DNA of 64,000 nt, taken from Chitinophaga pinensis (lineage in GTDB: Bacteria; Bacteroidota; Bacteroidia; UKL13-3). Location of the stretch: positions 51,897-115,896 of the forward strand of contig CAMARW010000008.1 of NCBI GenBank assembly GCA_945860865.1, given 5' to 3'. Below are positions 1 to 64,000 of the stretch, piece by piece. Within the stretch, counting starts at the first letter, position 1, and each line of letters begins with the position of its first letter. A model generated the notes under the pieces. That model was not told the origin of the DNA and made no database searches. It was given only the letters and a program-made list of their open reading frames with translations. The translations under genes were made by a program, and so were the position numbers.

Positions 1-3000
1 ATCTGTAATAGTTTAGCCGTGGGCGCAGTTAATACAGTTACCAATAACACAGTGGCTAATATGAATTTAAATTATGCTGCAACAGGTACTCAAGGAACTA
101 CGCTTATTGGAATAGCTGTAATAAATGGTTCAAGTGTGGTTACAGGGAATGAAATTAGTAACTTAACTTCTGCCACCCAAACTACAGCTGGTGTGCCAAA
201 CGCTGCTGTTGCAGGTATTGTGCACACATCTGTTACCGCACCCGTAACTATTTCTGCTAATAAAATACACTCATTGGTATTAACCGGAGCTTCTACCACT
301 GCTGCGGTTCAATCGGTTGGTATTTCATATAGCGGACCTTCAACAGGAACAAATACCATTAGTAGCAATTCGGTTCATAGTATATCCATAAACGCGAGTA
401 ACCCATCTGCAGTTATTACAGGCTTTGATGTATCTGGTGGTATTGCCAATGTGCAAAACAACATGATTCGTTTGGGTTATGATTCATTGGGAGGAGATGT
501 TACTGCCCCGGCAACGTTTAGAGGTATTACAAAATTTGCGGGTAGTTTTAACTTTTATTTTAATTCAATTTTTATAGGAGGTTCAGGTGTTTTTGCTGGT
601 ACTGCCAATACCTTTGCTTTTGCAAGAAACAGCGCTGGAACGGAAATAGTAAGAAACAATATTTTTGTAAATAATAGATCAAATGCTGCGGGAACTGCCA
701 AGCATTATCAAGTATTTTTAGCTAATGCAACTACCTTAATAATTAATAATAATTTATATTTTGGTAACGGCACGGGATCTGTTTTTGGCACATTAAATAA
801 TGGCGCAAGTGATGTTGCTGCTTATACTCCAAATTGGGTAGCTACAGATAATGCTAGTGCAGCAGCCAACCCTCAATTTGTTAATGCTACTGGTTCTGCA
901 ACATTGGGTGATTTACATATTAACCCAACTTTTGCTACTCCCATTGAAGCCTCAGGTGCAGCTATACCTGCAATAACAGATGATTTTGACGGACAAACCA
1001 GAACTAGTTTAACGCCAACAGATATTGGGGCTGATGCAGGTAATTTTATTTCATTGGATGTGAGAGCGCCAATTATTGCCTCTTTCTCGCTTGGTAACAC
1101 TGCTTCTACTGGCGATAGAACTTTTAATGTTTCTATCACAGATCAAACTGGAATACCATTGGCAAGTGGCCTTGCACCAAGAGTATATTTCAGTAAATCA
1201 GCAGCGGGTACTTTTTCATCTACGGCTGCAACTAGAATTACCGGAAATGCCCAGGATGGAATGTATTCATTTACTATATCAGCGGCAACTATGGGCGGTT
1301 TAAGTTTAAATGATTCTGTGTACGCATTTGTTATTGCACAAGATTCTTCAGCCAACAATTACATTACAAGTTTTCCTGCCGGTGCAAATGCATCCAATGT
1401 AAATACCATTATTACTCCACCAAACACATTACTTGGTTATAAAATTGTTCCTGGTTTTATTGGTAATATTAATGTGGGTGTTGGACAAACATATACAAGT
1501 TTAACAGATGCAGGTGGCTTGTTTGAAGCGATTAACAATGGCGCTATAAACGGTAACGTTACTGCATTAATTACAAGTGATTTATTAGAAAGCGGTTTGG
1601 TTGGTTTGAACCCAATTAACCAATCGGGTAACTTTACGCTTACGATTGCGCCAAGCGATAGTGTGGAGCGTTTAATTGTTGGAAGTTTTGCTGGCGGATT
1701 AATTAGATTAAACGGTGCAGATAGGGTAAAAATGGATGGAAGATTTAATGGAAATGGTAGGTATTTGAGGTTTAGAAATAGGTTGCAAAATGGATTTACT
1801 TTAAACTTGATAAACGATGCACAGCAAGATACCATAACGCATTGTATTTTTGAAAGTGTGAACAATACCGTAGGTACAATTACTTTTGGTGGAACCAATG
1901 TATTAGGTGGTACAGGAAATAGTAACAATGCCATTTTGCATTGTGTTATAAGAGATACTTTAGGTACCCTGCCTGCTAATAATATACCTAATACAGGGTT
2001 TTTTAGTCAGGGTTCTGTGGGTAGCAATAATGATAACAATACACTAGCTTTTAATGAGGTTGTAAATTTTGGATTTAATGGAATAAACTTAAGCACAACA
2101 GCTGGCGATTTTTGGAACATTAACAACAATAGTTTCTATCAAACCATTGTTAAAGCAAATGTATTAACTATTATTCAAATTGATGGTGGAACCGGACATA
2201 CCATTAATGCCAATAGCATTGGTGGTTCAAGCGCCAATAGGAGTGGTGCTGCCTTCACTACCACCTCAACTTCAAATCCAAACATTATTGCTGTAAGAAT
2301 TAATAATGCGCTAACCACTGCACAGGTAAGTAATAACTTAATTTCTAATATCGCAAGTACCAGTGCTGTAAATTTAATTACTATCTCTGCGGGTAATATT
2401 ACCGTTTCTAACAATACAATTGGTGGAGGTGCTATGCCATATGATACTATTCAAAATGGTTTTGATAATGGTATTATAAATATTACAGGTGGCACCGTTT
2501 CTATTGCTAACAATACCATAGGTAATATTTCTTATTATGATGGTTTTGGGGATAGAACAAGTGGTATCACTGTTACTGGAGGAACTGTAAACATTGTTGG
2601 AAATACCATCAGAGATATCAAAGGAAATTCGAGTGGAACTGCATTTACTTTCTTAATAACTGGTATGCACATAAGTGGTGGTGTTAACCATGTAATAGAA
2701 AGAAATACTATTTTTAATATCCAAAACACCAATACAGGTTCTAGTGCCTATACTACTGCAGGGATAAACATCACCAGTGGAACAAACCTTTTGGTTCAGC
2801 GCAATAGAATACATTCGATTTTTGGAAACGGAATTGGTGCAGGTGCAAGTTCTAATCAGGTATTTGGAATATACACTGCCGCCATTGGTGGTATCACTTT
2901 TAGAAATAACCAGATTGCAATGGGTAATCTCACAAGCGGAGAAACCAGGGCCTATGGTATTCAAGATGTAGCAAATTCTGGCGTTAATAACTATTTTTAT

Positions 3001-4518
3001 AATAGTATTTTACTGAATGGCCAAGTAACAGGTGGTTCAAATAATAGCTATTGCTTACAAAGAACGGGTTTGGTAGATGTAAATGTATTTAATAATATCT
3101 TTTATAATAACCGCCGTACTTTAGGGAACGGTATAGCTTTTGGCATGGGAGCAAATACTTTAACGGGTATTACTCCAGCGGCTAATAATTATAACTTATT
3201 TATTGTAAATGATACTACAAGGGTTGTTGAAGGTCCGATAGGATTTACTAATAGCATCAGTGCTTTCAATACCTTATACACAAACGTAAATACCTATAGT
3301 TCTAATTGGTATGCCTTAGGAAACCAAGTGCCTGTTCAAACCTTATTTGTGGATTCTATTATTGGGAATTTAAATATTGTGAACACACACGGAAATGCTT
3401 GGTATGCTAATGGAAAAGGGTTGCCATTGGCAAATCAATTGGTAGATTTTAACAATAACACGCGCTCTGTTTCTATTTTAGGTGGAGCAACAGATATCGG
3501 TTCAAACGAATTTACAACAAGTGTTTTACCTCCTTTGGCAACAGCTAGTGCAGCTCCTGCTGCAAATACTATCACAACTTACACATTTGGTGCAAGACAA
3601 GTTGCGAGTGTGCAGTGGGGTAGTGCAGGTACATTGCCAACAGATTTAGCGGTTAGGTATTACTCGGGTGTAAACCCACCAAGCACCCTTGCCGGCAGCA
3701 CATTCTTTAATGCGTATCACCAAATAACTGCTACAGGTGGAGCAGGGTTTAGCTATCAATTAAATTTATTGGCCGATTCTGCCATTAGGGGTTCAGTGGC
3801 TAATATGAATGTTGCAAATATGGCAAGGTTTAATACGGGTTGGCAGTTAATTTCTGGATCTGCTACACAAGGTAATGCAGCCAGATTATTTACTACCAGT
3901 GTGCAAAATACTTTTGGTATTTTTACCGGAACACAGGGTAATAATAACCCATTGCCTGTAAGTTACCTCAGCTTTATGGCACAAAGTATTGGTGCAGATG
4001 TAAGTTTAAATTGGCAAACAGCTTTTGAACTTAATAACAAAGGTTTTTATGTGGAACGTTCTATAGATGGAACTGAATTTACAAGCATTGGATTTGTAAA
4101 AGGTAAAGGAAATAGTAATAAGCTTGAAGCCTATAATACTGTTGATGCAAATGCCTTTGAAAACGCAGGTGTTAGCAGTTTATACTACCGTTTACGTCAG
4201 GTAGATTTTGAAGGAACAGAATCTTTATCTGAAACCAAGTTAGTGTTACAAAAAGAAATATTATCGCATGCTGTTGTTGTGTTTCCTAATCCTTTTACAG
4301 AAACTGTTTCGGTGCAAGTAGTTTCTGCAGAAGCTGGTATGGGACAAATTCAGGTATTGGATATGAATGGCAAAGAAATGTTTGTAATGCCTGCAGCATT
4401 AAGGAAGGACATGCAAACTATTGTTCTGCCAAATGCTGCACTTTTATCGGCAGGTATCTATTTTATAAAGGTAATTTCGCCTACCCAAACAGAGGTAATA
4501 AAAGTGATTAAACAATAA
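1..4518 (+). CDS. Large T9SS type A CTD surface protein with parallel beta-helix repeats (5'-truncated by window)
   Basis: Frame is open from base 1. Asn/Gly/Ile-rich 'NxIxN' beta-helix repeats, DIGADAG/DIGSNEF caps, PLPVSYLSF...LNWQTAFELNNKGFYVERS Ig-like domain, CTD VFPNPF...GIYFIKV...KVIKQ. Confidence 0.85.
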   Translation: MCNSLAVGAVNTVTNNTVANMNLNYAATGTQGTTLIGIAVINGSSVVTGNEISNLTSATQTTAGVPNAAVAGIVHTSVTAPVTISANKIHSLVLTGASTTAAVQSVGISYSGPSTGTNTISSNSVHSISINASNPSAVITGFDVSGGIANVQNNMIRLGYDSLGGDVTAPATFRGITKFAGSFNFYFNSIFIGGSGVFAGTANTFAFARNSAGTEIVRNNIFVNNRSNAAGTAKHYQVFLANATTLIINNNLYFGNGTGSVFGTLNNGASDVAAYTPNWVATDNASAAANPQFVNATGSATLGDLHINPTFATPIEASGAAIPAITDDFDGQTRTSLTPTDIGADAGNFISLDVRAPIIASFSLGNTASTGDRTFNVSITDQTGIPLASGLAPRVYFSKSAAGTFSSTAATRITGNAQDGMYSFTISAATMGGLSLNDSVYAFVIAQDSSANNYITSFPAGANASNVNTIITPPNTLLGYKIVPGFIGNINVGVGQTYTSLTDAGGLFEAINNGAINGNVTALITSDLLESGLVGLNPINQSGNFTLTIAPSDSVERLIVGSFAGGLIRLNGADRVKMDGRFNGNGRYLRFRNRLQNGFTLNLINDAQQDTITHCIFESVNNTVGTITFGGTNVLGGTGNSNNAILHCVIRDTLGTLPANNIPNTGFFSQGSVGSNNDNNTLAFNEVVNFGFNGINLSTTAGDFWNINNNSFYQTIVKANVLTIIQIDGGTGHTINANSIGGSSANRSGAAFTTTSTSNPNIIAVRINNALTTAQVSNNLISNIASTSAVNLITISAGNITVSNNTIGGGAMPYDTIQNGFDNGIINITGGTVSIANNTIGNISYYDGFGDRTSGITVTGGTVNIVGNTIRDIKGNSSGTAFTFLITGMHISGGVNHVIERNTIFNIQNTNTGSSAYTTAGINITSGTNLLVQRNRIHSIFGNGIGAGASSNQVFGIYTAAIGGITFRNNQIAMGNLTSGETRAYGIQDVANSGVNNYFYNSILLNGQVTGGSNNSYCLQRTGLVDVNVFNNIFYNNRRTLGNGIAFGMGANTLTGITPAANNYNLFIVNDTTRVVEGPIGFTNSISAFNTLYTNVNTYSSNWYALGNQVPVQTLFVDSIIGNLNIVNTHGNAWYANGKGLPLANQLVDFNNNTRSVSILGGATDIGSNEFTTSVLPPLATASAAPAANTITTYTFGARQVASVQWGSAGTLPTDLAVRYYSGVNPPSTLAGSTFFNAYHQITATGGAGFSYQLNLLADSAIRGSVANMNVANMARFNTGWQLISGSATQGNAARLFTTSVQNTFGIFTGTQGNNNPLPVSYLSFMAQSIGADVSLNWQTAFELNNKGFYVERSIDGTEFTSIGFVKGKGNSNKLEAYNTVDANAFENAGVSSLYYRLRQVDFEGTESLSETKLVLQKEILSHAVVVFPNPFTETVSVQVVSAEAGMGQIQVLDMNGKEMFVMPAALRKDMQTIVLPNAALLSAGIYFIKVISPTQTEVIKVIKQ

Positions 4519-4528
4519 GCTAAGTACA

Positions 4529-4576
4529 ATTATAAAAAAGGCCAAACTCTCTAGAGAGTTTGGCCTTTTTTATAAT
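4529..4576. terminator. Bidirectional intrinsic terminator (perfect 48-bp palindrome)
   Basis: ATTATAAAAAAGGCCAAACTCTCTAGAGAGTTTGGCCTTTTTTATAAT equals its own reverse complement, has A/T tails on both sides, and lies between convergent genes. Confidence 0.9.
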
Positions 4577-4629
4577 AGATAGCAAGAAATTTATATAATA
4601 AAATGGTAATGTATGGTTTCGGTTCACAA

Positions 4630-5595
4630 TTATATTTGTGCCTTCACCGCCGCTCTTTTTAACCTATCGTTTATAGCAAGGCCCAGATTTTCTTCTGGCA
4701 ATAGCTCGGCAATAATCAATTTTTTACCTAAGGTGTCTGCTTTTCTGATGGCCGCAAATAAGTTTTGCGCTGCCTCTGCATAATCGCCACTTTCGCTTAA
4801 AATAATTTGGTTCGAACCAATAATTTTTGGATGTTTTTGTTTGAACCCAATAAAGACCATTTCTGCATAACTGGCCTCGCCTAAATGGTTTTCTGCGGCA
4901 TCTAAATACAGCGGCGTTTGTGGGGCATAATGCCTGCTCAACATGCCAGGTGCTTGCGGATTTTCATTGTTAATGAGCATCGTTTTATCCAGCGTTTGGT
5001 TCAGCACTTGTTCTATTTTTTCTATAGATAAACCACCTAACCTAAGTAGTTTGGGGATGCCACCTGCAAACGTTATAATGGTAGATTCTAAACCCACCAT
5101 GCAGCGGCCGCCGTTTAATACCGCAGCTATTTGTGGGCCTAATTGTGCCTCCACATCTTGGGCGCTGGTTGGACTAACCGTTCCAGATAAATTGGCACTT
5201 GGCGCGGCCACAGGGAAATCCAAACTGGCTAAGAGTTGAAGCGTTTGCGGATGCTTGGGAATGCGAATGGCTACCGTATCCTGTCCGGCTGTAACCAAAT
5301 CGGGTATAGCATCACTTTTGGGCACTACAAACGTAATGGGTCCTGGCGAAAAAGCCTTAGCCAAAAGTAATGCGCTTTCTGGCAAATGTATGCCCCAATG
5401 AGTAAAACGCTCAAGCGAGTTGCTATGTAAAATTAAGGGGTTAAAATGTGGCCTGTTTTTAACCTGATAAATCTTAGCCACAGCCGCCACATCAAAAGCA
5501 TTGGCAGCCAAACCGTAAACGGTTTCGGTAGGTATGGCAAGCAAGTTACCTTGCATTAAAATGTTTTTTGCTAAAGCTATATCTTCAATAATCAT
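4630..5595 (-). CDS. sua5: L-threonylcarbamoyladenylate synthase (Sua5/TsaC2)
   Basis: PTETVYGLAANA, KNRPHFNPLI, AAPSANLSG, APGMLSRHYAP and a C-terminal SUA5 domain. Confidence 0.93.
   Translation of the reverse strand: MIIEDIALAKNILMQGNLLAIPTETVYGLAANAFDVAAVAKIYQVKNRPHFNPLILHSNSLERFTHWGIHLPESALLLAKAFSPGPITFVVPKSDAIPDLVTAGQDTVAIRIPKHPQTLQLLASLDFPVAAPSANLSGTVSPTSAQDVEAQLGPQIAAVLNGGRCMVGLESTIITFAGGIPKLLRLGGLSIEKIEQVLNQTLDKTMLINNENPQAPGMLSRHYAPQTPLYLDAAENHLGEASYAEMVFIGFKQKHPKIIGSNQIILSESGDYAEAAQNLFAAIRKADTLGKKLIIAELLPEENLGLAINDRLKRAAVKAQI
4807..4820. repeat. Dispersed palindrome TTGGTTCGAACCAA (copy 1)
   Basis: Exact 14-bp palindrome inside sua5 (encodes GSNQ). Confidence 0.85.
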
Positions 5596-5684
5596 CTCAG
5601 CTGCAAAGTAACAAGATTTAACCTTAGTTTTATTTTGATTGCGTACGCAAAATAATAAATGCTTTAATAGGCTTACACCATTAA

Positions 5685-6572
5685 CTAACTAAATCTAGGT
5701 GAAACAACCAATTCTTTTGAACCTGGTGTATAAACATAAAAACCTTCTCCAGATTTAGCTCCCAAAATACCAGCCGTTACCATATTCACTAAAAGCGGAC
5801 AAGGTGCATATTTAGTATCCCCTAAGCCTTCGTAAAGCACATTCATAATGGCTAAACATACATCTAAGCCAATAAAATCTGCTAATTGTAACGGGCCCAT
5901 TGGGTGAGCCATACCTAGTTTCATAACGGTATCTATAGATTCTACCGATCCCACGCCACTTTGTAAACAAATGATGGCTTCATTAATCATTGGCATTAAA
6001 ATACGATTGGCAATAAAGCCAGCATAATCGTTGGCCTCTGCAGGAATTTTACCAATTGCTTTAGATAAATTTACTACTGCTAAACTTACCTCTTTAGCTG
6101 TTTTATATCCATTAATTATCTCTACCAATTTCATTACCGGTACTGGGTTCATAAAATGCATGCCAATTACTTTGTCTGGGCGCTTAGTAACACTCGCAAT
6201 TTTAGTAATAGATATAGAGGAAGTATTAGATGCTAAAATACAATGTGCCGGCGCATACTCATCAATTTGTTTAAAAATATCAAGTTTGATATTAATGTTT
6301 TCGCTGGCCGCTTCTATAATTAAATCTGCATGGCTGCTTGCTTCTTTTAAACTCGTAAAAGTAGTAATATTGGCTAATGTAGTTTGTTTTATATCTTCTG
6401 TAATACTGCCTTTAGATACCATTCTGTCTAAATTTTTACCAATGGTTTCAATGGCTTTCTTTAATTGAATTTCATTCACATCAATTAAATTAACTTGGTA
6501 ATTGTTTTGCGCAAACACATGTGCAATTCCATTGCCCATTGTTCCTGATCCTATAACTGTTATGTTCTTCAT
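5685..6572 (-). CDS. hbd: 3-hydroxybutyryl-CoA dehydrogenase
   Basis: VIGSGTMGNGIA NAD-binding motif, SNTSSISI, GMHFMNP, HPMGPL. Start refined to ATG at 6572 (MKNITVIG). Confidence 0.92.
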   Translation of the reverse strand: MKNITVIGSGTMGNGIAHVFAQNNYQVNLIDVNEIQLKKAIETIGKNLDRMVSKGSITEDIKQTTLANITTFTSLKEASSHADLIIEAASENINIKLDIFKQIDEYAPAHCILASNTSSISITKIASVTKRPDKVIGMHFMNPVPVMKLVEIINGYKTAKEVSLAVVNLSKAIGKIPAEANDYAGFIANRILMPMINEAIICLQSGVGSVESIDTVMKLGMAHPMGPLQLADFIGLDVCLAIMNVLYEGLGDTKYAPCPLLVNMVTAGILGAKSGEGFYVYTPGSKELVVSPRFS

Positions 6573-6590
6573 TATTAAATTAATTAAGCA

Positions 6591-6598
6591 CAAATGTA
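6591..6598 (-). promoter_or_regulatory. Bacteroidota sigma70 -7 box (TACATTTG) for hbd
   Basis: Matches TAnnTTTG, 18 nt upstream of the start. Confidence 0.55.
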
Positions 6599-6656
6599 TA
6601 AAAGCCGTTTCATTAAAAAAGTTATATCTTAAATCAATTTACTCACAAGAATGTTT

Positions 6657-6664
6657 TAAATTTG
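6657..6664 (+). promoter_or_regulatory. -7 box (TAAATTTG) for the M43 peptidase gene
   Basis: Matches TAnnTTTG, 5 nt before ATG 6670. Confidence 0.5.
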
Positions 6665-6669
6665 AAGTG

Positions 6670-8079
6670 ATGCAAAAATTAAAATTTATTTTTCTGTTTT
6701 TTAGCGTTTTACCGCTTTCCTTATTGGCTCAAGAACTATCTTGTTACCATAAATTTACGCCTAAGCAAATTCAAAATCTACAGGTTTTTCAACAAAAATT
6801 GCAAAGTGGAAATCCAATTAGTCTTCAAAAAAGCACTCAATTTGTTCCCCTAAAGGTACATATTGTTGGAAACTCAGCCGGAGTTGGATATTATTCTATC
6901 AATAATTTAATGCTTGCCCTTTGCGAAATAAATGAGCGTTTTGCCTCTGTAGGGTTTCATTTCTATTTGGCTCAACCCGTTACATATATAAATGATGATG
7001 CGCTAAACAGAGCAGATTTTGATGCCATTTATGATGTAGCATACGCAGCAAAAGTGCCTGGTATGGTTAATGTTTATTTTCATAATGCTGGAAATGTTTG
7101 GTGCGGGGTATATTTTGGAGATTTAGATATTGTTTTAGTTAAAAATTCTTGCCAAATGCCCATGGCTACCACACTGGCGCATGAACTTGGCCATTTTTTT
7201 GGATTGCCTCATACTTTTTTAGGATGGGAGGGTGGAAATACACCAGCATCTGCTGATATTGAGCGTTTAGATGGTAGCAATTGTAGAAGTGCTGGTGATG
7301 GTTTTTGTGATACCAAAGCCGATTATGTTTCTCAAAGATGGTCTTGCCCATTATCATATAACCTCACCGATCCAATTGGCCAAATTTTTAAACCAGATAG
7401 TTCTTTGTATATGAATTATGCTAGTGATAATTGTCACAGTAGGTTTAGTGCAGAGCAGATTTTAGCTATGCAAAATGATTTACTAAACAGACGTATTTCA
7501 AAAACTTCTGCTTTCAATAGTGTCTTAACTCCACCTCAAAAGATAACGCCACTAAACCTCGATTCGAATGTGAACACTAAAAATACTCTTTTTAAGTGGA
7601 ATGCCGTTCCAAATGCTTTTGCCTACCACCTACAAATTGCTCGTTTTGGAGACTGGAATTTTTTAAATGTTGATCGTTTGCTTACAGATACTTTTGCTCA
7701 GGTAAATTTATTCGGAAATTGGCCTTTTGCCTGGCGCGTAAAAGCAATAAGCGAGGGAAATACTTGTTCTGTTTTTGGTTCAATAGATACTTTTTATACT
7801 TCAGAGCAACAAACAGCTGTTTCTGAAATAACAGGGGCTAATATGCCCAGCCTTTTTCCTAATCCTGTTAGAAAAGATGACGTATTAACCCTCACTAATT
7901 TGGGTATAGGTACAATCAATATATACCATGCCCAAGGTAAATTATTACATACTCTGCAAGCATACACAAGTGGCCCTTTAAGCATTCAAATGCTTGGTTG
8001 GGAGCAAGGTGTTTATTTTGTAGAATTTATCGGTTCGAGCCGAAGGTTTATTCAACGGTTTGTTATTCAGGAAAACTAA
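6670..8079 (+). CDS. M43 (pappalysin/ulilysin-like) zinc metalloprotease with T9SS type A CTD
   Basis: Signal peptide MQKLKFIFLFF..., HELGHFFGLPHTF zinc motif, GDGFCDT, YMNY Met-turn, FN3-like segment, LFPNP...GVYFVEF CTD. Confidence 0.85.
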   Translation: MQKLKFIFLFFSVLPLSLLAQELSCYHKFTPKQIQNLQVFQQKLQSGNPISLQKSTQFVPLKVHIVGNSAGVGYYSINNLMLALCEINERFASVGFHFYLAQPVTYINDDALNRADFDAIYDVAYAAKVPGMVNVYFHNAGNVWCGVYFGDLDIVLVKNSCQMPMATTLAHELGHFFGLPHTFLGWEGGNTPASADIERLDGSNCRSAGDGFCDTKADYVSQRWSCPLSYNLTDPIGQIFKPDSSLYMNYASDNCHSRFSAEQILAMQNDLLNRRISKTSAFNSVLTPPQKITPLNLDSNVNTKNTLFKWNAVPNAFAYHLQIARFGDWNFLNVDRLLTDTFAQVNLFGNWPFAWRVKAISEGNTCSVFGSIDTFYTSEQQTAVSEITGANMPSLFPNPVRKDDVLTLTNLGIGTINIYHAQGKLLHTLQAYTSGPLSIQMLGWEQGVYFVEFIGSSRRFIQRFVIQEN

Positions 8080-8650
8080 GAAAGTCTTCTGGTGTATCAA
8101 AACTTTTACAGATTTGTATTTGCGCAGGGTTTATTTTTATGGCAGCTATTTTATTTAAAAACTCCTGTAATGAAAATTGTTGTGTTTGATAAGCCTCTTG
8201 CAAATACTTAAAATCTTTTGGATGATAAATGGCCAATAAAGGTTCATATTTTAATGAATCTTTAGAATAAAAGGCCACACTTTGTTCAAACGTTTCATGC
8301 GTTTGTATAAGTTGTTCAATATCTTCTATTCTTAACAGTGGATAGTCGCAGCCCAATAATAAAATGGGCCTATTGGGTAGTTTGTTTATACTGCTCATTA
8401 ATCCAAGCATAGGCCCATTAAAGCCAAGATTTTCATCGTCAAAAATTAAAATGGTTTCTTTGTCAAACCACTCTTGATGGGCTTTTTTACAAGATACGGC
8501 AGCATCTATCCCTAATTGCTTGCAAAGTTGTAAAACCCATTTATATTGAGGCATTCCATGGTAATGAAGAAGGGCTTTTGATTCTCCCATTCTTAAACTA
8601 TTCCCTCCACATGTAATTACTGCATTGATGCGAGTTGGGTAAGTTTCCAT
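8063..8650 (-). CDS. mobA: Molybdenum cofactor guanylyltransferase-like NTP transferase
   Basis: CGGNSLRMGESKALL, GPMLGL, LGCDYP, EPLLAIY, FDTPED motifs. Confidence 0.75.
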   Translation of the reverse strand: METYPTRINAVITCGGNSLRMGESKALLHYHGMPQYKWVLQLCKQLGIDAAVSCKKAHQEWFDKETILIFDDENLGFNGPMLGLMSSINKLPNRPILLLGCDYPLLRIEDIEQLIQTHETFEQSVAFYSKDSLKYEPLLAIYHPKDFKYLQEAYQTQQFSLQEFLNKIAAIKINPAQIQICKSFDTPEDFLSFPE

Positions 8651-8665
8651 GTTGTAAATATTGAA

Positions 8666-9970
8666 TTAAACCAAACTTAATTGCTTTACTTTAACAAGCA
8701 TATCAGCTGTTATTTGCTCTAATTGTACTTCCATAATTTCATTCACCAATGAAGGGTCGTAATTAGTTTGTACTTTTACATAATTGCTGGTAAAACCATA
8801 CATTATATCTTGGTCATTTTCTGCCTCCCATAACACTGGAAATTTTTTCTGTAATTGTTGCTCATAAAAAAATCTTCTTTTTTTATCACTTAAAATATGC
8901 AACATTTTACTGCGTTCATTGCGGGTTTTCATGGGTACTTTGCCCGGTAATTTTTGTGCTGTTGTATTCACTCTTTCGCTATAGGTAAATACGTGCAGGT
9001 ACGAAATATCTAATTGGTTCAGAAAGTTATAGGTCTCTAAAAAAAGCTCGTCTGTTTCTCCAGGATATCCAATTATAACATCTACACCAATGCAAGCTTG
9101 TGGCATCAATGTTTTAATTTTTTCAATGCGTGAGCGGTACAAACTTGTATCGTATTTGCGGCGCATGCTTTTTAATAATTGGTCTGAACCGGATTGCAAT
9201 GGGATATGAAAATGCGGAACTACACACTTACTTTTATTAGCAACAAATGCGATGATTTCATCGGTTAATAAATTAGGCTCAATACTACTAATTCTTAACC
9301 TTGCCAAGCCTTCCACCTCGTCTAATGCTTGAAGCAACTGATAAAAGTTTTCTGTTGTGCCCGAACCAAAATCTCCTGTGTTAACGCCTGTTAAAACAAT
9401 TTCTTTGGTTCCTTGTGCTACAATTTCTTGTGCCTGTTTTACTACATTAGCAATGGTGTCGCTTCTGCTAGCACCTCTAGCAAGGGGAATCGTGCAAAAG
9501 GAACAAAAATAATCACAACCGTCTTGCACTTTTAAAAAGGTTCGGGTTCTATCTCCAATAGAATAGGAGGCATGGTAATCTAAAACTTCTTTAATTTTAC
9601 CTTCTTTTACAATGGCAGTTTCTAGTTTTTTAGCTTCACCAATGTAATCGCTAATGTTGAATTTTTCGGCGGCACCCAAAACCAAATCTACGCCTTCAAT
9701 ATTAGCTATCTCTTGTGGTTTTAACTGGGCATAACAACCAATAACTGTAACAAATGCATTTGGATTATGGCGTAAGGCTTCTTTTACAATTTTTTTGCAT
9801 TTTTTGTCGGCATTGTCTGTAACCGAACAAGTGTTGATTACATATACATCTGCGCCTTCATGAAAATCTACTTTTTTATACCCTTCGGCACTTAAGCTTC
9901 TACCAATGGTAGAGGTTTCAGAAAAATTGAGTTTGCAACCCAGGGTGTAAAAAGCAACAGATTTTTGCAT
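8666..9970 (-). CDS. mtaB: tRNA t6A37 methylthiotransferase MtaB
   Basis: TLGCKLNFSE, INTCSVT, radical-SAM CDYFCSFC, RISSIEP. Start refined to ATG 9970. Confidence 0.92.
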   Translation of the reverse strand: MQKSVAFYTLGCKLNFSETSTIGRSLSAEGYKKVDFHEGADVYVINTCSVTDNADKKCKKIVKEALRHNPNAFVTVIGCYAQLKPQEIANIEGVDLVLGAAEKFNISDYIGEAKKLETAIVKEGKIKEVLDYHASYSIGDRTRTFLKVQDGCDYFCSFCTIPLARGASRSDTIANVVKQAQEIVAQGTKEIVLTGVNTGDFGSGTTENFYQLLQALDEVEGLARLRISSIEPNLLTDEIIAFVANKSKCVVPHFHIPLQSGSDQLLKSMRRKYDTSLYRSRIEKIKTLMPQACIGVDVIIGYPGETDELFLETYNFLNQLDISYLHVFTYSERVNTTAQKLPGKVPMKTRNERSKMLHILSDKKRRFFYEQQLQKKFPVLWEAENDQDIMYGFTSNYVKVQTNYDPSLVNEIMEVQLEQITADMLVKVKQLSLV

Positions 9971-9979
9971 ATCGGACTG

Positions 9980-9987
9980 CAAATATA
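9980..9987 (-). promoter_or_regulatory. -7 box (TATATTTG) for mtaB
   Basis: TAnnTTTG 9 nt upstream of the start. Confidence 0.55.
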
Positions 9988-10056
9988 GGGGAGAAATAGA
10001 AAATTCTACATGCTAAATCCGAAAACTACCCGCAAGCGCATTCTCCCCATTTCAAT

Positions 10057-13000
10057 TTACATAAGATTCAATTTCTTTATTATTACTTCATTACCCATTT
10101 TGATGTGCAATACATACATGCCTGGATTTAATCCAGCTAAAGGTAATTGAATGGCTGCTTTGTTTGCATCCTGTTTAATGCTAGGCCAAATTTTAACTAA
10201 ACTACCTGTTAAGGTGTATATTTCAATAGCATCTATCGTATTGGCTTCACCCGTTTTTATCCAAACAGCGTCTGAAGCGGGATTAGGATAAATTTGGATA
10301 GTATTTTCAATGCCATCGGCCTGTACCATTCTGGTTCCTAAATCTGTTTTTGTGCCATCAAAATCTACTTGCCATAATTTATAATAAAGCCTTGTATTAG
10401 CATTTAGTAAATCTTTATCCAAATGCTGGTAACTTGTTAAGCTATTCGAATTTCCTTTTCCTTTATAAAAAGTAATTGGTTCAAACCGAATGCCATCGTA
10501 CGACCTTTCTATATAAAATCCTTTGTTATTAATTTCTGTTGATGTTTGCCATTTAACTAAAACATCACTACCCATGGTACTTAACGCAAACTTTGTAAGT
10601 GATACAGGTAATGGATGAGATATTGCCTCATCGCATCCCATATAGGGTTTAAAAGCATCGCGTGGTTGGTGGTCTATGTCAAATCCTAAACGAGGAATTG
10701 GCATGCAAACCAATGCTGTATCACCCAATGAAGTTCCAGCTAAACGTAAATTCCATGGACTCACAAATTGCACCTGTTTGCTTCTAGAATTTGAATTGGT
10801 ATTTGTTGCGGTGGCAAAGGCTGCTAAGCTTGCATAATCTGTAGCGGAAGCATTTCCCACAAATCCATTATTTCCGTTTGCAAAAAGTAAATTCCTATTC
10901 ATAATTGGATTACTGCCTGTCCAAAAATAGGCCGCATAATGTTTGGTGCCCATTGCACTGATATTGCTGCGCTCGTTAATAAAGATATTGTTGAATACAG
11001 AATCTTGTTGGTTTCCTGTAATAGAAAGGTATGCTGCCGTATATTCGGTGCCTGTATTACTTACATTTTCACCAGAAATTTTCACCGTATTATAGAATAT
11101 TTTATTGGCAGTTCCATCTTTTGAAATGCCCCAATACAACACATTACCTGTGTTCGCATTGGATGCACTGTCTGTACCTAAATGAATCTCATTGTGATGC
11201 AATTGCATATTTGGACCCGAAACAAGGATGCCTCTTACTCTTGTTGCCGTATTGGCTAGTGGACCAATGCCAAAAACAGAATTCCGAGAAACCTCAATAC
11301 TGTTTCCAAATATTTGAATACCAGTAGTTATACCAGATGGAATACCACTGGTATAAATTTGAGAAACACGGTTGTCTGTTACGATTCGTTGTCCGGCAGA
11401 ACCACTGCCCGCATTAATACCATATAAGAAAATGAAATTAGGATTAATTAAACTAGCGTTGCTAGGAATATGGTAAAGCTTCTGTACCACATTATTTCTG
11501 ATAATATAAGGGGTAATGCCAGTATGAAAAATGCCATTTAATGCTTTAGAATGATGCATGCTATATTGTAAGTTGCTAACGGTATTATTTTCTAATAGCA
11601 AATGTTGCCCATTATGCACGGTAAAGTCTATTCCACTCAAATCGCCATTACAGGCCAAGCTAATACTTCCTTGGGTTTGGTTCGAACCAATAAAGTTATT
11701 TCTTACTATAAAATTACCCGAACTGGCATTGAAACGCATTCCGTATAAGTTAAGGAGGCCTCCGCCAATAGCCTGAATGGATCCAATGCGGTTATTGATG
11801 AGTTGAACAGAATCTAAAGCTGAACCGAAACTGCTGCCAATATTAATGGCGCTGAAGCCTGCCGTGCCAACTGGATTGGTATAATTAATTAGAATACTTG
11901 CAAGGCCAGTATCAGATCCTAAAATATTGTCTTCTATCAAAAACTTTCCATTTAAAACGCCAATTAAAGAATTGTTTAAGTTATTAAACAAACCTGTAAA
12001 CTGAATTCTTCTAAAGGTGTTTTGCCTAACTGTTAAATCTAAGCCTTGTAGCATCATGAGCCAAAAAGTGCCCGATGTGCCATCAAATTGAGTTGGTTGC
12101 GCGCCACCACAATATGCGGCAGAGCCCCCAAAGAAATTATTGGATATCAATCCGCCATTGGCTGAATAAGAGATAAAAGAAAAATTACCAGCATGTGTGT
12201 AGGTGGAATTTTTATAAAAGCTATTTCCTGAAATAGTAAAATTTTCATTGTTGTTATCCACTAAAATTCCAAAGTTATTAGGGTTGGCAATTTCATTATT
12301 AGAAATAACATTATTACTCGATAGTGCTTGAGAAGGACCAGTAGAAGCTTGTGCTGAAATACAAACTCCAGGCCGAGTGCTAGGGCTAAAAGCGCCAATT
12401 AAGCAACTATCAATTACATTATTGTCATTTCCTGTTACCAATCTATTGCCAAATTTAACAATGCCATCACTATTTAAAAATGGGTCACTGTATAAGTTGC
12501 AATTTCTAATTTGATTAAACGAAGCATCATTTTCAAACAGCACACAAGGGCCACCAGTAGTATTTCTTATCGTAATTTTTCTTCCGGCATTGCTTAGTGT
12601 ATCTGAACCATTGATACTAATAAAGCTACATCCATTTAAGTTAAATACTGCCGGATACCCAGAACCAGTTATACTTACCTGAACGCCATTGGCTGGTCTT
12701 ACACTTATGGTATGGGTAGCACTCACTCCTTGAATAAGGTTTGAAAATGTAAAAGGAAAAGTTTCTGTAGGGGGAGAATAAGTGCTTTGCGTGAGCAAAA
12801 AAGTAACTGGGGCAGAAACCCCTCTTTGATTAAGATCGGTAATTGCTGCAGTTAAAGTTGAATAGTTGCCACCTGTTCCAACTCTATAAATACCGGCTAA
12901 GGGTGGTGCTACAATTCTAAATCTAAAAGGGTTTGTGGGAGGCGTTAATAGGCTATCCATGCTCACACTGGTAAAGCCCAATGATGGCAATGCCGCATAA

Positions 13001-16000
13001 TTACCTGCACTATCTGCTGCAACAAAAAAGTAATAAATAGAATCTCCAATTATTGGCAAGGAGGTGAGCAAGGCATAATTTAAAGTAAAGGTAAATGGGG
13101 AGGCATTGCTGGCAGATTCAACAAATTTCCAGCCATTAAAACTACTTTGGTTCAAACCGAAACCATTGCCTTCTGATTTCTTTTTAAAATAAACGCGTGG
13201 TCTTCTGCCATTCGCCACATTGATACCACTTAGTGTATCGGTTATGCTTATGGATGGCAAAGTTCTTAGGGGGCTAGCACCACTATTGCTTGCATTTTGG
13301 TGTGATCCAAAAATGGGTGGATTTAAATCATATTCATTCTCATAACAACCTACGCGTGTAAGTGTATTTGAGCGCATAGAATCTAATAAATCTCGGTTGA
13401 TTGCCGGAATAACCGAGCCTATGCGGAGTGCTCCGCCTTTACTTGGTCTAAGATTGCTATTGCTTATAAATAATGGATTACTTGAAATGGAATTGGCATT
13501 ACCACCTAGTATCGACTGCAATTCTGCTAGTGTATTAAAAGAACTCAAACCACTCGTTAACAATACACCATTAATGCTATTTGCAAAATAATTATTGTGG
13601 TTAATAACCGCTCCAGCAATGGGTAAGGTAACAGAAACCCAAATAGCCGCGTTTCTAGATCCACTAATTGGGTTACCTATGCCATTGCTAAAATTATTGT
13701 TTCTAATTTCTAAACCTGTAAACGGTCCACTACCAAATATTTGCATGGCACCTGAACCAATAGCACCAGAACCAAAACTAGAACCACCCGTTAGGTGCAC
13801 AGAATTATACAACACTTTAATATTAGTTCCGCCCGCTATTCTAATACCGAAACTGTTAAAAATATTTCCAAATCCATTGCCGCTGGTGGTACAAACAATG
13901 CGGGAAATGCTGTTGTTATAAATTGAATCATTGTTTATGCCCACACCTGAAGGAATTGAAATTCCATAACAACCTGTGCTGTTAAGATTGGCGCTTTCTA
14001 GGTTGTGGATGATATTACTTTTGATGCTCGAATTAGTTACATCCTCCCCAATTGTTATGCCACTAACAATTGGTACAAACTGCGTAAAAAAATTGATAAT
14101 AGAATTTTTATTTACTACCGCTTTATCAACCCCTTCAAGATAAATACCTGTTCCTGCCAAGTTTAGGTTAAAACTATCTGTGCTAAAACGATTGTTCTCT
14201 ATCAATAAATTACTTATGGGCGAACTAATTGAACCAATCGCTAGTAGTCCGGATAAACCAAAATATAAATTACAGTTTCTAATGGCTATCCTGTCTGCTC
14301 CAGCGGCCTTAACAATTGCTTGCGTACCAATACCGGTTCTGGCGCCAATAATTACAATTTGTGTGGTGCCCATATTACCTCCTTTTAGGTTTAGGTTTTT
14401 AAATTCTACATTTTTTACCCCACCATTTGTATTGTTAGATTGAATAAAGACTACACTCTGCGCATTGTTTTGGGTATTATGCAAACTAACATTTCTACTG
14501 TTCGAATTGGCGTTGGAACCATCAAAGGTAAATCCAATTACGCCGTCTCTTACTACAAATAATGCCGAGTCAAATGATCCAAAAATAAGTGAACTAACAC
14601 CTGTTGCAGGTTTAATAACTAAGGTATTTGAGGCAGACATGCCCACAGAAGCCCTGAGTGATAATGGAAATGTTTCTAGTCCGCCAAACGCGGGTGTGGT
14701 ATAAATAGCATTACTAAGTAACAAAGTAATTGGTCCCGTTTGCACGCTCGCCTCAAACCTCCTTAAAGCCGCTGTAAGCGAATTAAAATTACCGCCATTG
14801 CCAACCGTAAAAGTGCCTGAAAGGGTATCAAAAACGGGGAAGAAATTAATGTTACCTGTAACAGGAAAATGGCTAGATAGCAATGTAGTTGAACTTGGGT
14901 TGCCTGCTAAAATTACCGAGCCTGCTCCAATATTAGCATTGCTATCTTCTGCGGTAGCAAAAAATTCGATGGTATCTCCTGGTAATAATCCACTTTGTAG
15001 CAGGCTATAATTTACCTGAAAGGTAAAAGGCGAGGCATTATCTGCAGTTAAAACAAACTTCCAACCGCCATTTGCATTTGTGTTGGCAATAAAAACATTG
15101 GCATCCGTTTTCTTTTTAAAATACAGTCTAGGTCTATTGGCTACCGCTACTTTAACTCCAAATCTATCTGTGGCAAAAGTCCTAATTTGTGGTGCAGCTT
15201 GGTAAGGAGAAACGCCCCTTAGCGGCAAATAAGAAATAGTTGGTTTAGCTAAATCTGAGGGGGTAAAAGCACCTTCATAGCAGCCAATATCTGGGTATCT
15301 AGTATTGCGTAATGACCCATTTATGTCTCTTTGAACCGTTACAGGAGTGTCTATGTAATTTGCTCCAGATTCTATTTGGCTAGGGATGCCAAAAGCAGGG
15401 GCCAAGTTATAAGGTGAAAATACAGCTTGCTGAAAAATTACATCTTCGAAATAACTGTCCATCTCCCTTGGTGTTACTCTATTTTTAAACTGCGCTAGCG
15501 TGCTATCTATTGTATTTGCATCAAAGTATATGGCAAATCTGCCTGGCGTGCCGGCTGCATAAAAAAGGTTATGGTTTGAACCTATTCTGTAGGTAGCTAA
15601 ACTGCTTCCTTCTCTGTAATAGGCAGCAGTAAATCCATTTATGATAGCCAATGATTTATTTATAAAAACATTGTTTCTTGTTTCTACTTGCGAGAATATA
15701 GCTGAACGCAAGCAGTAAGAAACTAGGTTGCCAGAATTTTGTGCATTAAGGTAAACTGTGTTGTGGTAAATCCGACTGATATTGCTAGCAACAAAATTGT
15801 TGATATAAATGCCATAGATATTGCCAACAATCTGACTGTAATACGTTTCAAAATCACTTATAAGGTTATTACATATATTCACATTTAAAGCGCCCGATCC
15901 AATTTCTATACCGGTAAGCGTAACGTTAATAGAGTCGGATCTAAAGCCATAAATTTTATTGCGCAAAATATTGATTTGTGCATTGCTATTGTTGTATTCT

Positions 16001-17535
16001 ATGCCTTTAACTATTCCTAATTTTGTTCTTAATTGATAGAAACTATTGCCTTCAATTAGTTTTGCACCTGTATTTGCTGTTCCAGTTGCAGGTTTCAAAT
16101 ATCCAATTACTGAACCATTAACCAAATTAACTAAATCAAAGATTTCATTGCCTACCACGCTATCTGCTTGGTTTGAGTTTTGGTTATTAAAAATAGCAAT
16201 ATGTTGACCAGTATGGCAGGTATTATTATAAATTCTATTATTAAAAACTCTGCCAATTCCCTGCGATCCAAATAGGTTGATGGCATAAAAACTCGTATTG
16301 CCAAAGTTTCCGTAAATTTCATTTCTAATTAAGGGTGAATATTTATTGGAAGCACAGGTTAATTGAATGCCTGTAAAAATTCCTGGTGCTGTTCCCTGGT
16401 ACCTGTTGTTTTCAATTCTATTGGCAGTTATAACTAAGGTATCACTGGCTATGGCATTAATCCCATTAAAGGTCCCGCTCAGTGTTAAACCATTCGATAT
16501 AAAATTACTATCAATAAATAACCTGGTGTTTGTATTGTTTATTAAAATACCATTATTAGTACCAGAGGAAGTGGTATCTGTTATTGTATTTACCCTTACA
16601 ATGGCTCTCACAATGCGTTGCAGGTCTATTCCGTTTAAGGTATTGGTAAAGCTGGTTCCACCACCAGAAATGGTATTGCCTTCTATTAGTAAATTATTTT
16701 GGTAATAAGCAATAATACCTGTGCCAATAGAGGTATTGTTTGATCCAAATCTTCTAATTACATTTCCTCTGCCCTCAGCACCTATATAGTTTCCATGATC
16801 GTATAAGCTAGTGGATGCAGTAGTTGAGTTAATGCCTGTAAAGTAGATGCCATGTTGCCCATTCGTAATGGTATTTCCTTCGATGGTATTAAATGAATGG
16901 GCATCAGTTGAAAGGGTGTAATTAATGGTAGATGTATTTGTAGCCAAATGATTACCTGCATAAATACCGGTTTGTGTCATAAAAGTATTACGTCTAAAGG
17001 TAATTTCGCAATCTATTATGTTATTAAATCTGCAACCATCTACCGGACTCACCGCATTTCTTTTTACCAGCATTATTCCATATTCGTACTGTGTTGTGCT
17101 CGAAACATTCGTATTGGATTCTATGAATATTAGATTCTCTAAAGTCACATAATCTACACCTATTAATTTAAATAGGGCATCTATGCCACCCAAACCAGCG
17201 CCAGAAGTAAAAATTGGTTTTGAACTCGCACTTAAATTTTTACGTATGATTAAGGGATTGCTTGCATTTAAACTCGCATTTAAAATGGCTGAACCAAGGC
17301 TTAATCCTGCATTTGGAAGCGTTTCTGTATGTCCGTTTCCTATTTCAATGCTGGCACCGCCGCTGCCTACGCCATTTAGGTTTAGTGCCGTAACTGCCGC
17401 ATTAAGCGTAGGATAATCGCATCCAGAGGTACACACCGTTTTGGTGCCAACGATAGGTTGGGCATACATCAAAAAATTAACAAATAAACAGCAAAGGAAA
17501 AGCAAATATTTTTTATTTAAATCGCTGATTTTCAT
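10057..17535 (-). CDS. Giant (~2490 aa) T9SS type A CTD protein with three beta-helix modules and two Ig-like linkers
   Basis: Signal peptide MKISDLNKKYLLFLCC...YAQ, repeated 'Y.TL.AA' module starts, RPR.YFKKK...SPFTF linkers, PLPVSLTKF domain, IYPNP...GMYVLHI CTD. Confidence 0.85.
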   Translation of the reverse strand: MKISDLNKKYLLFLCCLFVNFLMYAQPIVGTKTVCTSGCDYPTLNAAVTALNLNGVGSGGASIEIGNGHTETLPNAGLSLGSAILNASLNASNPLIIRKNLSASSKPIFTSGAGLGGIDALFKLIGVDYVTLENLIFIESNTNVSSTTQYEYGIMLVKRNAVSPVDGCRFNNIIDCEITFRRNTFMTQTGIYAGNHLATNTSTINYTLSTDAHSFNTIEGNTITNGQHGIYFTGINSTTASTSLYDHGNYIGAEGRGNVIRRFGSNNTSIGTGIIAYYQNNLLIEGNTISGGGTSFTNTLNGIDLQRIVRAIVRVNTITDTTSSGTNNGILINNTNTRLFIDSNFISNGLTLSGTFNGINAIASDTLVITANRIENNRYQGTAPGIFTGIQLTCASNKYSPLIRNEIYGNFGNTSFYAINLFGSQGIGRVFNNRIYNNTCHTGQHIAIFNNQNSNQADSVVGNEIFDLVNLVNGSVIGYLKPATGTANTGAKLIEGNSFYQLRTKLGIVKGIEYNNSNAQINILRNKIYGFRSDSINVTLTGIEIGSGALNVNICNNLISDFETYYSQIVGNIYGIYINNFVASNISRIYHNTVYLNAQNSGNLVSYCLRSAIFSQVETRNNVFINKSLAIINGFTAAYYREGSSLATYRIGSNHNLFYAAGTPGRFAIYFDANTIDSTLAQFKNRVTPREMDSYFEDVIFQQAVFSPYNLAPAFGIPSQIESGANYIDTPVTVQRDINGSLRNTRYPDIGCYEGAFTPSDLAKPTISYLPLRGVSPYQAAPQIRTFATDRFGVKVAVANRPRLYFKKKTDANVFIANTNANGGWKFVLTADNASPFTFQVNYSLLQSGLLPGDTIEFFATAEDSNANIGAGSVILAGNPSSTTLLSSHFPVTGNINFFPVFDTLSGTFTVGNGGNFNSLTAALRRFEASVQTGPITLLLSNAIYTTPAFGGLETFPLSLRASVGMSASNTLVIKPATGVSSLIFGSFDSALFVVRDGVIGFTFDGSNANSNSRNVSLHNTQNNAQSVVFIQSNNTNGGVKNVEFKNLNLKGGNMGTTQIVIIGARTGIGTQAIVKAAGADRIAIRNCNLYFGLSGLLAIGSISSPISNLLIENNRFSTDSFNLNLAGTGIYLEGVDKAVVNKNSIINFFTQFVPIVSGITIGEDVTNSSIKSNIIHNLESANLNSTGCYGISIPSGVGINNDSIYNNSISRIVCTTSGNGFGNIFNSFGIRIAGGTNIKVLYNSVHLTGGSSFGSGAIGSGAMQIFGSGPFTGLEIRNNNFSNGIGNPISGSRNAAIWVSVTLPIAGAVINHNNYFANSINGVLLTSGLSSFNTLAELQSILGGNANSISSNPLFISNSNLRPSKGGALRIGSVIPAINRDLLDSMRSNTLTRVGCYENEYDLNPPIFGSHQNASNSGASPLRTLPSISITDTLSGINVANGRRPRVYFKKKSEGNGFGLNQSSFNGWKFVESASNASPFTFTLNYALLTSLPIIGDSIYYFFVAADSAGNYAALPSLGFTSVSMDSLLTPPTNPFRFRIVAPPLAGIYRVGTGGNYSTLTAAITDLNQRGVSAPVTFLLTQSTYSPPTETFPFTFSNLIQGVSATHTISVRPANGVQVSITGSGYPAVFNLNGCSFISINGSDTLSNAGRKITIRNTTGGPCVLFENDASFNQIRNCNLYSDPFLNSDGIVKFGNRLVTGNDNNVIDSCLIGAFSPSTRPGVCISAQASTGPSQALSSNNVISNNEIANPNNFGILVDNNNENFTISGNSFYKNSTYTHAGNFSFISYSANGGLISNNFFGGSAAYCGGAQPTQFDGTSGTFWLMMLQGLDLTVRQNTFRRIQFTGLFNNLNNSLIGVLNGKFLIEDNILGSDTGLASILINYTNPVGTAGFSAINIGSSFGSALDSVQLINNRIGSIQAIGGGLLNLYGMRFNASSGNFIVRNNFIGSNQTQGSISLACNGDLSGIDFTVHNGQHLLLENNTVSNLQYSMHHSKALNGIFHTGITPYIIRNNVVQKLYHIPSNASLINPNFIFLYGINAGSGSAGQRIVTDNRVSQIYTSGIPSGITTGIQIFGNSIEVSRNSVFGIGPLANTATRVRGILVSGPNMQLHHNEIHLGTDSASNANTGNVLYWGISKDGTANKIFYNTVKISGENVSNTGTEYTAAYLSITGNQQDSVFNNIFINERSNISAMGTKHYAAYFWTGSNPIMNRNLLFANGNNGFVGNASATDYASLAAFATATNTNSNSRSKQVQFVSPWNLRLAGTSLGDTALVCMPIPRLGFDIDHQPRDAFKPYMGCDEAISHPLPVSLTKFALSTMGSDVLVKWQTSTEINNKGFYIERSYDGIRFEPITFYKGKGNSNSLTSYQHLDKDLLNANTRLYYKLWQVDFDGTKTDLGTRMVQADGIENTIQIYPNPASDAVWIKTGEANTIDAIEIYTLTGSLVKIWPSIKQDANKAAIQLPLAGLNPGMYVLHIKMGNEVIIKKLNLM
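11677..11690. repeat. Dispersed palindrome TTGGTTCGAACCAA (copy 2)
   Basis: Exact 14-bp palindrome inside the giant T9SS gene. Confidence 0.85.
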
Positions 17536-17626
17536 TATTTTAAATTTAATTTTCAAAGATAGCATAAAATTTTTACATGGCAGCAAATTGCCCTTCCTTT
17601 AATTTGAATTTAAGATTATTTAAAGA

Positions 17627-17663
17627 AATTACGAATTACGAATTACGAATTAAAAATTACGAA
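17627..17663 (+). repeat. Heptamer tandem repeat (AATTACG) x5
   Basis: AATTACG AATTACG AATTACG AATTAAA AATTACG AA in the divergent intergenic region. Confidence 0.85.
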
Positions 17664-17739
17664 GAATCTTTTTGATTGAAATTAGATTTTACCAGACAGC
17701 AGTAATTCTGAAATGGATTTGAATAATTGCAATTCCACC

Positions 17740-17747
17740 TATATTTG
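17740..17747 (+). promoter_or_regulatory. -7 box (TATATTTG) for kdsB
   Basis: TAnnTTTG with an upstream TTTG at 17718-17721. Confidence 0.6.
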
Positions 17748-17761
17748 CTTAAAAATCTATA

Positions 17762-18508
17762 ATGAATATTTTAGGAATAATTCCAGCAAGATATGCTAGT
17801 ACCCGTTTTCCGGGTAAGCCACTCATTCAAATAGCAGGTAAAAGCATGTTGCAAAGAGTGTATGAGCAATCTATTAAAGCAGATCAATTAACTAATGTAA
17901 TTATTGCAACAGACGATGATAGCATTGCCAAGCATGCAGAAAGTTTTGGTGCCAAGGTGGTTTTAACAAAATCAAACCATCCAAGTGGCACAGATAGGTG
18001 TTATGAAGCATTACTTAATGCTAAAATTTCTGCCGATTATGTAATCAATATTCAGGGTGATGAGCCTTTTATAGATCCCATACAAATAAATGAATTGGCT
18101 GCTATTTGTGATGGACAAACAGAACTGGCTACCCAAATGATTCCAGTTGATAATTACGAGGTTTTATTTGATACCGGTGAGGTAAAAATTGTTTTGAACA
18201 CCAACCAGGAAGCACTTTATTTTAGTAGAATGGTAATCCCTTTTATTAAGGGTGTTAATCAAACTGAGTGGCATTTGCATCATCAATACTACAGACATGT
18301 GGGCATGTATGCATATAGAACAGATATTCTGCAAAAAATTACAGCATTATCCCCATCCTCTCTAGAAAATGCGGAGAGCTTAGAACAATTGCGCTGGATC
18401 CAGAATGGTTTTAAAATAAAATTGGTTCAAACCAAATATGATAGTCATTGCATAGACACGCCTGAAGATATTGATAAAGTGCTTAAGTTGATGAATTTAA
18501 AAGTGTAA
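17762..18508 (+). CDS. kdsB: 3-deoxy-manno-octulosonate cytidylyltransferase
   Basis: IPARYASTRFPGKPL, SGTDR, NIQGDEP, LYFSR, ESLEQLRW. Confidence 0.95.
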   Translation: MNILGIIPARYASTRFPGKPLIQIAGKSMLQRVYEQSIKADQLTNVIIATDDDSIAKHAESFGAKVVLTKSNHPSGTDRCYEALLNAKISADYVINIQGDEPFIDPIQINELAAICDGQTELATQMIPVDNYEVLFDTGEVKIVLNTNQEALYFSRMVIPFIKGVNQTEWHLHHQYYRHVGMYAYRTDILQKITALSPSSLENAESLEQLRWIQNGFKIKLVQTKYDSHCIDTPEDIDKVLKLMNLKV

Positions 18509-18537
18509 AGCCGCTTATTTTGGATTTTTTTTATTCA

Positions 18538-18576
18538 TTTAAATTTATTTTTAAATTTATTTTTAAATTTATTTTT
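18538..18576 (+). repeat. AT-only 12-mer tandem repeat (TTTAAATTTATT) x3.25
   Basis: Read directly from the sequence between kdsB and the csp gene. Confidence 0.75.
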
Positions 18577-18703
18577 CTCAGTATTATCTAAGTAAATGGG
18601 ATATTTTCAATGAATTAATTGGCATAAATAATTCATTGAAAATAAATAAGATAGTGCTAAGTTGGATTATTGGTTTATCTTTGCCATTCAATTTTTTAAT
18701 ATA

Positions 18704-18895
18704 ATGGCACAAGGTACAGTTAAGTTTTTCAATGTTTCCAAAGGATTTGGATTTATTACACCTGATGATGGTGGTAAAGATGTTTTTGTTCACGCAAATG
18801 GTTTAATGAACGATATAGAAGAAGGTAACAAAGTTACTTTTGAAACTGAAGATGGAAAAAAAGGTCCAAGCGCAGTAAAAGTTCAGTTGGTTTAA
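18704..18895 (+). CDS. Cold-shock protein (CspA family)
   Basis: [18 protein letters not shown] (RNP1), DVFVH (RNP2). -7 box TATCTTTG at 18676-18683. Confidence 0.95.
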
Positions 18896-18917
18896 TTACC
18901 AATTATTTACATTTTTA

Positions 18918-18954
18918 GAAAAAAAGTCGTGCCAAATGGTTCGGCTTTTTTTTT
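18918..18954 (+). terminator. Intrinsic terminator after csp
   Basis: AAAAAGTCGTGCCA-AA-TGGTTCGGCTTTTTTTTT hairpin followed by a U tract. Confidence 0.75.
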
Positions 18955-19062
18955 GTTATATCTCCTGGAAAATTTCATTATACAAATCACTTTATTTTTT
19001 TTAAGAACTTATTAAGCATTTTTTTTGTCTTCTTTGTGTAAATTGCCATTGAAATTTTGAGC

Positions 19063-22000
19063 ATGAGAAAAATTCTATTATCAGCTTTCGTTTGTCTACC
19101 TATTTTATTGTGGGCTCAAAACTGTAAAATTATCACAGCAACGAAAAAGGTTTGTTTAGGCAATACCCTATTATTCAATGTTACTTTTGATGCAGGCTTT
19201 ACCGCAACATCTTTCGCCTGGAATTTTGGCAATGGCGCTACTAACACGCAAGCTAATCCGGTATACCAATACCCCGCACGTGGCAAATTTGTTCCTACGC
19301 TTACTGTTACTTTTTCTAACGCCACAAGTTCCAGTATCACTGGTGATACCATTTTTGTGGTTGATAACCCTAAGGCAGATTTTAATATGAGTACTGCCCT
19401 TAGCCAATGTTTTAAAAACAACGAAAGTTGTATGCAAGATCTATCCACCCCAGGCATAGATAATGCTCCCTTAGTTACAAGGCTATTCCTTTTTGGCGAC
19501 GGCTCTTTTTATAGTCCGCCACAAGGTGGCTCAACAAATATTTGCCACAACTATACAAACCCTCTGGGAGGCGTTTATAACATTGTACTCGAAGTTACAG
19601 ACGCCAATAATTGTATCTCACGCCAAGAAAAAACAAACCATGTAACGGTGTTCGCGAAAACTCAAAGTATCAGTTTTAGAACAACCTACAACGTTCAATG
19701 TAATCAAACGCCTGTTACGTTTACTAATTTATCAGCGTTGCCTTTATCACAACTTAATAGTTATCAATGGGATTTTGGCGATGGTAATAAGGCAAACAGT
19801 CCTTGGTCTAATTTTGTGCATACTTATACTGCTGCAGGAGAATTTATTGCTAAATTGAGTATTGAAGATAAAAATGGATGTCGAGATACTTTCGTGCTCA
19901 ATCCGGCGGCAAAAAATTATAAGTTGGATAGCAATATTTATGTAAGAAATACTTCAATGTGCTACGCTGGCAATGGATTTAGGTTTACTTCTATGAATCC
20001 AAATGTGGCCAATGTTAACTGGGCATATTACAAAGTTGGTGACCCAACGAGGGTAGACACAATTATAAATTCTCTTAGCGATTCCGTAAATTTTGATGAT
20101 TGTGGTGAATACAAAATCCGCATGTATGTTAGGTTGGGTAATTGTTTTGTTAGAGCAGATACTTCCATTTTTGTTTATGGGCCAAAATCTCAAATCGAAA
20201 CGCGCGCTAATAAAATTATAAATAGCATTCAATGTGAGATTTATGATACCGTTAAATTTAGAACTCCAGTAGGTGATTATTCTTGTTATTATGGTAATGG
20301 TCCAATGTATCGGTTGTGGGATTTTGATGATGCTTTTGCACCGCCTTGTACTACAGATACCAAAAACAATATAAATGTAGGAGTTAATTGCAGGTATAGT
20401 AAGGATAGTGCTGCGGTTTATCATAGGTATAGTGATGGTAAAGATCAGTGTTATAATGCAAAATTAATTTTAGGCGATGTTAGCAGAGCTTGTTTTGACA
20501 CAAGCAAGGTGGCTTTAAAACTAACTGCTCCCGATGCTGGTTGGGATAGTACCAGTAATCCTATAAGGCCAGGATTAACTTACAAACCATCTATTCCCTG
20601 TTTAAATGATGTTATAGTTTTTGATTTAAAACAAACATTGCCCTTATGTGGTAGAGAATTAGCGTGGTTTATGCCAGATTCTGCCTGCGCAAACGCTGCT
20701 TGGATTCAGATAGATACATTTTCAAATGTTTTTTCGCATGTTTATAACAAAACTTGCAGCCCCTTGGGTTATGTAACAGTTGGATTAATTATTAAAAATG
20801 GGAAAGATAAAAATGGGAAGGATTGTTTTGATACCGCTTGGTACCATAATATGTTTCGGTTTTTCCCAATTAACCCTGTATTTAGTGTTGAACGTGTGAA
20901 TGAAGGTTGCGGACCTTGGCGGGTTAAGCTTTCTATGGTCGACTCTATTCAGGATAGTTTAAAGCAGGTTGCTATTAATTTTAATGCCCCAGGGGGTAGT
21001 TTTGTGCAAAATTTTGGTCCCAATGATTCTATTATCTCAAGCAGGTTTTACACTTATACAACACCAGGTATAAAAAGAATTTCTGTTACCATTAACAATA
21101 CGCGAAACTGTGCATTGCGATACGAAATAATAACATTCTTTGGTTTTGCCAGAAGTTTTAAACCCGAGAAAAACATTGTTTGTTTAAATGAAGGGGCAAC
21201 CATGATAGACGATGTTGCTTATTATAATTCTACCGTTAAATTTTGGGAAGACCCCGCGAGGGCCGCAGCTGGAAAGGAACAATTGTATTGGGATTTTGGA
21301 GATGGCAAGGGATTTATTACAACAGGTTCTAGGCCCAAATATAAATATAGTAGGGTGGGCAATTATACGGTAAGAATGGTTTCGGTAGATAGCATTGGTT
21401 GCCGAGATACTTTTGCTTTTGCTACCAAAATAAAAGTGGTGGATGTGGAGGCGGCAATTAAAGCAATGCAAGCGCGGTATTTGTGTGCACCACAAATTTT
21501 GCCATTTACCGATGAATCTAAATACTTTGATTCGGCTGCTTTGTATGGCGATTTACCTTATGATAAAATTGTATCTTGGGATTGGGATTTTGGTGATAAT
21601 AAAAACAATAGTTTGGTGCAAAACCCCGTACACGATTTTACAGCCAACGGTAATTACAATGTAAAACTTAGAATAGAATCCGCAAATGGTTGCATAGACT
21701 CTACCAGCATCCCAATCTGGATTGATGGTCCAAGGCCCAAATTTGATATTGTTTCTGATACAATAGGCTGCGCTCCTTTTTTGTTGGAGCTTAAAAATAC
21801 AACAGGTTATCCACTCATTAACTGGGTATGGTATTTTAGAGACCAAAATAATGCAACTTCCAGCACGCAAATAGATTCTAATGTAAAACATATTTACACC
21901 CAAGCAGGTACTTATAAAATTTATGTGGTAGGGGAGGATACTATTTTTAACCCGCTTACTGGTCAGTACAAAACTTGCTTGGCTGCTTTCCCCGATTCTT

Positions 22001-22842
22001 TAAATGTTAATTCGCCCGTAAGAACCATCCGTGTTTTACCTTCTATTAGGGCCAATATTTTTGCTCCAGATACTGTTTGTAAAGATGAGCCTTTTAATCT
22101 CATTGCTCGTCCGCTCCAGCTTGTGCCAGCATTTGCCTGGGATTTTGGCGATGGCACACCACTTAAGCAAGAATTGTATCCAGATACGGTAACCCAACAT
22201 ACTTATACCAGCATGCAAACTTTTAGGGTAAGATTATACCCTTTGTTGCCTGGTGCTATTTGCGTAGATACAGCATACAAAAACATAACGGTAAGCAATG
22301 TTGTGGCCAATTTTGACATGGATCAAAGCAAATTGCCTCTCATTCAGTTTCAAAATACATCTCAATTTGCTGTACGCTATGAATGGGATTTTGGGCACCC
22401 CACCAGTGGAACTAAAAATAACAGTACTTTAGAAAATCCTTCGCATAATTTTATTGGTGCTGCGGGTTCTTTTACAGTGTGTTTAGTTGCTTATAATGCC
22501 CAAGATTGCTGGGATTCTATCTGCAAACAAACCTTGCCTGCAGATGTAAGGGTTAATATTCCTAATGTTTTTACGCCCAATAATAACGGTAGCAACGATG
22601 CTTTTGATATAGATATTGTAGGCGGTAGTTCTTATGATTTGGTTATCTATAACCGTTGGGGAGATCTGGTTTATGAATCTAAGAAGGATGGTTTTGGAAA
22701 TGATGGAGTAAATTGGAATGGCAAAAACTTTAATACAGGGGCTGATTGTCCGGATGGTGTTTATTTCTTTGTTTTTAATTATAGCATGAATGGAAATCCA
22801 ACGCCCAAAACTGAACGCGGTTCCCTCACTTTAATTAGATAA
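19063..22842 (+). CDS. PKD-repeat protein with gliding-motility-associated (T9SS type B) C-terminal domain
   Basis: Multiple W[DN]FGDG PKD motifs. C-terminus IPNVFTPN.NG.ND.F...YNRWG...PDGVYFFV...GSLTLIR. Confidence 0.9.
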   Translation: MRKILLSAFVCLPILLWAQNCKIITATKKVCLGNTLLFNVTFDAGFTATSFAWNFGNGATNTQANPVYQYPARGKFVPTLTVTFSNATSSSITGDTIFVVDNPKADFNMSTALSQCFKNNESCMQDLSTPGIDNAPLVTRLFLFGDGSFYSPPQGGSTNICHNYTNPLGGVYNIVLEVTDANNCISRQEKTNHVTVFAKTQSISFRTTYNVQCNQTPVTFTNLSALPLSQLNSYQWDFGDGNKANSPWSNFVHTYTAAGEFIAKLSIEDKNGCRDTFVLNPAAKNYKLDSNIYVRNTSMCYAGNGFRFTSMNPNVANVNWAYYKVGDPTRVDTIINSLSDSVNFDDCGEYKIRMYVRLGNCFVRADTSIFVYGPKSQIETRANKIINSIQCEIYDTVKFRTPVGDYSCYYGNGPMYRLWDFDDAFAPPCTTDTKNNINVGVNCRYSKDSAAVYHRYSDGKDQCYNAKLILGDVSRACFDTSKVALKLTAPDAGWDSTSNPIRPGLTYKPSIPCLNDVIVFDLKQTLPLCGRELAWFMPDSACANAAWIQIDTFSNVFSHVYNKTCSPLGYVTVGLIIKNGKDKNGKDCFDTAWYHNMFRFFPINPVFSVERVNEGCGPWRVKLSMVDSIQDSLKQVAINFNAPGGSFVQNFGPNDSIISSRFYTYTTPGIKRISVTINNTRNCALRYEIITFFGFARSFKPEKNIVCLNEGATMIDDVAYYNSTVKFWEDPARAAAGKEQLYWDFGDGKGFITTGSRPKYKYSRVGNYTVRMVSVDSIGCRDTFAFATKIKVVDVEAAIKAMQARYLCAPQILPFTDESKYFDSAALYGDLPYDKIVSWDWDFGDNKNNSLVQNPVHDFTANGNYNVKLRIESANGCIDSTSIPIWIDGPRPKFDIVSDTIGCAPFLLELKNTTGYPLINWVWYFRDQNNATSSTQIDSNVKHIYTQAGTYKIYVVGEDTIFNPLTGQYKTCLAAFPDSLNVNSPVRTIRVLPSIRANIFAPDTVCKDEPFNLIARPLQLVPAFAWDFGDGTPLKQELYPDTVTQHTYTSMQTFRVRLYPLLPGAICVDTAYKNITVSNVVANFDMDQSKLPLIQFQNTSQFAVRYEWDFGHPTSGTKNNSTLENPSHNFIGAAGSFTVCLVAYNAQDCWDSICKQTLPADVRVNIPNVFTPNNNGSNDAFDIDIVGGSSYDLVIYNRWGDLVYESKKDGFGNDGVNWNGKNFNTGADCPDGVYFFVFNYSMNGNPTPKTERGSLTLIR

Positions 22843-22867
22843 ACTTCCTGTTTTGGTTCAGGCCAAA

Positions 22868-25162
22868 TTAAAAGGGGTAACCAACGCCAACGTTGAAAAT
22901 GGTAGCGCTCCATAAATTACCAATATTGCCGTATGTAGGTAATACATTGCGGTTATTTAATGGTTTTCTAGGGTCAATAATGGGTACGGCTGCATCTAGT
23001 CTTACAACCAAAAAGTCTAGGTTAAGTCTTAAGCCAAGGCCTGATCCAACCGCCAATTGTTTGTAAAAGGAATTAAAAGCAAAAACAGCTTCTTCTCTCC
23101 CGTCTTCTTTGATGCGCCATATGTTTCCAACATCTGTAAAAATAGCGCCTTCAATAAAATGATTGAGGATATTAAAGCGAGATTCTATGTTAAATTCTAA
23201 ACGTACGTCTCCGCTTCTATCTGTATTGCCAGCAGCGTTGTATGCGCCCGGACCAATAGACCTTGGTAGAAAAGCCCTAATACTGTTGGCGCCACCGGTA
23301 AAAAAGCGCTTATCAAAGGGTACAAATTCTGGGGAGTTGCCATATGGGATGGCCACTCCAATAGCCAAACGCGACGCCAATCGGTTGTTCTCATCTAAAT
23401 ACCTATTATACCTAATATCGGCAAAAGTCTTGGCATATTGAAAATATTGAACACCCATAAAGGTGTTAAATCCTGTATCTGATTGTATGCCTAAAAGCGG
23501 AAAAGCTTGGTCTATAATGTTTCCGGCTAGTTCTAAAACATCCCATTTTATATAAGTATAATGTTTCTTTCTAATATTACCCTGGTTGTTAAAAACAAAG
23601 CCATAGCGCGAAGCCGTTACCAGGTTGTTGTTAAATACGCTTTGTAAATAAGGGTCGTTTTTGCTTTGCTCTTCTAAGCTACTATTGTTAAAATCTGTTT
23701 TTATATAACTAATCTCTGCTGGAACAAAATACTGGTTAAAATATGGACGGCTTTTCTGCCAGTTAAAACCCACAGCATATACATTGCGAATCCAGTTAAC
23801 ATTTTGTTCCCAAATAAACGAGGCTGTAACCATACTTCTATTAGTATATTTGTTCCACTTACTATCTAGTTTAGGTAAAAATAGCAATTTTGGGAAAATT
23901 AAATTGGCAGATAAATTAGATTCAAAACTGTTAAAAAAAGGAACAGTAGGAATATTAAAACCGCGCTGTGCCTCTACAGAAACGCGGTAACTCAACTGTA
24001 AAATCTCTGCGTTTTTAAATACATTTTTATCTGTTAATGTAATTTGAGAAGCCAATCCATAGTTTCTGCCAGATGAACCTGTAACCAAATTAGATTGATC
24101 GGAAGTAATGGCTTGGGGTTCGATGGTAAAATCATATTTATTGCTGGGCTGCAACTTTATAACGTAACTGATGCTAGGTGTATCTGTGCTTTCGTTCTTG
24201 GGAATTGCATTCATATTTACCGATCTGAAAATCTGTAAATCGTTAAGCCTGCTAAATGAAATGGTAGAAAGCGTTTGGTTATATGTTTGTTTGGGAGATA
24301 CCAAAAGAGCCCTTTCAAGCACTTGCGGATTTAATGGGTAGTTATTAGGTTTATAACTAAATTTTCTAAAATGAGTGGTATCTAAAAGCTTGTTATCTGT
24401 TTCCTTGTTTTCTATTTCAATAAATATGTGGTCTAGCCTATAGGTTTTAAATTTATTAAATCCCTCCGGGTTGCTAATATTAATTCCCACCATAGCTCTG
24501 TAATTATGCATGCCCGTGTCTAAATCAAATGCTACCACATCTTTCCCAAAAGAGTAATAGCCCTGGTCTTTAAGTTGATCAGAAATCCGGGCTTTTTCTT
24601 TAAGCATGTTTTCAAACTTTACCGGATTACCATACCTAATATGACTGAAATCAAATTGCGATTGCACCAATGAATCAATCGTTTTATCTGCTATATGTTG
24701 TTCTATGCGATAAATATGATAAGCCTTGCCAGTGCTAATGTTATATTTAACCTGTTTCTTGTGAATTTTGCCTGTAACTTCATAGCTAATTTCGGGATAA
24801 AAATAACCTTCTGTTTTTAAAAACCCCGTTATGCCTTTGATAGATGATTCTATTAAAATGCTATCCAAAATTACTGGAACTTCGCCAATTTTCTTTTGTA
24901 TGTTTCTCCCTAGCCAAGTTTCGGGGAAACTATTGCCCAAATGGTAAAATCTGAGGTTAAAACGGGTTAGACCTAAAATTCGTTTATTGGGAATTTGTTT
25001 AACATAGGCGTCTATATCACTGCTAAATAAACGCGATTCTCTGGTTTCTTTGATAGCTATTTTATTTTTATATAAAAATGCACCTTCTTTTTGGGCAAGT
25101 TTTGATAAATTGCATGCCTGCATCATTACTAAAAATATAGCAAGAATAAATACACTACGCAT
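22868..25162 (-). CDS. Omp85/BamA-TamA family outer membrane lipoprotein (TamL-like)
   Basis: Lipoprotein signal MRSVFILAIFLVMMQAC, POTRA-like region, FFTGGANSIRAF, GLGLRL...RLD, terminal GVGYPF. Start refined to 25162. Confidence 0.85.
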   Translation of the reverse strand: MRSVFILAIFLVMMQACNLSKLAQKEGAFLYKNKIAIKETRESRLFSSDIDAYVKQIPNKRILGLTRFNLRFYHLGNSFPETWLGRNIQKKIGEVPVILDSILIESSIKGITGFLKTEGYFYPEISYEVTGKIHKKQVKYNISTGKAYHIYRIEQHIADKTIDSLVQSQFDFSHIRYGNPVKFENMLKEKARISDQLKDQGYYSFGKDVVAFDLDTGMHNYRAMVGINISNPEGFNKFKTYRLDHIFIEIENKETDNKLLDTTHFRKFSYKPNNYPLNPQVLERALLVSPKQTYNQTLSTISFSRLNDLQIFRSVNMNAIPKNESTDTPSISYVIKLQPSNKYDFTIEPQAITSDQSNLVTGSSGRNYGLASQITLTDKNVFKNAEILQLSYRVSVEAQRGFNIPTVPFFNSFESNLSANLIFPKLLFLPKLDSKWNKYTNRSMVTASFIWEQNVNWIRNVYAVGFNWQKSRPYFNQYFVPAEISYIKTDFNNSSLEEQSKNDPYLQSVFNNNLVTASRYGFVFNNQGNIRKKHYTYIKWDVLELAGNIIDQAFPLLGIQSDTGFNTFMGVQYFQYAKTFADIRYNRYLDENNRLASRLAIGVAIPYGNSPEFVPFDKRFFTGGANSIRAFLPRSIGPGAYNAAGNTDRSGDVRLEFNIESRFNILNHFIEGAIFTDVGNIWRIKEDGREEAVFAFNSFYKQLAVGSGLGLRLNLDFLVVRLDAAVPIIDPRKPLNNRNVLPTYGNIGNLWSATIFNVGVGYPF

Positions 25163-25907
25163 GTTAACTAAGGCAACTATCAAATTGGTTAAATCATTGT
25201 CCGAAAAGTCAAATCGGTTTGCAAATAAGCTATTTGTTGCGGAAGGTAGCAAATCTGTTTTAGATTTACTTGCAGCCAACTGCCAATTAGTGCAAATTTT
25301 TGCTTTAGAAGATTGGGTCAAAGATAATGAAACAAAGGTACCAAATTCTGCGCGTATTACCGTTTTAACACCAAAAGAAATCACTCAATTGAGTTCGCTC
25401 AAAAGTTCCAGAGAGGTGGTAGCTCTTTTTAAAATACCAAATCATCGGTTCGAACCGAAATTTATTAAGGGTTTGGTATTGGCTTTGGATACCGTTCAAG
25501 ATCCTGGAAATTTAGGTACGCTCATTCGTTTGGCCGATTGGTATGGTATAAAACATATCCTCTGTTCTTCCGATACGGTAGATGCTTATAACGCCAAAGT
25601 GGTGCAAGCAACAATGGGCTCTTTAGGAAGGGTTAATTTATATTATGGCGATTTGTCAGCTTTTTTTGAAACACTCCAATTTCCTGTAATAGCAGCGGAA
25701 ATGAATGGCACGCCAGCGCGCAATTTTCATTTCAAAGAAAATATGGTTCTTCTTTTAGGTAATGAGGGCTCTGGGGTTCATCCTAGTCTGCAAACCCATA
25801 TACAACAGAGTATTTCTATTGAAAAATTGGGCTTTGCCGAAAGTTTAAATGTTGCTATGGCAGGTGCAATTATAATTGATAGGTATTTTGGTCAGGTATT
25901 GAAGTAA
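25161..25907 (+). CDS. TrmH/SpoU family RNA 2'-O-methyltransferase
   Basis: LFVAEG, VQDPGNLGTLIR, LGNEGSG, ESLNVAMA. Start refined to ATG 25161. Confidence 0.9.
   Translation: MLTKATIKLVKSLSEKSNRFANKLFVAEGSKSVLDLLAANCQLVQIFALEDWVKDNETKVPNSARITVLTPKEITQLSSLKSSREVVALFKIPNHRFEPKFIKGLVLALDTVQDPGNLGTLIRLADWYGIKHILCSSDTVDAYNAKVVQATMGSLGRVNLYYGDLSAFFETLQFPVIAAEMNGTPARNFHFKENMVLLLGNEGSGVHPSLQTHIQQSISIEKLGFAESLNVAMAGAIIIDRYFGQVLK
25445..25458. repeat. Dispersed palindrome TCGGTTCGAACCGA (copy 3)
   Basis: Exact 14-bp palindrome with the same 10-bp core, inside the TrmH gene (encodes RFEP). Confidence 0.8.
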
Positions 25908-25964
25908 TGGCACAAGGATTGTAAAAAATGATTGACTTATCTAACAAAAGAGTTTGATTGAAAC

Positions 25965-28448
25965 ATGGGAAAAATGCACGATAGATTGATTTTGAGTAAT
26001 ATAATTAGTGATGATAACGATAATTCCGACTTTATTTCATTGTTGAGTGAAGAGGAGGAGGATGTGATGAATAAGGAGGTGCTTCCAGAAAGTCTGCCAA
26101 TTTTGCCGCTTCGGAATACCATACTATTTCCTGGAGTGGTAATGCCTATTACCGTGGCTCGTGATAAATCAATTCAATTACTTAAGGAAGCAAATAAAAC
26201 GAAGGAGAAATGGGTTGGTGTGGTAGCGCAATTAGCATCAGATATTGAGGAGCCTGAAGAGGGAGATTTATATAGAATTGGCACCGTCGCAACCATTCTG
26301 CGCATGATAAAAATGCCGGATGGTAGCACTATGGCGGTTATTCAGGGTAAAAGACGTTTCGAAATAATATCTACTTTAACCACTGAACCCTATCTAAAAG
26401 CAAATGTTTTAGCCTTGCCTGAACCTATTTTTAAAGAGGATGATGAAGCACGCGCATTAGCTGAATCTATCAAAGATTACTCTCAAAAAATAATTAATAT
26501 GTCGCCACACATGCCCAGTGAGGCTGCAATGGCAATAAGTAAAATTAAAAGTCCAACCTTCTTGGTAAATTTTGTGGCCTCAAATCTCAATGCGGAAACA
26601 AAAATTAAACAAGAAATTTTGGAGGAGTTACCTTATATCAAAAGAGCACATTTGGTATTAGAAGCACTCAAAAAAGATTTTCAATTTGCGGAAGTTAAAG
26701 CACAAATTGAAAATAAGGTGCGGGGCGATTTGGATAAACAACAACGTGATTTCTTTTTGCAGCAACAAATTAAGGCCATTCAAGAAGAATTGGGTGGCGA
26801 TTCTCCAGAACGAGATATCGATAATTTAATGCAAATTGCTAAAAATAAAAAATGGTCAACCAAGGTTTCTGAAGCCTTTAACAAAGAGGTTGATCGTTTG
26901 CGCAGAACTAATCCAATGGCGCCCGATTATGGAATTCAACTCAATTATTTACAATTATTGCTCGACTTGCCTTGGTCTGAATACACAAAAGATAATTTTG
27001 ATTTAAAAAGAGCTGAGAAAATTTTAAATGAAGATCATTTTGGCCTGGAAAAAGTAAAGCAGCGTATATTAGAATACTTGGCAGTTCTGAAACTGAAAAG
27101 TAATATGAAAAGTCCTATTCTTTGCTTATACGGTCCTCCAGGTGTAGGTAAAACTTCGCTTGGAAAATCTATTGCTAAAGCGCTTGGCAGAAAATATGCC
27201 CGGGTAGCCTTGGGTGGATTAAGTGATGAAAGTGAAATTAGAGGACACCGCAGAACTTATATTGGTGCCATGCCAGGTAGAATTATTCAAAATCTTAAAA
27301 AGGTTAAATCTAATAATCCCGTTTTTGTATTGGATGAAGTTGATAAAATGGGAATGAGTTTTAGGGGCGATCCAAGCAGCGCGCTGCTAGAGGTGCTCGA
27401 CCCAGAGCAAAATGATACTTTTTATGATAATTTTGTTGAAATAGAATACGACTTATCCCACGTTATGTTTGTGGCTACAGCCAATTCTTTGGATCAAATA
27501 CAACCTGCCTTATTGGATAGGATGGAAATTATTGAGATTAATGGCTATACCCTTGAAGAAAAGGTTCAAATTGCCAAAAAATATTTAATCCCAAAGCAAA
27601 AAGAAAATCATGGTCTAAAACCTAAAGATTTTGAATTAAATGAAGAGGTGCTTAAGAAAATTATTGAAGGATACACGCGCGAAAGTGGTGTGCGTGGTTT
27701 AGAAAAACAAATTGCCTCTGTGGCGCGTCATATCGCTCGTGAAAAGGTAATGGCTAATAATTACAATAAAAAAGTAGATGCAGATGATATCCTTAAAATT
27801 TTAGGCGTGGATAGAGGTGATAAGGAAATCTACCAGGGGAATGATGTTGCGGGTGTAGTGACTGGTTTAGCTTGGACAAGCGTGGGAGGGGAGATTCTTT
27901 TTGTAGAAAGTATTCTGCATAAGGGTAAGGGTAAATTAACCCTAACCGGACATTTAGGCGAGGTAATGAAGGAATCTGCTATTACAGCGCTTAGTTACTT
28001 AAAGGCTAATTGCGAAAAACTGCAAATAGACCCCTTGGTTTTTGATCAATATGACCTGCACATCCATGTACCTGCTGGTGCAGTGCCTAAAGATGGTCCG
28101 TCTGCAGGTGTTACCATGTTAACTTCTTTGGCATCTATTTATACGCAACGTAAAATTAGGCCACATTTAGCTATGACGGGTGAAATAACTTTAAGGGGAA
28201 AAGTATTGCCTATCGGTGGCGTAAAAGAGAAAATACTTGCAGCTAAAAGAGCAGGAATTACAGATATACTTTTATGCGAAGCCAATAGAAGAGACGTGAT
28301 GGAAATAAAAGAAAATTACCTCACCAATTTAACCTTTACTTACGTTAAAGAAATGTATGAGGTAATTGATTTTGCTTTATTACCTGAAAAGGTTTCTAAG
28401 CCAATAGATTTATCGGTTACAGTTAGTCATACTTCTCCAACAACTTAA
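25965..28448 (+). CDS. lon: ATP-dependent protease La
   Basis: LPILPLRN N-domain, GPPGVGKTS Walker A, PKDGPSAG catalytic Ser. Confidence 0.97.
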   Translation: MGKMHDRLILSNIISDDNDNSDFISLLSEEEEDVMNKEVLPESLPILPLRNTILFPGVVMPITVARDKSIQLLKEANKTKEKWVGVVAQLASDIEEPEEGDLYRIGTVATILRMIKMPDGSTMAVIQGKRRFEIISTLTTEPYLKANVLALPEPIFKEDDEARALAESIKDYSQKIINMSPHMPSEAAMAISKIKSPTFLVNFVASNLNAETKIKQEILEELPYIKRAHLVLEALKKDFQFAEVKAQIENKVRGDLDKQQRDFFLQQQIKAIQEELGGDSPERDIDNLMQIAKNKKWSTKVSEAFNKEVDRLRRTNPMAPDYGIQLNYLQLLLDLPWSEYTKDNFDLKRAEKILNEDHFGLEKVKQRILEYLAVLKLKSNMKSPILCLYGPPGVGKTSLGKSIAKALGRKYARVALGGLSDESEIRGHRRTYIGAMPGRIIQNLKKVKSNNPVFVLDEVDKMGMSFRGDPSSALLEVLDPEQNDTFYDNFVEIEYDLSHVMFVATANSLDQIQPALLDRMEIIEINGYTLEEKVQIAKKYLIPKQKENHGLKPKDFELNEEVLKKIIEGYTRESGVRGLEKQIASVARHIAREKVMANNYNKKVDADDILKILGVDRGDKEIYQGNDVAGVVTGLAWTSVGGEILFVESILHKGKGKLTLTGHLGEVMKESAITALSYLKANCEKLQIDPLVFDQYDLHIHVPAGAVPKDGPSAGVTMLTSLASIYTQRKIRPHLAMTGEITLRGKVLPIGGVKEKILAAKRAGITDILLCEANRRDVMEIKENYLTNLTFTYVKEMYEVIDFALLPEKVSKPIDLSVTVSHTSPTT

Positions 28449-29154
28449 CCAATACGGCAAAATCCTTGGGATAAGGAGCGTTAATATGGTATTCTCTGTC
28501 GAATAAAGTGAAGCGAATGGCATACGCATGTAAAGCCACTCGTTTCATCATAGGCTCTGCGTTTTCCCATTTTCCTTCTTTAAACTTGGGCTTAATCTTA
28601 GCTAAATAAGGCATTACCCCACCGTAAGTGGTATCTGCCACCAAAGGAAAGTTTTGTGAAGCTAAATGTATTCTTATTTGGTGCAATCTGCCCGTAATAG
28701 GCATGCAAGCCAATAAAGTATAATGCCTGTAAACCTTTAAGGTTTGAACCAATGTTTCGGAGGGTTTACCCGCAATTTTATCTATTTTGGCAACTCCTTT
28801 GGCGGTTTGACCCAAAGGGGCACTGATACTCATTTCGTCTACTTGTAAATTACCTTGCACCATGGCATGATAAATTTTCATTACCTCACGTTTCTCAAAA
28901 AGCATGGCCATTTCGCGGTAAACCATTTCGTTTTTGGCAATAACAAGAACACCGCTTGTTTCCTTATCTAGGCGGTGACAAAGTTGTAAATTTTCATCGT
29001 GCTTTTTGGCTTGCCTGATAATTGAAAATACATCGCCATGCCTATCATCTAGCGATGAGTATAAGGCAGGTTTATTAATGAATATAAAATGCTCATCTTC
29101 AAAAATAATCATTTGAGAGAACGGAACTACTTTGGGCCTATCTGTTGTGGTCAT
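28423..29154 (-). CDS. RluA family pseudouridine synthase
   Basis: INKP, HRLDKETSG, TGRLHQIRIH, LHAY motifs. Confidence 0.9.
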   Translation of the reverse strand: MTTTDRPKVVPFSQMIIFEDEHFIFINKPALYSSLDDRHGDVFSIIRQAKKHDENLQLCHRLDKETSGVLVIAKNEMVYREMAMLFEKREVMKIYHAMVQGNLQVDEMSISAPLGQTAKGVAKIDKIAGKPSETLVQTLKVYRHYTLLACMPITGRLHQIRIHLASQNFPLVADTTYGGVMPYLAKIKPKFKEGKWENAEPMMKRVALHAYAIRFTLFDREYHINAPYPKDFAVLVKLLEKYD

Positions 29155-29196
29155 GCTGTAATTGTTAAAATGATTGTTGAAACTTTAAGGGCTTTT

Positions 29197-31092
29197 TTAG
29201 TCTGTTAAATCCAGCCATCTCAGTTCCATTTCATCCAAAGATGCTTTAATAGCTTCTAGGTTTTGACTCCATTTGAGCAATTCTTCGTGACTTTCGCTGC
29301 CTTGGTTTAATTGTGTTTCCAGTTTTTCTTTATCCAGGTTAAACTGCGCAATGCTGGTTTCTAGGTCGCTCAGTTCTCTCTGTTCTTTAAAAGATAATTT
29401 CTTTTTTTCTACAGGTTTTGGAGTTTCTTTTACGGGAGCCAACTTGGGCTCTTTGGCTTCTTGTTTAGCAGCATAAGCGGCTAGTTTTTTGTCTTCAAGT
29501 TCGTTGAGGTAGTCTTGGTAATTGCCGTTAAAATCTCTTATATATCCTTCACCTTCAAAAACAAAAAGTTTGTCAACTAGGGTATCCATAAAATACCTAT
29601 CGTGTGTAACCACTAATAAGCAGCCTTCAAAAGATTCTAAGAACTCCTCTAACACATTTAGCGTTTCAATATCAAGGTCGTTGGTAGGTTCATCCAGAAT
29701 TAAGAAGTTGGGTTTCTCCATTAATACAGTGAGCAAATAAAGCCGTCTTTTCTCGCCACCACTCAAAGAGCTTACAAAATTATGTTGTTTTTTGGGGTCA
29801 AATAGAAACATGCGAAGCAAGGCGATGGCCGTTAGTTTAACTCCTTTGCCAACTTCTAAATATTCGGCAATATCTGTAATTACTTCTACAACCCGCTTGT
29901 CTTCTTTTAGTTGCAAACCTTGTTGTCCGTAATATCCAAATTTAACTGTTTCTCCTTTAATAATGTTTCCCGAATCTTGTTTTTCTAGGCCTTGTAACAT
30001 ATTTAAGAAAGTAGACTTACCAACCCCGTTTTTGCCTATTACCCCAATTCGTTCGCCGGGTTTAAATAGGTAGGTAAAATCATCGGCAATTTTGAGGTTG
30101 CCATAACTTTTATGCAGTTGATGCACTTCTAAAATTTTTCCACCCATGCGCTTCATTTGCATCACTATTTCTACTTGAGAATCATCTTTTTTGAAAGCAG
30201 CTTTCTCTTTGGTTTCATAGTAAGCATCAATTCTGCTTTTAGATTTGGTGGTTCTTGCTTTGGGTTGTCTGCGCATCCATTCCAATTCTTTCTTAGCTAG
30301 TTTTCTAGCTTCATCTGCTTCTTTGGCTTGGTAGGTTTCTCTTTGTTGTTTCTTTTCTAAAAAATAAGCATAATTACCTCTATAAGTAAACAATTGCCCT
30401 AGGTCTAATTCAATAATTTCATTGCAAACATTGTCTAGAAAATACCTATCGTGGGTAACCAACAATAAGGTAATATCCTGCGATTTTAAATAGGCCTCAA
30501 GCCATTCAATCATTGGGATATCCAAGTGGTTGGTAGGCTCATCTAAAATAAGCATATCCGGACTTTGAATTAAAACTCTTGCTAAGGCTAAACGCTTTTT
30601 TTGACCTCCACTCAGTTGATCTGCTGTGTGGTTAAGGTGATGTTGTAAGTTTAACTGCGTAAGAATGGTGTGTACACGGGCTTCAATATCCCATGCCTGA
30701 AACACATCCATTTGTTCCATAGCATGTTGTAGTTTGGTTTGAATGGCCTCATCATCGGGGTGCTCATTGAGTGCTTCCATGCACCATTCATAATCGGCTA
30801 CTGCCTTTATAATCTCATTGTCTGAATTAAAAACAGCCTCCCAAACGGTATCTGTTTTTTCAAATTGTGGGTCTTGAGCCAAGTATGCCCATTTAATATG
30901 CTTATCAATTACAATGTTGCCAGCATCTGGTTCATCGCATTTGGTTAATAGGTTGAGTAAAGATGTTTTACCTGTTCCATTTTTGGCAATAAGTGCTACC
31001 CGACTTCCTTTTGCAAGTGTATAAGAAATATTCTCAAATAAAATGCGCTCTCCAAAACGTTTCGACAGGTTTTCTGCCCTTAAATAATTCAT
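29197..31092 (-). CDS. ABC-F family ATPase (Uup/YfmR-like)
   Basis: Two ABC cassettes (NGTGKT, LSGGQKKR, GKNGVGKS, LSGGEKRR, DEPTN) with no TM segments, C-terminal KKLSFKEQRE coil. Confidence 0.9.
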   Translation of the reverse strand: MNYLRAENLSKRFGERILFENISYTLAKGSRVALIAKNGTGKTSLLNLLTKCDEPDAGNIVIDKHIKWAYLAQDPQFEKTDTVWEAVFNSDNEIIKAVADYEWCMEALNEHPDDEAIQTKLQHAMEQMDVFQAWDIEARVHTILTQLNLQHHLNHTADQLSGGQKKRLALARVLIQSPDMLILDEPTNHLDIPMIEWLEAYLKSQDITLLLVTHDRYFLDNVCNEIIELDLGQLFTYRGNYAYFLEKKQQRETYQAKEADEARKLAKKELEWMRRQPKARTTKSKSRIDAYYETKEKAAFKKDDSQVEIVMQMKRMGGKILEVHQLHKSYGNLKIADDFTYLFKPGERIGVIGKNGVGKSTFLNMLQGLEKQDSGNIIKGETVKFGYYGQQGLQLKEDKRVVEVITDIAEYLEVGKGVKLTAIALLRMFLFDPKKQHNFVSSLSGGEKRRLYLLTVLMEKPNFLILDEPTNDLDIETLNVLEEFLESFEGCLLVVTHDRYFMDTLVDKLFVFEGEGYIRDFNGNYQDYLNELEDKKLAAYAAKQEAKEPKLAPVKETPKPVEKKKLSFKEQRELSDLETSIAQFNLDKEKLETQLNQGSESHEELLKWSQNLEAIKASLDEMELRWLDLTD

Positions 31093-31123
31093 GGGCGCAA
31101 GATATATAAAAATGCTTTATTAA

Positions 31124-31252
31124 AGCGCTTTCGAGCCTGGTGAAAATAATGTTTACATTAATACACTTGCTAGTTTACCTGTCGGTATTTATGTAATGGA
31201 AGTTAAAACTAACAACCACAAACAAGTAATTCGATTTATTAAAGGTAATTAA
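31124..31252 (+). pseudogene. Orphan 3' remnant of a T9SS type A CTD gene
   Basis: Translates to SAFEPGENNVYINTLASLPVGIYVMEVKTNNHKQVIRFIKGN*. In-frame stop at 31121, no 5' part, followed by its own terminator. Confidence 0.7.
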
Positions 31253-31273
31253 TCTTATAATCCTTATTCCATC

Positions 31274-31307
31274 AAAGGGGTGCCCAGTTTGGGTGCCCCT
31301 TTTTTTT
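31274..31307 (+). terminator. Intrinsic terminator
   Basis: AAAGGGGTGCCCA-GTT-TGGGTGCCCCTTTTTTTT. Confidence 0.85.
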
Positions 31308-31317
31308 GGTTCGAACC
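31308..31317. repeat. Dispersed palindrome GGTTCGAACC (copy 4)
   Basis: Intergenic, immediately after the terminator U tract. Confidence 0.8.
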
Positions 31318-31361
31318 TATTTATGACAGTTTAATGCTATCATAAGTATTCTCATAAATCA

Positions 31362-31369
31362 TATATTTG
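31362..31369 (+). promoter_or_regulatory. -7 box (TATATTTG) for ribBA
   Basis: TAnnTTTG 17 nt upstream of ATG 31387. Confidence 0.6.
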
Positions 31370-31386
31370 CAGCTTATTTGAAATAC

Positions 31387-32604
31387 ATGCAATTTAAGTT
31401 TAATACCATCGAAGAAGCTATAGAAGATATAAAAATCGGTAAAATGATTATTGTAGTGGATGATGAGGATAGGGAAAATGAGGGCGATTTTTTAACTGCT
31501 GCCCGTAATGTAACACCAGAAGTTATTAATTTTATGGCTAGAGAGGGAAGGGGCTTAATTTGTGCGCCGCTCACTGATACTCGCTGCGCCGAACTTAAAT
31601 TAGACCTCATGGTAAACGATAATACAACCTTGCATGAAACTCCTTTTACCGTATCTGTTGATTTGCTTGGGAAAGGCTGTACCACAGGGATATCTGCACA
31701 AGATAGGGCCAAAACAGTACAAGCACTTATTGATGTGAATAGTAAACCAGAGGATTTTGGAAAACCTGGCCATATTTTCCCGCTTAAAGCTAGACCAGAG
31801 GGTGTTTTGAGAAGAGCCGGACATACAGAGGCAGCCATAGATTTTGCCCGATTGGCCGGCTTTGAACCAGCAGGATGTATTGTGGAAATTTTGAATGAGG
31901 ATGGAAGCATGGCGCGTGTGCCAGACCTTATTAAATTGGCGCACAAGTTTGATATGAAGTTGGTTACCATTAAAGATTTAATTGCTTATAGATTAGAAAA
32001 AGAATCTTTAATCCAAAGACTTATATCGGTGGATATGCCTACCAGATATGGTAATTTTGTTTTAACCGCCTTTAAACAAATTGATACAGGCGAAGAACAT
32101 ATCGTGCTTCAAAAAGGAACTTGGGAAGAAAATGAACCCGTTCTAGTTAGGGTGCACTCTTCTTGTATTACAGGAGATATCTTTCACTCCATGCGCTGCG
32201 ATTGTGGCGATCAACTGCACAAAGCCATGGAACTCATAGAGCATGAAGGTAAAGGAATGGTGCTGTATATTAACCAAGAAGGTAGAGGTATTGGATTGGT
32301 AAATAAATTGAAAGCATATAAATTACAAGAACAGGGCTTAGATACCGTTGATGCTAATTTACAATTGGGGTTTAAAATGGATGAACGCGATTATGGCGTT
32401 GGTGCTCAGATTTTGCGTGCAATGGGCGTTCAAAAAATGCGTCTCATGACAAACAACCCTACTAAAAGAGCAGGTTTAATTGGCTACGGTTTAGAGATAG
32501 TAGAAAATGTTCCTTTAGCAGTAACTCCCAACTCGCATAATAAAAAATACCTTGATACCAAGCGCGATAAAATGGGTCACGAGTTGAAAGAAGATAACAA
32601 GTAA
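31387..32604 (+). CDS. ribBA: Bifunctional DHBP synthase / GTP cyclohydrolase II
   Basis: [30 protein letters not shown]...[13 protein letters not shown]. Confidence 0.96.
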
Positions 32605-33099
32605 ATGTTACCTGAATACCAAAAAATTCTTCAGCAAGCTAAAAAAGATAAAGAGGAAAATAAGAAGTTTTTAGCTAAACTAAAGAAGCTTAAGCCAGCT
32701 AAATTAGATGAGATTATTCAAAAGTTGGATGAAGAGGCTTTTGCAACAATTGATTGCTTAAACTGCGCCAATTGCTGTCAAACAACGGGTCCGCTTTTGC
32801 TAAATAAAGACATTGATAGGCTTTCTAAAAAGCTAAAAATGCGACCTGCAATTTTTACTGAAAACTTCCTCAAAATTGATGAGGACAAAGATTATGTTTT
32901 CAAAAAGATGCCCTGTATATTTTTAGGTTCAGACCATTACTGCAGTGTTTATGAGGCAAGGCCTAATGCTTGTAGAGAATATCCTCATACGCAGCAAAGA
33001 GACCAATTGCAAAAGTTGCCAATTACTTTTGAAAACTCACTCATTTGTCCCGCTGTAGCCAAAGTAGTAAGCGCTTTAAAGTTGGAAAAATTTAGCTAA
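32605..33099 (+). CDS. YkgJ family (CxxCxxCC) cysteine-cluster protein
   Basis: CLNCANCC...PCIFL...CSVYEARPNACREYP. Confidence 0.85.
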   Translation: MLPEYQKILQQAKKDKEENKKFLAKLKKLKPAKLDEIIQKLDEEAFATIDCLNCANCCQTTGPLLLNKDIDRLSKKLKMRPAIFTENFLKIDEDKDYVFKKMPCIFLGSDHYCSVYEARPNACREYPHTQQRDQLQKLPITFENSLICPAVAKVVSALKLEKFS

Positions 33100-33720
33100 T
33101 TATGGAATTTGCAGGTACTTGTGTGTTTGTAAACTAATGCGCCAAGTTGGATTGAGCTTGCAATAGTCCACAATCAATGGGGTAACTTTTTCTCTTTGTT
33201 CCCATTCTGGTTGCAGGTATAATTTACAATCTGGCTGAACCAATTGCGCATATTTTTCGGCCCACTCAAAATCACTTTTATTGAAAATTATAATTTTCAA
33301 TTCATTGGCTTGATCTAAAACTTGGGTAAGAGGCTCTTTAAATTTTTTGGGCGACACACAGATCCAATTCCATTTTCCTGATAAAGGGTGCGAACCAGAT
33401 GTTTCTATATTGGTTTCTATTCCTAGGTTTTGGAGGCAATCTGTAAGCCCATTTAAGTTATGCATTAAGGGCTCTCCACCAGTAATTACAGCCATTTCTG
33501 TTCCCGATTCTTTTACCCATTGTGCCATGCTTTCAATTGACACTTGAGGGTGTTTATTGGCATCCCAACTTTCTTTTACATCGCACCATACACACCCTAC
33601 ATCACAACCGCCTAATCGCAGAAAATAGGCTGCTCTACCCGTATGGTATCCTTCTCCTTGGAGGGTGTAAAAATGCTCCATCAAGGGTAGGTTGTTGGGG
33701 TTGCTATTTAGTTTAATCAT
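33100..33720 (-). CDS. queE: 7-carboxy-7-deazaguanine synthase
   Basis: FYTLQGEG, CDVGCVWCD radical-SAM motif, ITGGEP, IETSG, SLQTHK. Confidence 0.92.
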   Translation of the reverse strand: MIKLNSNPNNLPLMEHFYTLQGEGYHTGRAAYFLRLGGCDVGCVWCDVKESWDANKHPQVSIESMAQWVKESGTEMAVITGGEPLMHNLNGLTDCLQNLGIETNIETSGSHPLSGKWNWICVSPKKFKEPLTQVLDQANELKIIIFNKSDFEWAEKYAQLVQPDCKLYLQPEWEQREKVTPLIVDYCKLNPTWRISLQTHKYLQIP

Positions 33721-34264
33721 GTTGGTTAATAACTTTTAAATAGTGCACCATTTGTGCCGATAGAGATTGAATAGAATGATCAGACCCAGTATCTATAACA
33801 GAATGGTTGTAATTTAACCCATTAGGCAATTGGGCTCCCATTTTATATTTTGCTTCACACAAGCTACTCATAGCTTGAAGGGGAAATAGAGGTTCAAAAT
33901 AAATGTTTAACAATAAATCAAATTTGTGACTCATAAACTGCCCTACTTTTTCTTTCTGGGGGGTATTGAAAAAGTTTAATTGTTCTTTCCAAAAGTATTC
34001 TGAACTAATATGAAATTTGCGGTTGTAAGGGAGAGTTTTACTTTCAACAAAACCCATGGTCCAAACTTTTTTTCCTTGATCGCGCAGATAATGCGCTATG
34101 CGTGTTATTTGTTCTTCCTCCTTAGCTTGGGTGGCGTTATAAATTAAACCAATATCTTGGATATCTTTAAAATTTGGAATATTAACTATTCCTTTCTCTA
34201 CTTTCACCTGGTGTGAAAGCTTCCAAGCACCCAAGGTGTCTTTTATTTTATCTATCCAATCCAT
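33713..34264 (-). CDS. Conserved Bacteroidota hypothetical protein (DUF6913-like)
   Basis: LNFFNTP...FMSHKFDLLLN...AKYKMG pattern recalled from this family. Unverified. Confidence 0.55.
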   Translation of the reverse strand: MDWIDKIKDTLGAWKLSHQVKVEKGIVNIPNFKDIQDIGLIYNATQAKEEEQITRIAHYLRDQGKKVWTMGFVESKTLPYNRKFHISSEYFWKEQLNFFNTPQKEKVGQFMSHKFDLLLNIYFEPLFPLQAMSSLCEAKYKMGAQLPNGLNYNHSVIDTGSDHSIQSLSAQMVHYLKVINQHD

Positions 34265-34282
34265 TTTCAATAAAATTGTTTA

Positions 34283-35758
34283 TCACGAAACTAGGGTATT
34301 TGAGTTGTTTATTTTGTTTTTCTTTCCTAATAGCGTGCGTATTTTCCTATTCCATTTGTAATATAAGTTTTTATCAAATAGCTGTGAGTCATTAGCCGCC
34401 TGGTAAGTTATAAAGAAGGCAATAGGAGCAAATACAGCTAGGCCAAACCATATGCCTTGCAGGGCAGACCAAGCTTCTGTTTTTGCAGCTTTTTCTCCAG
34501 AGAGGGAAACAATGTGAAAGCCAACATATAATAAAACAGATATTACAATGGGCAATCCAAAGCCCCCCTTTCTTATGATTGAACCAAGTGGTGCACCCAG
34601 AAAAAACATCACAATACAAGCAATTGATAACACAAACTTTTTGTGCCATTCTATTTTGTGTCTGCTTCTTAATCTATTCAAATCTTTGTATTCATTAATA
34701 GAGTACTCAACAATATTTTTTACGCTGCGCGCTGCCATTAATGCATTACTATAAATGGCGCTTGTAGGAATATTATGAAAATGACTGGTTATATTTTTTT
34801 CTCGACTTTGAACTAGGATAGGGTTTATTTTTTGAAGTTTACTTGAACTATCTAGTTCATATTTGCTGAAAAAATAATATGGTCTGATATAACCTTTTAA
34901 GCTTTCAAACTTATCTATCGCAACTTTATCTAATGAATCACTTGCTCTGCCTAATTCAATTACATTTAACATTTCCCAATGACTTTTAAATAAATTTTCA
35001 TCGGTTCTATTAAATTTAAAGCTGTTTAGGTCAAATGCAATGCGCTCTTCTCCAAATGTCATTGTAGAATGTTGCTGAGCATAGTAGTAGCCCTTAACAC
35101 GCTCTAGCTCTTCATATCGGCCACCATCTATGAGGTTTAAAAACAAGTATCGGTTATCTTCACTGCTGCTCATTTTGCCTTTTTTGGCATAGATTATAAC
35201 AGGGTGTAACTGACTTTCTCTTTGGTCGTAAATAATAATATCTTGAAGTTCTTGGGTATGTCTGTCTTTTTTTCCAACCCTAATGGTAATTCCAGGGATG
35301 TCTTGACTAAAAACACCTTCTTTAATGGCTAGGGCAGGTTTTTGTTGTCTCACATCGTATAGTAAAGAGCCTTTTTTTAAATTGGCTTGTGGAATAAGCA
35401 CATTGGCTACAAAAAAACCGAACAAAGCCACAAAAAGCATAACTACAGCCATGGGTTTAAACATTTTCCAGATTGAAATACCCGAAGCTTTTGCTGCAAC
35501 TAACTCGTAACTTTCTCCTAAATTACCAAATGTCATGATTGATGATAGCAAGATAGAAAGAGGTAAAGCTTGAGGAATTAAGCTAGCAGAAAAGTAAAAC
35601 ATCAATTCTGCTATAATTTGCCATTCTAAACCTTTGCCAATTAATTCATCAACGTAGAGCCATATTACTTGCATTAGCAAAATGAGCATTACAATCAAAA
35701 ACGTTGGTAGGAACGCTTTTAGGTAATTCTTTACAATGAATAGGTAAAATTTCTTCAC
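34283..35758 (-). CDS. LptF/LptG family LPS export permease
   Basis: ALPLSILLSSIMTFGNLGESYELVAAKASGIS, LGAPLGSIIRKGGFGLP. Start refined to GTG 35758. Confidence 0.88.
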   Translation of the reverse strand: MKKFYLFIVKNYLKAFLPTFLIVMLILLMQVIWLYVDELIGKGLEWQIIAELMFYFSASLIPQALPLSILLSSIMTFGNLGESYELVAAKASGISIWKMFKPMAVVMLFVALFGFFVANVLIPQANLKKGSLLYDVRQQKPALAIKEGVFSQDIPGITIRVGKKDRHTQELQDIIIYDQRESQLHPVIIYAKKGKMSSSEDNRYLFLNLIDGGRYEELERVKGYYYAQQHSTMTFGEERIAFDLNSFKFNRTDENLFKSHWEMLNVIELGRASDSLDKVAIDKFESLKGYIRPYYFFSKYELDSSSKLQKINPILVQSREKNITSHFHNIPTSAIYSNALMAARSVKNIVEYSINEYKDLNRLRSRHKIEWHKKFVLSIACIVMFFLGAPLGSIIRKGGFGLPIVISVLLYVGFHIVSLSGEKAAKTEAWSALQGIWFGLAVFAPIAFFITYQAANDSQLFDKNLYYKWNRKIRTLLGKKNKINNSNTLVS

Positions 35759-35779
35759 GCTTAATTTATCTTTGGCAAT

Positions 35780-36340
35780 ATGGAACAAAAATGGGTAAAT
35801 AATTTGAATAATGATGAATTCAATTTGATAGATAATGATTGGTATCCAATTATCAAGAAAAGTGCCATAGATAAAATCAAATCGCAACTGATAGAGGAAG
35901 GTGCTAAACTTCAGAAAGTTTACCCTAAAGAATCTTATAAAATTAGTGCTGGTGAAAAATTAAACAACTTACCTTACGTAGTTTTAGATTTCCCAAGGAT
36001 TGAGGGGCCAAAATTTAATTTTGTTTGCAGAGCATTGTTTTGGTGGGGTAGAGGTATTCAGTTTCAACTTATTTTAAATGGAAAGTCGAATGAGGTATAT
36101 GCAAAAATTTTAGCACAATCAATGTCGAGCGATTTTGTTCTGTTGGGGCAAAATCTATGGGAGAACGATATAGAAACTGCCCATTTTTGCGAATTAAATT
36201 CTATGAGTGAGTTTCAAAAGGAACTTGTTTTACAAGCAAATTTTTTCAAATTGATTAGGTTCAAACCATTTCAACTTAACGAACGTTTTTTCGAAGATTT
36301 TACTCTTTTCTATCAGTTTTATGCTAAATTGGTAGATTAG
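35780..36340 (+). CDS. Hypothetical protein
   Basis: 186-aa ORF with KISAGE...LPYVVLDFPR...LFWWG motif. -7 box TATCTTTG at 35767-35774. Confidence 0.65.
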   Translation: MEQKWVNNLNNDEFNLIDNDWYPIIKKSAIDKIKSQLIEEGAKLQKVYPKESYKISAGEKLNNLPYVVLDFPRIEGPKFNFVCRALFWWGRGIQFQLILNGKSNEVYAKILAQSMSSDFVLLGQNLWENDIETAHFCELNSMSEFQKELVLQANFFKLIRFKPFQLNERFFEDFTLFYQFYAKLVD

Positions 36341-36723
36341 CCCCCCAATAAAGTTTTGAGCTCATGAACTTGATTTTCCCACAATAAAATAGTGTTTTTT
36401 TCTTCGTCCAAATCTGCAAAATCAGTTACAACAAGAGCAACATCATCAGTTAGTTCGTCTTGTTGTATTTCAAATTCAAAGTATTCATCTGGATGCGATT
36501 CTTTCCAACGAAATTTAATTCCTTTACTCGGTGTTTTCTTTATTAGTTCGGCAATATTTTCATCACCATCCCATTTAAATTTGTAGAAATTATTATATAT
36601 GTCTACATCACTGCAAAACCACTGTGATAAACCAGACGGAGAGCTAATGTAATTATATAACATAGCTGGGGAAGCTTTCACTTCAAATTCCATCCTAATT
36701 TTTTTCTTTAAACTCTTAACCAT
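36337..36723 (-). CDS. START-like (SRPBCC) domain protein
   Basis: ASPAMLYNYISSPSGLSQWFCSDV...DELTDDVALVVTDFA. -7 box at 36749-36756. Confidence 0.85.
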   Translation of the reverse strand: MVKSLKKKIRMEFEVKASPAMLYNYISSPSGLSQWFCSDVDIYNNFYKFKWDGDENIAELIKKTPSKGIKFRWKESHPDEYFEFEIQQDELTDDVALVVTDFADLDEEKNTILLWENQVHELKTLLGG

Positions 36724-36845
36724 TGTATTTTAATTAATTGGCTATTGGCAAATATATATTTTTAGTTCAGACTAGCAAGAAAATTTGTAATTAGTGAAAA
36801 ATAAATTGAAACATTTTGCGTTCTAAACCTTTTTGAGAAAACTAT

Positions 36846-37877
36846 TTAAGCTTTTTGCAAGGTAAATCCGAAGGTGGTTCCTACTCCCAAATTACTTCTT
36901 ACATTAATAGTTTGTTGATGTGCTTCTATAATATGTTTAACAATGGCAAGACCTAAACCTGTTCCACCTTCCTGTCCTTCTTTTGTTCTGCTTTTGTCTA
37001 TTCTAAAAAAGCGCTCAAAAATACGGTTAAGATGGTCTTGTTCTATACCTGGGCCATTATCTGCTATTTCAATTAAAATATTTTCATCCATATCATAAAA
37101 GGCGGCAGTTGTAGTTCCATTTTGATTGCCATATTTAATAGAATTGGCTATTAAATTAACTAAAACTTGCCTTACCCGGTATTTGTCTGCATAAACAAAA
37201 AAGGGTTCGTTACATCCTTCTTTTATCAATAAATTAATTTTGTTGTTGTGCAGTTGGTCGTAAACATCTTTAACCATGGGCGTTATATCAAACTTTTCTT
37301 TTTCCATGGCAAGTTCACCGCTTTCCAACTGAGATATGGCTAAAAGATCGGCAACTAAATCACTTAGTCTATCTGCACTTTTAGCAGCTTTTTCTAAGAA
37401 TCGTGTTTTAACTTCTGGATCTTCCATAGCACCATCTAATAAGGTATGGATATAACCTTGAATATTAAAAATGGGTGTTTTTAATTCGTGCGAAACATTG
37501 CCTAAAAATTCTTTCCTAAAATCAGCTAGTTTTTTTAATTGATCTATTTCTATTTTATTATCTCTAGCCCATTTAATTACCTCTTTGTTCATTTCTGATA
37601 TAGGATCTTTATCCCAGTCGAAATTCTTCAATATGGCATCGTATTTTTGTGTTTTTAAGCTGTGTATGGTTTTGTAAATAAGTTTAATTTTTCTGTAAAT
37701 GAAAAATTCTAAAGTATAAAAAAACAGAAAAAAAGATAAGCCAAAACAAAGTGTAAATATGATAACAGTGTTAACAAATTCCCAATCGCTTATTAAAAAA
37801 GTTACCGAACCAATGATGGATGCCAGTAGCAAGGAGATTAAAAAAGCAATATCTATTGGCTTAGGATTTCTTATCAT
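36846..37877 (-). CDS. Two-component sensor histidine kinase (PhoR/RprX-like)
   Basis: Two N-terminal TM helices, FLGNVSHELKTP, NLIANSIKY, DNGPGI, GGTGLGLAIVKH. Confidence 0.92.
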   Translation of the reverse strand: MIRNPKPIDIAFLISLLLASIIGSVTFLISDWEFVNTVIIFTLCFGLSFFLFFYTLEFFIYRKIKLIYKTIHSLKTQKYDAILKNFDWDKDPISEMNKEVIKWARDNKIEIDQLKKLADFRKEFLGNVSHELKTPIFNIQGYIHTLLDGAMEDPEVKTRFLEKAAKSADRLSDLVADLLAISQLESGELAMEKEKFDITPMVKDVYDQLHNNKINLLIKEGCNEPFFVYADKYRVRQVLVNLIANSIKYGNQNGTTTAAFYDMDENILIEIADNGPGIEQDHLNRIFERFFRIDKSRTKEGQEGGTGLGLAIVKHIIEAHQQTINVRSNLGVGTTFGFTLQKA

Positions 37878-38551
37878 ATTTCAAATTTATATCCTACACC
37901 TTTAACGGTGCCAATATACTCATCACCTAATTTTTCCCTTATTTTACGAATATGCACATCTATAGTTCTGTCTACAACTAAAACTTCATCGCCCCATACT
38001 TTTTCTAAAATATTTTCTCGAGTAAAAACCTTGCCCGGTTTAGAAGCCAATAAAAATAATAATTCAAACTCTTTTCTAGCCAACTGAATTTTTTGTTCGC
38101 CTCGGTAAATAAGAAATGATTCTCTATCTATAAAAATATCTTTAACCTTAATAGATGGAGAGGCCGCTTCTTTAATTTTTCTCCTTAAAATAGCATTTAA
38201 TCGGGTAACTAATACCTTTGGTTTAATAGGTTTGGCAATGTAATCATCGGCACCTGCATCTAAACCTTCAATTTCTGAATAATCTTCTGAACGTGCTGTT
38301 AAAAACACAACGTAAGTTTGATTGAAATCACTATCTGCTTTAATTCTTTTGCACGTTTCTATGCCATCCATTACAGGCATCATTACGTCTAAAAGAATCA
38401 AATCGGGCTTCATCTTTTTAGCAATGGGCAGTGCCTCTTTGCCATTAGATGCAGTAAATACCTCATAGCCTTCTTTTTTTAGATTGTAAGATATGAACTC
38501 TAAAATATCCGCTTCATCATCTACTACTAGAATTTTTCCTAATGTATCCAT
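37874..38551 (-). CDS. OmpR/PhoB family response regulator (PhoB/RprY-like)
   Basis: VVDDE, LLDVMMP, GADDYIAKP, winged helix RTIDVHIRKIREK...TVKGVGY. Confidence 0.93.
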   Translation of the reverse strand: MDTLGKILVVDDEADILEFISYNLKKEGYEVFTASNGKEALPIAKKMKPDLILLDVMMPVMDGIETCKRIKADSDFNQTYVVFLTARSEDYSEIEGLDAGADDYIAKPIKPKVLVTRLNAILRRKIKEAASPSIKVKDIFIDRESFLIYRGEQKIQLARKEFELLFLLASKPGKVFTRENILEKVWGDEVLVVDRTIDVHIRKIREKLGDEYIGTVKGVGYKFEI

Positions 38552-38592
38552 TGCTTAATTTTTATGTAATATTGGGGCTTGCGGCTTATTTC

Positions 38593-38622
38593 AATGTTTA
38601 CAAATTGTTATCTAATTGTTAA
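38593..38622 (-). promoter_or_regulatory. Pho-box-like 11-bp-period direct repeats upstream of the response regulator
   Basis: TGTT at 38595, 38606 and 38617. Minus strand reads TTAACAATTAG-ATAACAATTTG-TAAACATT. Confidence 0.55.
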
Positions 38623-38633
38623 GTGTGTTGAAA

Positions 38634-39758
38634 CTAAAACCCGAAAATCTCCTTCATTTTATTTTCTAGCTCTATTCCCCTGAGTTCTTTAGCAATAATT
38701 TTACCTTCTTTATCAACCAATACTGTGTATGGTATTGCGCTAATATTATAGAGAGAAACTACTGACGAATTCCATTTTAACAAATCCGAACCATGAGTCC
38801 AGAGTAATTTATCCTTATTAACAGCTTCTAACCAGGCATCTCTATTATCATCTAAACTAACCCCAAAAATCTCAAATCCAGCTGTTTTGTATTTATTATA
38901 TAGGGTAACATTTTTTGGGTTTTCCATTCTGCACGGCCCGCACCAACTCGCCCAAAAATCAATTAAAACAATTTTTCCTTTGAATTCAGATAAGGATACT
39001 TTTTTCCCAAAAGGGTCATTTAAAACGATATCTGGTGCGCTCGCGCCTTCAGCTGTTTTATTCAATCTTTCCACTTTTTGATGCAGCTGAATGGCATATT
39101 TGGACTGGCTAAATTGGGTGAAGTGTTTTTTATCAAGTGCGGTTAAATAAACAGGATCTGCCTCTGGCAACAAAAAGTTGGCCGCAAAATAAGGAACCAG
39201 CGAATTGTTTGATTTACTTACAAATTCTTTTACAGCAGTTTGGTGATTAAATTGTAAACTATCAAAAGCAGCTTTAATCGCTAGTTCCACATCTGGAGAA
39301 ATGTTTTCTGCTTGGTATTGTGCAAAGCGCTCGTTAATAGATTGACTCTTTGCCATGAAAGAATTGTTTAATAAAAAAAGATCTTTTAATTCTTGGTTTT
39401 CTGGCGAATTTTCAACAGTGTAGTTTTCTATTTTTTCTGCATCTATATTAATGTTTAGCCTGCTATTTGAATCTACTAGTAATACTATATCTCCTTTCTG
39501 GAAACGGAGTATACAAAAGGTTTTTTCATTTAACATTCCATTGAGAACAAATTTTCCTGCAGCATCAATAGTAGCGGTATCTATTTGAATTAATCCACCA
39601 GCAGTAAGTTCTTGGATACTTACTTGTTTAATTTCTTTGGCGTTTTGAATGGTTCCACTTATTAAAAAGCCATTTATTGTTTCTGCTTTATCGGTATTAC
39701 AAGACCATATTAAGCTTGCAAAAACAATAAATAAAAAGGAGGATTTTAGCGTTTTCAT
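38634..39758 (-). CDS. TlpA/AhpC-TSA family thiol-disulfide oxidoreductase lipoprotein (DUF4369 N-terminus)
   Basis: Lipobox LIWSC, IDFWASWCGPCR, GVSLD, AIP...LVDKEGKI. Confidence 0.88.
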   Translation of the reverse strand: MKTLKSSFLFIVFASLIWSCNTDKAETINGFLISGTIQNAKEIKQVSIQELTAGGLIQIDTATIDAAGKFVLNGMLNEKTFCILRFQKGDIVLLVDSNSRLNINIDAEKIENYTVENSPENQELKDLFLLNNSFMAKSQSINERFAQYQAENISPDVELAIKAAFDSLQFNHQTAVKEFVSKSNNSLVPYFAANFLLPEADPVYLTALDKKHFTQFSQSKYAIQLHQKVERLNKTAEGASAPDIVLNDPFGKKVSLSEFKGKIVLIDFWASWCGPCRMENPKNVTLYNKYKTAGFEIFGVSLDDNRDAWLEAVNKDKLLWTHGSDLLKWNSSVVSLYNISAIPYTVLVDKEGKIIAKELRGIELENKMKEIFGF

Positions 39759-41230
39759 ATTTTATTTTCGAGAGTTTCCATTAATAATTGAGTAGCAAAT
39801 TTTGGATCAGCTTTTCCTTTACTGGCTTTCATTACCTCTCCCATAAATAAACCTAATAAATTGTGCTTGCCAGATTTGTATGCAATAACTTTGTCAGGAA
39901 ATTTTGCGATGGCATCGTCAATCCATTTTTGCAACTCACCTTCGTTAGATTCTTGGAGTAAATTTAATGCCTCTGCTATTTGAAGTGCTGATTTATGGTG
40001 CTCTTTAATCATTTCAGGAAACAATCGCTGTGCAGCAGCACTATTACTAATTTTATTAGTATCTATTAATGTAATAATTTCTGCAATCTTAGCTGGTTGC
40101 AATACAAAATCATTGATATGAATGGCTTGTTCGTTCAAGTATCCTTTGATGTTTACCATTAACCAATTGGCTGCTGCTTTGGTATTACCAGTATGTTTTA
40201 ATAGTGCCTCAAAATAGGCTGCAATATCTTTGTTTTCTGTTAATACCTGTGCATCATAATCGCTTAAACCTAATGTCTCGGTAAATTTTAGGTACAATGA
40301 TTTGGGCAGCTCTGGCATTTGATTTTTAACGCTATCAATAAACTGCTGTGTAATGTGTAAAGGTGGTAAATCAGGTTCGGGGAAATAACGATAATCACTT
40401 GCTCCTTCTTTGCTACGCATGGTAAGTGTTATCCCTTTAATAGCATCAAAGTTGCGCGTTTCCATATAGAGGGTTTCTCCATTTTCAATAGCGGTTATTT
40501 GACGTTTTACTTCAAAATCTATGGCTCTTTGTACATTGCGCATAGAATTCATGTTTTTTACTTCCACCTTGGTACCAAATTCTTTGGCACCTTTTAACAT
40601 AACAGAGATATTGGCATCGCAGCGCAAGCTTCCCTCTTCCATGTTTCCATCACAAATGTCTAAATACCGTACTAATTTCCTTACTTCAGTTAAGTATTGA
40701 TAGGCTTCTTCACCCGTTTTTATTTCTGGTTCTGAAACAATTTCTATCAAAGGAACTCCGGCTCGGTTCAGGTCTATTAAACTATCATATACGTCTTGGT
40801 CGTGCATGCTTTTACCTGCATCTTCTTCCATGTGAATGCGCGTAAGGCCAATCTTTTTTGTAACACCATCCTTGGTTTTAATTTCGATATTGCCTCCAGT
40901 GCAAATAGGTGTTTTATCCTGAGTTATTTGATAGCCTTTTGGTAAATCTGCATAAAAGTAATTCTTCCGTGCATAAAATTGGTGATCAGCAATATTAGCA
41001 TCGCAGGCTAATCCCATTTTTATTGCATTGATAACCACTTGTTTGTTATGTTTGGGCAAGGTGCCAGGGTGACCCAAACTTATCGGACTAATTTGTGTGT
41101 TGGGTTCAGACCCATAAGTGTAAGGATCTGCGCAATAGGCCTTGGTATTAGTAAGTAACTGCGCATGCACTTCTAAACCTATTACGGTCTCATATTTGTC
41201 GAAATCTATTTCGCTGTTTTCTGTATTCAT
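39755..41230 (-). CDS. gatB: Asp-tRNA(Asn)/Glu-tRNA(Gln) amidotransferase subunit B
   Basis: VIGLEVHAQL, RKNYFYADLPKGYQITQ, HMEEDAGKS, GSLRCDANIS, YRYFPEPDLP. Confidence 0.96.
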   Translation of the reverse strand: MNTENSEIDFDKYETVIGLEVHAQLLTNTKAYCADPYTYGSEPNTQISPISLGHPGTLPKHNKQVVINAIKMGLACDANIADHQFYARKNYFYADLPKGYQITQDKTPICTGGNIEIKTKDGVTKKIGLTRIHMEEDAGKSMHDQDVYDSLIDLNRAGVPLIEIVSEPEIKTGEEAYQYLTEVRKLVRYLDICDGNMEEGSLRCDANISVMLKGAKEFGTKVEVKNMNSMRNVQRAIDFEVKRQITAIENGETLYMETRNFDAIKGITLTMRSKEGASDYRYFPEPDLPPLHITQQFIDSVKNQMPELPKSLYLKFTETLGLSDYDAQVLTENKDIAAYFEALLKHTGNTKAAANWLMVNIKGYLNEQAIHINDFVLQPAKIAEIITLIDTNKISNSAAAQRLFPEMIKEHHKSALQIAEALNLLQESNEGELQKWIDDAIAKFPDKVIAYKSGKHNLLGLFMGEVMKASKGKADPKFATQLLMETLENKI

Positions 41231-41320
41231 GATTCGGTTGCGAAAATACAGAAATCTAAGTTTAATTATACAAAAATTATTGCCTGATTTTTTCGTTTTT
41301 AATAATTAAACGAATTGATT

Positions 41321-42577
41321 TTATTGGGTTTGCGTAGAAAATTTGCGCACGCCAATTAATTCATCATAATGGTATTGTAAATTTTTAGCATAAACTAATA
41401 TCACGTATTCGTTTTCTGTTTGGAAGTGATTTCCTTCCAAAACGGTTTCATCGGGCTGACCTTTACTATTTTTCACGGCGAAGCAATATTCGTATCTACC
41501 TTGTTTTAGCGGAACCTCTAAATCGTATCGCTGCCTGTTTTTGTTATAGTACATTTTGTATTCTGGCACTAAACGCCAATCTGTAAACTCCCCAAAAACA
41601 TATACTTCTGCATCGGGTGGAACGCCCATTACGGCAGATAAGTAGAAGTTTACGTAGGCATAATCTCCATCAATATCGCTATTGGTGCCCTCTTTGTTTT
41701 GAACCAATCTCTTGCCATTATAGTCTAAATAATTAAAGTATTGGGTAGCACCTCTGCTCTCATCTAGGTTTAAAATAACATGCACAACCGTGTCTGTGCG
41801 TTTGCTTCTTACATTGGCAGAAAACTGTCGAAGTTGTCTAATGTCGAAAAAGCGAAATTCGTTACCACCGTTAAATAAGGTTTGATCCAAATAATTATAC
41901 TCAAGTTTGTTATTCGACATAAACTGGGGTTTTAATCCGGTTATGGCATTGTCCCAACGGCTGTTTTGCATCAATACCACAGAGATATCTTGCAGCGGGT
42001 TTACAACCATATTTGGATTAATACCTACTGTAAATTGGAGTTCTTGCTTAGTAAACCTATGCTCTGCTAATGTTGCTGGTCGGGCTAGGCCTTCTATGGT
42101 ACTTGCATTATTTAAAACCATCATGCGCCTGGTAAATAGCAAATCTTCTTCGTCGAAATTACGATATACTTTTACAACATAATTACCTGCTATGCGCGGT
42201 TTCATGTTATCATTAGGCAGGTAAATGTTATAATGCACATATTTTACATAAGTATTGGTAGCAAACTTAAAATCCTGCACATTATCAAATGTCATCCCAC
42301 TTAAATACTCGTTTTGGTTCAGCCTAGTTGGATTCCAATTGGCATCACAGTGAATTAAAGTGTATTGCAAATTTTCTGATTGGGCAGTTAGCATATCAAA
42401 GCTCAACTTTAAAACCTCAACACTGTTTAAAGATATTATGGGGTATCTATCCTCAGTGCCAGCTTTGCCAAATAAGATGGTTTGAACCTTAGAATCAAAT
42501 ATTTTGTTTTCATATGTTTGGGCATAGGAACCAAAGAGTATATTTAAGAATAAAATACTAAACCAGATTTTTTTCAT
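41321..42577 (-). CDS. DUF5103 protein, probable T9SS translocon plug
   Basis: LSFD...YTLIHCDANW, FNGGNEFRFFD, DGDYAYVNF, LKQGRYEY, EGNHFQTENEY. Confidence 0.75.
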   Translation of the reverse strand: MKKIWFSILFLNILFGSYAQTYENKIFDSKVQTILFGKAGTEDRYPIISLNSVEVLKLSFDMLTAQSENLQYTLIHCDANWNPTRLNQNEYLSGMTFDNVQDFKFATNTYVKYVHYNIYLPNDNMKPRIAGNYVVKVYRNFDEEDLLFTRRMMVLNNASTIEGLARPATLAEHRFTKQELQFTVGINPNMVVNPLQDISVVLMQNSRWDNAITGLKPQFMSNNKLEYNYLDQTLFNGGNEFRFFDIRQLRQFSANVRSKRTDTVVHVILNLDESRGATQYFNYLDYNGKRLVQNKEGTNSDIDGDYAYVNFYLSAVMGVPPDAEVYVFGEFTDWRLVPEYKMYYNKNRQRYDLEVPLKQGRYEYCFAVKNSKGQPDETVLEGNHFQTENEYVILVYAKNLQYHYDELIGVRKFSTQTQ

Positions 42578-42664
42578 GTTACAAGATTACATAAATTAAA
42601 AGAATATCTGTAAGCAAACGAATAATGCCAGCAAAACAATATCTTGTTTTAAATGGTATAAAAA

Positions 42665-43861
42665 TTATTGGGAATCTGCATAAAGTAAATAGCGTCTTCT
42701 TTGTAGGCGGTAAGCAGCAATTTTAGCTTCCCAAGTTGCCCTAATCTCTTCTTCACTTTTACCTGCTATTATTTGTTTTCTCAGTTCATCGGTTCCGGCA
42801 AGTTTGTCAAAAAATGGCGTAAAAAATTTATCTTTATTTTCATCATTTTTATAACATTCAATGAGCCAAAATAAGTTTATTTTTTTCTGGTTTGGCGCCA
42901 GGTTTTCACCGTATTCTCTTAGGTTAAATCCTTTAATTTGTTTGTTTTCGTGTGGCGGATGGTCTGCAATACCAGGCAAGTGACGCGGAGTAATTGTATC
43001 TCTGCCGATTTTGTTATTGGGTTTTCCTACAAACTCAAAAGGGTAGGGGGTTCCTCTGCCAACACTATAATTTGTACCTTCAAAAAAGCATAAACTTGGA
43101 TACAAAAACACGCTGCTCATGTTGGGTAGGTTGGGAGACGGTTTTACTGGCAAAACATACTGCGTTTGGTGCGTGTATTGCTTCATTTTAACCACTTGTA
43201 AATCGCATTTAACTTGGTTTTTTAACCAGCCTTCTCCATTAATCATGCGCGCATATTCGCCCACGGTTAGGCCATGCACAACTGGAACAGGATGCATGCC
43301 AACAAAGCTTTTAAAGGCAGTATCTAAAACCATTCCATCAATATAATGTCCGTTTGGATTGGGTCTATCCAAAACAATTAATTTTTTCTTCTGCTCTGCA
43401 CAAGCTTCCATTACATAATGTAGGGTAGATAGGTAGGTATAAAAACGTGCCCCCACATCTTGTATGTCGAATATTAAAATGTCTACCTCTTTAAGTTGTT
43501 CTTCGTTGGGTTTTTTATATGCGCCGTATAGCGAATATACCGGCAGCTTCGTTTTTTTATCGATACTTGTTTTAACTTTTTCGCCCGCAGAATGATCGCC
43601 TCTAAAGCCATGCTCCGGAGCAAAAATACTTGCAATATTTATTTGCTTACTTCTTAAAAAGTCTACCAAATGCATTTGATTTACCAAGGAGGTTTGGTTC
43701 ACTACTAAGCCTACCTTTTTATTTTGTAGCAGCGGCAAATAGATTTCTGTTTGTGTAGCACCCAAAATTTGAGCAGAAACATTTACTTGTGAAAGTAAAA
43801 AGCATAAAAGAAATGTCCAGTTTGTATATTTGGACGATAATATGAAACTTAGTTTTTTCAT
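42665..43861 (-). CDS. Exo-beta-N-acetylmuramidase NamZ family (DUF1343)
   Basis: VVNQTS, FAPEHGFRG, FDIQDVGARFYTY, LDRPNPNG, PSPNLP, SVGRGT. Confidence 0.9.
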   Translation of the reverse strand: MKKLSFILSSKYTNWTFLLCFLLSQVNVSAQILGATQTEIYLPLLQNKKVGLVVNQTSLVNQMHLVDFLRSKQINIASIFAPEHGFRGDHSAGEKVKTSIDKKTKLPVYSLYGAYKKPNEEQLKEVDILIFDIQDVGARFYTYLSTLHYVMEACAEQKKKLIVLDRPNPNGHYIDGMVLDTAFKSFVGMHPVPVVHGLTVGEYARMINGEGWLKNQVKCDLQVVKMKQYTHQTQYVLPVKPSPNLPNMSSVFLYPSLCFFEGTNYSVGRGTPYPFEFVGKPNNKIGRDTITPRHLPGIADHPPHENKQIKGFNLREYGENLAPNQKKINLFWLIECYKNDENKDKFFTPFFDKLAGTDELRKQIIAGKSEEEIRATWEAKIAAYRLQRRRYLLYADSQ

Positions 43862-45080
43862 TGCAAAACGATTAATGGTTCAAGCACCGCTTCAAAGTAA
43901 GCGAAAGCAAAGCGGATTTTCAAAGTTGATTATCAACCTTGCTTTTAGCGCTGTATGCGTTAGTGTAATGGTAATGATTTTGGCCATTTGTGTGGTAAAG
44001 GGTTACCAGAATCAAGTGAAGGGTAAGCTTGCCGGATTTCATGCTCCAATTCAATTGGCTAACTTAGACTTAAATAAAAGTTTTGAAAGCGTGCCCCTCG
44101 AACGCGATTCTTTGCTTGAAGTTTTAGTGCCGCAACAAAAAGGGGTCGTATTTTTGCAAACTTTTGCCACCAAAGCCGGCATTATAAAAACAGAAGAAGC
44201 TTTTGAAGGGATTGTTTTAAAGGGTGTTGGTTCAGATTATAATTGGGATTTTTTGGCTAAACATTTAAAAGAGGGTGCATTGCCTATACTCAATGATTCG
44301 CAAGTTTCTCCATCAATTTTAATCTCTAGTTTAACGGCCAACCGCATGCAGTTTAAATTGGGTGATGCCTTGTTTGTTTATTTTATTCAGGAGCCACCAC
44401 GGGTTAGAAAATTTAAAATAGTGGGCATTTTCGATTCTGGAATGGGAGAACTAGATGAATTATATGCTTTTGTTGATATTAAACAGGTTCAAAAACTCAA
44501 TAATTGGAGTAAGTTTGAGGTAAGCGGCTACGAAATTGGCCTGAACCAACTTGAGGATATGGAGCATATGCAAACAAGTTTATCTGAGTTTGTGCCTTTT
44601 AATATGGCAATAAATACCATTGCAGAAATGTACCCCGCTTTATTTGATTGGCTTATACTCTTAGATATGAACGTGCTAATTATTTTATTGCTGATGTTAG
44701 CCGTTGCGGCCATTAATATGGTAACTGCATTGCTCATTTTAATTTTAGAAAGAACGCAAATGATTGGACTGTTAAAAGCTATGGGCGCTAAAGACCAATT
44801 AATTAGTGAGATTTTTATTTGGATGGCTGCGCAAATTATTATCAAAGGTTTGTTTTTTGGCAACCTAATAGGCTTGGGTTTAGCTTTTTTACAGCAAAAG
44901 TTTGCTTGGCTCAAGTTAGATCAAAAGTCTTATTACTTAAATCAAGTCCCTATAGAGTTTGATTGGCAGCTTATTATTGGTGTAAATTTCCTGAGTTTTT
45001 TTATTTGTATGATACTTTTACTCATTCCTGCACGCTTCGTTGCAAAGGTTAATCCGGTAAAAACAATCCAATTTAAGTAA
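43842..45080 (+). CDS. LolC/LolE-type (FtsX-like) ABC transporter permease
   Basis: MKLSFFIAKR, MacB-like periplasmic domain, ILERTQMIGLLKAMGA, YYLNQVP, P.KTIQF. -7 box at 43825-43832. Confidence 0.88.
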   Translation: MKLSFFIAKRLMVQAPLQSKRKQSGFSKLIINLAFSAVCVSVMVMILAICVVKGYQNQVKGKLAGFHAPIQLANLDLNKSFESVPLERDSLLEVLVPQQKGVVFLQTFATKAGIIKTEEAFEGIVLKGVGSDYNWDFLAKHLKEGALPILNDSQVSPSILISSLTANRMQFKLGDALFVYFIQEPPRVRKFKIVGIFDSGMGELDELYAFVDIKQVQKLNNWSKFEVSGYEIGLNQLEDMEHMQTSLSEFVPFNMAINTIAEMYPALFDWLILLDMNVLIILLLMLAVAAINMVTALLILILERTQMIGLLKAMGAKDQLISEIFIWMAAQIIIKGLFFGNLIGLGLAFLQQKFAWLKLDQKSYYLNQVPIEFDWQLIIGVNFLSFFICMILLLIPARFVAKVNPVKTIQFK

Positions 45081-45082
45081 GC

Positions 45083-45874
45083 GTGAAATCAAGACTTCCC
45101 AATAGCATTAAGTTCCCTTTTTGGTGGATTTTTAAATCTCCGCAAAGAAATTTTGGGTGGGCTACCTTGTGGCGAGATTTATTAGGATTGTGCAGGGTTT
45201 TTTATAGAATGAATTTTGTAGCTGCTTCCCCTAAACCAATTAGTATTTGTGTGGGCATTTATAATAGAAGCGATTTGTTTTTAACTCATTTTGTGCCTTC
45301 TTTGGCCCAATGTGCTCACCAAAATTTAATAGAATTATCTGTGTTTGATTGCGGCAGCACAGATACTCCAAACTTGCAAGAGCGCATCCAAGAAATTTAT
45401 AAGGGTCAGCTAATATTTCGGTCTGAACCAATAGATTTTACTAGGTCTAGTAGTTTTAATAAGGCGGTAAAACAAGCCAATAATGAACTCATATTTATTT
45501 GTGATGCCGATTTTTCGTTGCCCAAAAAATTAGTCCAATTAATAGCTAATTACACAAGCGCTCATACTTTTTGGTTTCCTATAGTGTTTTATTTATACAA
45601 ATATAAACCTGCCGTATTTCATCCCAATAATGGCGAGTGGATGCTCTATGGCGGAAAAGGTATTGTAGGCTGTTATAAAAAAGATTATGAAAAAGTGGGT
45701 TGTTTAGATGAACAATTTACTTCCTGGGGCGGAGAGGATGAAGCATTTTATTTAAATTGTTATGCTTCCAAAATGAATATTATTCGCACACGAGAAAATC
45801 AATTGTTACACCATTGGCATCCTAGTTTTAATCCAAAATTTAAAAAATTAGAATTAAAACAGAAAACTACCTAG
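45083..45874 (+). CDS. Glycosyltransferase, GT-A fold with GT7-type WGGED C-terminal motif
   Basis: ISICVGIYNR, DxD motif CDAD, WGGED, HHWH. Confidence 0.8.
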   Translation: MKSRLPNSIKFPFWWIFKSPQRNFGWATLWRDLLGLCRVFYRMNFVAASPKPISICVGIYNRSDLFLTHFVPSLAQCAHQNLIELSVFDCGSTDTPNLQERIQEIYKGQLIFRSEPIDFTRSSSFNKAVKQANNELIFICDADFSLPKKLVQLIANYTSAHTFWFPIVFYLYKYKPAVFHPNNGEWMLYGGKGIVGCYKKDYEKVGCLDEQFTSWGGEDEAFYLNCYASKMNIIRTRENQLLHHWHPSFNPKFKKLELKQKTT

Positions 45875-45896
45875 AAGTTGTATATTTGTAAACCAG

Positions 45897-46673
45897 ATGA
45901 ATCAACCCTTAGTAAGTATCATTACACCGTCTTTCAATCAAGGAAAATGGTTAGAAGAAACAATACTCTCAGTTTTAAATCAAACTTATCCTAATGTAGA
46001 GTTCATTGTTATAGATGGAGGTTCTACCGATCAATCTAAATCTATTATCGAAAAATACGCCCATCGTTTAACCTATTGGCAAAGTGAGCCAGATGGCGGG
46101 CAAGCTGCCGCATTAAACATTGGGTTCAAAAAGGCCAAAGGAGATGTTATTGCCTACTTAAATGCAGATGATTTGCTCGAACCCAATGCGGTAGAAGGTA
46201 TTATAAACGCATATGAGGTAAACCAAGAGTTTTCTATTTATTATGGCAAGTGCAAAACCATAGATTCTGAAGGGAAATTATTGGAAGAAGGTAATGGCAA
46301 TCAAGTTTATTTTAAAGATTTGGCTTCAGAGGGTATGCTGCCCAATATGTATCAGCCAGCCTGTTTTTTTAACAGAGCATTTTTAAACCGCGAAATGTTT
46401 GTAGATAGCTCTCTCCATTACGCATTTGATTATGAGTTGATTTTATTTTTATCTAGCACCAAAACAATGTTGTTTTTAAACAGAGATATTGCAAGTTACC
46501 GTGTGCATGTAGAAAGCAAAAGTTATTTGTATAAAATAGATGCTTACAAAGAGAAGTTGAGTTTGCAAGAAAAATACAACCCCAAAAACTTCTTTAATAT
46601 TAAATGGAAGCGTTTAAAATTAGCTTTGGCACAAAAAACAGGACACATAACCAACGGCAAAACAGCCAAATAA
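45897..46673 (+). CDS. Glycosyltransferase family 2
   Basis: VSIITPSFNQG, IDGGSTD, SEPDGGQAAALN, YLNADD. Confidence 0.9.
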   Translation: MNQPLVSIITPSFNQGKWLEETILSVLNQTYPNVEFIVIDGGSTDQSKSIIEKYAHRLTYWQSEPDGGQAAALNIGFKKAKGDVIAYLNADDLLEPNAVEGIINAYEVNQEFSIYYGKCKTIDSEGKLLEEGNGNQVYFKDLASEGMLPNMYQPACFFNRAFLNREMFVDSSLHYAFDYELILFLSSTKTMLFLNRDIASYRVHVESKSYLYKIDAYKEKLSLQEKYNPKNFFNIKWKRLKLALAQKTGHITNGKTAK

Positions 46674-46682
46674 TTTGATAGG

Positions 46683-47660
46683 TTAGTTGTTTAAAATACC
46701 TACCAAATTTAAAAGATCTGGGTTCAGTGGTTTCTTTTTTGTAATTGCATCTATAAATGGTGTAAGGCTAATTTGATTATTTATTAATCCACACATTTTG
46801 TTTTTCTCTCCTGCCAATAATGCGTTAACCGCACCATATCCTAGTTTAGATGCTAACACCCTGTCGTAAGTGGTAGGCGAACCTCCTCTTTGAATATGTC
46901 CGAGTATAACCACGCGTGATTCAAAGCCAGGTATTTCTTTGTTGAGCAACGCTGAAATGGCACTAGCACCTCCTTCAAAATTACCTTCTGCAACCACTAC
47001 AATTGAAAAAGATTTTTTGGTTTCGGCTCTGTTTTTAAAAAATTCAATTAATGCTAAGTGGTCATTTTTTACTTCGGGTAACATTACCATTTCGGCTCCT
47101 CCAGCTATAGTTGCAGCCAAGGCAATAAAACCAGTATCTCTGCCCATTACTTCTATAAAAAATATGCGGCCATGACTTTCAGCGGTGTCTCTAATTTTAT
47201 CTATGGCTTCCACAGCAGTATTAATAGCGGTATCAAAACCAATGGTTAAATCTGTGCCATACAAATCATTATCAATGGTGCCAGGAGCACCAATAGAAGG
47301 AATGCCAAATTCATTATAAAAAATTTCAGCACCGGTAAAAGTACCGTTCCCCCCAATGCAAATAATTCCTTCTATTCCTTCATTTCTTAAATTTTGATAA
47401 GCTATGGCTCTGCCTTCTGGAGTCATAAATTCTTTGCTTCTAGAAGATTTAAGCATAGTTCCACCCCTTTGGATTATATTTCCTACCGAGCGCGAGTTAA
47501 GTTCAATAAAATTTTCCCCACCCTCAATCATACCACTATATCCTTTTAAAATTCCAGTAACGGCTACCCCTTTGGAAATAGCAGTTCTTACTACAGCTCT
47601 TATACAAGCGTTCATACCTGGAGAGTCTCCACCGGAGGTAAACACAGCAATTTTTTTCAT
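46683..47660 (-). CDS. pfkA: ATP-dependent 6-phosphofructokinase
   Basis: TSGGDSPGMNA, GTIDND, EVMGR, LGHIQRGG. Confidence 0.96.
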   Translation of the reverse strand: MKKIAVFTSGGDSPGMNACIRAVVRTAISKGVAVTGILKGYSGMIEGGENFIELNSRSVGNIIQRGGTMLKSSRSKEFMTPEGRAIAYQNLRNEGIEGIICIGGNGTFTGAEIFYNEFGIPSIGAPGTIDNDLYGTDLTIGFDTAINTAVEAIDKIRDTAESHGRIFFIEVMGRDTGFIALAATIAGGAEMVMLPEVKNDHLALIEFFKNRAETKKSFSIVVVAEGNFEGGASAISALLNKEIPGFESRVVILGHIQRGGSPTTYDRVLASKLGYGAVNALLAGEKNKMCGLINNQISLTPFIDAITKKKPLNPDLLNLVGILNN

Positions 47661-47671
47661 GTGGTAAAGAT

Positions 47672-47705
47672 AAAAAAAAAGGTCGTTTCATTTGAAACGA
47701 CCTTT
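47672..47705 (-). terminator. Intrinsic terminator of the lipoprotein gene
   Basis: AAAGGTCGTTTCA-TT-TGAAACGACCTTT with an A9 tract on the left (U tract on the minus strand). Confidence 0.85.
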
Positions 47706-47735
47706 AGAAAATTATGGATTATAGTTGTAAAATGA

Positions 47736-48668
47736 CTATAATTCTACTTTTACGATTAATAAGATTTGGCCATTTGCACCAGCAGCAGGACTACCTACTT
47801 TGATTAAACCTTTTTTACCATCACCTTTTTTGAAAGCATAAACTTGATTTACAGATAAACCAGTTACTCTATCTAACATACCTAAACTAAAGTCAATTGT
47901 TTGCAATTCTGTAATAAACAATGAACCAACCAAAGCGTCAAATTCAGATGCATTTATGTTGGTTAATTTAAATTCTGTTTTGTTTTTAGTTGGCCATGAG
48001 CTTACTTCACTTGCCCAACCTGTTCCAGCTGCGAAAGCGAAACTAGGCGAGTACAATGCGTTTTGCACATTACCAGCTGTGTTGTAGAAATAGATAAAAT
48101 CAATTTTAGATGAATTATCTTTAGCTAAATCAACACCAGTTGTACCTGCACGGTATCTTCTGAAACCATCAGCAATACCAAAGAAACGGTATTCGTTGGT
48201 TACATTACTTGGCGCACCAATTAAAATCTGACCAGAAGTTACCATACTATTAATAGTTACTGTGAAAGAAGTTGTGTTTGATTTACCTTTACCATCTTCA
48301 ACTTTAACGGTGTAGGTAATTATATCACCTTCGTCTATAACTACGTCTATCGCATCAACATAATTTTTAATTAAATCTTTTGCATTTAAAGTTTCTTCAG
48401 CAACTACAAATGTGCTTTGTCCAACAATGGCACGTGTAATGCTAACTTTTGTTAATTTTACATCTGTATCAGCTGAAGCAACTACTTTAATTTCTACTGT
48501 ATCCAAAGCTAACGATGAGCTAATAGCTTTTACACCATCATTAACGGTAAGTGTTGGGGCAGAAAATACTTTAGGATCTCCATCTGGGTCATCTCCATCA
48601 CATGAGGTAAATAACATAGCAGTTGAAAGTGCAGTAAGCACAAACATTGATTTAAATAATTTTTTCAT
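47736..48668 (-). CDS. Uncharacterised (probably surface-exposed) lipoprotein
   Basis: Lipobox LFTSC followed by acidic DGDDPD. Ig-like N-terminal domain plus a beta-rich C-terminal domain. Confidence 0.75.
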   Translation of the reverse strand: MKKLFKSMFVLTALSTAMLFTSCDGDDPDGDPKVFSAPTLTVNDGVKAISSSLALDTVEIKVVASADTDVKLTKVSITRAIVGQSTFVVAEETLNAKDLIKNYVDAIDVVIDEGDIITYTVKVEDGKGKSNTTSFTVTINSMVTSGQILIGAPSNVTNEYRFFGIADGFRRYRAGTTGVDLAKDNSSKIDFIYFYNTAGNVQNALYSPSFAFAAGTGWASEVSSWPTKNKTEFKLTNINASEFDALVGSLFITELQTIDFSLGMLDRVTGLSVNQVYAFKKGDGKKGLIKVGSPAAGANGQILLIVKVEL

Positions 48669-48717
48669 TTTTTTGATTAATTTAATTTTAACAAATATAG
48701 GTTTATAGTTTAATTTT

Positions 48718-49041
48718 TCAATTTCCTTTTATTTCTCTATCCTCCGAAATTTCAGAATTCTCATGATTGAATTCATCAAAGTCGTAATCAGGCATTAAAT
48801 CTGTTTTTATATACTGAACTGTTTCGTTAAGTGCATCTACAAATTTGTTGAAATCTTCTTTGTAAAGGAAAATTTTATGTTTCACATAATTCCCATCTTC
48901 GAAGCTTTTTTTGCTTTCAGTAATGGTTAAAAAATAATCTTTACCTCGGGTAGATTTTACATCGAAGAAATAAGTTCTTTTGCCAGCGCGTATTTTTTTT
49001 GAAAAAATTTCTTGGCTATCGTTTTTGTTGAATTCGTCCAT
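48718..49041 (-). CDS. DUF3276 / PUR-family nucleic acid-binding protein
   Basis: IFSKKIRAGKRTYFFDVK...YFLTITESKK...KHKIFLYKEDF. Start refined to ATG 49041. Confidence 0.88.
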   Translation of the reverse strand: MDEFNKNDSQEIFSKKIRAGKRTYFFDVKSTRGKDYFLTITESKKSFEDGNYVKHKIFLYKEDFNKFVDALNETVQYIKTDLMPDYDFDEFNHENSEISEDREIKGN

Positions 49042-49140
49042 GCAATTAATTGTTCTAAACTTCGGCAAAATATAGGTTACACTTTTGATTTCATAACATT
49101 TTTTCAACACTTTGAATTTTATGTAAAACAAAATAAAATT

Positions 49141-50934
49141 CTAATCCTTTTGCTCCAATATTTGTTTAAGATAAATTTCAGAATATGAGCCATTTAATTT
49201 CATTAAATCCTCGTGTGTTCCTTCTTCAATTATTTTGCCTGAATGCAGCACTAATATTCGATCGGCATCTTTTACGCTCGATACTCTGTGGCTAATAATA
49301 AGGCTAGTTTTTCCTTTTTTGAGTTGTTGAAGCTTTTCAAGTATGTCTGATTCTGTTTGTGTATCTAGGGCACTTAAACAATCATCGAGTATTAACAAAC
49401 TAGGATTTTTTATAAAAGCTCGAGCTATGGCAACCCTTTGTTTTTGGCCGCCAGATAGCGTTATACCGCGCTCTCCAACCCTTGTCTTTAATCCGTCTTT
49501 AAATCCTGTTATAGCATCCTCTAAACTAGCCTGTTGCACTGCTAATTTAATTTTTTCATTTAATTGTGGGTCTGAAGCCTGCGCGCCAAAGGCAATATTA
49601 TTTTCTATGGTATCGCTAAATAAAAATACATCCTGGGGAACATAACCTATTTGATCTTTCCATTTCTTTAGGTTCAAGCCGTTTAAGTTTTTGCCATCTA
49701 TCAGAATTTCGCCTGCTGTGGGGTCAAAAATTCTCAATAATAATTGTATGAGGGTTGATTTTCCGGCGCCTGTGGTGCCCAGAATGGCTAGGTTGCTTCC
49801 TTTTTTTAGGGTAAAACTAATAGACGCTATTGCAGGTATCTCTTTGCCGGGGTAGGTATAGCTTACTTCCTTAAATTGTATGGCTTCTTCAAAAATGCAA
49901 TCCGATTCGGGATGGAAGTTGAGGCTGGGTTTTGTGTTTAAAAAATCGTTTATTCTTGCTTGCGAGGCGGCTGCCCTTTGAATTAAACTACTGGTATAAC
50001 CCAAACTTGTTACAGGCCAAATCAAAATATTTACATAAATTATAAATTCTGCAATATTACCCAAAGTGGCCCTACCTGCAATAACCTCAATACCTCCAAT
50101 GTAAATGGTAAGCAGCGAACTTAATCCGGTTAAAAATACCATTAAAGGGAAAAAGAAGGCATCTACTTGGGCCAAATGCATTTGTTTTTCGCGGTAAATT
50201 TGGGTCTGTTTTTCAAAGGCTAAGGAATTATTCTCTTCGGTGGCAAAGGCCTTTATAACGCGTATGCCTGAAAATGCCTCTTGCACAAATGAAGTTAGGC
50301 CAGATAACTGCTCCTGAATGGCGTCGCTGCGGGTGTTTATGAGGTTGTTTATCTTGTAAATGGCATAAGATAGTATAGGCAAAGGTGCAATAACCAACCA
50401 GGTAAGGCGCGTGTTTACAGCAAACATTACCACCAAAACCAAAATAATAGTAATCACTAAGTTAATGGAATACATCAGAGCCGGACCAACATACATTCTT
50501 ACTCTGCTAACATCCTCGCTAATACGCGACATTAAATCGCCAATGCGGTTGTTTCTGTAAAAAGTTTGGTCTAATTGCTGGTAGTGATTAAAAATCTCAT
50601 TTTTAAGGTCGTACTCAATTTTACGCGACATAACAATGATGGTTTGGCGCATAAAATACATGAACAAACCACGAATAATGGCGAAAGAAATTACCAAAAA
50701 GGTGAAATACAAAATAGCCTCACCTAATTCGTTTTCTATTTCTAATTTTACACCAGCGTTGTGTTTGGCCTGAATCAATTTTTCTAGCTGCGACTTAATT
50801 AAATCTATCGATTTTCTTACTAATTGAGCAGGAAAAATGGCAAATAAATTGGAGGCAGCAACAAATAATACTCCCCAAAATAGCCTAATCTTATATTTAA
50901 TGAAATATTTATGAAGGTGTTTTAGCGATTTCAA
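49141..50934 (-). CDS. ABC transporter ATP-binding/permease (MdlA-like exporter)
   Basis: TM domain, GTTGAGKST, LSGGQKQR, ILDDCLSALD. Confidence 0.9.
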   Translation of the reverse strand: MKSLKHLHKYFIKYKIRLFWGVLFVAASNLFAIFPAQLVRKSIDLIKSQLEKLIQAKHNAGVKLEIENELGEAILYFTFLVISFAIIRGLFMYFMRQTIIVMSRKIEYDLKNEIFNHYQQLDQTFYRNNRIGDLMSRISEDVSRVRMYVGPALMYSINLVITIILVLVVMFAVNTRLTWLVIAPLPILSYAIYKINNLINTRSDAIQEQLSGLTSFVQEAFSGIRVIKAFATEENNSLAFEKQTQIYREKQMHLAQVDAFFFPLMVFLTGLSSLLTIYIGGIEVIAGRATLGNIAEFIIYVNILIWPVTSLGYTSSLIQRAAASQARINDFLNTKPSLNFHPESDCIFEEAIQFKEVSYTYPGKEIPAIASISFTLKKGSNLAILGTTGAGKSTLIQLLLRIFDPTAGEILIDGKNLNGLNLKKWKDQIGYVPQDVFLFSDTIENNIAFGAQASDPQLNEKIKLAVQQASLEDAITGFKDGLKTRVGERGITLSGGQKQRVAIARAFIKNPSLLILDDCLSALDTQTESDILEKLQQLKKGKTSLIISHRVSSVKDADRILVLHSGKIIEEGTHEDLMKLNGSYSEIYLKQILEQKD

Positions 50935-51008
50935 TGGGGCAAATTAAAGGAAAACAGACGACAATTTTTGGAGCATTTTTTTTGCCCTAGAAAAACAAAA
51001 AATAAAAT

Positions 51009-51016
51009 TACTTTTG
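51009..51016 (+). promoter_or_regulatory. -7 box (TACTTTTG) for the dehydrogenase-nusB operon
   Basis: Matches TAnnTTTG upstream of ATG 51054. Confidence 0.55.
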
Positions 51017-51053
51017 CAGCCGATAAAAAACACTATTAATTCTCATTATCATT

Positions 51054-52127
51054 ATGGCAGAAAAAGAAATTTTTACGCAATTAGGTACATACGATCATGA
51101 ACAAATCGTTTTTTGTAACGATAATTCAACTGGTTTAAAGGCAATTATTGCTATTCATAACACGGTTCTAGGGCCAGGTTTAGGTGGTACGCGCGTTTGG
51201 AACTACAATAACGAAGCAGAAGCTATAAATGATGTAATGCGTCTTTCGCGCGGTATGACTTACAAAGCTGCCATCTCTGGGTTGAACCTAGGAGGAGCAA
51301 AAGCGGTTATTATTGGTGATGCCAGTAAAATAAAGACCGAAGCTTTAATGCGTAAATTTGGCCGTTTTGTGGAGAACCTAAATGGTAAATATATTACTGC
51401 CGAAGACGTAAATACAACCACCCGCGATATGGAATATGTAAATATGGAAACAGACCATGTGGTTGGTTTACCAGAAAGCATGGGTGGTGGCGGAGATCCT
51501 TCTCCTGTTACAGCTTATGGCGTATACATGGGTATGAAAGCCAGTGCCAAAAATGTATTTGGTTCAGACAGTTTAAGTGGCAAAAAAATTGCTGTTCAAG
51601 GTGTTGGTAAAGTGGGCGGACATTTACTAGAATTTCTTCACAAAGAGGGCGCAAGCCTATATATAAGCGATATTAATCAAGATATTCTAAGTCATTATGC
51701 CAGTACTTTGGGTGCTACAGTGGTAAATGGTGATGAGATTTATGGCTTAGATGTAGATGTATTTGCTCCTTGTGCTTTAGGTGCCGTTTTAAACGATGCC
51801 AATATCGAAAAGTTAAAATGTGCTATCATTGCCGGTGCTGCCAATAATCAGTTAGCTGAAGAAACCATTCATGGTCCAGCTCTAATGAAAAAAGGCATTA
51901 CTTATGCACCAGATTTCTTAATAAATGCAGGTGGCTTAATCAATGTTTACCAAGAACATATTGGATATAACAAAGAAACAGCCTACCGCCAAGCACAACT
52001 TATTTATGATGTAACACTTGAAATTTTAAAAGTTTCTGCTGCAGATCAAATCCATACGCAAAAAGCGGCCATGAACTTAGCCGAAAAACGTATCAATGAT
52101 ATTTCTAAATTAAAATCAACTTACTAA
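51054..52127 (+). CDS. Glu/Leu/Phe/Val dehydrogenase (leucine dehydrogenase-like)
   Basis: LGPGLGGTR, RLSRGMTYK, GGAKAVI, ITAEDV, GVGKVG, GAANNQL. Confidence 0.92.
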   Translation: MAEKEIFTQLGTYDHEQIVFCNDNSTGLKAIIAIHNTVLGPGLGGTRVWNYNNEAEAINDVMRLSRGMTYKAAISGLNLGGAKAVIIGDASKIKTEALMRKFGRFVENLNGKYITAEDVNTTTRDMEYVNMETDHVVGLPESMGGGGDPSPVTAYGVYMGMKASAKNVFGSDSLSGKKIAVQGVGKVGGHLLEFLHKEGASLYISDINQDILSHYASTLGATVVNGDEIYGLDVDVFAPCALGAVLNDANIEKLKCAIIAGAANNQLAEETIHGPALMKKGITYAPDFLINAGGLINVYQEHIGYNKETAYRQAQLIYDVTLEILKVSAADQIHTQKAAMNLAEKRINDISKLKSTY

Positions 52128-52144
52128 TTATTTCAAACTGTCTG

Positions 52145-52200
52145 AACAGGCAGCAAATGTTCTTTTCTTGTTTTAAAAGGCCTCGTTTGCTGCCTGTTTT
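52145..52200 (+). other. Long intergenic stem-loop
   Basis: 13-bp inverted repeat AACAGGCAGCAAA (52145-52157) / TTTGCTGCCTGTT (52186-52198). Confidence 0.7.
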
Positions 52201-52213
52201 GATTTAACTATAT

Positions 52214-53155
52214 ATGCTGAACCGACGATTTTTACGCATCAAAGCATTACAAGCTTTATACAGCTATGCTCAAGAAGAAAATCCAGATGCCGCAGCCTAC
52301 CGCAGAAGGTTGCTTTCTGGATTAGAAAAAACCTACGAGCTGTATTTGTTCCTAATGGCTTTTCCCATAGAGTTTAAAACTTTTATAACTGAAGAGCGCT
52401 CACTCGAAACAGGGAAATATATTCCATCTAGCAAGCAAATTGAAACGCTTCAGCTAATTATAGACAATAAAGCCTTTGCCATAATTGAAGAAAATGTTGC
52501 CCTGCAAAGCGATCTTTCTAAGCATAAAATTAGTTGGACGGGCCACCAAGATTTAATGCGTAAAATTTGGATGGAACTTAAAGTGCATCCACTTTTTGTT
52601 TCTTATGTTGAAACCACACCCGCCTCTTTCAAATCTGATAAAGCTTTCTTAGCTAATTTAATGGAGTGGTTAATTGCCGAGTTTGAACTATTTGAATCTT
52701 TCTTGGAAGACAAGTATCTAAACTGGGATGATGATCAAATTTTGGTGCTTAAAACCATGCAAAAAACCATTCAAGGAATGCATGATAAATCTAAATCTAT
52801 CTTGCCAGATAAACACAAAGATGAGGAAGAAGATATAAAATTCTTGAAAGATTTATTTGATTTATGTTTGGAAAACCAAGATGAATTAATGCACCTAATT
52901 GCTATAAAAACCAAAAATTGGGATCAAGACAGAATTGCTGTGGTAGATCTAATTTTAATGAAAATGGCTCTTTGTGAAGTATTGTATTTTCCGTTTATTC
53001 CAGTAAAAGTTTCTATCAATGAATACCTAGAATTGGCTAAATTGTACAGTACACCTAATAGCCACGGATTTATTAATGGTATTTTGGATAAAGTTCAGTT
53101 AGATTTGAGAAAATCTGATAGAATAAATAAATTAGGTAGGGGTTTAGTTGACTAA
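52214..53155 (+). CDS. nusB: Transcription antitermination factor NusB (long Bacteroidota type)
   Basis: MLNRRFLRIKALQALY, NWDQDRIA, IPVKVSINEYLELAKLYS...FINGILD. Confidence 0.92.
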   Translation: MLNRRFLRIKALQALYSYAQEENPDAAAYRRRLLSGLEKTYELYLFLMAFPIEFKTFITEERSLETGKYIPSSKQIETLQLIIDNKAFAIIEENVALQSDLSKHKISWTGHQDLMRKIWMELKVHPLFVSYVETTPASFKSDKAFLANLMEWLIAEFELFESFLEDKYLNWDDDQILVLKTMQKTIQGMHDKSKSILPDKHKDEEEDIKFLKDLFDLCLENQDELMHLIAIKTKNWDQDRIAVVDLILMKMALCEVLYFPFIPVKVSINEYLELAKLYSTPNSHGFINGILDKVQLDLRKSDRINKLGRGLVD

Positions 53156-53167
53156 ATTTTAAAAAGC

Positions 53168-53632
53168 ATGAAATACACATTTTTATTATTAAGCAGTTTG
53201 TTTTTATTAGCCTCTTGTGGCGAATCAAATCCTGAAAAAGCTAAGGGTGATTTGGTTGAAAATCCTATGAGTGCCACCAATCCAGATGCAGATTTGGCCG
53301 CTGAGGCACCTGTTATGACATTCAAAGATAATATCCATAATTTTGGTACCTTGGTAGATGGGGAAGTAGTAACTTACAAATTTAAGTTTACCAATACAGG
53401 TAAATCCAACTTATTGATAAGCAGTGCCACTGCCAGTTGTGGTTGCACAGTGCCCAGCTATCCAAAAACACCCATTGCCCCAGGAGAAGAAGGAACCATT
53501 GATGTAGAATTTAATAGCAGCGGTAAAGTGGGTGCCTTTGATAAAAATGTTACCATTACCTCCAATACGGTTCCTAACCAAATTTACCTGGTTATTCGCG
53601 GTGAGGTAAAGTCAAATAACAAATCCAATTAA
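53168..53632 (+). CDS. DUF1573 lipoprotein
   Basis: LLASC lipobox, FKFTNTG...ASCGCTVP...PIAPGE. Confidence 0.88.
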   Translation: MKYTFLLLSSLFLLASCGESNPEKAKGDLVENPMSATNPDADLAAEAPVMTFKDNIHNFGTLVDGEVVTYKFKFTNTGKSNLLISSATASCGCTVPSYPKTPIAPGEEGTIDVEFNSSGKVGAFDKNVTITSNTVPNQIYLVIRGEVKSNNKSN

Positions 53633-53653
53633 AAAATAATTTAAACCAAAAAC

Positions 53654-53995
53654 ATGTTACAACAAATTTTATTAATGGCTCCACCTGCTGCGGGTGGACA
53701 AGGAGGAAATCCTATTATGCAGTTTTTACCTTTAATTTTGATTTTTGTGGTATTTTATTTCTTTATGATTTACCCACAAATTAAGAAAAATAAAGCGCAA
53801 AAGAAGTTTCGTGAAACCCTTGGTAAAGGTGATAAGGTAATAACCATTGGCGGCGTGCATGCCAAGATTATTGAAGCCTCAGAGCATACTTTCTTAATAG
53901 ATAGCGAAGGCACAAAATTGCGCATAGATCGCACTGCGGTTTCTATGGAGGCTTCTCAAGCTTTGAACCAACCGGCCAAAGAAGAGAAGAAATAA
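53654..53995 (+). CDS. yajC: Preprotein translocase subunit YajC
   Basis: FVVFYFFMIYPQ...GDKVITIGG. Confidence 0.93.
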   Translation: MLQQILLMAPPAAGGQGGNPIMQFLPLILIFVVFYFFMIYPQIKKNKAQKKFRETLGKGDKVITIGGVHAKIIEASEHTFLIDSEGTKLRIDRTAVSMEASQALNQPAKEEKK

Positions 53996-54011
53996 ATTGT
54001 GGGTATAAACC

Positions 54012-54611
54012 ATGATTAAAGTAGGCATTACAGGCAATATTGGCAGTGGTAAATCTACCATTGCCAAATTGTTTGCCCTTTTGGGTACTCCTGTTTATGA
54101 TGCAGACACCAGAGCCAAGGCCATTATGGTTGAAGATATTGAGCTCAAAAATGAGCTTGTGAAGGTCTTTGGGCAAGAAACATATTTTGCAGATGGGCAA
54201 CTCAATAGAACTTACCTTTCGCAACAGGTTTTTAATAACCCCGCTCAATTAAAAATCCTCAATTCAATTGTGCACCCCGCTGTTTTCAGAGATTTTAATT
54301 GCTGGCAGAACCAATTCAAAACCGCACAATTGCCTTATGTTTTAAAAGAAGCCGCGTTATTAATTGAGAGCGGTTCTTACAAAGACTTAGATTGTTTAAT
54401 ATTGGTTCAGGCCGATGAAACGATTAGATTGCAGAGAAGCATGGACAGAGATGCTGCCAGTGCAGAGGCCATCTTAGGCCGTATGAAAAACCAAATGCCC
54501 CAAGAAAACAAAGTGCCTTTTGCAAAGTTCCTTATTCAAAATAATAACAACGATTTATTGATTCCGCAGGTGCTAAAAATCCATAGAGAGCTTTGTTTGC
54601 TGGGTGGTTAA
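54012..54611 (+). CDS. coaE: Dephospho-CoA kinase
   Basis: VGITGNIGSGKST, YDAD, LNSIVHPAV, KEAALLIE. Confidence 0.94.
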   Translation: MIKVGITGNIGSGKSTIAKLFALLGTPVYDADTRAKAIMVEDIELKNELVKVFGQETYFADGQLNRTYLSQQVFNNPAQLKILNSIVHPAVFRDFNCWQNQFKTAQLPYVLKEAALLIESGSYKDLDCLILVQADETIRLQRSMDRDAASAEAILGRMKNQMPQENKVPFAKFLIQNNNNDLLIPQVLKIHRELCLLGG

Positions 54612-54631
54612 ATGTTTAATTACTATTGCTA

Positions 54632-54655
54632 TTATTTTGGTTTCAACCAAAATAA
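54632..54655. terminator. Hairpin between convergent coaE and pcrA
   Basis: TTATTTTGGTT-TC-AACCAAAATAA. AT-rich stem, so terminator function is uncertain. Confidence 0.45.
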
Positions 54656-54695
54656 CAATCTATGCCTAAAAGGAGATATCTGAATAAAAAGGATC

Positions 54696-56975
54696 TTAAG
54701 AACTTACAATTTTTAGTTTAGCAAACTTTAAAACCAATACTTTTTTACCTGCTTCGGCAAATTCTATGGTAGCTTTTTTATTATCCCCAACTCCATCCAT
54801 TAGTAAAACATTTCCTGCACCAAACCTTTGGTGAATTACCTGCATGCCAGCCTGCAAATTACTGGTATCATCTGGTTCAAAATTGGGATCTAATGGCGGG
54901 GGAGCTGCAACAGTTCTGGGTTGTGGGCGATTGATGGTAAGTGTTTTTTTGCTTAATCCGCTGGCGCTCCCAGATTTACTGGCTGCCCCACTCTCCCTAA
55001 ATTGTCCGCCGCTGCTAAACATATTTTCAAAATGCAAAAACTGAGGGTCTAATTCAGATAAAAACCTACTTGGTTCTGAATTTACAATGGTTCCAAACTT
55101 AAATCTGGATGTGGCAAAGCTAATGGTCAATTTTTTCATGGCACGGGTTAAAGCCACGTAGAATAACCTGCGTTCTTCTTCTAACTCTTGCCTGCTGTTT
55201 AAGGCCATCTGACTAGGAAATAAATTCTCTTCCAATCCCACTACATGCACATATTTATACTCTAAACCTTTGGCAGAGTGAATGGTCATTAGGCTTACGT
55301 GGTCTTGGTTGGGGTCTTTGTCTTTATCATCGTTGGTCATAAGCGCCACATCTGCCATAAAATCGGCTAAAGTGTTTCCCCTTAAAACGCCATCTTCATC
55401 GGCTGTTTCACCAACGCTAAATTCTTTTATACCGTTTAAAAGTTCTTCGGTATTTTCGTAACGGGCAATGCCTTCTACTGTTTTATCTTCATACAATGAT
55501 TTAAGTACACCACTTTGTTTGGCTATATGCATGGCAACATCGTAAGCATTTCTATCAAGCATTACCCTAAAGCTTTTTATCATGGTTACAAAGTCTTCTA
55601 CGGCACTCATGTTTTTAAAGCCAATTTGGTTTACTTGCTCCATTACTTGCCACAAACTTACCTTGTGTTGATCGGCTACTAGCGCAATTTTTTCCATCGT
55701 GGTTTTGCCAATTCCGCGGGTAGGATAATTAATAACTCGCTTTAATGCCTCTTCATCATTTGGGTTCAAAACCAAACGATAATACCCCAATAAATCTTTC
55801 ACCTCTTTACGCTGATAAAAAGATAAACCACCATATATTTTATAAGGAATGTTTAACTTTCTAAGGGCTTCTTCCATAGACCTACTTTGCATGTTTGTTC
55901 TGTACAAAATAGCAAAATCTTTGTTTAAAGCCTGATTATTCATCTTATCTTGGAAGATAGCTGAGGCCACCATTTTGCCTTCTTCGTTATCAGTTAAAGC
56001 TTTAAAAACTCTTATGCGCTCGCCTAGTTCATTGTCGGTCCACACTTTCTTTTTAATCTGATCTTTGTTTTTTTCTATGATACTCGAAGCAGCATTTACA
56101 ATGGTTTTGGTACTGCGGTAATTTTGTTCTAGTTTAAAGGTTTTAACCTCTGGAAAATCCTTTTGAAAGCCAAGTATATTTTTAATGTTAGCACCCCTAA
56201 ACGCATAAATACTTTGCGCATCATCGCCCACTACGGCAATGTTTTCATTTACAGCTGCCAGTTTTTTTATAATCATATACTGGGCATGGTTGGTATCTTG
56301 AAACTCATCTACCATGATATACCTAAACTGATGTTGGTATTTGTTCAGTACATCTAAATGCTTGGCAAAAAGCTTGTGTGTATTTACCAATAAATCGTCA
56401 AAATCCATGGCGCCGGCTCTAAAACATCTATCTTGATAAAGCTTAAACAATTGCCCAAATTTTGGTCGGCCGCTGCTATCATCGTTTTCAAAAAACTCGC
56501 TATTCCCAAGGTATTCTTCTGCGCTAATTAAGGCATTTTTGGCGGCCGAAATACGGCCCAACATATTAGATGGTTTGTATAATTTATCATCCAATTTCAT
56601 TTCGCCCAAAATGGTTTTGATGAGGCTTTTGCTATCATCAGAATCGTAAATGGTGAAATTGCGCGGGTAGCCAATTCGGTCGCTTTCTACGCGCAGTATT
56701 CTCGAAAAAATGCTGTGAAAAGTTCCCATCCATATATTTCTGCCTTCGCTTCCTACAGCTTCCATTACGCGGTGACGCATTTCTTTGGCTGCTTTGTTGG
56801 TAAAAGTGAGCGATAAAATTTGAAAAGCATCTACCTCATGGCGCAACATATGCACAATTCTGTAGGTAAGTACACGGGTTTTGCCTGAACCAGCACCGGC
56901 AATAATCATAACTGGTCCGTCTATTTGCTCTACAGCAGCCCTTTGAGAAGGGTTTAATGTTTCTAAATAATCCAC
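54696..56975 (-). CDS. pcrA: ATP-dependent DNA helicase UvrD/PcrA
   Basis: AGAGSGKTRVL, VDEFQDTN, GDDAQSIYAFRGA, LEQNYRST, TIHSAKGLE, EERRLFYVALTRA. GTG start, -7 box TACCTTTG at 56980-56987. Confidence 0.93.
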   Translation of the reverse strand: MDYLETLNPSQRAAVEQIDGPVMIIAGAGSGKTRVLTYRIVHMLRHEVDAFQILSLTFTNKAAKEMRHRVMEAVGSEGRNIWMGTFHSIFSRILRVESDRIGYPRNFTIYDSDDSKSLIKTILGEMKLDDKLYKPSNMLGRISAAKNALISAEEYLGNSEFFENDDSSGRPKFGQLFKLYQDRCFRAGAMDFDDLLVNTHKLFAKHLDVLNKYQHQFRYIMVDEFQDTNHAQYMIIKKLAAVNENIAVVGDDAQSIYAFRGANIKNILGFQKDFPEVKTFKLEQNYRSTKTIVNAASSIIEKNKDQIKKKVWTDNELGERIRVFKALTDNEEGKMVASAIFQDKMNNQALNKDFAILYRTNMQSRSMEEALRKLNIPYKIYGGLSFYQRKEVKDLLGYYRLVLNPNDEEALKRVINYPTRGIGKTTMEKIALVADQHKVSLWQVMEQVNQIGFKNMSAVEDFVTMIKSFRVMLDRNAYDVAMHIAKQSGVLKSLYEDKTVEGIARYENTEELLNGIKEFSVGETADEDGVLRGNTLADFMADVALMTNDDKDKDPNQDHVSLMTIHSAKGLEYKYVHVVGLEENLFPSQMALNSRQELEEERRLFYVALTRAMKKLTISFATSRFKFGTIVNSEPSRFLSELDPQFLHFENMFSSGGQFRESGAASKSGSASGLSKKTLTINRPQPRTVAAPPPLDPNFEPDDTSNLQAGMQVIHQRFGAGNVLLMDGVGDNKKATIEFAEAGKKVLVLKFAKLKIVSS

Positions 56976-57025
56976 TCTTCAAAGGTAATTGGAAAATAAA
57001 ATATAGCAGTCCTAAGATTTCAACA

Positions 57026-57041
57026 TTTGGTTCGAACCAAA
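57026..57041. repeat. Dispersed palindrome TTTGGTTCGAACCAAA (copy 5)
   Basis: Exact 16-bp palindrome in the divergent pcrA/rsmH-like promoter region. Confidence 0.85.
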
Positions 57042-57120
57042 ACTTGGTGAATTTGTTTATTTGTAAAAATTTTATTGCGCAAAGTATTAATTTGCCTTGC
57101 TACATTGAAAAGATATTAAA

Positions 57121-58185
57121 ATGGATAACCAAGATTCGAAGCCAGTCCGGAGAGTTAGATATAAAGGAACTTATCCTAAAACATTTCAGGAGAAATACAA
57201 AGAATTACAGCCAGATAAATATACAGAGGATATAGAGAAGGTTATGCAAAAGGGTAAAACCCCAGCGGGTATGCATAGGTCTATTTGTGTGGATGAAATT
57301 ATAGAATTTTTACAGATTAAATCGGGGCAAATTGGATTAGATGCTACCTTGGGTTATGGCGGTCATTCGCTAGAAATGCTCAAGTGTTTGGATGGGAGCG
57401 GACAATTATTTGCCACAGATGTAGATCCTATTGAATTGCCAAAAACCAAAGAAAGATTGGCAGCATTGGGTTTTAAAGAACCCCTTTTTAATCCCCGCCA
57501 AATTAATTTTTCTGAGGTGGATACTTTAGCTGAAGAATCGGGTAAGCTAAATTTTGTGTTGGCAGATTTGGGCGTTTCTTCCATGCAAATAGACAATCCA
57601 GCCAGGGGCTTTTCTCTTAAAGTTGATGGTCCGCTTGATTTGCGATTAAACCCCCAAAGCGGAATTTCTGCAGCACAATTGTTAAAAAAGATTAAGCTTG
57701 AAACTTTATACGAGCTTTTGGTTTCAAATGCCGACGAGGTTTATGCCGAGCCTATTGCTTTGGCTATTATAGCCGCACAAAAAAACGGCTTGGTTATAAA
57801 AACCACGGGCGAATTGCGCAATATTATTCAAGAAGCCCTCGCTTTTTTACCTAAATCTGAGCGCGTAGAAGCCGTTAAAAAAGCTTGTACCCGTTGTTTT
57901 CAGGCGCTAAGAATTGAGGTGAACAACGAGTTTTTAGTACTCAATACTTTTCTAGAAAAACTGCCTTATGTGCTAGCGCCTCATGCACGTGTGGCTATTC
58001 TAAGCTTTCATTCTGGTGAAGATAGGCGTGTGAAGAAGGCCTTTCAAGCATTGCACAGGGCAGGTGTTTTTGAGCGCGTGGCACCAGATCCTATTAGGCC
58101 AACTTCAACAGAAATTTTTAATAATCCTAGGGCTCGCTCTGCCAAATTAAGGTGGGCCATTATGGGTGAAAATAGTTATGATTAA
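57121..58185 (+). CDS. rsmH: RsmH/MraW-family SAM-dependent methyltransferase with N-terminal extension (probable paralog)
   Basis: DATLGYGGHS, DLGVSSMQID, FQALRIEVN, SFHSGEDR, NPRARSAKLR. Not flanked by mraZ/ftsL. Confidence 0.8.
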   Translation: MDNQDSKPVRRVRYKGTYPKTFQEKYKELQPDKYTEDIEKVMQKGKTPAGMHRSICVDEIIEFLQIKSGQIGLDATLGYGGHSLEMLKCLDGSGQLFATDVDPIELPKTKERLAALGFKEPLFNPRQINFSEVDTLAEESGKLNFVLADLGVSSMQIDNPARGFSLKVDGPLDLRLNPQSGISAAQLLKKIKLETLYELLVSNADEVYAEPIALAIIAAQKNGLVIKTTGELRNIIQEALAFLPKSERVEAVKKACTRCFQALRIEVNNEFLVLNTFLEKLPYVLAPHARVAILSFHSGEDRRVKKAFQALHRAGVFERVAPDPIRPTSTEIFNNPRARSAKLRWAIMGENSYD

Positions 58186-58254
58186 TGGGTGTAAATAAAT
58201 AAACAGCCTTTTTAAGAAAATTTGTACTTTTGACTTCCCAATAAAAAATAAAAT

Positions 58255-59640
58255 ATGATTGATACCAATTATTTTACTGAAAACAAAGACCGTTTTTTAA
58301 CCGAGTTATTAGCCTTGTTGCGCATTCCTTCTATTAGTGCAGATTCTGCTTATAAATCGGATGTAATAGCTGCAGCAAACTTTATCAAAGACAAGTTAAT
58401 TATAGCGGGTGCCGATAAAGTAGAGGTTTGCGAAACAGCCGGTAATCCAATTGTATACGGAGAGAAAATGATTGATCCTAATTTGCCTACGGTTTTGGTT
58501 TACGGCCATTACGATGTACAACCAGCCGTACCATTAGAATTATGGGAAACGCCTCCGTTTGAACCTACCATTCGCCAAACCGCTATACACCCTGATGGTG
58601 CCATATTTGCCCGCGGTGCTTGCGATGATAAAGGACAGGTTTATATGCATGTTAAGGCTTTTGAAATGATGATGGCTACCCAAACTTTGCCTTGTAATGT
58701 AAAGTTTATGATTGAAGGCGAAGAAGAAGTTGGATCAACCCATTTAGGTCCGTTTTGCATAGCCAATAAAGAGCGTTTAAAAGCAGATGTTGTGCTTATT
58801 TCAGATACATCTATCATTGCCAATGATAGTCCAAGTATAGATTGCGGCTTGCGCGGATTAAGTTATGTAGAAGTTGAAGTTATGGGTCCAAACCGCGATT
58901 TGCACAGCGGAGTGTATGGCGGCGCTGTTGCCAATCCCATAAATGTTTTGGCTAAAATGATTGCCAGCATGCACGATGAGAACAACCACATCGCTATCCC
59001 TGGTTTTTACGATTTGGTTCAGAACTTAACGGATAAAGAAAGAGCAGCCTTAAACGAGGCGCCCTTTGATTTAGAAGCCTATAAAAAAGATTTGGATATA
59101 GCAGCTGTTTGGGGCGAAAATGGATACAATGTTTTGGAAAGAACCGGTATTAGGCCAACCTTAGATTGCAATGGCATTTGGGGCGGTTACATTGGCGAAG
59201 GAGCTAAAACAGTTTTGCCTTCTAAAGCATTTGCCAAAATAAGCATGCGCTTGGTTCCTAACCAAGATTCTGAAACCATTACGCAATTGTTTAAAAAGCA
59301 TTTTGAAAGTATTGCGCCTGCTGGGGTAAAAGTAATTGTGAGGCCGCACCACGGTGGCGAGCCCGTTGTAACTCCGATAGATTCGCCCGCTTATCTAGCT
59401 GCTGAAAAGGCCATGGAAACAACCTTTGGCAAAAAGCCAATTCCTACTAGGGGCGGAGGGAGTATTCCGATAGTGGCTTTATTTGAGCGTGAGTTGGGAT
59501 TAAAATCTGTGTTAATGGGATTTGGTTTAGATAGCGATGCCTTGCATTCGCCCAACGAACATTATGGCTTATTCAATTTTTACAAAGGCATAGAAACCAT
59601 TCCTTATTTCTTTAAGTATTTTACAGAACTTAAAAAATAA
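58255..59640 (+). CDS. M20 family dipeptidase
   Basis: YGHYDVQP, ARGACDDKGQ, EGEEEVGS, DLHSG, HSPNE. -7 box TACTTTTG at 58225-58232. Confidence 0.92.
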   Translation: MIDTNYFTENKDRFLTELLALLRIPSISADSAYKSDVIAAANFIKDKLIIAGADKVEVCETAGNPIVYGEKMIDPNLPTVLVYGHYDVQPAVPLELWETPPFEPTIRQTAIHPDGAIFARGACDDKGQVYMHVKAFEMMMATQTLPCNVKFMIEGEEEVGSTHLGPFCIANKERLKADVVLISDTSIIANDSPSIDCGLRGLSYVEVEVMGPNRDLHSGVYGGAVANPINVLAKMIASMHDENNHIAIPGFYDLVQNLTDKERAALNEAPFDLEAYKKDLDIAAVWGENGYNVLERTGIRPTLDCNGIWGGYIGEGAKTVLPSKAFAKISMRLVPNQDSETITQLFKKHFESIAPAGVKVIVRPHHGGEPVVTPIDSPAYLAAEKAMETTFGKKPIPTRGGGSIPIVALFERELGLKSVLMGFGLDSDALHSPNEHYGLFNFYKGIETIPYFFKYFTELKK

Positions 59641-59689
59641 TACTACTTATTGAAGGCTTGCGTTAGCATTAAACAAATGAAGAAAATAC

Positions 59690-62600
59690 ATGCGGCATTT
59701 AACTAGAGGATATTCCATTTTATGGGCGGTATTATGTTTGCTTTTATTTAATGTTAAAGTAGTAGCACAAAATAATTACGGCTTTGAATGGATTAAACCA
59801 TACCAACCGTATGTTAAAATAAAATTGCTCAAGGAAGGGATTTACCGCATCCAAGCAAGCGATTTGCCAACTTGGGCTACCCAAGACCCACGGAAGTTTC
59901 AGTTGTTTTGTTCAGGTAAAGAGCAACCCATTTTTGTGGCAGGGGAGAATGATGGCGTTTTTGGGTCGGGAGATTTTATTGAATTTTATGGTGCGCCCAA
60001 TGATGGTTTGTTAGACCGAGAAATGTTTACCAGTGCCAATGAGCAAGCGCAAATCTTTAAAAGTTTGTTTTCGGATACTGCCATTTATTTTTTAACGGTT
60101 TTACCCGATAGTAGTGTGCAACTTCCGCAAAGATTTGCTGCCTACAATGAGGCAGATTATACTAATTATACGGCCGAACCTAGTATGCGTGTGCAGCAGC
60201 AAATTGTGCCTCAGGAAGATTATTATTATGGCGCATTTATACCAGCTGAGCAAAAATATTACTTGTCAGAATATGCTGCTGCTGAAGGCATGATGAGTGC
60301 ACTTATTGGACAATCACAATCCAAAATTTACACTTTTGAAACACCTAATAAACTAGCTAATGCCTCGGCCGAGGTGGAGATAAAAATAATTGGTGCTTCC
60401 GATTTTTTTGTACCCAATCCCAGTGTGCCCAATCACCATGTGCGCATATGGATTTTGCCCGATGGGGCAAATGCAAGTGTATTGATAGATACTACTTTTA
60501 GGGGTTATGGCGAGCGTAAATTTAACCGGGTAATTGCAGCCAACTTGTTGGGTGAAACCACTCAGTTTAGGGTAGAAGTGATAAATGATATTGCAGTGGG
60601 TAGCGATTTTATTGGCATATCTTACTTGCAACTAAGCTATAACAGAAACAATTTAGCGCTGGCTAACATCGCTTCATTCTGGCTGCCTAAAACACAAGTG
60701 GGATTAAAAACGCTTGTTCAAATAAATAACTATCCCGGTAATCTTCCTTTGTTGTTTGATTTAACTCAAAAAAGAAGGGTTTTGGCCAACAAAAGCGGCA
60801 CATTTTTACAAGCATTATTGCCTTATAATGGCGCTATTAGTAAAATAATGTTGCAGGATGCTGCCGCTGTTTTTGCGCCAATAAGCATGGTTCCTCATCA
60901 ATTTGTGGTGCCAAACCTACTAGCCAATTACCAATATTTAATTGTTTCTAATAGGCAGTTGCAACAAGGTGCAGAAGCATACCAAGCATACAGAAATAGA
61001 AAGTATAGTACTTACATTGCCTATGCAGAAGATTTAGCTGATTATTATACATACGGACAATTTCACCCGCTGGCTATAAGAAAATTTTGCAAGCATTTAT
61101 TTGATAAACAGCAAAAGGCTCCGCAGTTTTTATTGCTATTAGGCAGAGGCTATCAAAATAATTTATTGAAGCTAAATCCAGAAACCAATGCCTTAAATTT
61201 GGTACCTGCTTATGGAGTTCCCTCATCAGATAATATGTTTACCAACGATTTTGCCACAAATAGCGGAGCGCCAAGCATAGCTACAGGTAGAATACCGGCC
61301 AGCAATTTACAAGAAGTAAACAACTACCTGCAAAAATTAATAAACCTAGAAACCCAATCAGATTCTATTGCTTCTTGGCGAAAAGACTTTCTGCATTTGA
61401 GTGGGGGTTCATTTGAATCGCAGCAAAATGAGTTTAGAAACCAGCTGGCTGCTATAGGCACATCGGTAAGAAGCAGGCCCGTAGGGGCAAGAATTTTCTC
61501 TTACTTTAAACGCAGTTCTGCTCCCACCGAGGGCGATTTAAAATCTGTATTACTTAAGCACCTTAACCAAGGGGTAAATATGATGACCTTTTACGGACAT
61601 GGGTCTTTAACAGTGCTCGATATGGATTTTGGTGGTATTAATGATTTGCAGGTAAATAATAAGCCTGCTTTTTATTATTTTAATGGCTGTAACATCGGTA
61701 ATGCCAACGATGTAGACCCACTAGGCACTGGGTTGGTTTATGGCAAAGATTATATTTGTGCAGCTAACAAAGGCGCTATTGGATGGTTGGCGCATACAAA
61801 TCTTACTTTTACCAACCAATTAAGTTTTCAAATGGGGCAATTATACCAGCAAATGGGTGTTGCCAATTATGGTTTACCCATTGGTTTACAAATTAAACAA
61901 GCGCTTCAATTTACTTCCCAAAGTAATGAGTTATTTGCCCGCTCACACGCATTACAATTGCTGTTACAAGGCGATCCCGCGCATACGCTTTACTCACCCG
62001 CAAAGCCAGATTATCAAATAGAAAATGCAAGCTTGTTTATTAGTCCAAACAATGCAACCGTACAAAGCGATTCTTTGGCTGTGGGTGTAATTGTAAAAAA
62101 CTTAGCCAAAGCAATATTAGATACCATACAAATTCAATTACAGCGCAAACTCCCCAATAACACAGTTCAATTATACGGCCTGAACCAAGTAATTGCGCCG
62201 CACCATACAGATACCTTTTACATTTGGGTAAAGCCCTTGTTAAAAAATGAAATTGGAGACAATTTATTTACGGTTAAAATTAATCCAACACAGCAAGTAG
62301 ATGAGATTAAGTATACCAATAATGAGGCAAGCTTTAATTACTTTTTGCCCGGCAGTGGCGTGCAGGCAATTTATCCAAAACCCTATGCTATAACCAACAA
62401 AGATTCTGTAGAATTGGTAATCCAAAACAACAACCTTTTTGTTGAACCTATGGAGTATCTTTTTGAAATAGATACCAGTGCTACCTTTAGTGGGGGTAGC
62501 GTTTTTTATCAAAAAAGTGCGCCTATTTTGAGCAAACATTTGGTGCGATGGAAAGTTAAAGTAAGCGGAACAGATAGTTTGGTTTACTATTGGCGCGCAA

Positions 62601-64000
62601 AAATAAACTTGCCAGAAAACCAAGGAGGTGTTTGGGTGCAGCAAAGTTTTACCTACATAAATAAGGGTAGAAATGGCTGGCATCAGCAACGGTATGAGCA
62701 AGTAAAAAATGCCAATGCTAAAACTTTTATCCAGTTTGAAGACACCACAAAACGCATCGTATTTAGCAATAATTCACTGGTTTTGGGTATTGAAAATAGG
62801 CGCTGGGATCATAGAGGAATGGGGGTAATTACTCCTTATTTATTAAATGCTGGAGTTGGATCTTGTATTTCTCAAGGAACTGTGGCTTTAGTTTTTGAAC
62901 CCTATCAAGTTGATTTCCCCTATGAATTACCTAATTACCCGTTTAATTGCGCTTTTGTACAAGCCAATAAAAACAACCAAAGTATCCGTTATTATTCATT
63001 TAATACAAATGTTTTAGAAGGTCAACAAGATTTAGCGCGCTTTGTAGATTCTATACCCAAAGGATATTATGTAGCTATGTTTTCTAGGTATAGCAGTGGT
63101 GCGCCCAATTGGATACCAGCACTAAAAGGTCAATTTGCTAAAATTGGTTCGGTAAAAGTGCCACAAATTTTAAATCCTAATTCAGCCTGGGCATTAATTG
63201 GAATTAAAGGGGAAGAACCTGGCAGGGCAATTGAAGATACCGTCACTAATAATGAACTTCAAAACACCCCAAATTTGCCTCCCGGACCAACAGATCCTCA
63301 AGATGTGATTAATTTAGATATTCGAAGAGAGTTAATTTTAAAATGGTATACCGGTAGTTTTACCTCGCAAGCTATTGGTCCGGCTACCAAATACAGTCAG
63401 TTAAACCTGCTTTTATCTGAACCAGACCCAAGCATTAGTGGCAGGTGGTGGTTAGATGTTATAGGAATTAATAAGCAAGGAAAAGATACGTTTATTTTTA
63501 GAAATCAAACCCAAACGCAGATAGATTTAAGTAGCATTGATGCTAAAAAATATCCATATTTAAAGCTGCAATTAGGGTTTGTAGATAGTACTTATAGAAC
63601 GCCCCATCAGGTAAAATATTGGCAGGTTTTGTATGAAGGTGGACCCGAGTTGAGTGTAGATGTAAATGCACAATATGCTTTTCATGCAAATAGCATAGAA
63701 AGAGGTGATAGTTTGCGCTTAACCTTGCCTATAGTAAATCTAGGAGAAAGCAGCGCAGATACTACAGAAGCTTTGTTTGAAATTTTAGATGAATCTCGAA
63801 AAATTCCCTATTCAAATTGGGTAAAAGTGCCTCCCATTTTAGCCAACGAAAGCGCTTTGGTTCGAACCAAAATACCCACGCAGTTATTAAGTGGAAAAAA
63901 CACTTTGCAGGTAAATGTAAATGCGAATAGAGCTGTTGAGGAATGGAGTTATTTGAATAATTTTTTAAAGCAAGATTTCACCGTAAATGCCGATGTTCAA
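59690..64000 (+). CDS. C25 (gingipain/PorU-like) cysteine peptidase, T9SS-associated (3'-truncated by window)
   Basis: Own translation: MRHLTRGYSILWAVLCLLLFNVKVVAQNNYGFEWI...EGIYRI, catalytic-type MMTFYGHGS (61580) and FNGCNIG, LLQGDP. The same frame gives coherent sequence at the start, middle and window end. Confidence 0.85.
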   Translation, partial: MRHLTRGYSILWAVLCLLLFNVKVVAQNNYGFEWIKPYQPYVKIKLLKEGIYRIQASDLPTWATQDPRKFQLFCSGKEQPIFVAGENDGVFGSGDFIEFYGAPNDGLLDREMFTSANEQAQIFKSLFSDTAIYFLTVLPDSSVQLPQRFAAYNEADYTNYTAEPSMRVQQQIVPQEDYYYGAFIPAEQKYYLSEYAAAEGMMSALIGQSQSKIYTFETPNKLANASAEVEIKIIGASDFFVPNPSVPNHHVRIWILPDGANASVLIDTTFRGYGERKFNRVIAANLLGETTQFRVEVINDIAVGSDFIGISYLQLSYNRNNLALANIASFWLPKTQVGLKTLVQINNYPGNLPLLFDLTQKRRVLANKSGTFLQALLPYNGAISKIMLQDAAAVFAPISMVPHQFVVPNLLANYQYLIVSNRQLQQGAEAYQAYRNRKYSTYIAYAEDLADYYTYGQFHPLAIRKFCKHLFDKQQKAPQFLLLLGRGYQNNLLKLNPETNALNLVPAYGVPSSDNMFTNDFATNSGAPSIATGRIPASNLQEVNNYLQKLINLETQSDSIASWRKDFLHLSGGSFESQQNEFRNQLAAIGTSVRSRPVGARIFSYFKRSSAPTEGDLKSVLLKHLNQGVNMMTFYGHGSLTVLDMDFGGINDLQVNNKPAFYYFNGCNIGNANDVDPLGTGLVYGKDYICAANKGAIGWLAHTNLTFTNQLSFQMGQLYQQMGVANYGLPIGLQIKQALQFTSQSNELFARSHALQLLLQGDPAHTLYSPAKPDYQIENASLFISPNNATVQSDSLAVGVIVKNLAKAILDTIQIQLQRKLPNNTVQLYGLNQVIAPHHTDTFYIWVKPLLKNEIGDNLFTVKINPTQQVDEIKYTNNEASFNYFLPGSGVQAIYPKPYAITNKDSVELVIQNNNLFVEPMEYLFEIDTSATFSGGSVFYQKSAPILSKHLVRWKVKVSGTDSLVYYWRAKINLPENQGGVWVQQSFTYINKGRNGWHQQRYEQVKNANAKTFIQFEDTTKRIVFSNNSLVLGIENRRWDHRGMGVITPYLLNAGVGSCISQGTVALVFEPYQVDFPYELPNYPFNCAFVQANKNNQSIRYYSFNTNVLEGQQDLARFVDSIPKGYYVAMFSRYSSGAPNWIPALKGQFAKIGSVKVPQILNPNSAWALIGIKGEEPGRAIEDTVTNNELQNTPNLPPGPTDPQDVINLDIRRELILKWYTGSFTSQAIGPATKYSQLNLLLSEPDPSISGRWWLDVIGINKQGKDTFIFRNQTQTQIDLSSIDAKKYPYLKLQLGFVDSTYRTPHQVKYWQVLYEGGPELSVDVNAQYAFHANSIERGDSLRLTLPIVNLGESSADTTEALFEILDESRKIPYSNWVKVPPILANESALVRTKIPTQLLSGKNTLQVNVNANRAVEEWSYLNNFLKQDFTVNADVQ
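63856..63871. repeat. Dispersed palindrome TTTGGTTCGAACCAAA (copy 6)
   Basis: Exact 16-bp palindrome inside the C25 gene (encodes LVRTK). Confidence 0.85.

Follow-up and report, generated by a model that had tools for sequence, protein, structure and literature searches.

The stretch of DNA analysed here, termed the window (64 kb), carries the 10-bp palindrome GGTTCGAACC in six exact copies, four of them within genes and two in divergent intergenic spacers (Table 1). Positions, reading frames and the two intergenic placements all agreed with the initial annotation, which had also described five of the copies as extending into palindromes of 14-16 bp. This was borne out (four TTGG..CCAA, one TCGG..CCGA), the copy at 31308 being palindromic over 10 bp only. 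The ORF around the copy at 25447 is a genuine SpoU-type methylase ORF. Taking the copies of the genome (G000) together, TTTGGTTCGAACCAAA (16 bp, palindromic) represents the ideal site, and sequence conservation ends about 3 bp beyond the 10-mer on each side.

Table 1. Copies of GGTTCGAACC, variants and core word in the window
Position	Strand	Start of 10-mer	Element	Gene or spacer	Read as
4807..4820		4809	GGTTCGAACC in 14-bp palindrome TTGGTTCGAACCAA	Sua5/TsaC-type gene (4630-5595, minus)	G-S-N-Q
11677..11690		11679	GGTTCGAACC in 14-bp TTGG..CCAA	gene for 2509-aa T9SS-sorted protein (10057-17586, minus)	G-S-N-Q
25445..25458		25447	GGTTCGAACC in 14-bp TCGG..CCGA	SpoU-type RNA methylase ORF (25050-25907, plus)	R-F-E-P
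31308..31317		31308	GGTTCGAACC, flanks TT..TA	divergent spacer, ABC-F ATPase gene (29197-31092, minus) / ribBA (31378-32604, plus)	
57026..57041		57029	GGTTCGAACC in 16-bp TTTGGTTCGAACCAAA	divergent spacer, UvrD-type helicase gene (54696-56975, minus) / rsmH/mraW (57121-58185, plus)	
63856..63871		63859	GGTTCGAACC in 16-bp TTTGG..CCAAA	Peptidase_C25-domain gene (59690 to beyond 64000, plus)	V-R-T
10478..10487	plus		A-form GGTTCAAACC (central CG to CA); identical words at 13149, 18424, 36258		
1603..1612	minus		A-form (plus strand reads GGTTTGAACC); identical words at 15573, 28741, 42479		
8032..8041	plus		one-transition variant GGTTCGAGCC, left half TCGGTTCG intact		
22855..22864	plus		AG-type variant TTGGTTCAGGCC		
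9181, 32926, 41103, 44538, 45420, 54404, 62177	either		other AG-type sites (GGTTCAGACC or GGTTCAGGCC)		
370..63871	either		core T-N-GGTTC-R, 62 merged sites (about 1 per kb), six palindromes included		

In 100 dinucleotide-preserving shuffles of the window the palindrome did not occur. The genome (2.59 Mb) contains 82 copies spread over 12 of its 13 contigs, where Markov models of order 0-4 predict 0.65-1.6 and a model of order 5 predicts 4.9 (both-strand counts halved), and by z-score under an order 3 model it ranks first among the 10-mers. The window has about three times the genome average (six copies versus about two expected per 64 kb). Coding copies number 66 versus 3.5 ± 2.6 (maximum 11) in 30 synonymous-codon shuffles, and TTGGTTCAG occurs 486 times within coding DNA versus 52 after such shuffling. 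An artefact of composition, codon usage or peptide would have in its favour nothing beyond the fact that skewed composition yields frequent words in general. This reading, whose probability we regard as negligible, is refuted by the failure of the dinucleotide-shuffle, Markov (order 0-5) and synonymous-codon-shuffle nulls; against it also stand the occupation of three phases in both orientations, the rare codons in the copies (TCG, 8.9% of Ser codons; CGA, 7.1% of Arg codons) and the lack of an excess in relatives of similar G+C content. The enrichment neither matches a codon-aware null nor is limited to the window, and the initial proposal is upheld: the signal extends across the genome, resides in the DNA itself irrespective of reading frame, and is of the HIP1 or DUS kind. 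A literature search turned up no publication describing the word, in line with the earlier remark that no description in Bacteroidota was known.

The asymmetric word T-N-GGTTC-R

The palindrome had been taken as the basic element, and here the initial annotation has to be corrected. GGTTCGAACC is the two-stranded, palindromic special case of a clade-specific, hyper-abundant asymmetric word, T-N-GGTTC-R, which in most cases runs on into R-N-CC. The word has 2442 sites in G000, about 0.94 per kb, versus about 467 expected from a Markov model of order 1. In a GG-YYY-RRR-CC matrix, enrichment of at least 10-fold on at least eight copies was seen only where one arm matched GGTTC without deviation. 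Variants altered symmetrically in both arms (GGTCTAGACC and GGCCTAGGCC) had no occurrences in this matrix. GGTTCAGGCC, whose second arm is mismatched at three positions, was 52-fold enriched, versus 10-fold for GGTTCGGACC and 19-fold for GGTTCAAACC, each with a single mismatch.

Second-arm variants depart from GAACC almost solely by transitions, and the commonest one-off variant is the central change from CG to TG/CA (175 sites versus 86 for the 14 other single-substitution classes combined). Both observations would favour a methylation or repair ratchet, in which a modification or mismatch enzyme converts near-cognates into the word, either by very-short-patch-type (VSP) correction or as in the model proposed for HIP1 by Elhai (2015, PMC4390886); the central change would fit deamination at a methylated CpG. 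Against such a ratchet, none of the neighbouring words is strongly depleted (lowest observed/expected ratio 0.58), and avoidance of TTCGAA was seen in no genome of the genus. Moreover, an enrichment of 5- to 100-fold over about ten positions exceeds VSP-type effects.

The 3' side of the word (R-R-R-C-C-R-A) looks like its 5' side in mirror image, degenerate by transitions. Purines are preserved in the second arm, which otherwise mirrors the first in degenerate form, and A at +2 is enriched to 55-66%. The flanks of one half vary independently of those of the other, zero is the only enriched spacing between the halves (82 versus about 2.8 expected), and the palindrome is about threefold more enriched than the asymmetric pattern predicts (GAA 100-fold versus GAG 29-fold). 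The mirror-like 3' part and the surplus of the palindrome hint at a two-fold symmetric, dimeric reader. It is possible, although we consider it unlikely, that the word is a selected site of the HIP1 type, in which a clade-specific, probably dimeric nucleoid-organising or segregation protein would bind the palindrome and, with lower affinity, sites perfect in one half, selection for site density keeping the word frequent. The 16-bp ideal site, the zero spacing and the degenerate mirror argue for this, as do the independent flanks, which are expected for two half-site contacts; the 82 perfect sites are within the range for Noc (NBS) and SlmA (SBS) sites. An additive dimer model fails, however, since GGTTCAGGCC is more strongly enriched than either single-mismatch form, and no candidate protein emerged in this analysis.

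Clade range, placement and turnover

The excess is confined to one freshwater Bacteroidota genus and one neighbouring genus, 15 further genera of the family lacking it, so that the idea of a general Bacteroidota trait had to be abandoned. GGTTCGAACC is carried by each of the 24 other genus genomes, and in all of them TTGGTTCA exceeds its reversed-word control. Core density was 0.56-1.14 sites per kb in the eight genus genomes of the family draw and G048, versus 0.16-0.42 per kb, near control, in 71 genomes of the 15 other genera. In 66 related metagenome loci of at least 8 kb (about 1 Mb), no palindrome was found and core words were at control level. Differences in the 3' part of the word make up species-specific "dialects". 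In most species of the genus there are 10 to 25 copies of the non-palindromic GGTTCAAACC for every palindrome (about 660-1320 sites versus 30-92 palindromes in G017, G005, G009 and G013), a dominance of the asymmetric form that speaks against the binding-site explanation. The organism itself appears to be known from assemblies alone.

The word is present in every codon phase, in both orientations and in spacers. Its placement is near Poisson (mean 9.5 per 10 kb, dispersion 1.23) with exponential gaps; neither periodicity nor regional exclusion was seen, as far as an assembly of 13 contigs allows, which likewise counts against a binding protein of the nucleoid-organising kind. Copies are scarce in recently acquired DNA: a 10-kb restriction-modification/integrase island at the start of contig C6 holds a single site. 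By crude longest-ORF gene calls, 66 of the 82 palindromes lie inside genes and 16 are intergenic, a roughly twofold enrichment in intergenic DNA (8.9% of the genome, p = 0.003). Together with the location of both intergenic window copies in divergent promoter regions, this enrichment could point to operators of a transcription-factor regulon, the palindromes regulating their neighbouring genes. We consider this largely refuted and very improbable: most copies are intragenic and occupy all phases, the intergenic ones (seven divergent, nine tandem, none convergent) match the length shares of the spacer types, the flanking genes are unrelated housekeeping genes, and the sites belong to a family of thousands whose positions are poorly conserved.

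Orthologous positions carry ungapped near-cognates of the same length, and hence copies arise in place by substitution. The copy at 25447 is exact in G001 and corresponds to GGCTCGAACC, a near-cognate, in G007 and to GGTTTAACCC in G019, and the copy at 31308 has its counterpart in G001 but none at the same position in G007 or G019; the G019 spacer between the ABC-F gene and ribBA has a perfect GGTTCGAACC of its own about 170 bp away. The copies are neither mobile elements nor protein motifs and are written by point substitutions, against codon preference. A 1.66-kb insertion in G014 relative to G016, with the palindrome at both ends, would fit remnants or targets of mobile elements (REP/MITE-like or a site-specific recombination site). 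We give this hardly any credence, given that conservation reaches no further than about 3 bp outside the 10-mer in each direction, that near-cognates are ungapped, that the majority of copies lie within intact genes, and that the core was at both junctions in only one of 22 indels of at least 150 bp, with junction matches near chance.

Conservation was assessed on small samples (60-160 kb). Between G014 and G016 (89% identity, 60.6 kb), palindromes were kept in 8/11 and 8/8 cases versus 42-45% for random or GC-matched 10-mers, and core words in 45/64 versus 51% for random 8-mers. Between G000 and relatives of about 78% identity, 50/153 words were kept versus 16/77 copies of the control word and about 19% of random 8-mers; at about 71% identity the word equalled the control (22/199 versus 10/109). 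The G000 palindromes were exactly kept in two of 20 site-by-relative comparisons. Hence the word is kept somewhat better than control words, yet turns over between species. That sites outlast controls favours a selected binding site, and better-than-control retention was argued by Xu et al. (2018, PMC5861425) to indicate selection on HIP1; the positional turnover tells against it.

Candidate machinery and known systems

No conserved candidate was found among DNA methyltransferases, Vsr, Dnd, type IV pilus ATPases and secretins. The methylation link suggested in the initial annotation found no support: G000 has no C5 methyltransferase (the sole weak match is the rRNA methylase RsmD), and neither Vsr nor an N6_Mtase-family (PF02384) gene was found in it. 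Its three N6/N4 methyltransferases lie in an integrase-bearing island, and the two that were searched had matches in 0/24 other genomes of the genus. C5 methyltransferases above cut-off occur in 7/25 genus genomes without correlation to dialect; G017 and G005 have none, yet are rich in the A-form. All of this weighs against the ratchet, which we hold to be improbable.

The most likely reading, which we put forward tentatively, is a self-recognition word of the DUS/HIP kind, spread by a sequence-biased process that may be linked to transformation or recombination. A sequence-specific DNA-handling system of the clade would continually favour word-carrying DNA, and the word would thereby accumulate wherever DNA has resided long enough. 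The process proposed is molecular drive, with DNA being taken up in a biased manner and then integrated by homologous recombination; to our knowledge this is the only well-established process of its kind and the one behind DUS and USS. If so, DNA with TTGGTTCRAACC should be preferred in uptake or recombination. ComEC and DprA are present, which counts for uptake; both also match in Bacteroides thetaiotaomicron and, being near-universal, carry little information. Counted against uptake are the failure to find a secretin, or a PilB/T2SS-E ATPase above cut-off, in this 99.9%-complete genome. Uptake would accordingly require a non-canonical receptor, type IV pilus genes not having been found. The control-level conservation at about 71% identity and the lack of terminator-type inverted pairs, both among the 16 intergenic palindromes and in the half-spacing scan, also count against it, as does the symmetric dimeric reader hinted at above, which would be less easily reconciled with a monomeric uptake receptor than with an enzyme or a protein that binds DNA. 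Within Bacteroidota, Riemerella is described as naturally competent and preferring its own DNA, with its uptake sequence undefined in that account (PMC7965970). HIP1 is described as enhancing transformation, a role as an uptake sequence has been proposed for it, and molecular drive has recently been suggested for it too, a link to transformation that we count as a likeness.

The DUS of Neisseriaceae is a 12-mer with the core GCCGTCTGAA, and the USS core of Pasteurellaceae is AAGTGCGGT. These sequences are quoted in PMC7965970. Like them, the word described here is an asymmetric sequence of about 8-12 nt found about once per kb, on either strand and, within genes, in every frame, clade-specific with species dialects, scarce in recent acquisitions and arising by substitution. 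It differs in sequence and phylum, in the type IV pilus ATPase and secretin not found here, and, as regards Neisseria DUS, in having a zero-spacing palindromic double form instead of terminator-type inverted pairs. Its core enrichment of about 5-fold (10- to 100-fold for long forms) is lower than that of USS/DUS. With cyanobacterial HIP1 (GCGATCGC; PMC4390886, PMC5861425) it shares the hyper-abundance of a short palindrome (enriched 50- to 100-fold here versus 15- to 300-fold for HIP1), retention above controls between close genomes (PMC5861425) and, as described for HIP1 and alternate highly iterated palindromes, frame independence, occurrence in genes and spacers, lineage specificity and replacement forms in some species. 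Unlike HIP1, it is AT-richer and 10-16 bp long, its palindrome is the minority form in most species, its one-off variants concentrate at the central CG and not at the outer bases (as reported for HIP1 in PMC4390886), periodicity was not seen in this fragmented assembly, and a conserved cognate methyltransferase was not found.

The palindromic 14-16-bp site resembles NBS, SBS, MatP matS and ParB parS. Those sites are tied to certain chromosome regions or kept out of them, and are not embedded among thousands of half-perfect relatives, whereas thousands of sites with positional turnover are unlike a small set of fixed protein-binding sites. GAAC/GTTC is the phosphorothioate (Dnd) modification motif; the word contains it and the palindrome has both forms on each strand, but DndC was not found in the G000 genome, and we know of no over-representation of Dnd motifs. 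Chi and the FtsK-orienting KOPS are likewise short words over-represented across the chromosome and are strongly co-oriented with replication, whereas the word described here is nearly balanced between strands (53-57% on the G-rich strand) and has a palindromic form.

Abundance of the palindrome and the nature of its repeated unit

All six copies of the palindrome GGTTCGAACC that the initial annotation had placed in the window proved to be exact, and 100 dinucleotide-preserving shuffles yielded none. Extension to palindromes of 14-16 bp was found for five of the six copies, as claimed, and the codon phases assigned to the coding copies were correct. The remaining two copies are indeed intergenic, both in divergent spacers, and the copy read as RFEP sits within a genuine SpoU-type methylase ORF. 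When one mismatch was allowed, the window contained 16 matches vs 0.73 ± 0.86 expected, and eight of the ten one-off matches were the central CG-to-CA/TG forms GGTTCAAACC and GGTTTGAACC. Positions are collected in the table. The longest-ORF calls of the SpoU-type methylase and of an Omp85-family gene overlap by 335 bp (window 25050-25384); the SpoU domain matches start at residue 42 of the methylase ORF, and the real start of one or both genes probably lies further in.

Positions of the palindrome copies in the window and of other features discussed in the text (G000, source genome; G014, another genome of the genus; C, contigs; L, extracted loci)
Feature	Location	Description
Palindrome copy	window 4809	coding, GSNQ
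Palindrome copy	window 11679	coding, GSNQ
Palindrome copy	window 25447	coding, RFEP
Palindrome copy	window 31308	intergenic
Palindrome copy	window 57029	intergenic
Palindrome copy	window 63859	coding, VRT
Omp85-family ORF	window 22868-25384, minus	
SpoU-type methylase ORF	window 25050-25907, plus	
Low-G+C island	L007:3458-10969 (G000:C6)	three methyltransferases, HTH gene, two no-family genes, integrase
Second DprA/Smf-family gene	L202:17-2289 (G000:C7)	span of the gene pair; 333 aa, directly downstream of a 424-aa gene
1.66-kb segment	L203:8494-10186 (G014:C6)	441-aa ORF and 81-aa ORF with cysteine motifs
Small PD-(D/E)XK nuclease, PDDEXK_3	L001:2226-2600 (G000:C8)	124 aa; about 6 kb past the window end

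The window occupies positions 51897-115896 of contig C8 in G000. In the whole source assembly (2,587,429 bp in 13 contigs, 99.9% complete, about 36.5% G+C) the palindrome occurs 82 times, on 12 of the 13 contigs and with no obvious gaps. Markov models of order 0-4 predicted 0.65-1.6 copies and the order-5 model 4.9, and the palindrome came first in the order-3 ranking of all 10-mers. Codons were also shuffled synonymously within each ORF, leaving protein sequence and codon usage unchanged, with our own longest-ORF calls (about 91% of the genome) as gene models. Against 66 coding palindromes observed, 30 such shuffles gave 3.5 ± 2.6, with a maximum of 11. The initial annotation had named two outcomes as contrary to its reading, namely counts that match a codon- and dinucleotide-aware null and enrichment limited to the window. 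The genome-wide counts, the Markov expectations and the codon shuffle therefore exclude both.

The palindrome is just one conspicuous member of a far larger word family. The word TTGGTTCA has 1018 sites in the source genome vs about 205 expected (order 3), and 934 in coding DNA vs 231 after codon shuffling; for TTGGTTCAG there are 518 sites genome-wide and 486 in coding DNA, where the codon shuffle predicts 52. Similar order-3 comparisons gave 175 vs 9.1 for the asymmetric A-form GGTTCAAACC, in which the central CG is replaced by CA, 93 vs 1.8 for GGTTCAGGCC and 90 vs 1.7 for GGTTCAGACC, and GGTTCAGCC was counted 234 times genome-wide. Position-by-position substitution of TTGGTTCA led to the core word T-N-GGTTC-R, enriched 4- to 7-fold for all four N, and 7-fold with A and 5-fold with G at the last position. 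This core occurs at 2442 sites (0.94 per kb) vs about 467 expected (order 1), 1228 on the forward and 1214 on the reverse strand, and 62 of the sites fall in the window. In a GG-YYY-RRR-CC matrix, strong enrichment was seen only when the left arm was exactly TTC or the right arm exactly GAA, and variants changed symmetrically in both arms, for example GGTCTAGACC and GGCCTAGGCC, did not occur at all. The unit is therefore asymmetric: it has a single exact arm, T-N-GGTTC, with purines next and CC after them, and the palindrome is this word on both strands.

Despite the asymmetric unit, the two-stranded (palindromic) form is specifically favoured. GGTTC directly abuts GAACC 82 times vs about 2.8 expected for independent halves. 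Inverted pairs at spacings of 1-30 were at background level (0-9 vs about 2.8), as were everted and direct arrangements of the half-words in this genome; enrichment at spacing 0 only led us to reject terminator pairs and other spacings. The palindrome is enriched 100-fold, about three times as strongly as GGTTCGAGCC (29-fold). Around it the ideal site is TTTGGTTCGAACCAAA, with T at position -2 conserved in 97% of copies and T (66%), C (20%) or A (10%) at -1, and the information content is near zero more than about 3 bp outside the 10-mer. Among one-off variants, central CG-to-TG/CA changes account for 175 sites and the other 14 substitution classes together for 86. The outer G and C are almost invariant, as GTTCGAAC occurs 90 times, 82 of them within the full 10-mer. 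A hairpin or cruciform constraint was rejected because the flanks vary independently (T/A pairs 37 vs 36 expected, C/G pairs 5 vs 3.2).

The zero-spacing double form and the purine-preserving mirror arm give the word a partial two-fold symmetry that points to a dimeric reader, whether a DNA-binding protein or an enzyme. They speak for a selected binding site of a clade-specific DNA-binding protein, which we consider rather unlikely overall, and they count against a word that serves DNA uptake. Established sets of protein-bound sites (NBS, SBS, matS and parS) are defined and palindromic, have a dedicated protein and are confined to, or excluded from, the ori or ter region.

Distribution and turnover of sites

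Core and palindrome copies occur in every codon phase and in either orientation relative to the gene. The 66 coding palindromes are distributed over the phases as 29 (G-S-N), 9 (F-E-P) and 28 (V-R-T), and they contain rare codons (TCG, 8.9% of Ser; CGA, 7.1% of Arg). Intergenic copies make up 16 of the 82, vs 8.9% of the genome being intergenic (p = 0.003); seven lie in divergent and nine in tandem spacers. None is placed between convergent genes, and the palindromes are therefore not terminators. In this, and in having spaced inverted pairs at background level, the word is unlike the DUS of Neisseria, in which inverted pairs form terminators.

The number of core words per 10 kb is near Poisson (mean 9.5, dispersion 1.23), and the gaps between them look exponential, with a median of 732 bp vs 753 expected, as measured on 13 unordered contigs. 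Strand counts were 419 forward and 365 reverse in the positive-GC-skew part of contig C1, and 117 forward and 156 reverse in C2, where the skew is negative. Replication-linked polarity is thus weak only, unlike that of Chi and KOPS, which are strongly co-oriented with the direction of replication. The 10-kb segment with the fewest core words, a single one, lies at the beginning of contig C6, where G+C is low. The island of this contig (table) consists, in order, of an N6/N4 methyltransferase fused to ParB_N, an HTH gene, two further methyltransferases, two no-family genes that may encode nucleases, and a tyrosine integrase. Because of this content, with three N6/N4 methyltransferases, the HTH gene and the integrase, it looks like an acquired restriction-modification island.

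DNA identity to the closest relatives is only 77-80%. Sites were compared in 24 kb aligned three ways and in BLAST-aligned blocks totalling about 160 kb, where the position orthologous to a copy often holds an ungapped near-cognate, for example TTCGGTTTGAACCAAA, TTTGGTTCAAACCGAA or GGCTCGAACC. This shows that point substitution, rather than insertion, creates and erodes the copies. REP and MITE repeats have shared extended flanks and an insertion origin and lie mostly between genes. The present word is unlike them in these near-cognates, in the absence of flank conservation and in the 66 of 82 copies that are coding. When palindromes of the source genome were compared with single relatives, 2 of 20 comparisons showed an exactly kept site, each time in the relative G001 (window sites 25447 and 31308); in further comparisons the orthologue differed at one position in three cases and at two positions in one. 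At about 78% identity 50 of 153 core words were kept, vs 16 of 77 for the reversed control and about 19% for random 8-mers, and at about 71% identity 22 of 199 vs 10 of 109 for the control. For G014 and G016, a close pair with 89% identity over 60.6 kb of alignment, 8/11 and 8/8 palindromes were kept vs 42-45% of random or GC-matched 10-mers, the sample being small. Core words were kept in 45/64 and 45/62 cases, the control word in 17/33 and 17/28, and random 8-mers in 51%. These comparisons indicate that site positions turn over between species and that maintenance, whether by selection or by continuing drive, is measurable but apparently moderate, all on small samples.

The word GGATCAAACC occurs 40 times in the source genome, about 15 times its order-3 expectation, and at two separate loci it is the counterpart there of a perfect GGTTCGAACC, once of a G007 copy and once of a G019 copy; the double change is identical at these independent loci. 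A role as recombination or insertion site was rejected, since the core was present at both junctions in only one of 22 indels. The 1.66-kb segment of G014 (table) is absent in G016; GGTTCGAACC borders it on both sides and the G016 junction is a single TAGATCGAACC. The difference could stem from microhomology-mediated deletion or from targeted insertion.

Phylogenetic boundary and species dialects

The genus comprises 25 genomes in our collection, the source genome and 24 relatives. All 24 relatives contain the palindrome, in 3-311 copies and in 19 of them at least 30, with few copies (3-12) in G010, G012, G021, G023 and G024; 16 genomes from other families of the same class have 0-6. Likewise, TTGGTTCA exceeded its reversed-word control in every relative (0.18-0.66 per kb) and reached at most about 0.06 per kb in the 16 genomes. 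A draw from the family covered 80 genomes in 17 genera: eight members of the genus, the only genome of the neighbouring genus g25 (G048) and 71 genomes from the other 15 genera. The density of T-N-GGTTC-R was 0.56-1.14 per kb in the eight genus members, 0.84 in G048 and 0.16-0.42 in the 71 others, the last being close to the reversed-word control. Forward-plus-reverse matches to GGTTCRAACC numbered 110-1507, 94 and 4-53 in the same three groups. No palindrome was present in 66 related metagenome loci of at least 8 kb (about 1 Mb), and core words were at control level; the query protein was 57-82% identical in these loci, no relative being closer than 82% amino-acid identity. A Lon-based search of genome contigs for related loci gave a single Bacteroidia record (L008); the other 79 records were unrelated, most of them from Proteobacteria.

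Which 3' continuation of the core word is preferred varies among species, and we refer to these preferences as dialects. G017 has about 1320 copies of GGTTCAAACC and only 92 palindromes, and G005, G009 and G013 are alike; in these four genomes the A-form exceeds the palindrome 10- to 25-fold, vs 175 to 82 in the source genome. The palindrome-rich G014 (272 copies), G016 (311) and G022 (186) are relatively poor in TTGGTTCA. The source genome and its nearer relatives have a mixed dialect that includes AG-type forms. Restriction avoidance as the reason for palindrome-poor species was rejected, as TTCGAA is not depleted in G012, G021 and G024.

Candidate mechanisms and relation to known genomic words

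A methylation-linked site, as put forward in the initial annotation, is not borne out by the gene content. No C5 methyltransferase (PF00145) was detected in the source genome, the sole weak match being the rRNA methylase RsmD, and neither Vsr nor PF02384 enzymes were found. All its PF01555/PF02086 genes lie within the integrase island of C6, and two of the three island methyltransferases, the third being an enzyme of 342 aa, were tested and occur in none of the 24 other genus genomes. Above the cut-off, PF00145 is present in 7 of the 25 genus genomes without relation to dialect, and m5C deamination was therefore rejected as the cause of the A-form. Avoidance of TTCGAA was not seen across the genus, nor was any word neighbouring the core notably depleted. 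Together with the missing C5, Vsr and PF02384 enzymes, these observations make a methylation- or repair-linked ratchet improbable. The motif of Dnd phosphorothioation is GAAC/GTTC; the source genome lacks a dndC-type gene (no match to DndC, TIGR03183) and differs in this from Dnd systems, which were rejected. Known RNA families were rejected as well, with no Rfam match at gathering level in the window. Phage carriage was not supported: the 14-mer palindrome TTGGTTCGAACCAA is found in at least 120 viral-contig stretches, with a single copy in each of the 80 listed, and no virus with a high palindrome density was among these 80.

HIP1 is spaced quasi-periodically, 10-90 kb along the chromosome. 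With HIP1-type palindromes the present one shares a genome-wide excess of more than an order of magnitude (82 vs 0.65-1.6) and independence of reading frame, and to this extent the proposal of a HIP-like element stood. The proposal failed in two other respects: the palindrome itself is not the repeated unit, a single exact GGTTC arm being sufficient for enrichment, and no cognate methyltransferase was found among the families searched. According to Elhai (2015, PMC4390886), genomes in which such a palindrome is abundant always have a DNA methyltransferase that recognises it or its core, and Xu et al. (2018, PMC5861425) report that HIP1 sites are conserved between genomes above control motifs.

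The word resembles the DNA uptake sequences DUS and USS in being an asymmetric word of about 9-12 nt that is found roughly once per kb on either strand, within genes as well as between them, and in being restricted to one clade (24/24 relatives in the genus plus G048) with species-level dialects. The DUS/USS pattern therefore fits best, given the asymmetry, density, near strand neutrality and frame independence of the word. The origin by substitution, the clade limit, the dialects, the scarcity in acquired DNA, the seemingly moderate maintenance and the lack of a cognate methyltransferase lead to the same choice. We tentatively favour a self-recognition word linked to transformation or recombination over the other readings, at somewhat less than even odds. 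The defining trait of DUS and USS is the preferential uptake of word-bearing DNA by competent cells, and biased uptake together with homologous recombination acts on them as a molecular drive; the same two processes would spread the present word. The DUS machine is a type IV pilus with a DNA receptor (PilQ secretin, PilB/T ATPases and a ComP-type pilin). ComEC and two DprA-family genes are present in the source genome. Against uptake, and unlike DUS/USS systems, the canonical pilus machine was not found: the 99.9% complete assembly gave no match to the secretin family (PF00263), and the best score for a PilB-type ATPase (PF00437) was 18.9 bits, under the cut-off of 24.9 bits. Each of the other readings has only a very slight probability, and the remainder is allotted to none of them.

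The gene upstream of the second DprA/Smf-family gene (table) has weak HAD-hydrolase and phosphoribosyltransferase matches, and we take the pair to resemble a SLOG-type nucleotide-centred conflict system rather than a competence gene.

Full-text literature searches found no published description of the word; the exact word in print was restricted, among the matches listed, to tRNA, ribozymes and unrelated constructs. Nothing was found on iterated palindromes in Bacteroid- taxa, no such word was described in the literature found on DNA uptake sequences in Bacteroidetes, and searches on TTCGAA methylation in Flavobacterium and on uptake sequences in natural transformation of flavobacteria gave nothing relevant. 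A study of Riemerella (PMC7965970) describes its species as naturally competent and as preferring their own DNA, with no uptake sequence defined, and the part of its k-mer table covered here lists only A/T-rich words. Within the phylum, Riemerella is the sole precedent for such a preference. A recent preprint reports that HIP1 enhances transformation in Synechococcus (bioRxiv 10.1101/2024.09.10.611283), and another article proposes HIP1 as an uptake sequence (PMC13756078). It is conceivable, if doubtful, that T-N-GGTTC-R-A-A-C-C with its species dialects is the first sequence-defined uptake or self-recognition word of Bacteroidota, that its receptor lies outside the type IV pilus, and that natural transformation with kin discrimination shapes these abundant, mostly uncultured freshwater genomes.

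The word belongs with the lineage-specific hyper-abundant genomic words DUS, USS and HIP1. Such words are uncommon but have taught much: it was through DUS and USS that sequence-specific DNA uptake came to light, and HIP1, puzzling for some 30 years, has only now begun to be linked to transformation. The present case is clean, with a palindrome enriched 50- to 100-fold and about one core word per kb, in a phylum without such a word described and with both usual companions, cognate methyltransferase and type IV pilus, missing. With this clean signal, clear dialects among the 25 sequenced species and a phylogenetic limit that is sharp, the reader of the word should be findable by phylogenetic profiling and DNA pull-down with TTTGGTTCGAACCAAA and TTGGTTCAAACCGAA. 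The word offers a concrete oligonucleotide for testing natural transformation and kin recognition in freshwater Bacteroidota, could be used as a lineage marker for binning, and might assist genetic manipulation in the way HIP1 does in Synechococcus.

The source genome contains other unusual words. A second strongly over-represented family derives from ACGAATT-type heptamer tandem repeats, with the 10-mers CGTAATTCGT and ACGAATTACG occurring 119 times each, and GTCCATAGTC and related words stem from GTCCATA heptamers. Several palindromes are strongly avoided, namely AGGGCCCT (0 vs 7.3 expected), GGGCCC (observed/expected 0.45), GACGTC (0.41) and CATATG (0.52), a pattern suggestive of restriction acting on these sites now or in the past. 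A small nuclease gene of the PDDEXK_3 family is located on the same contig as the window (table).
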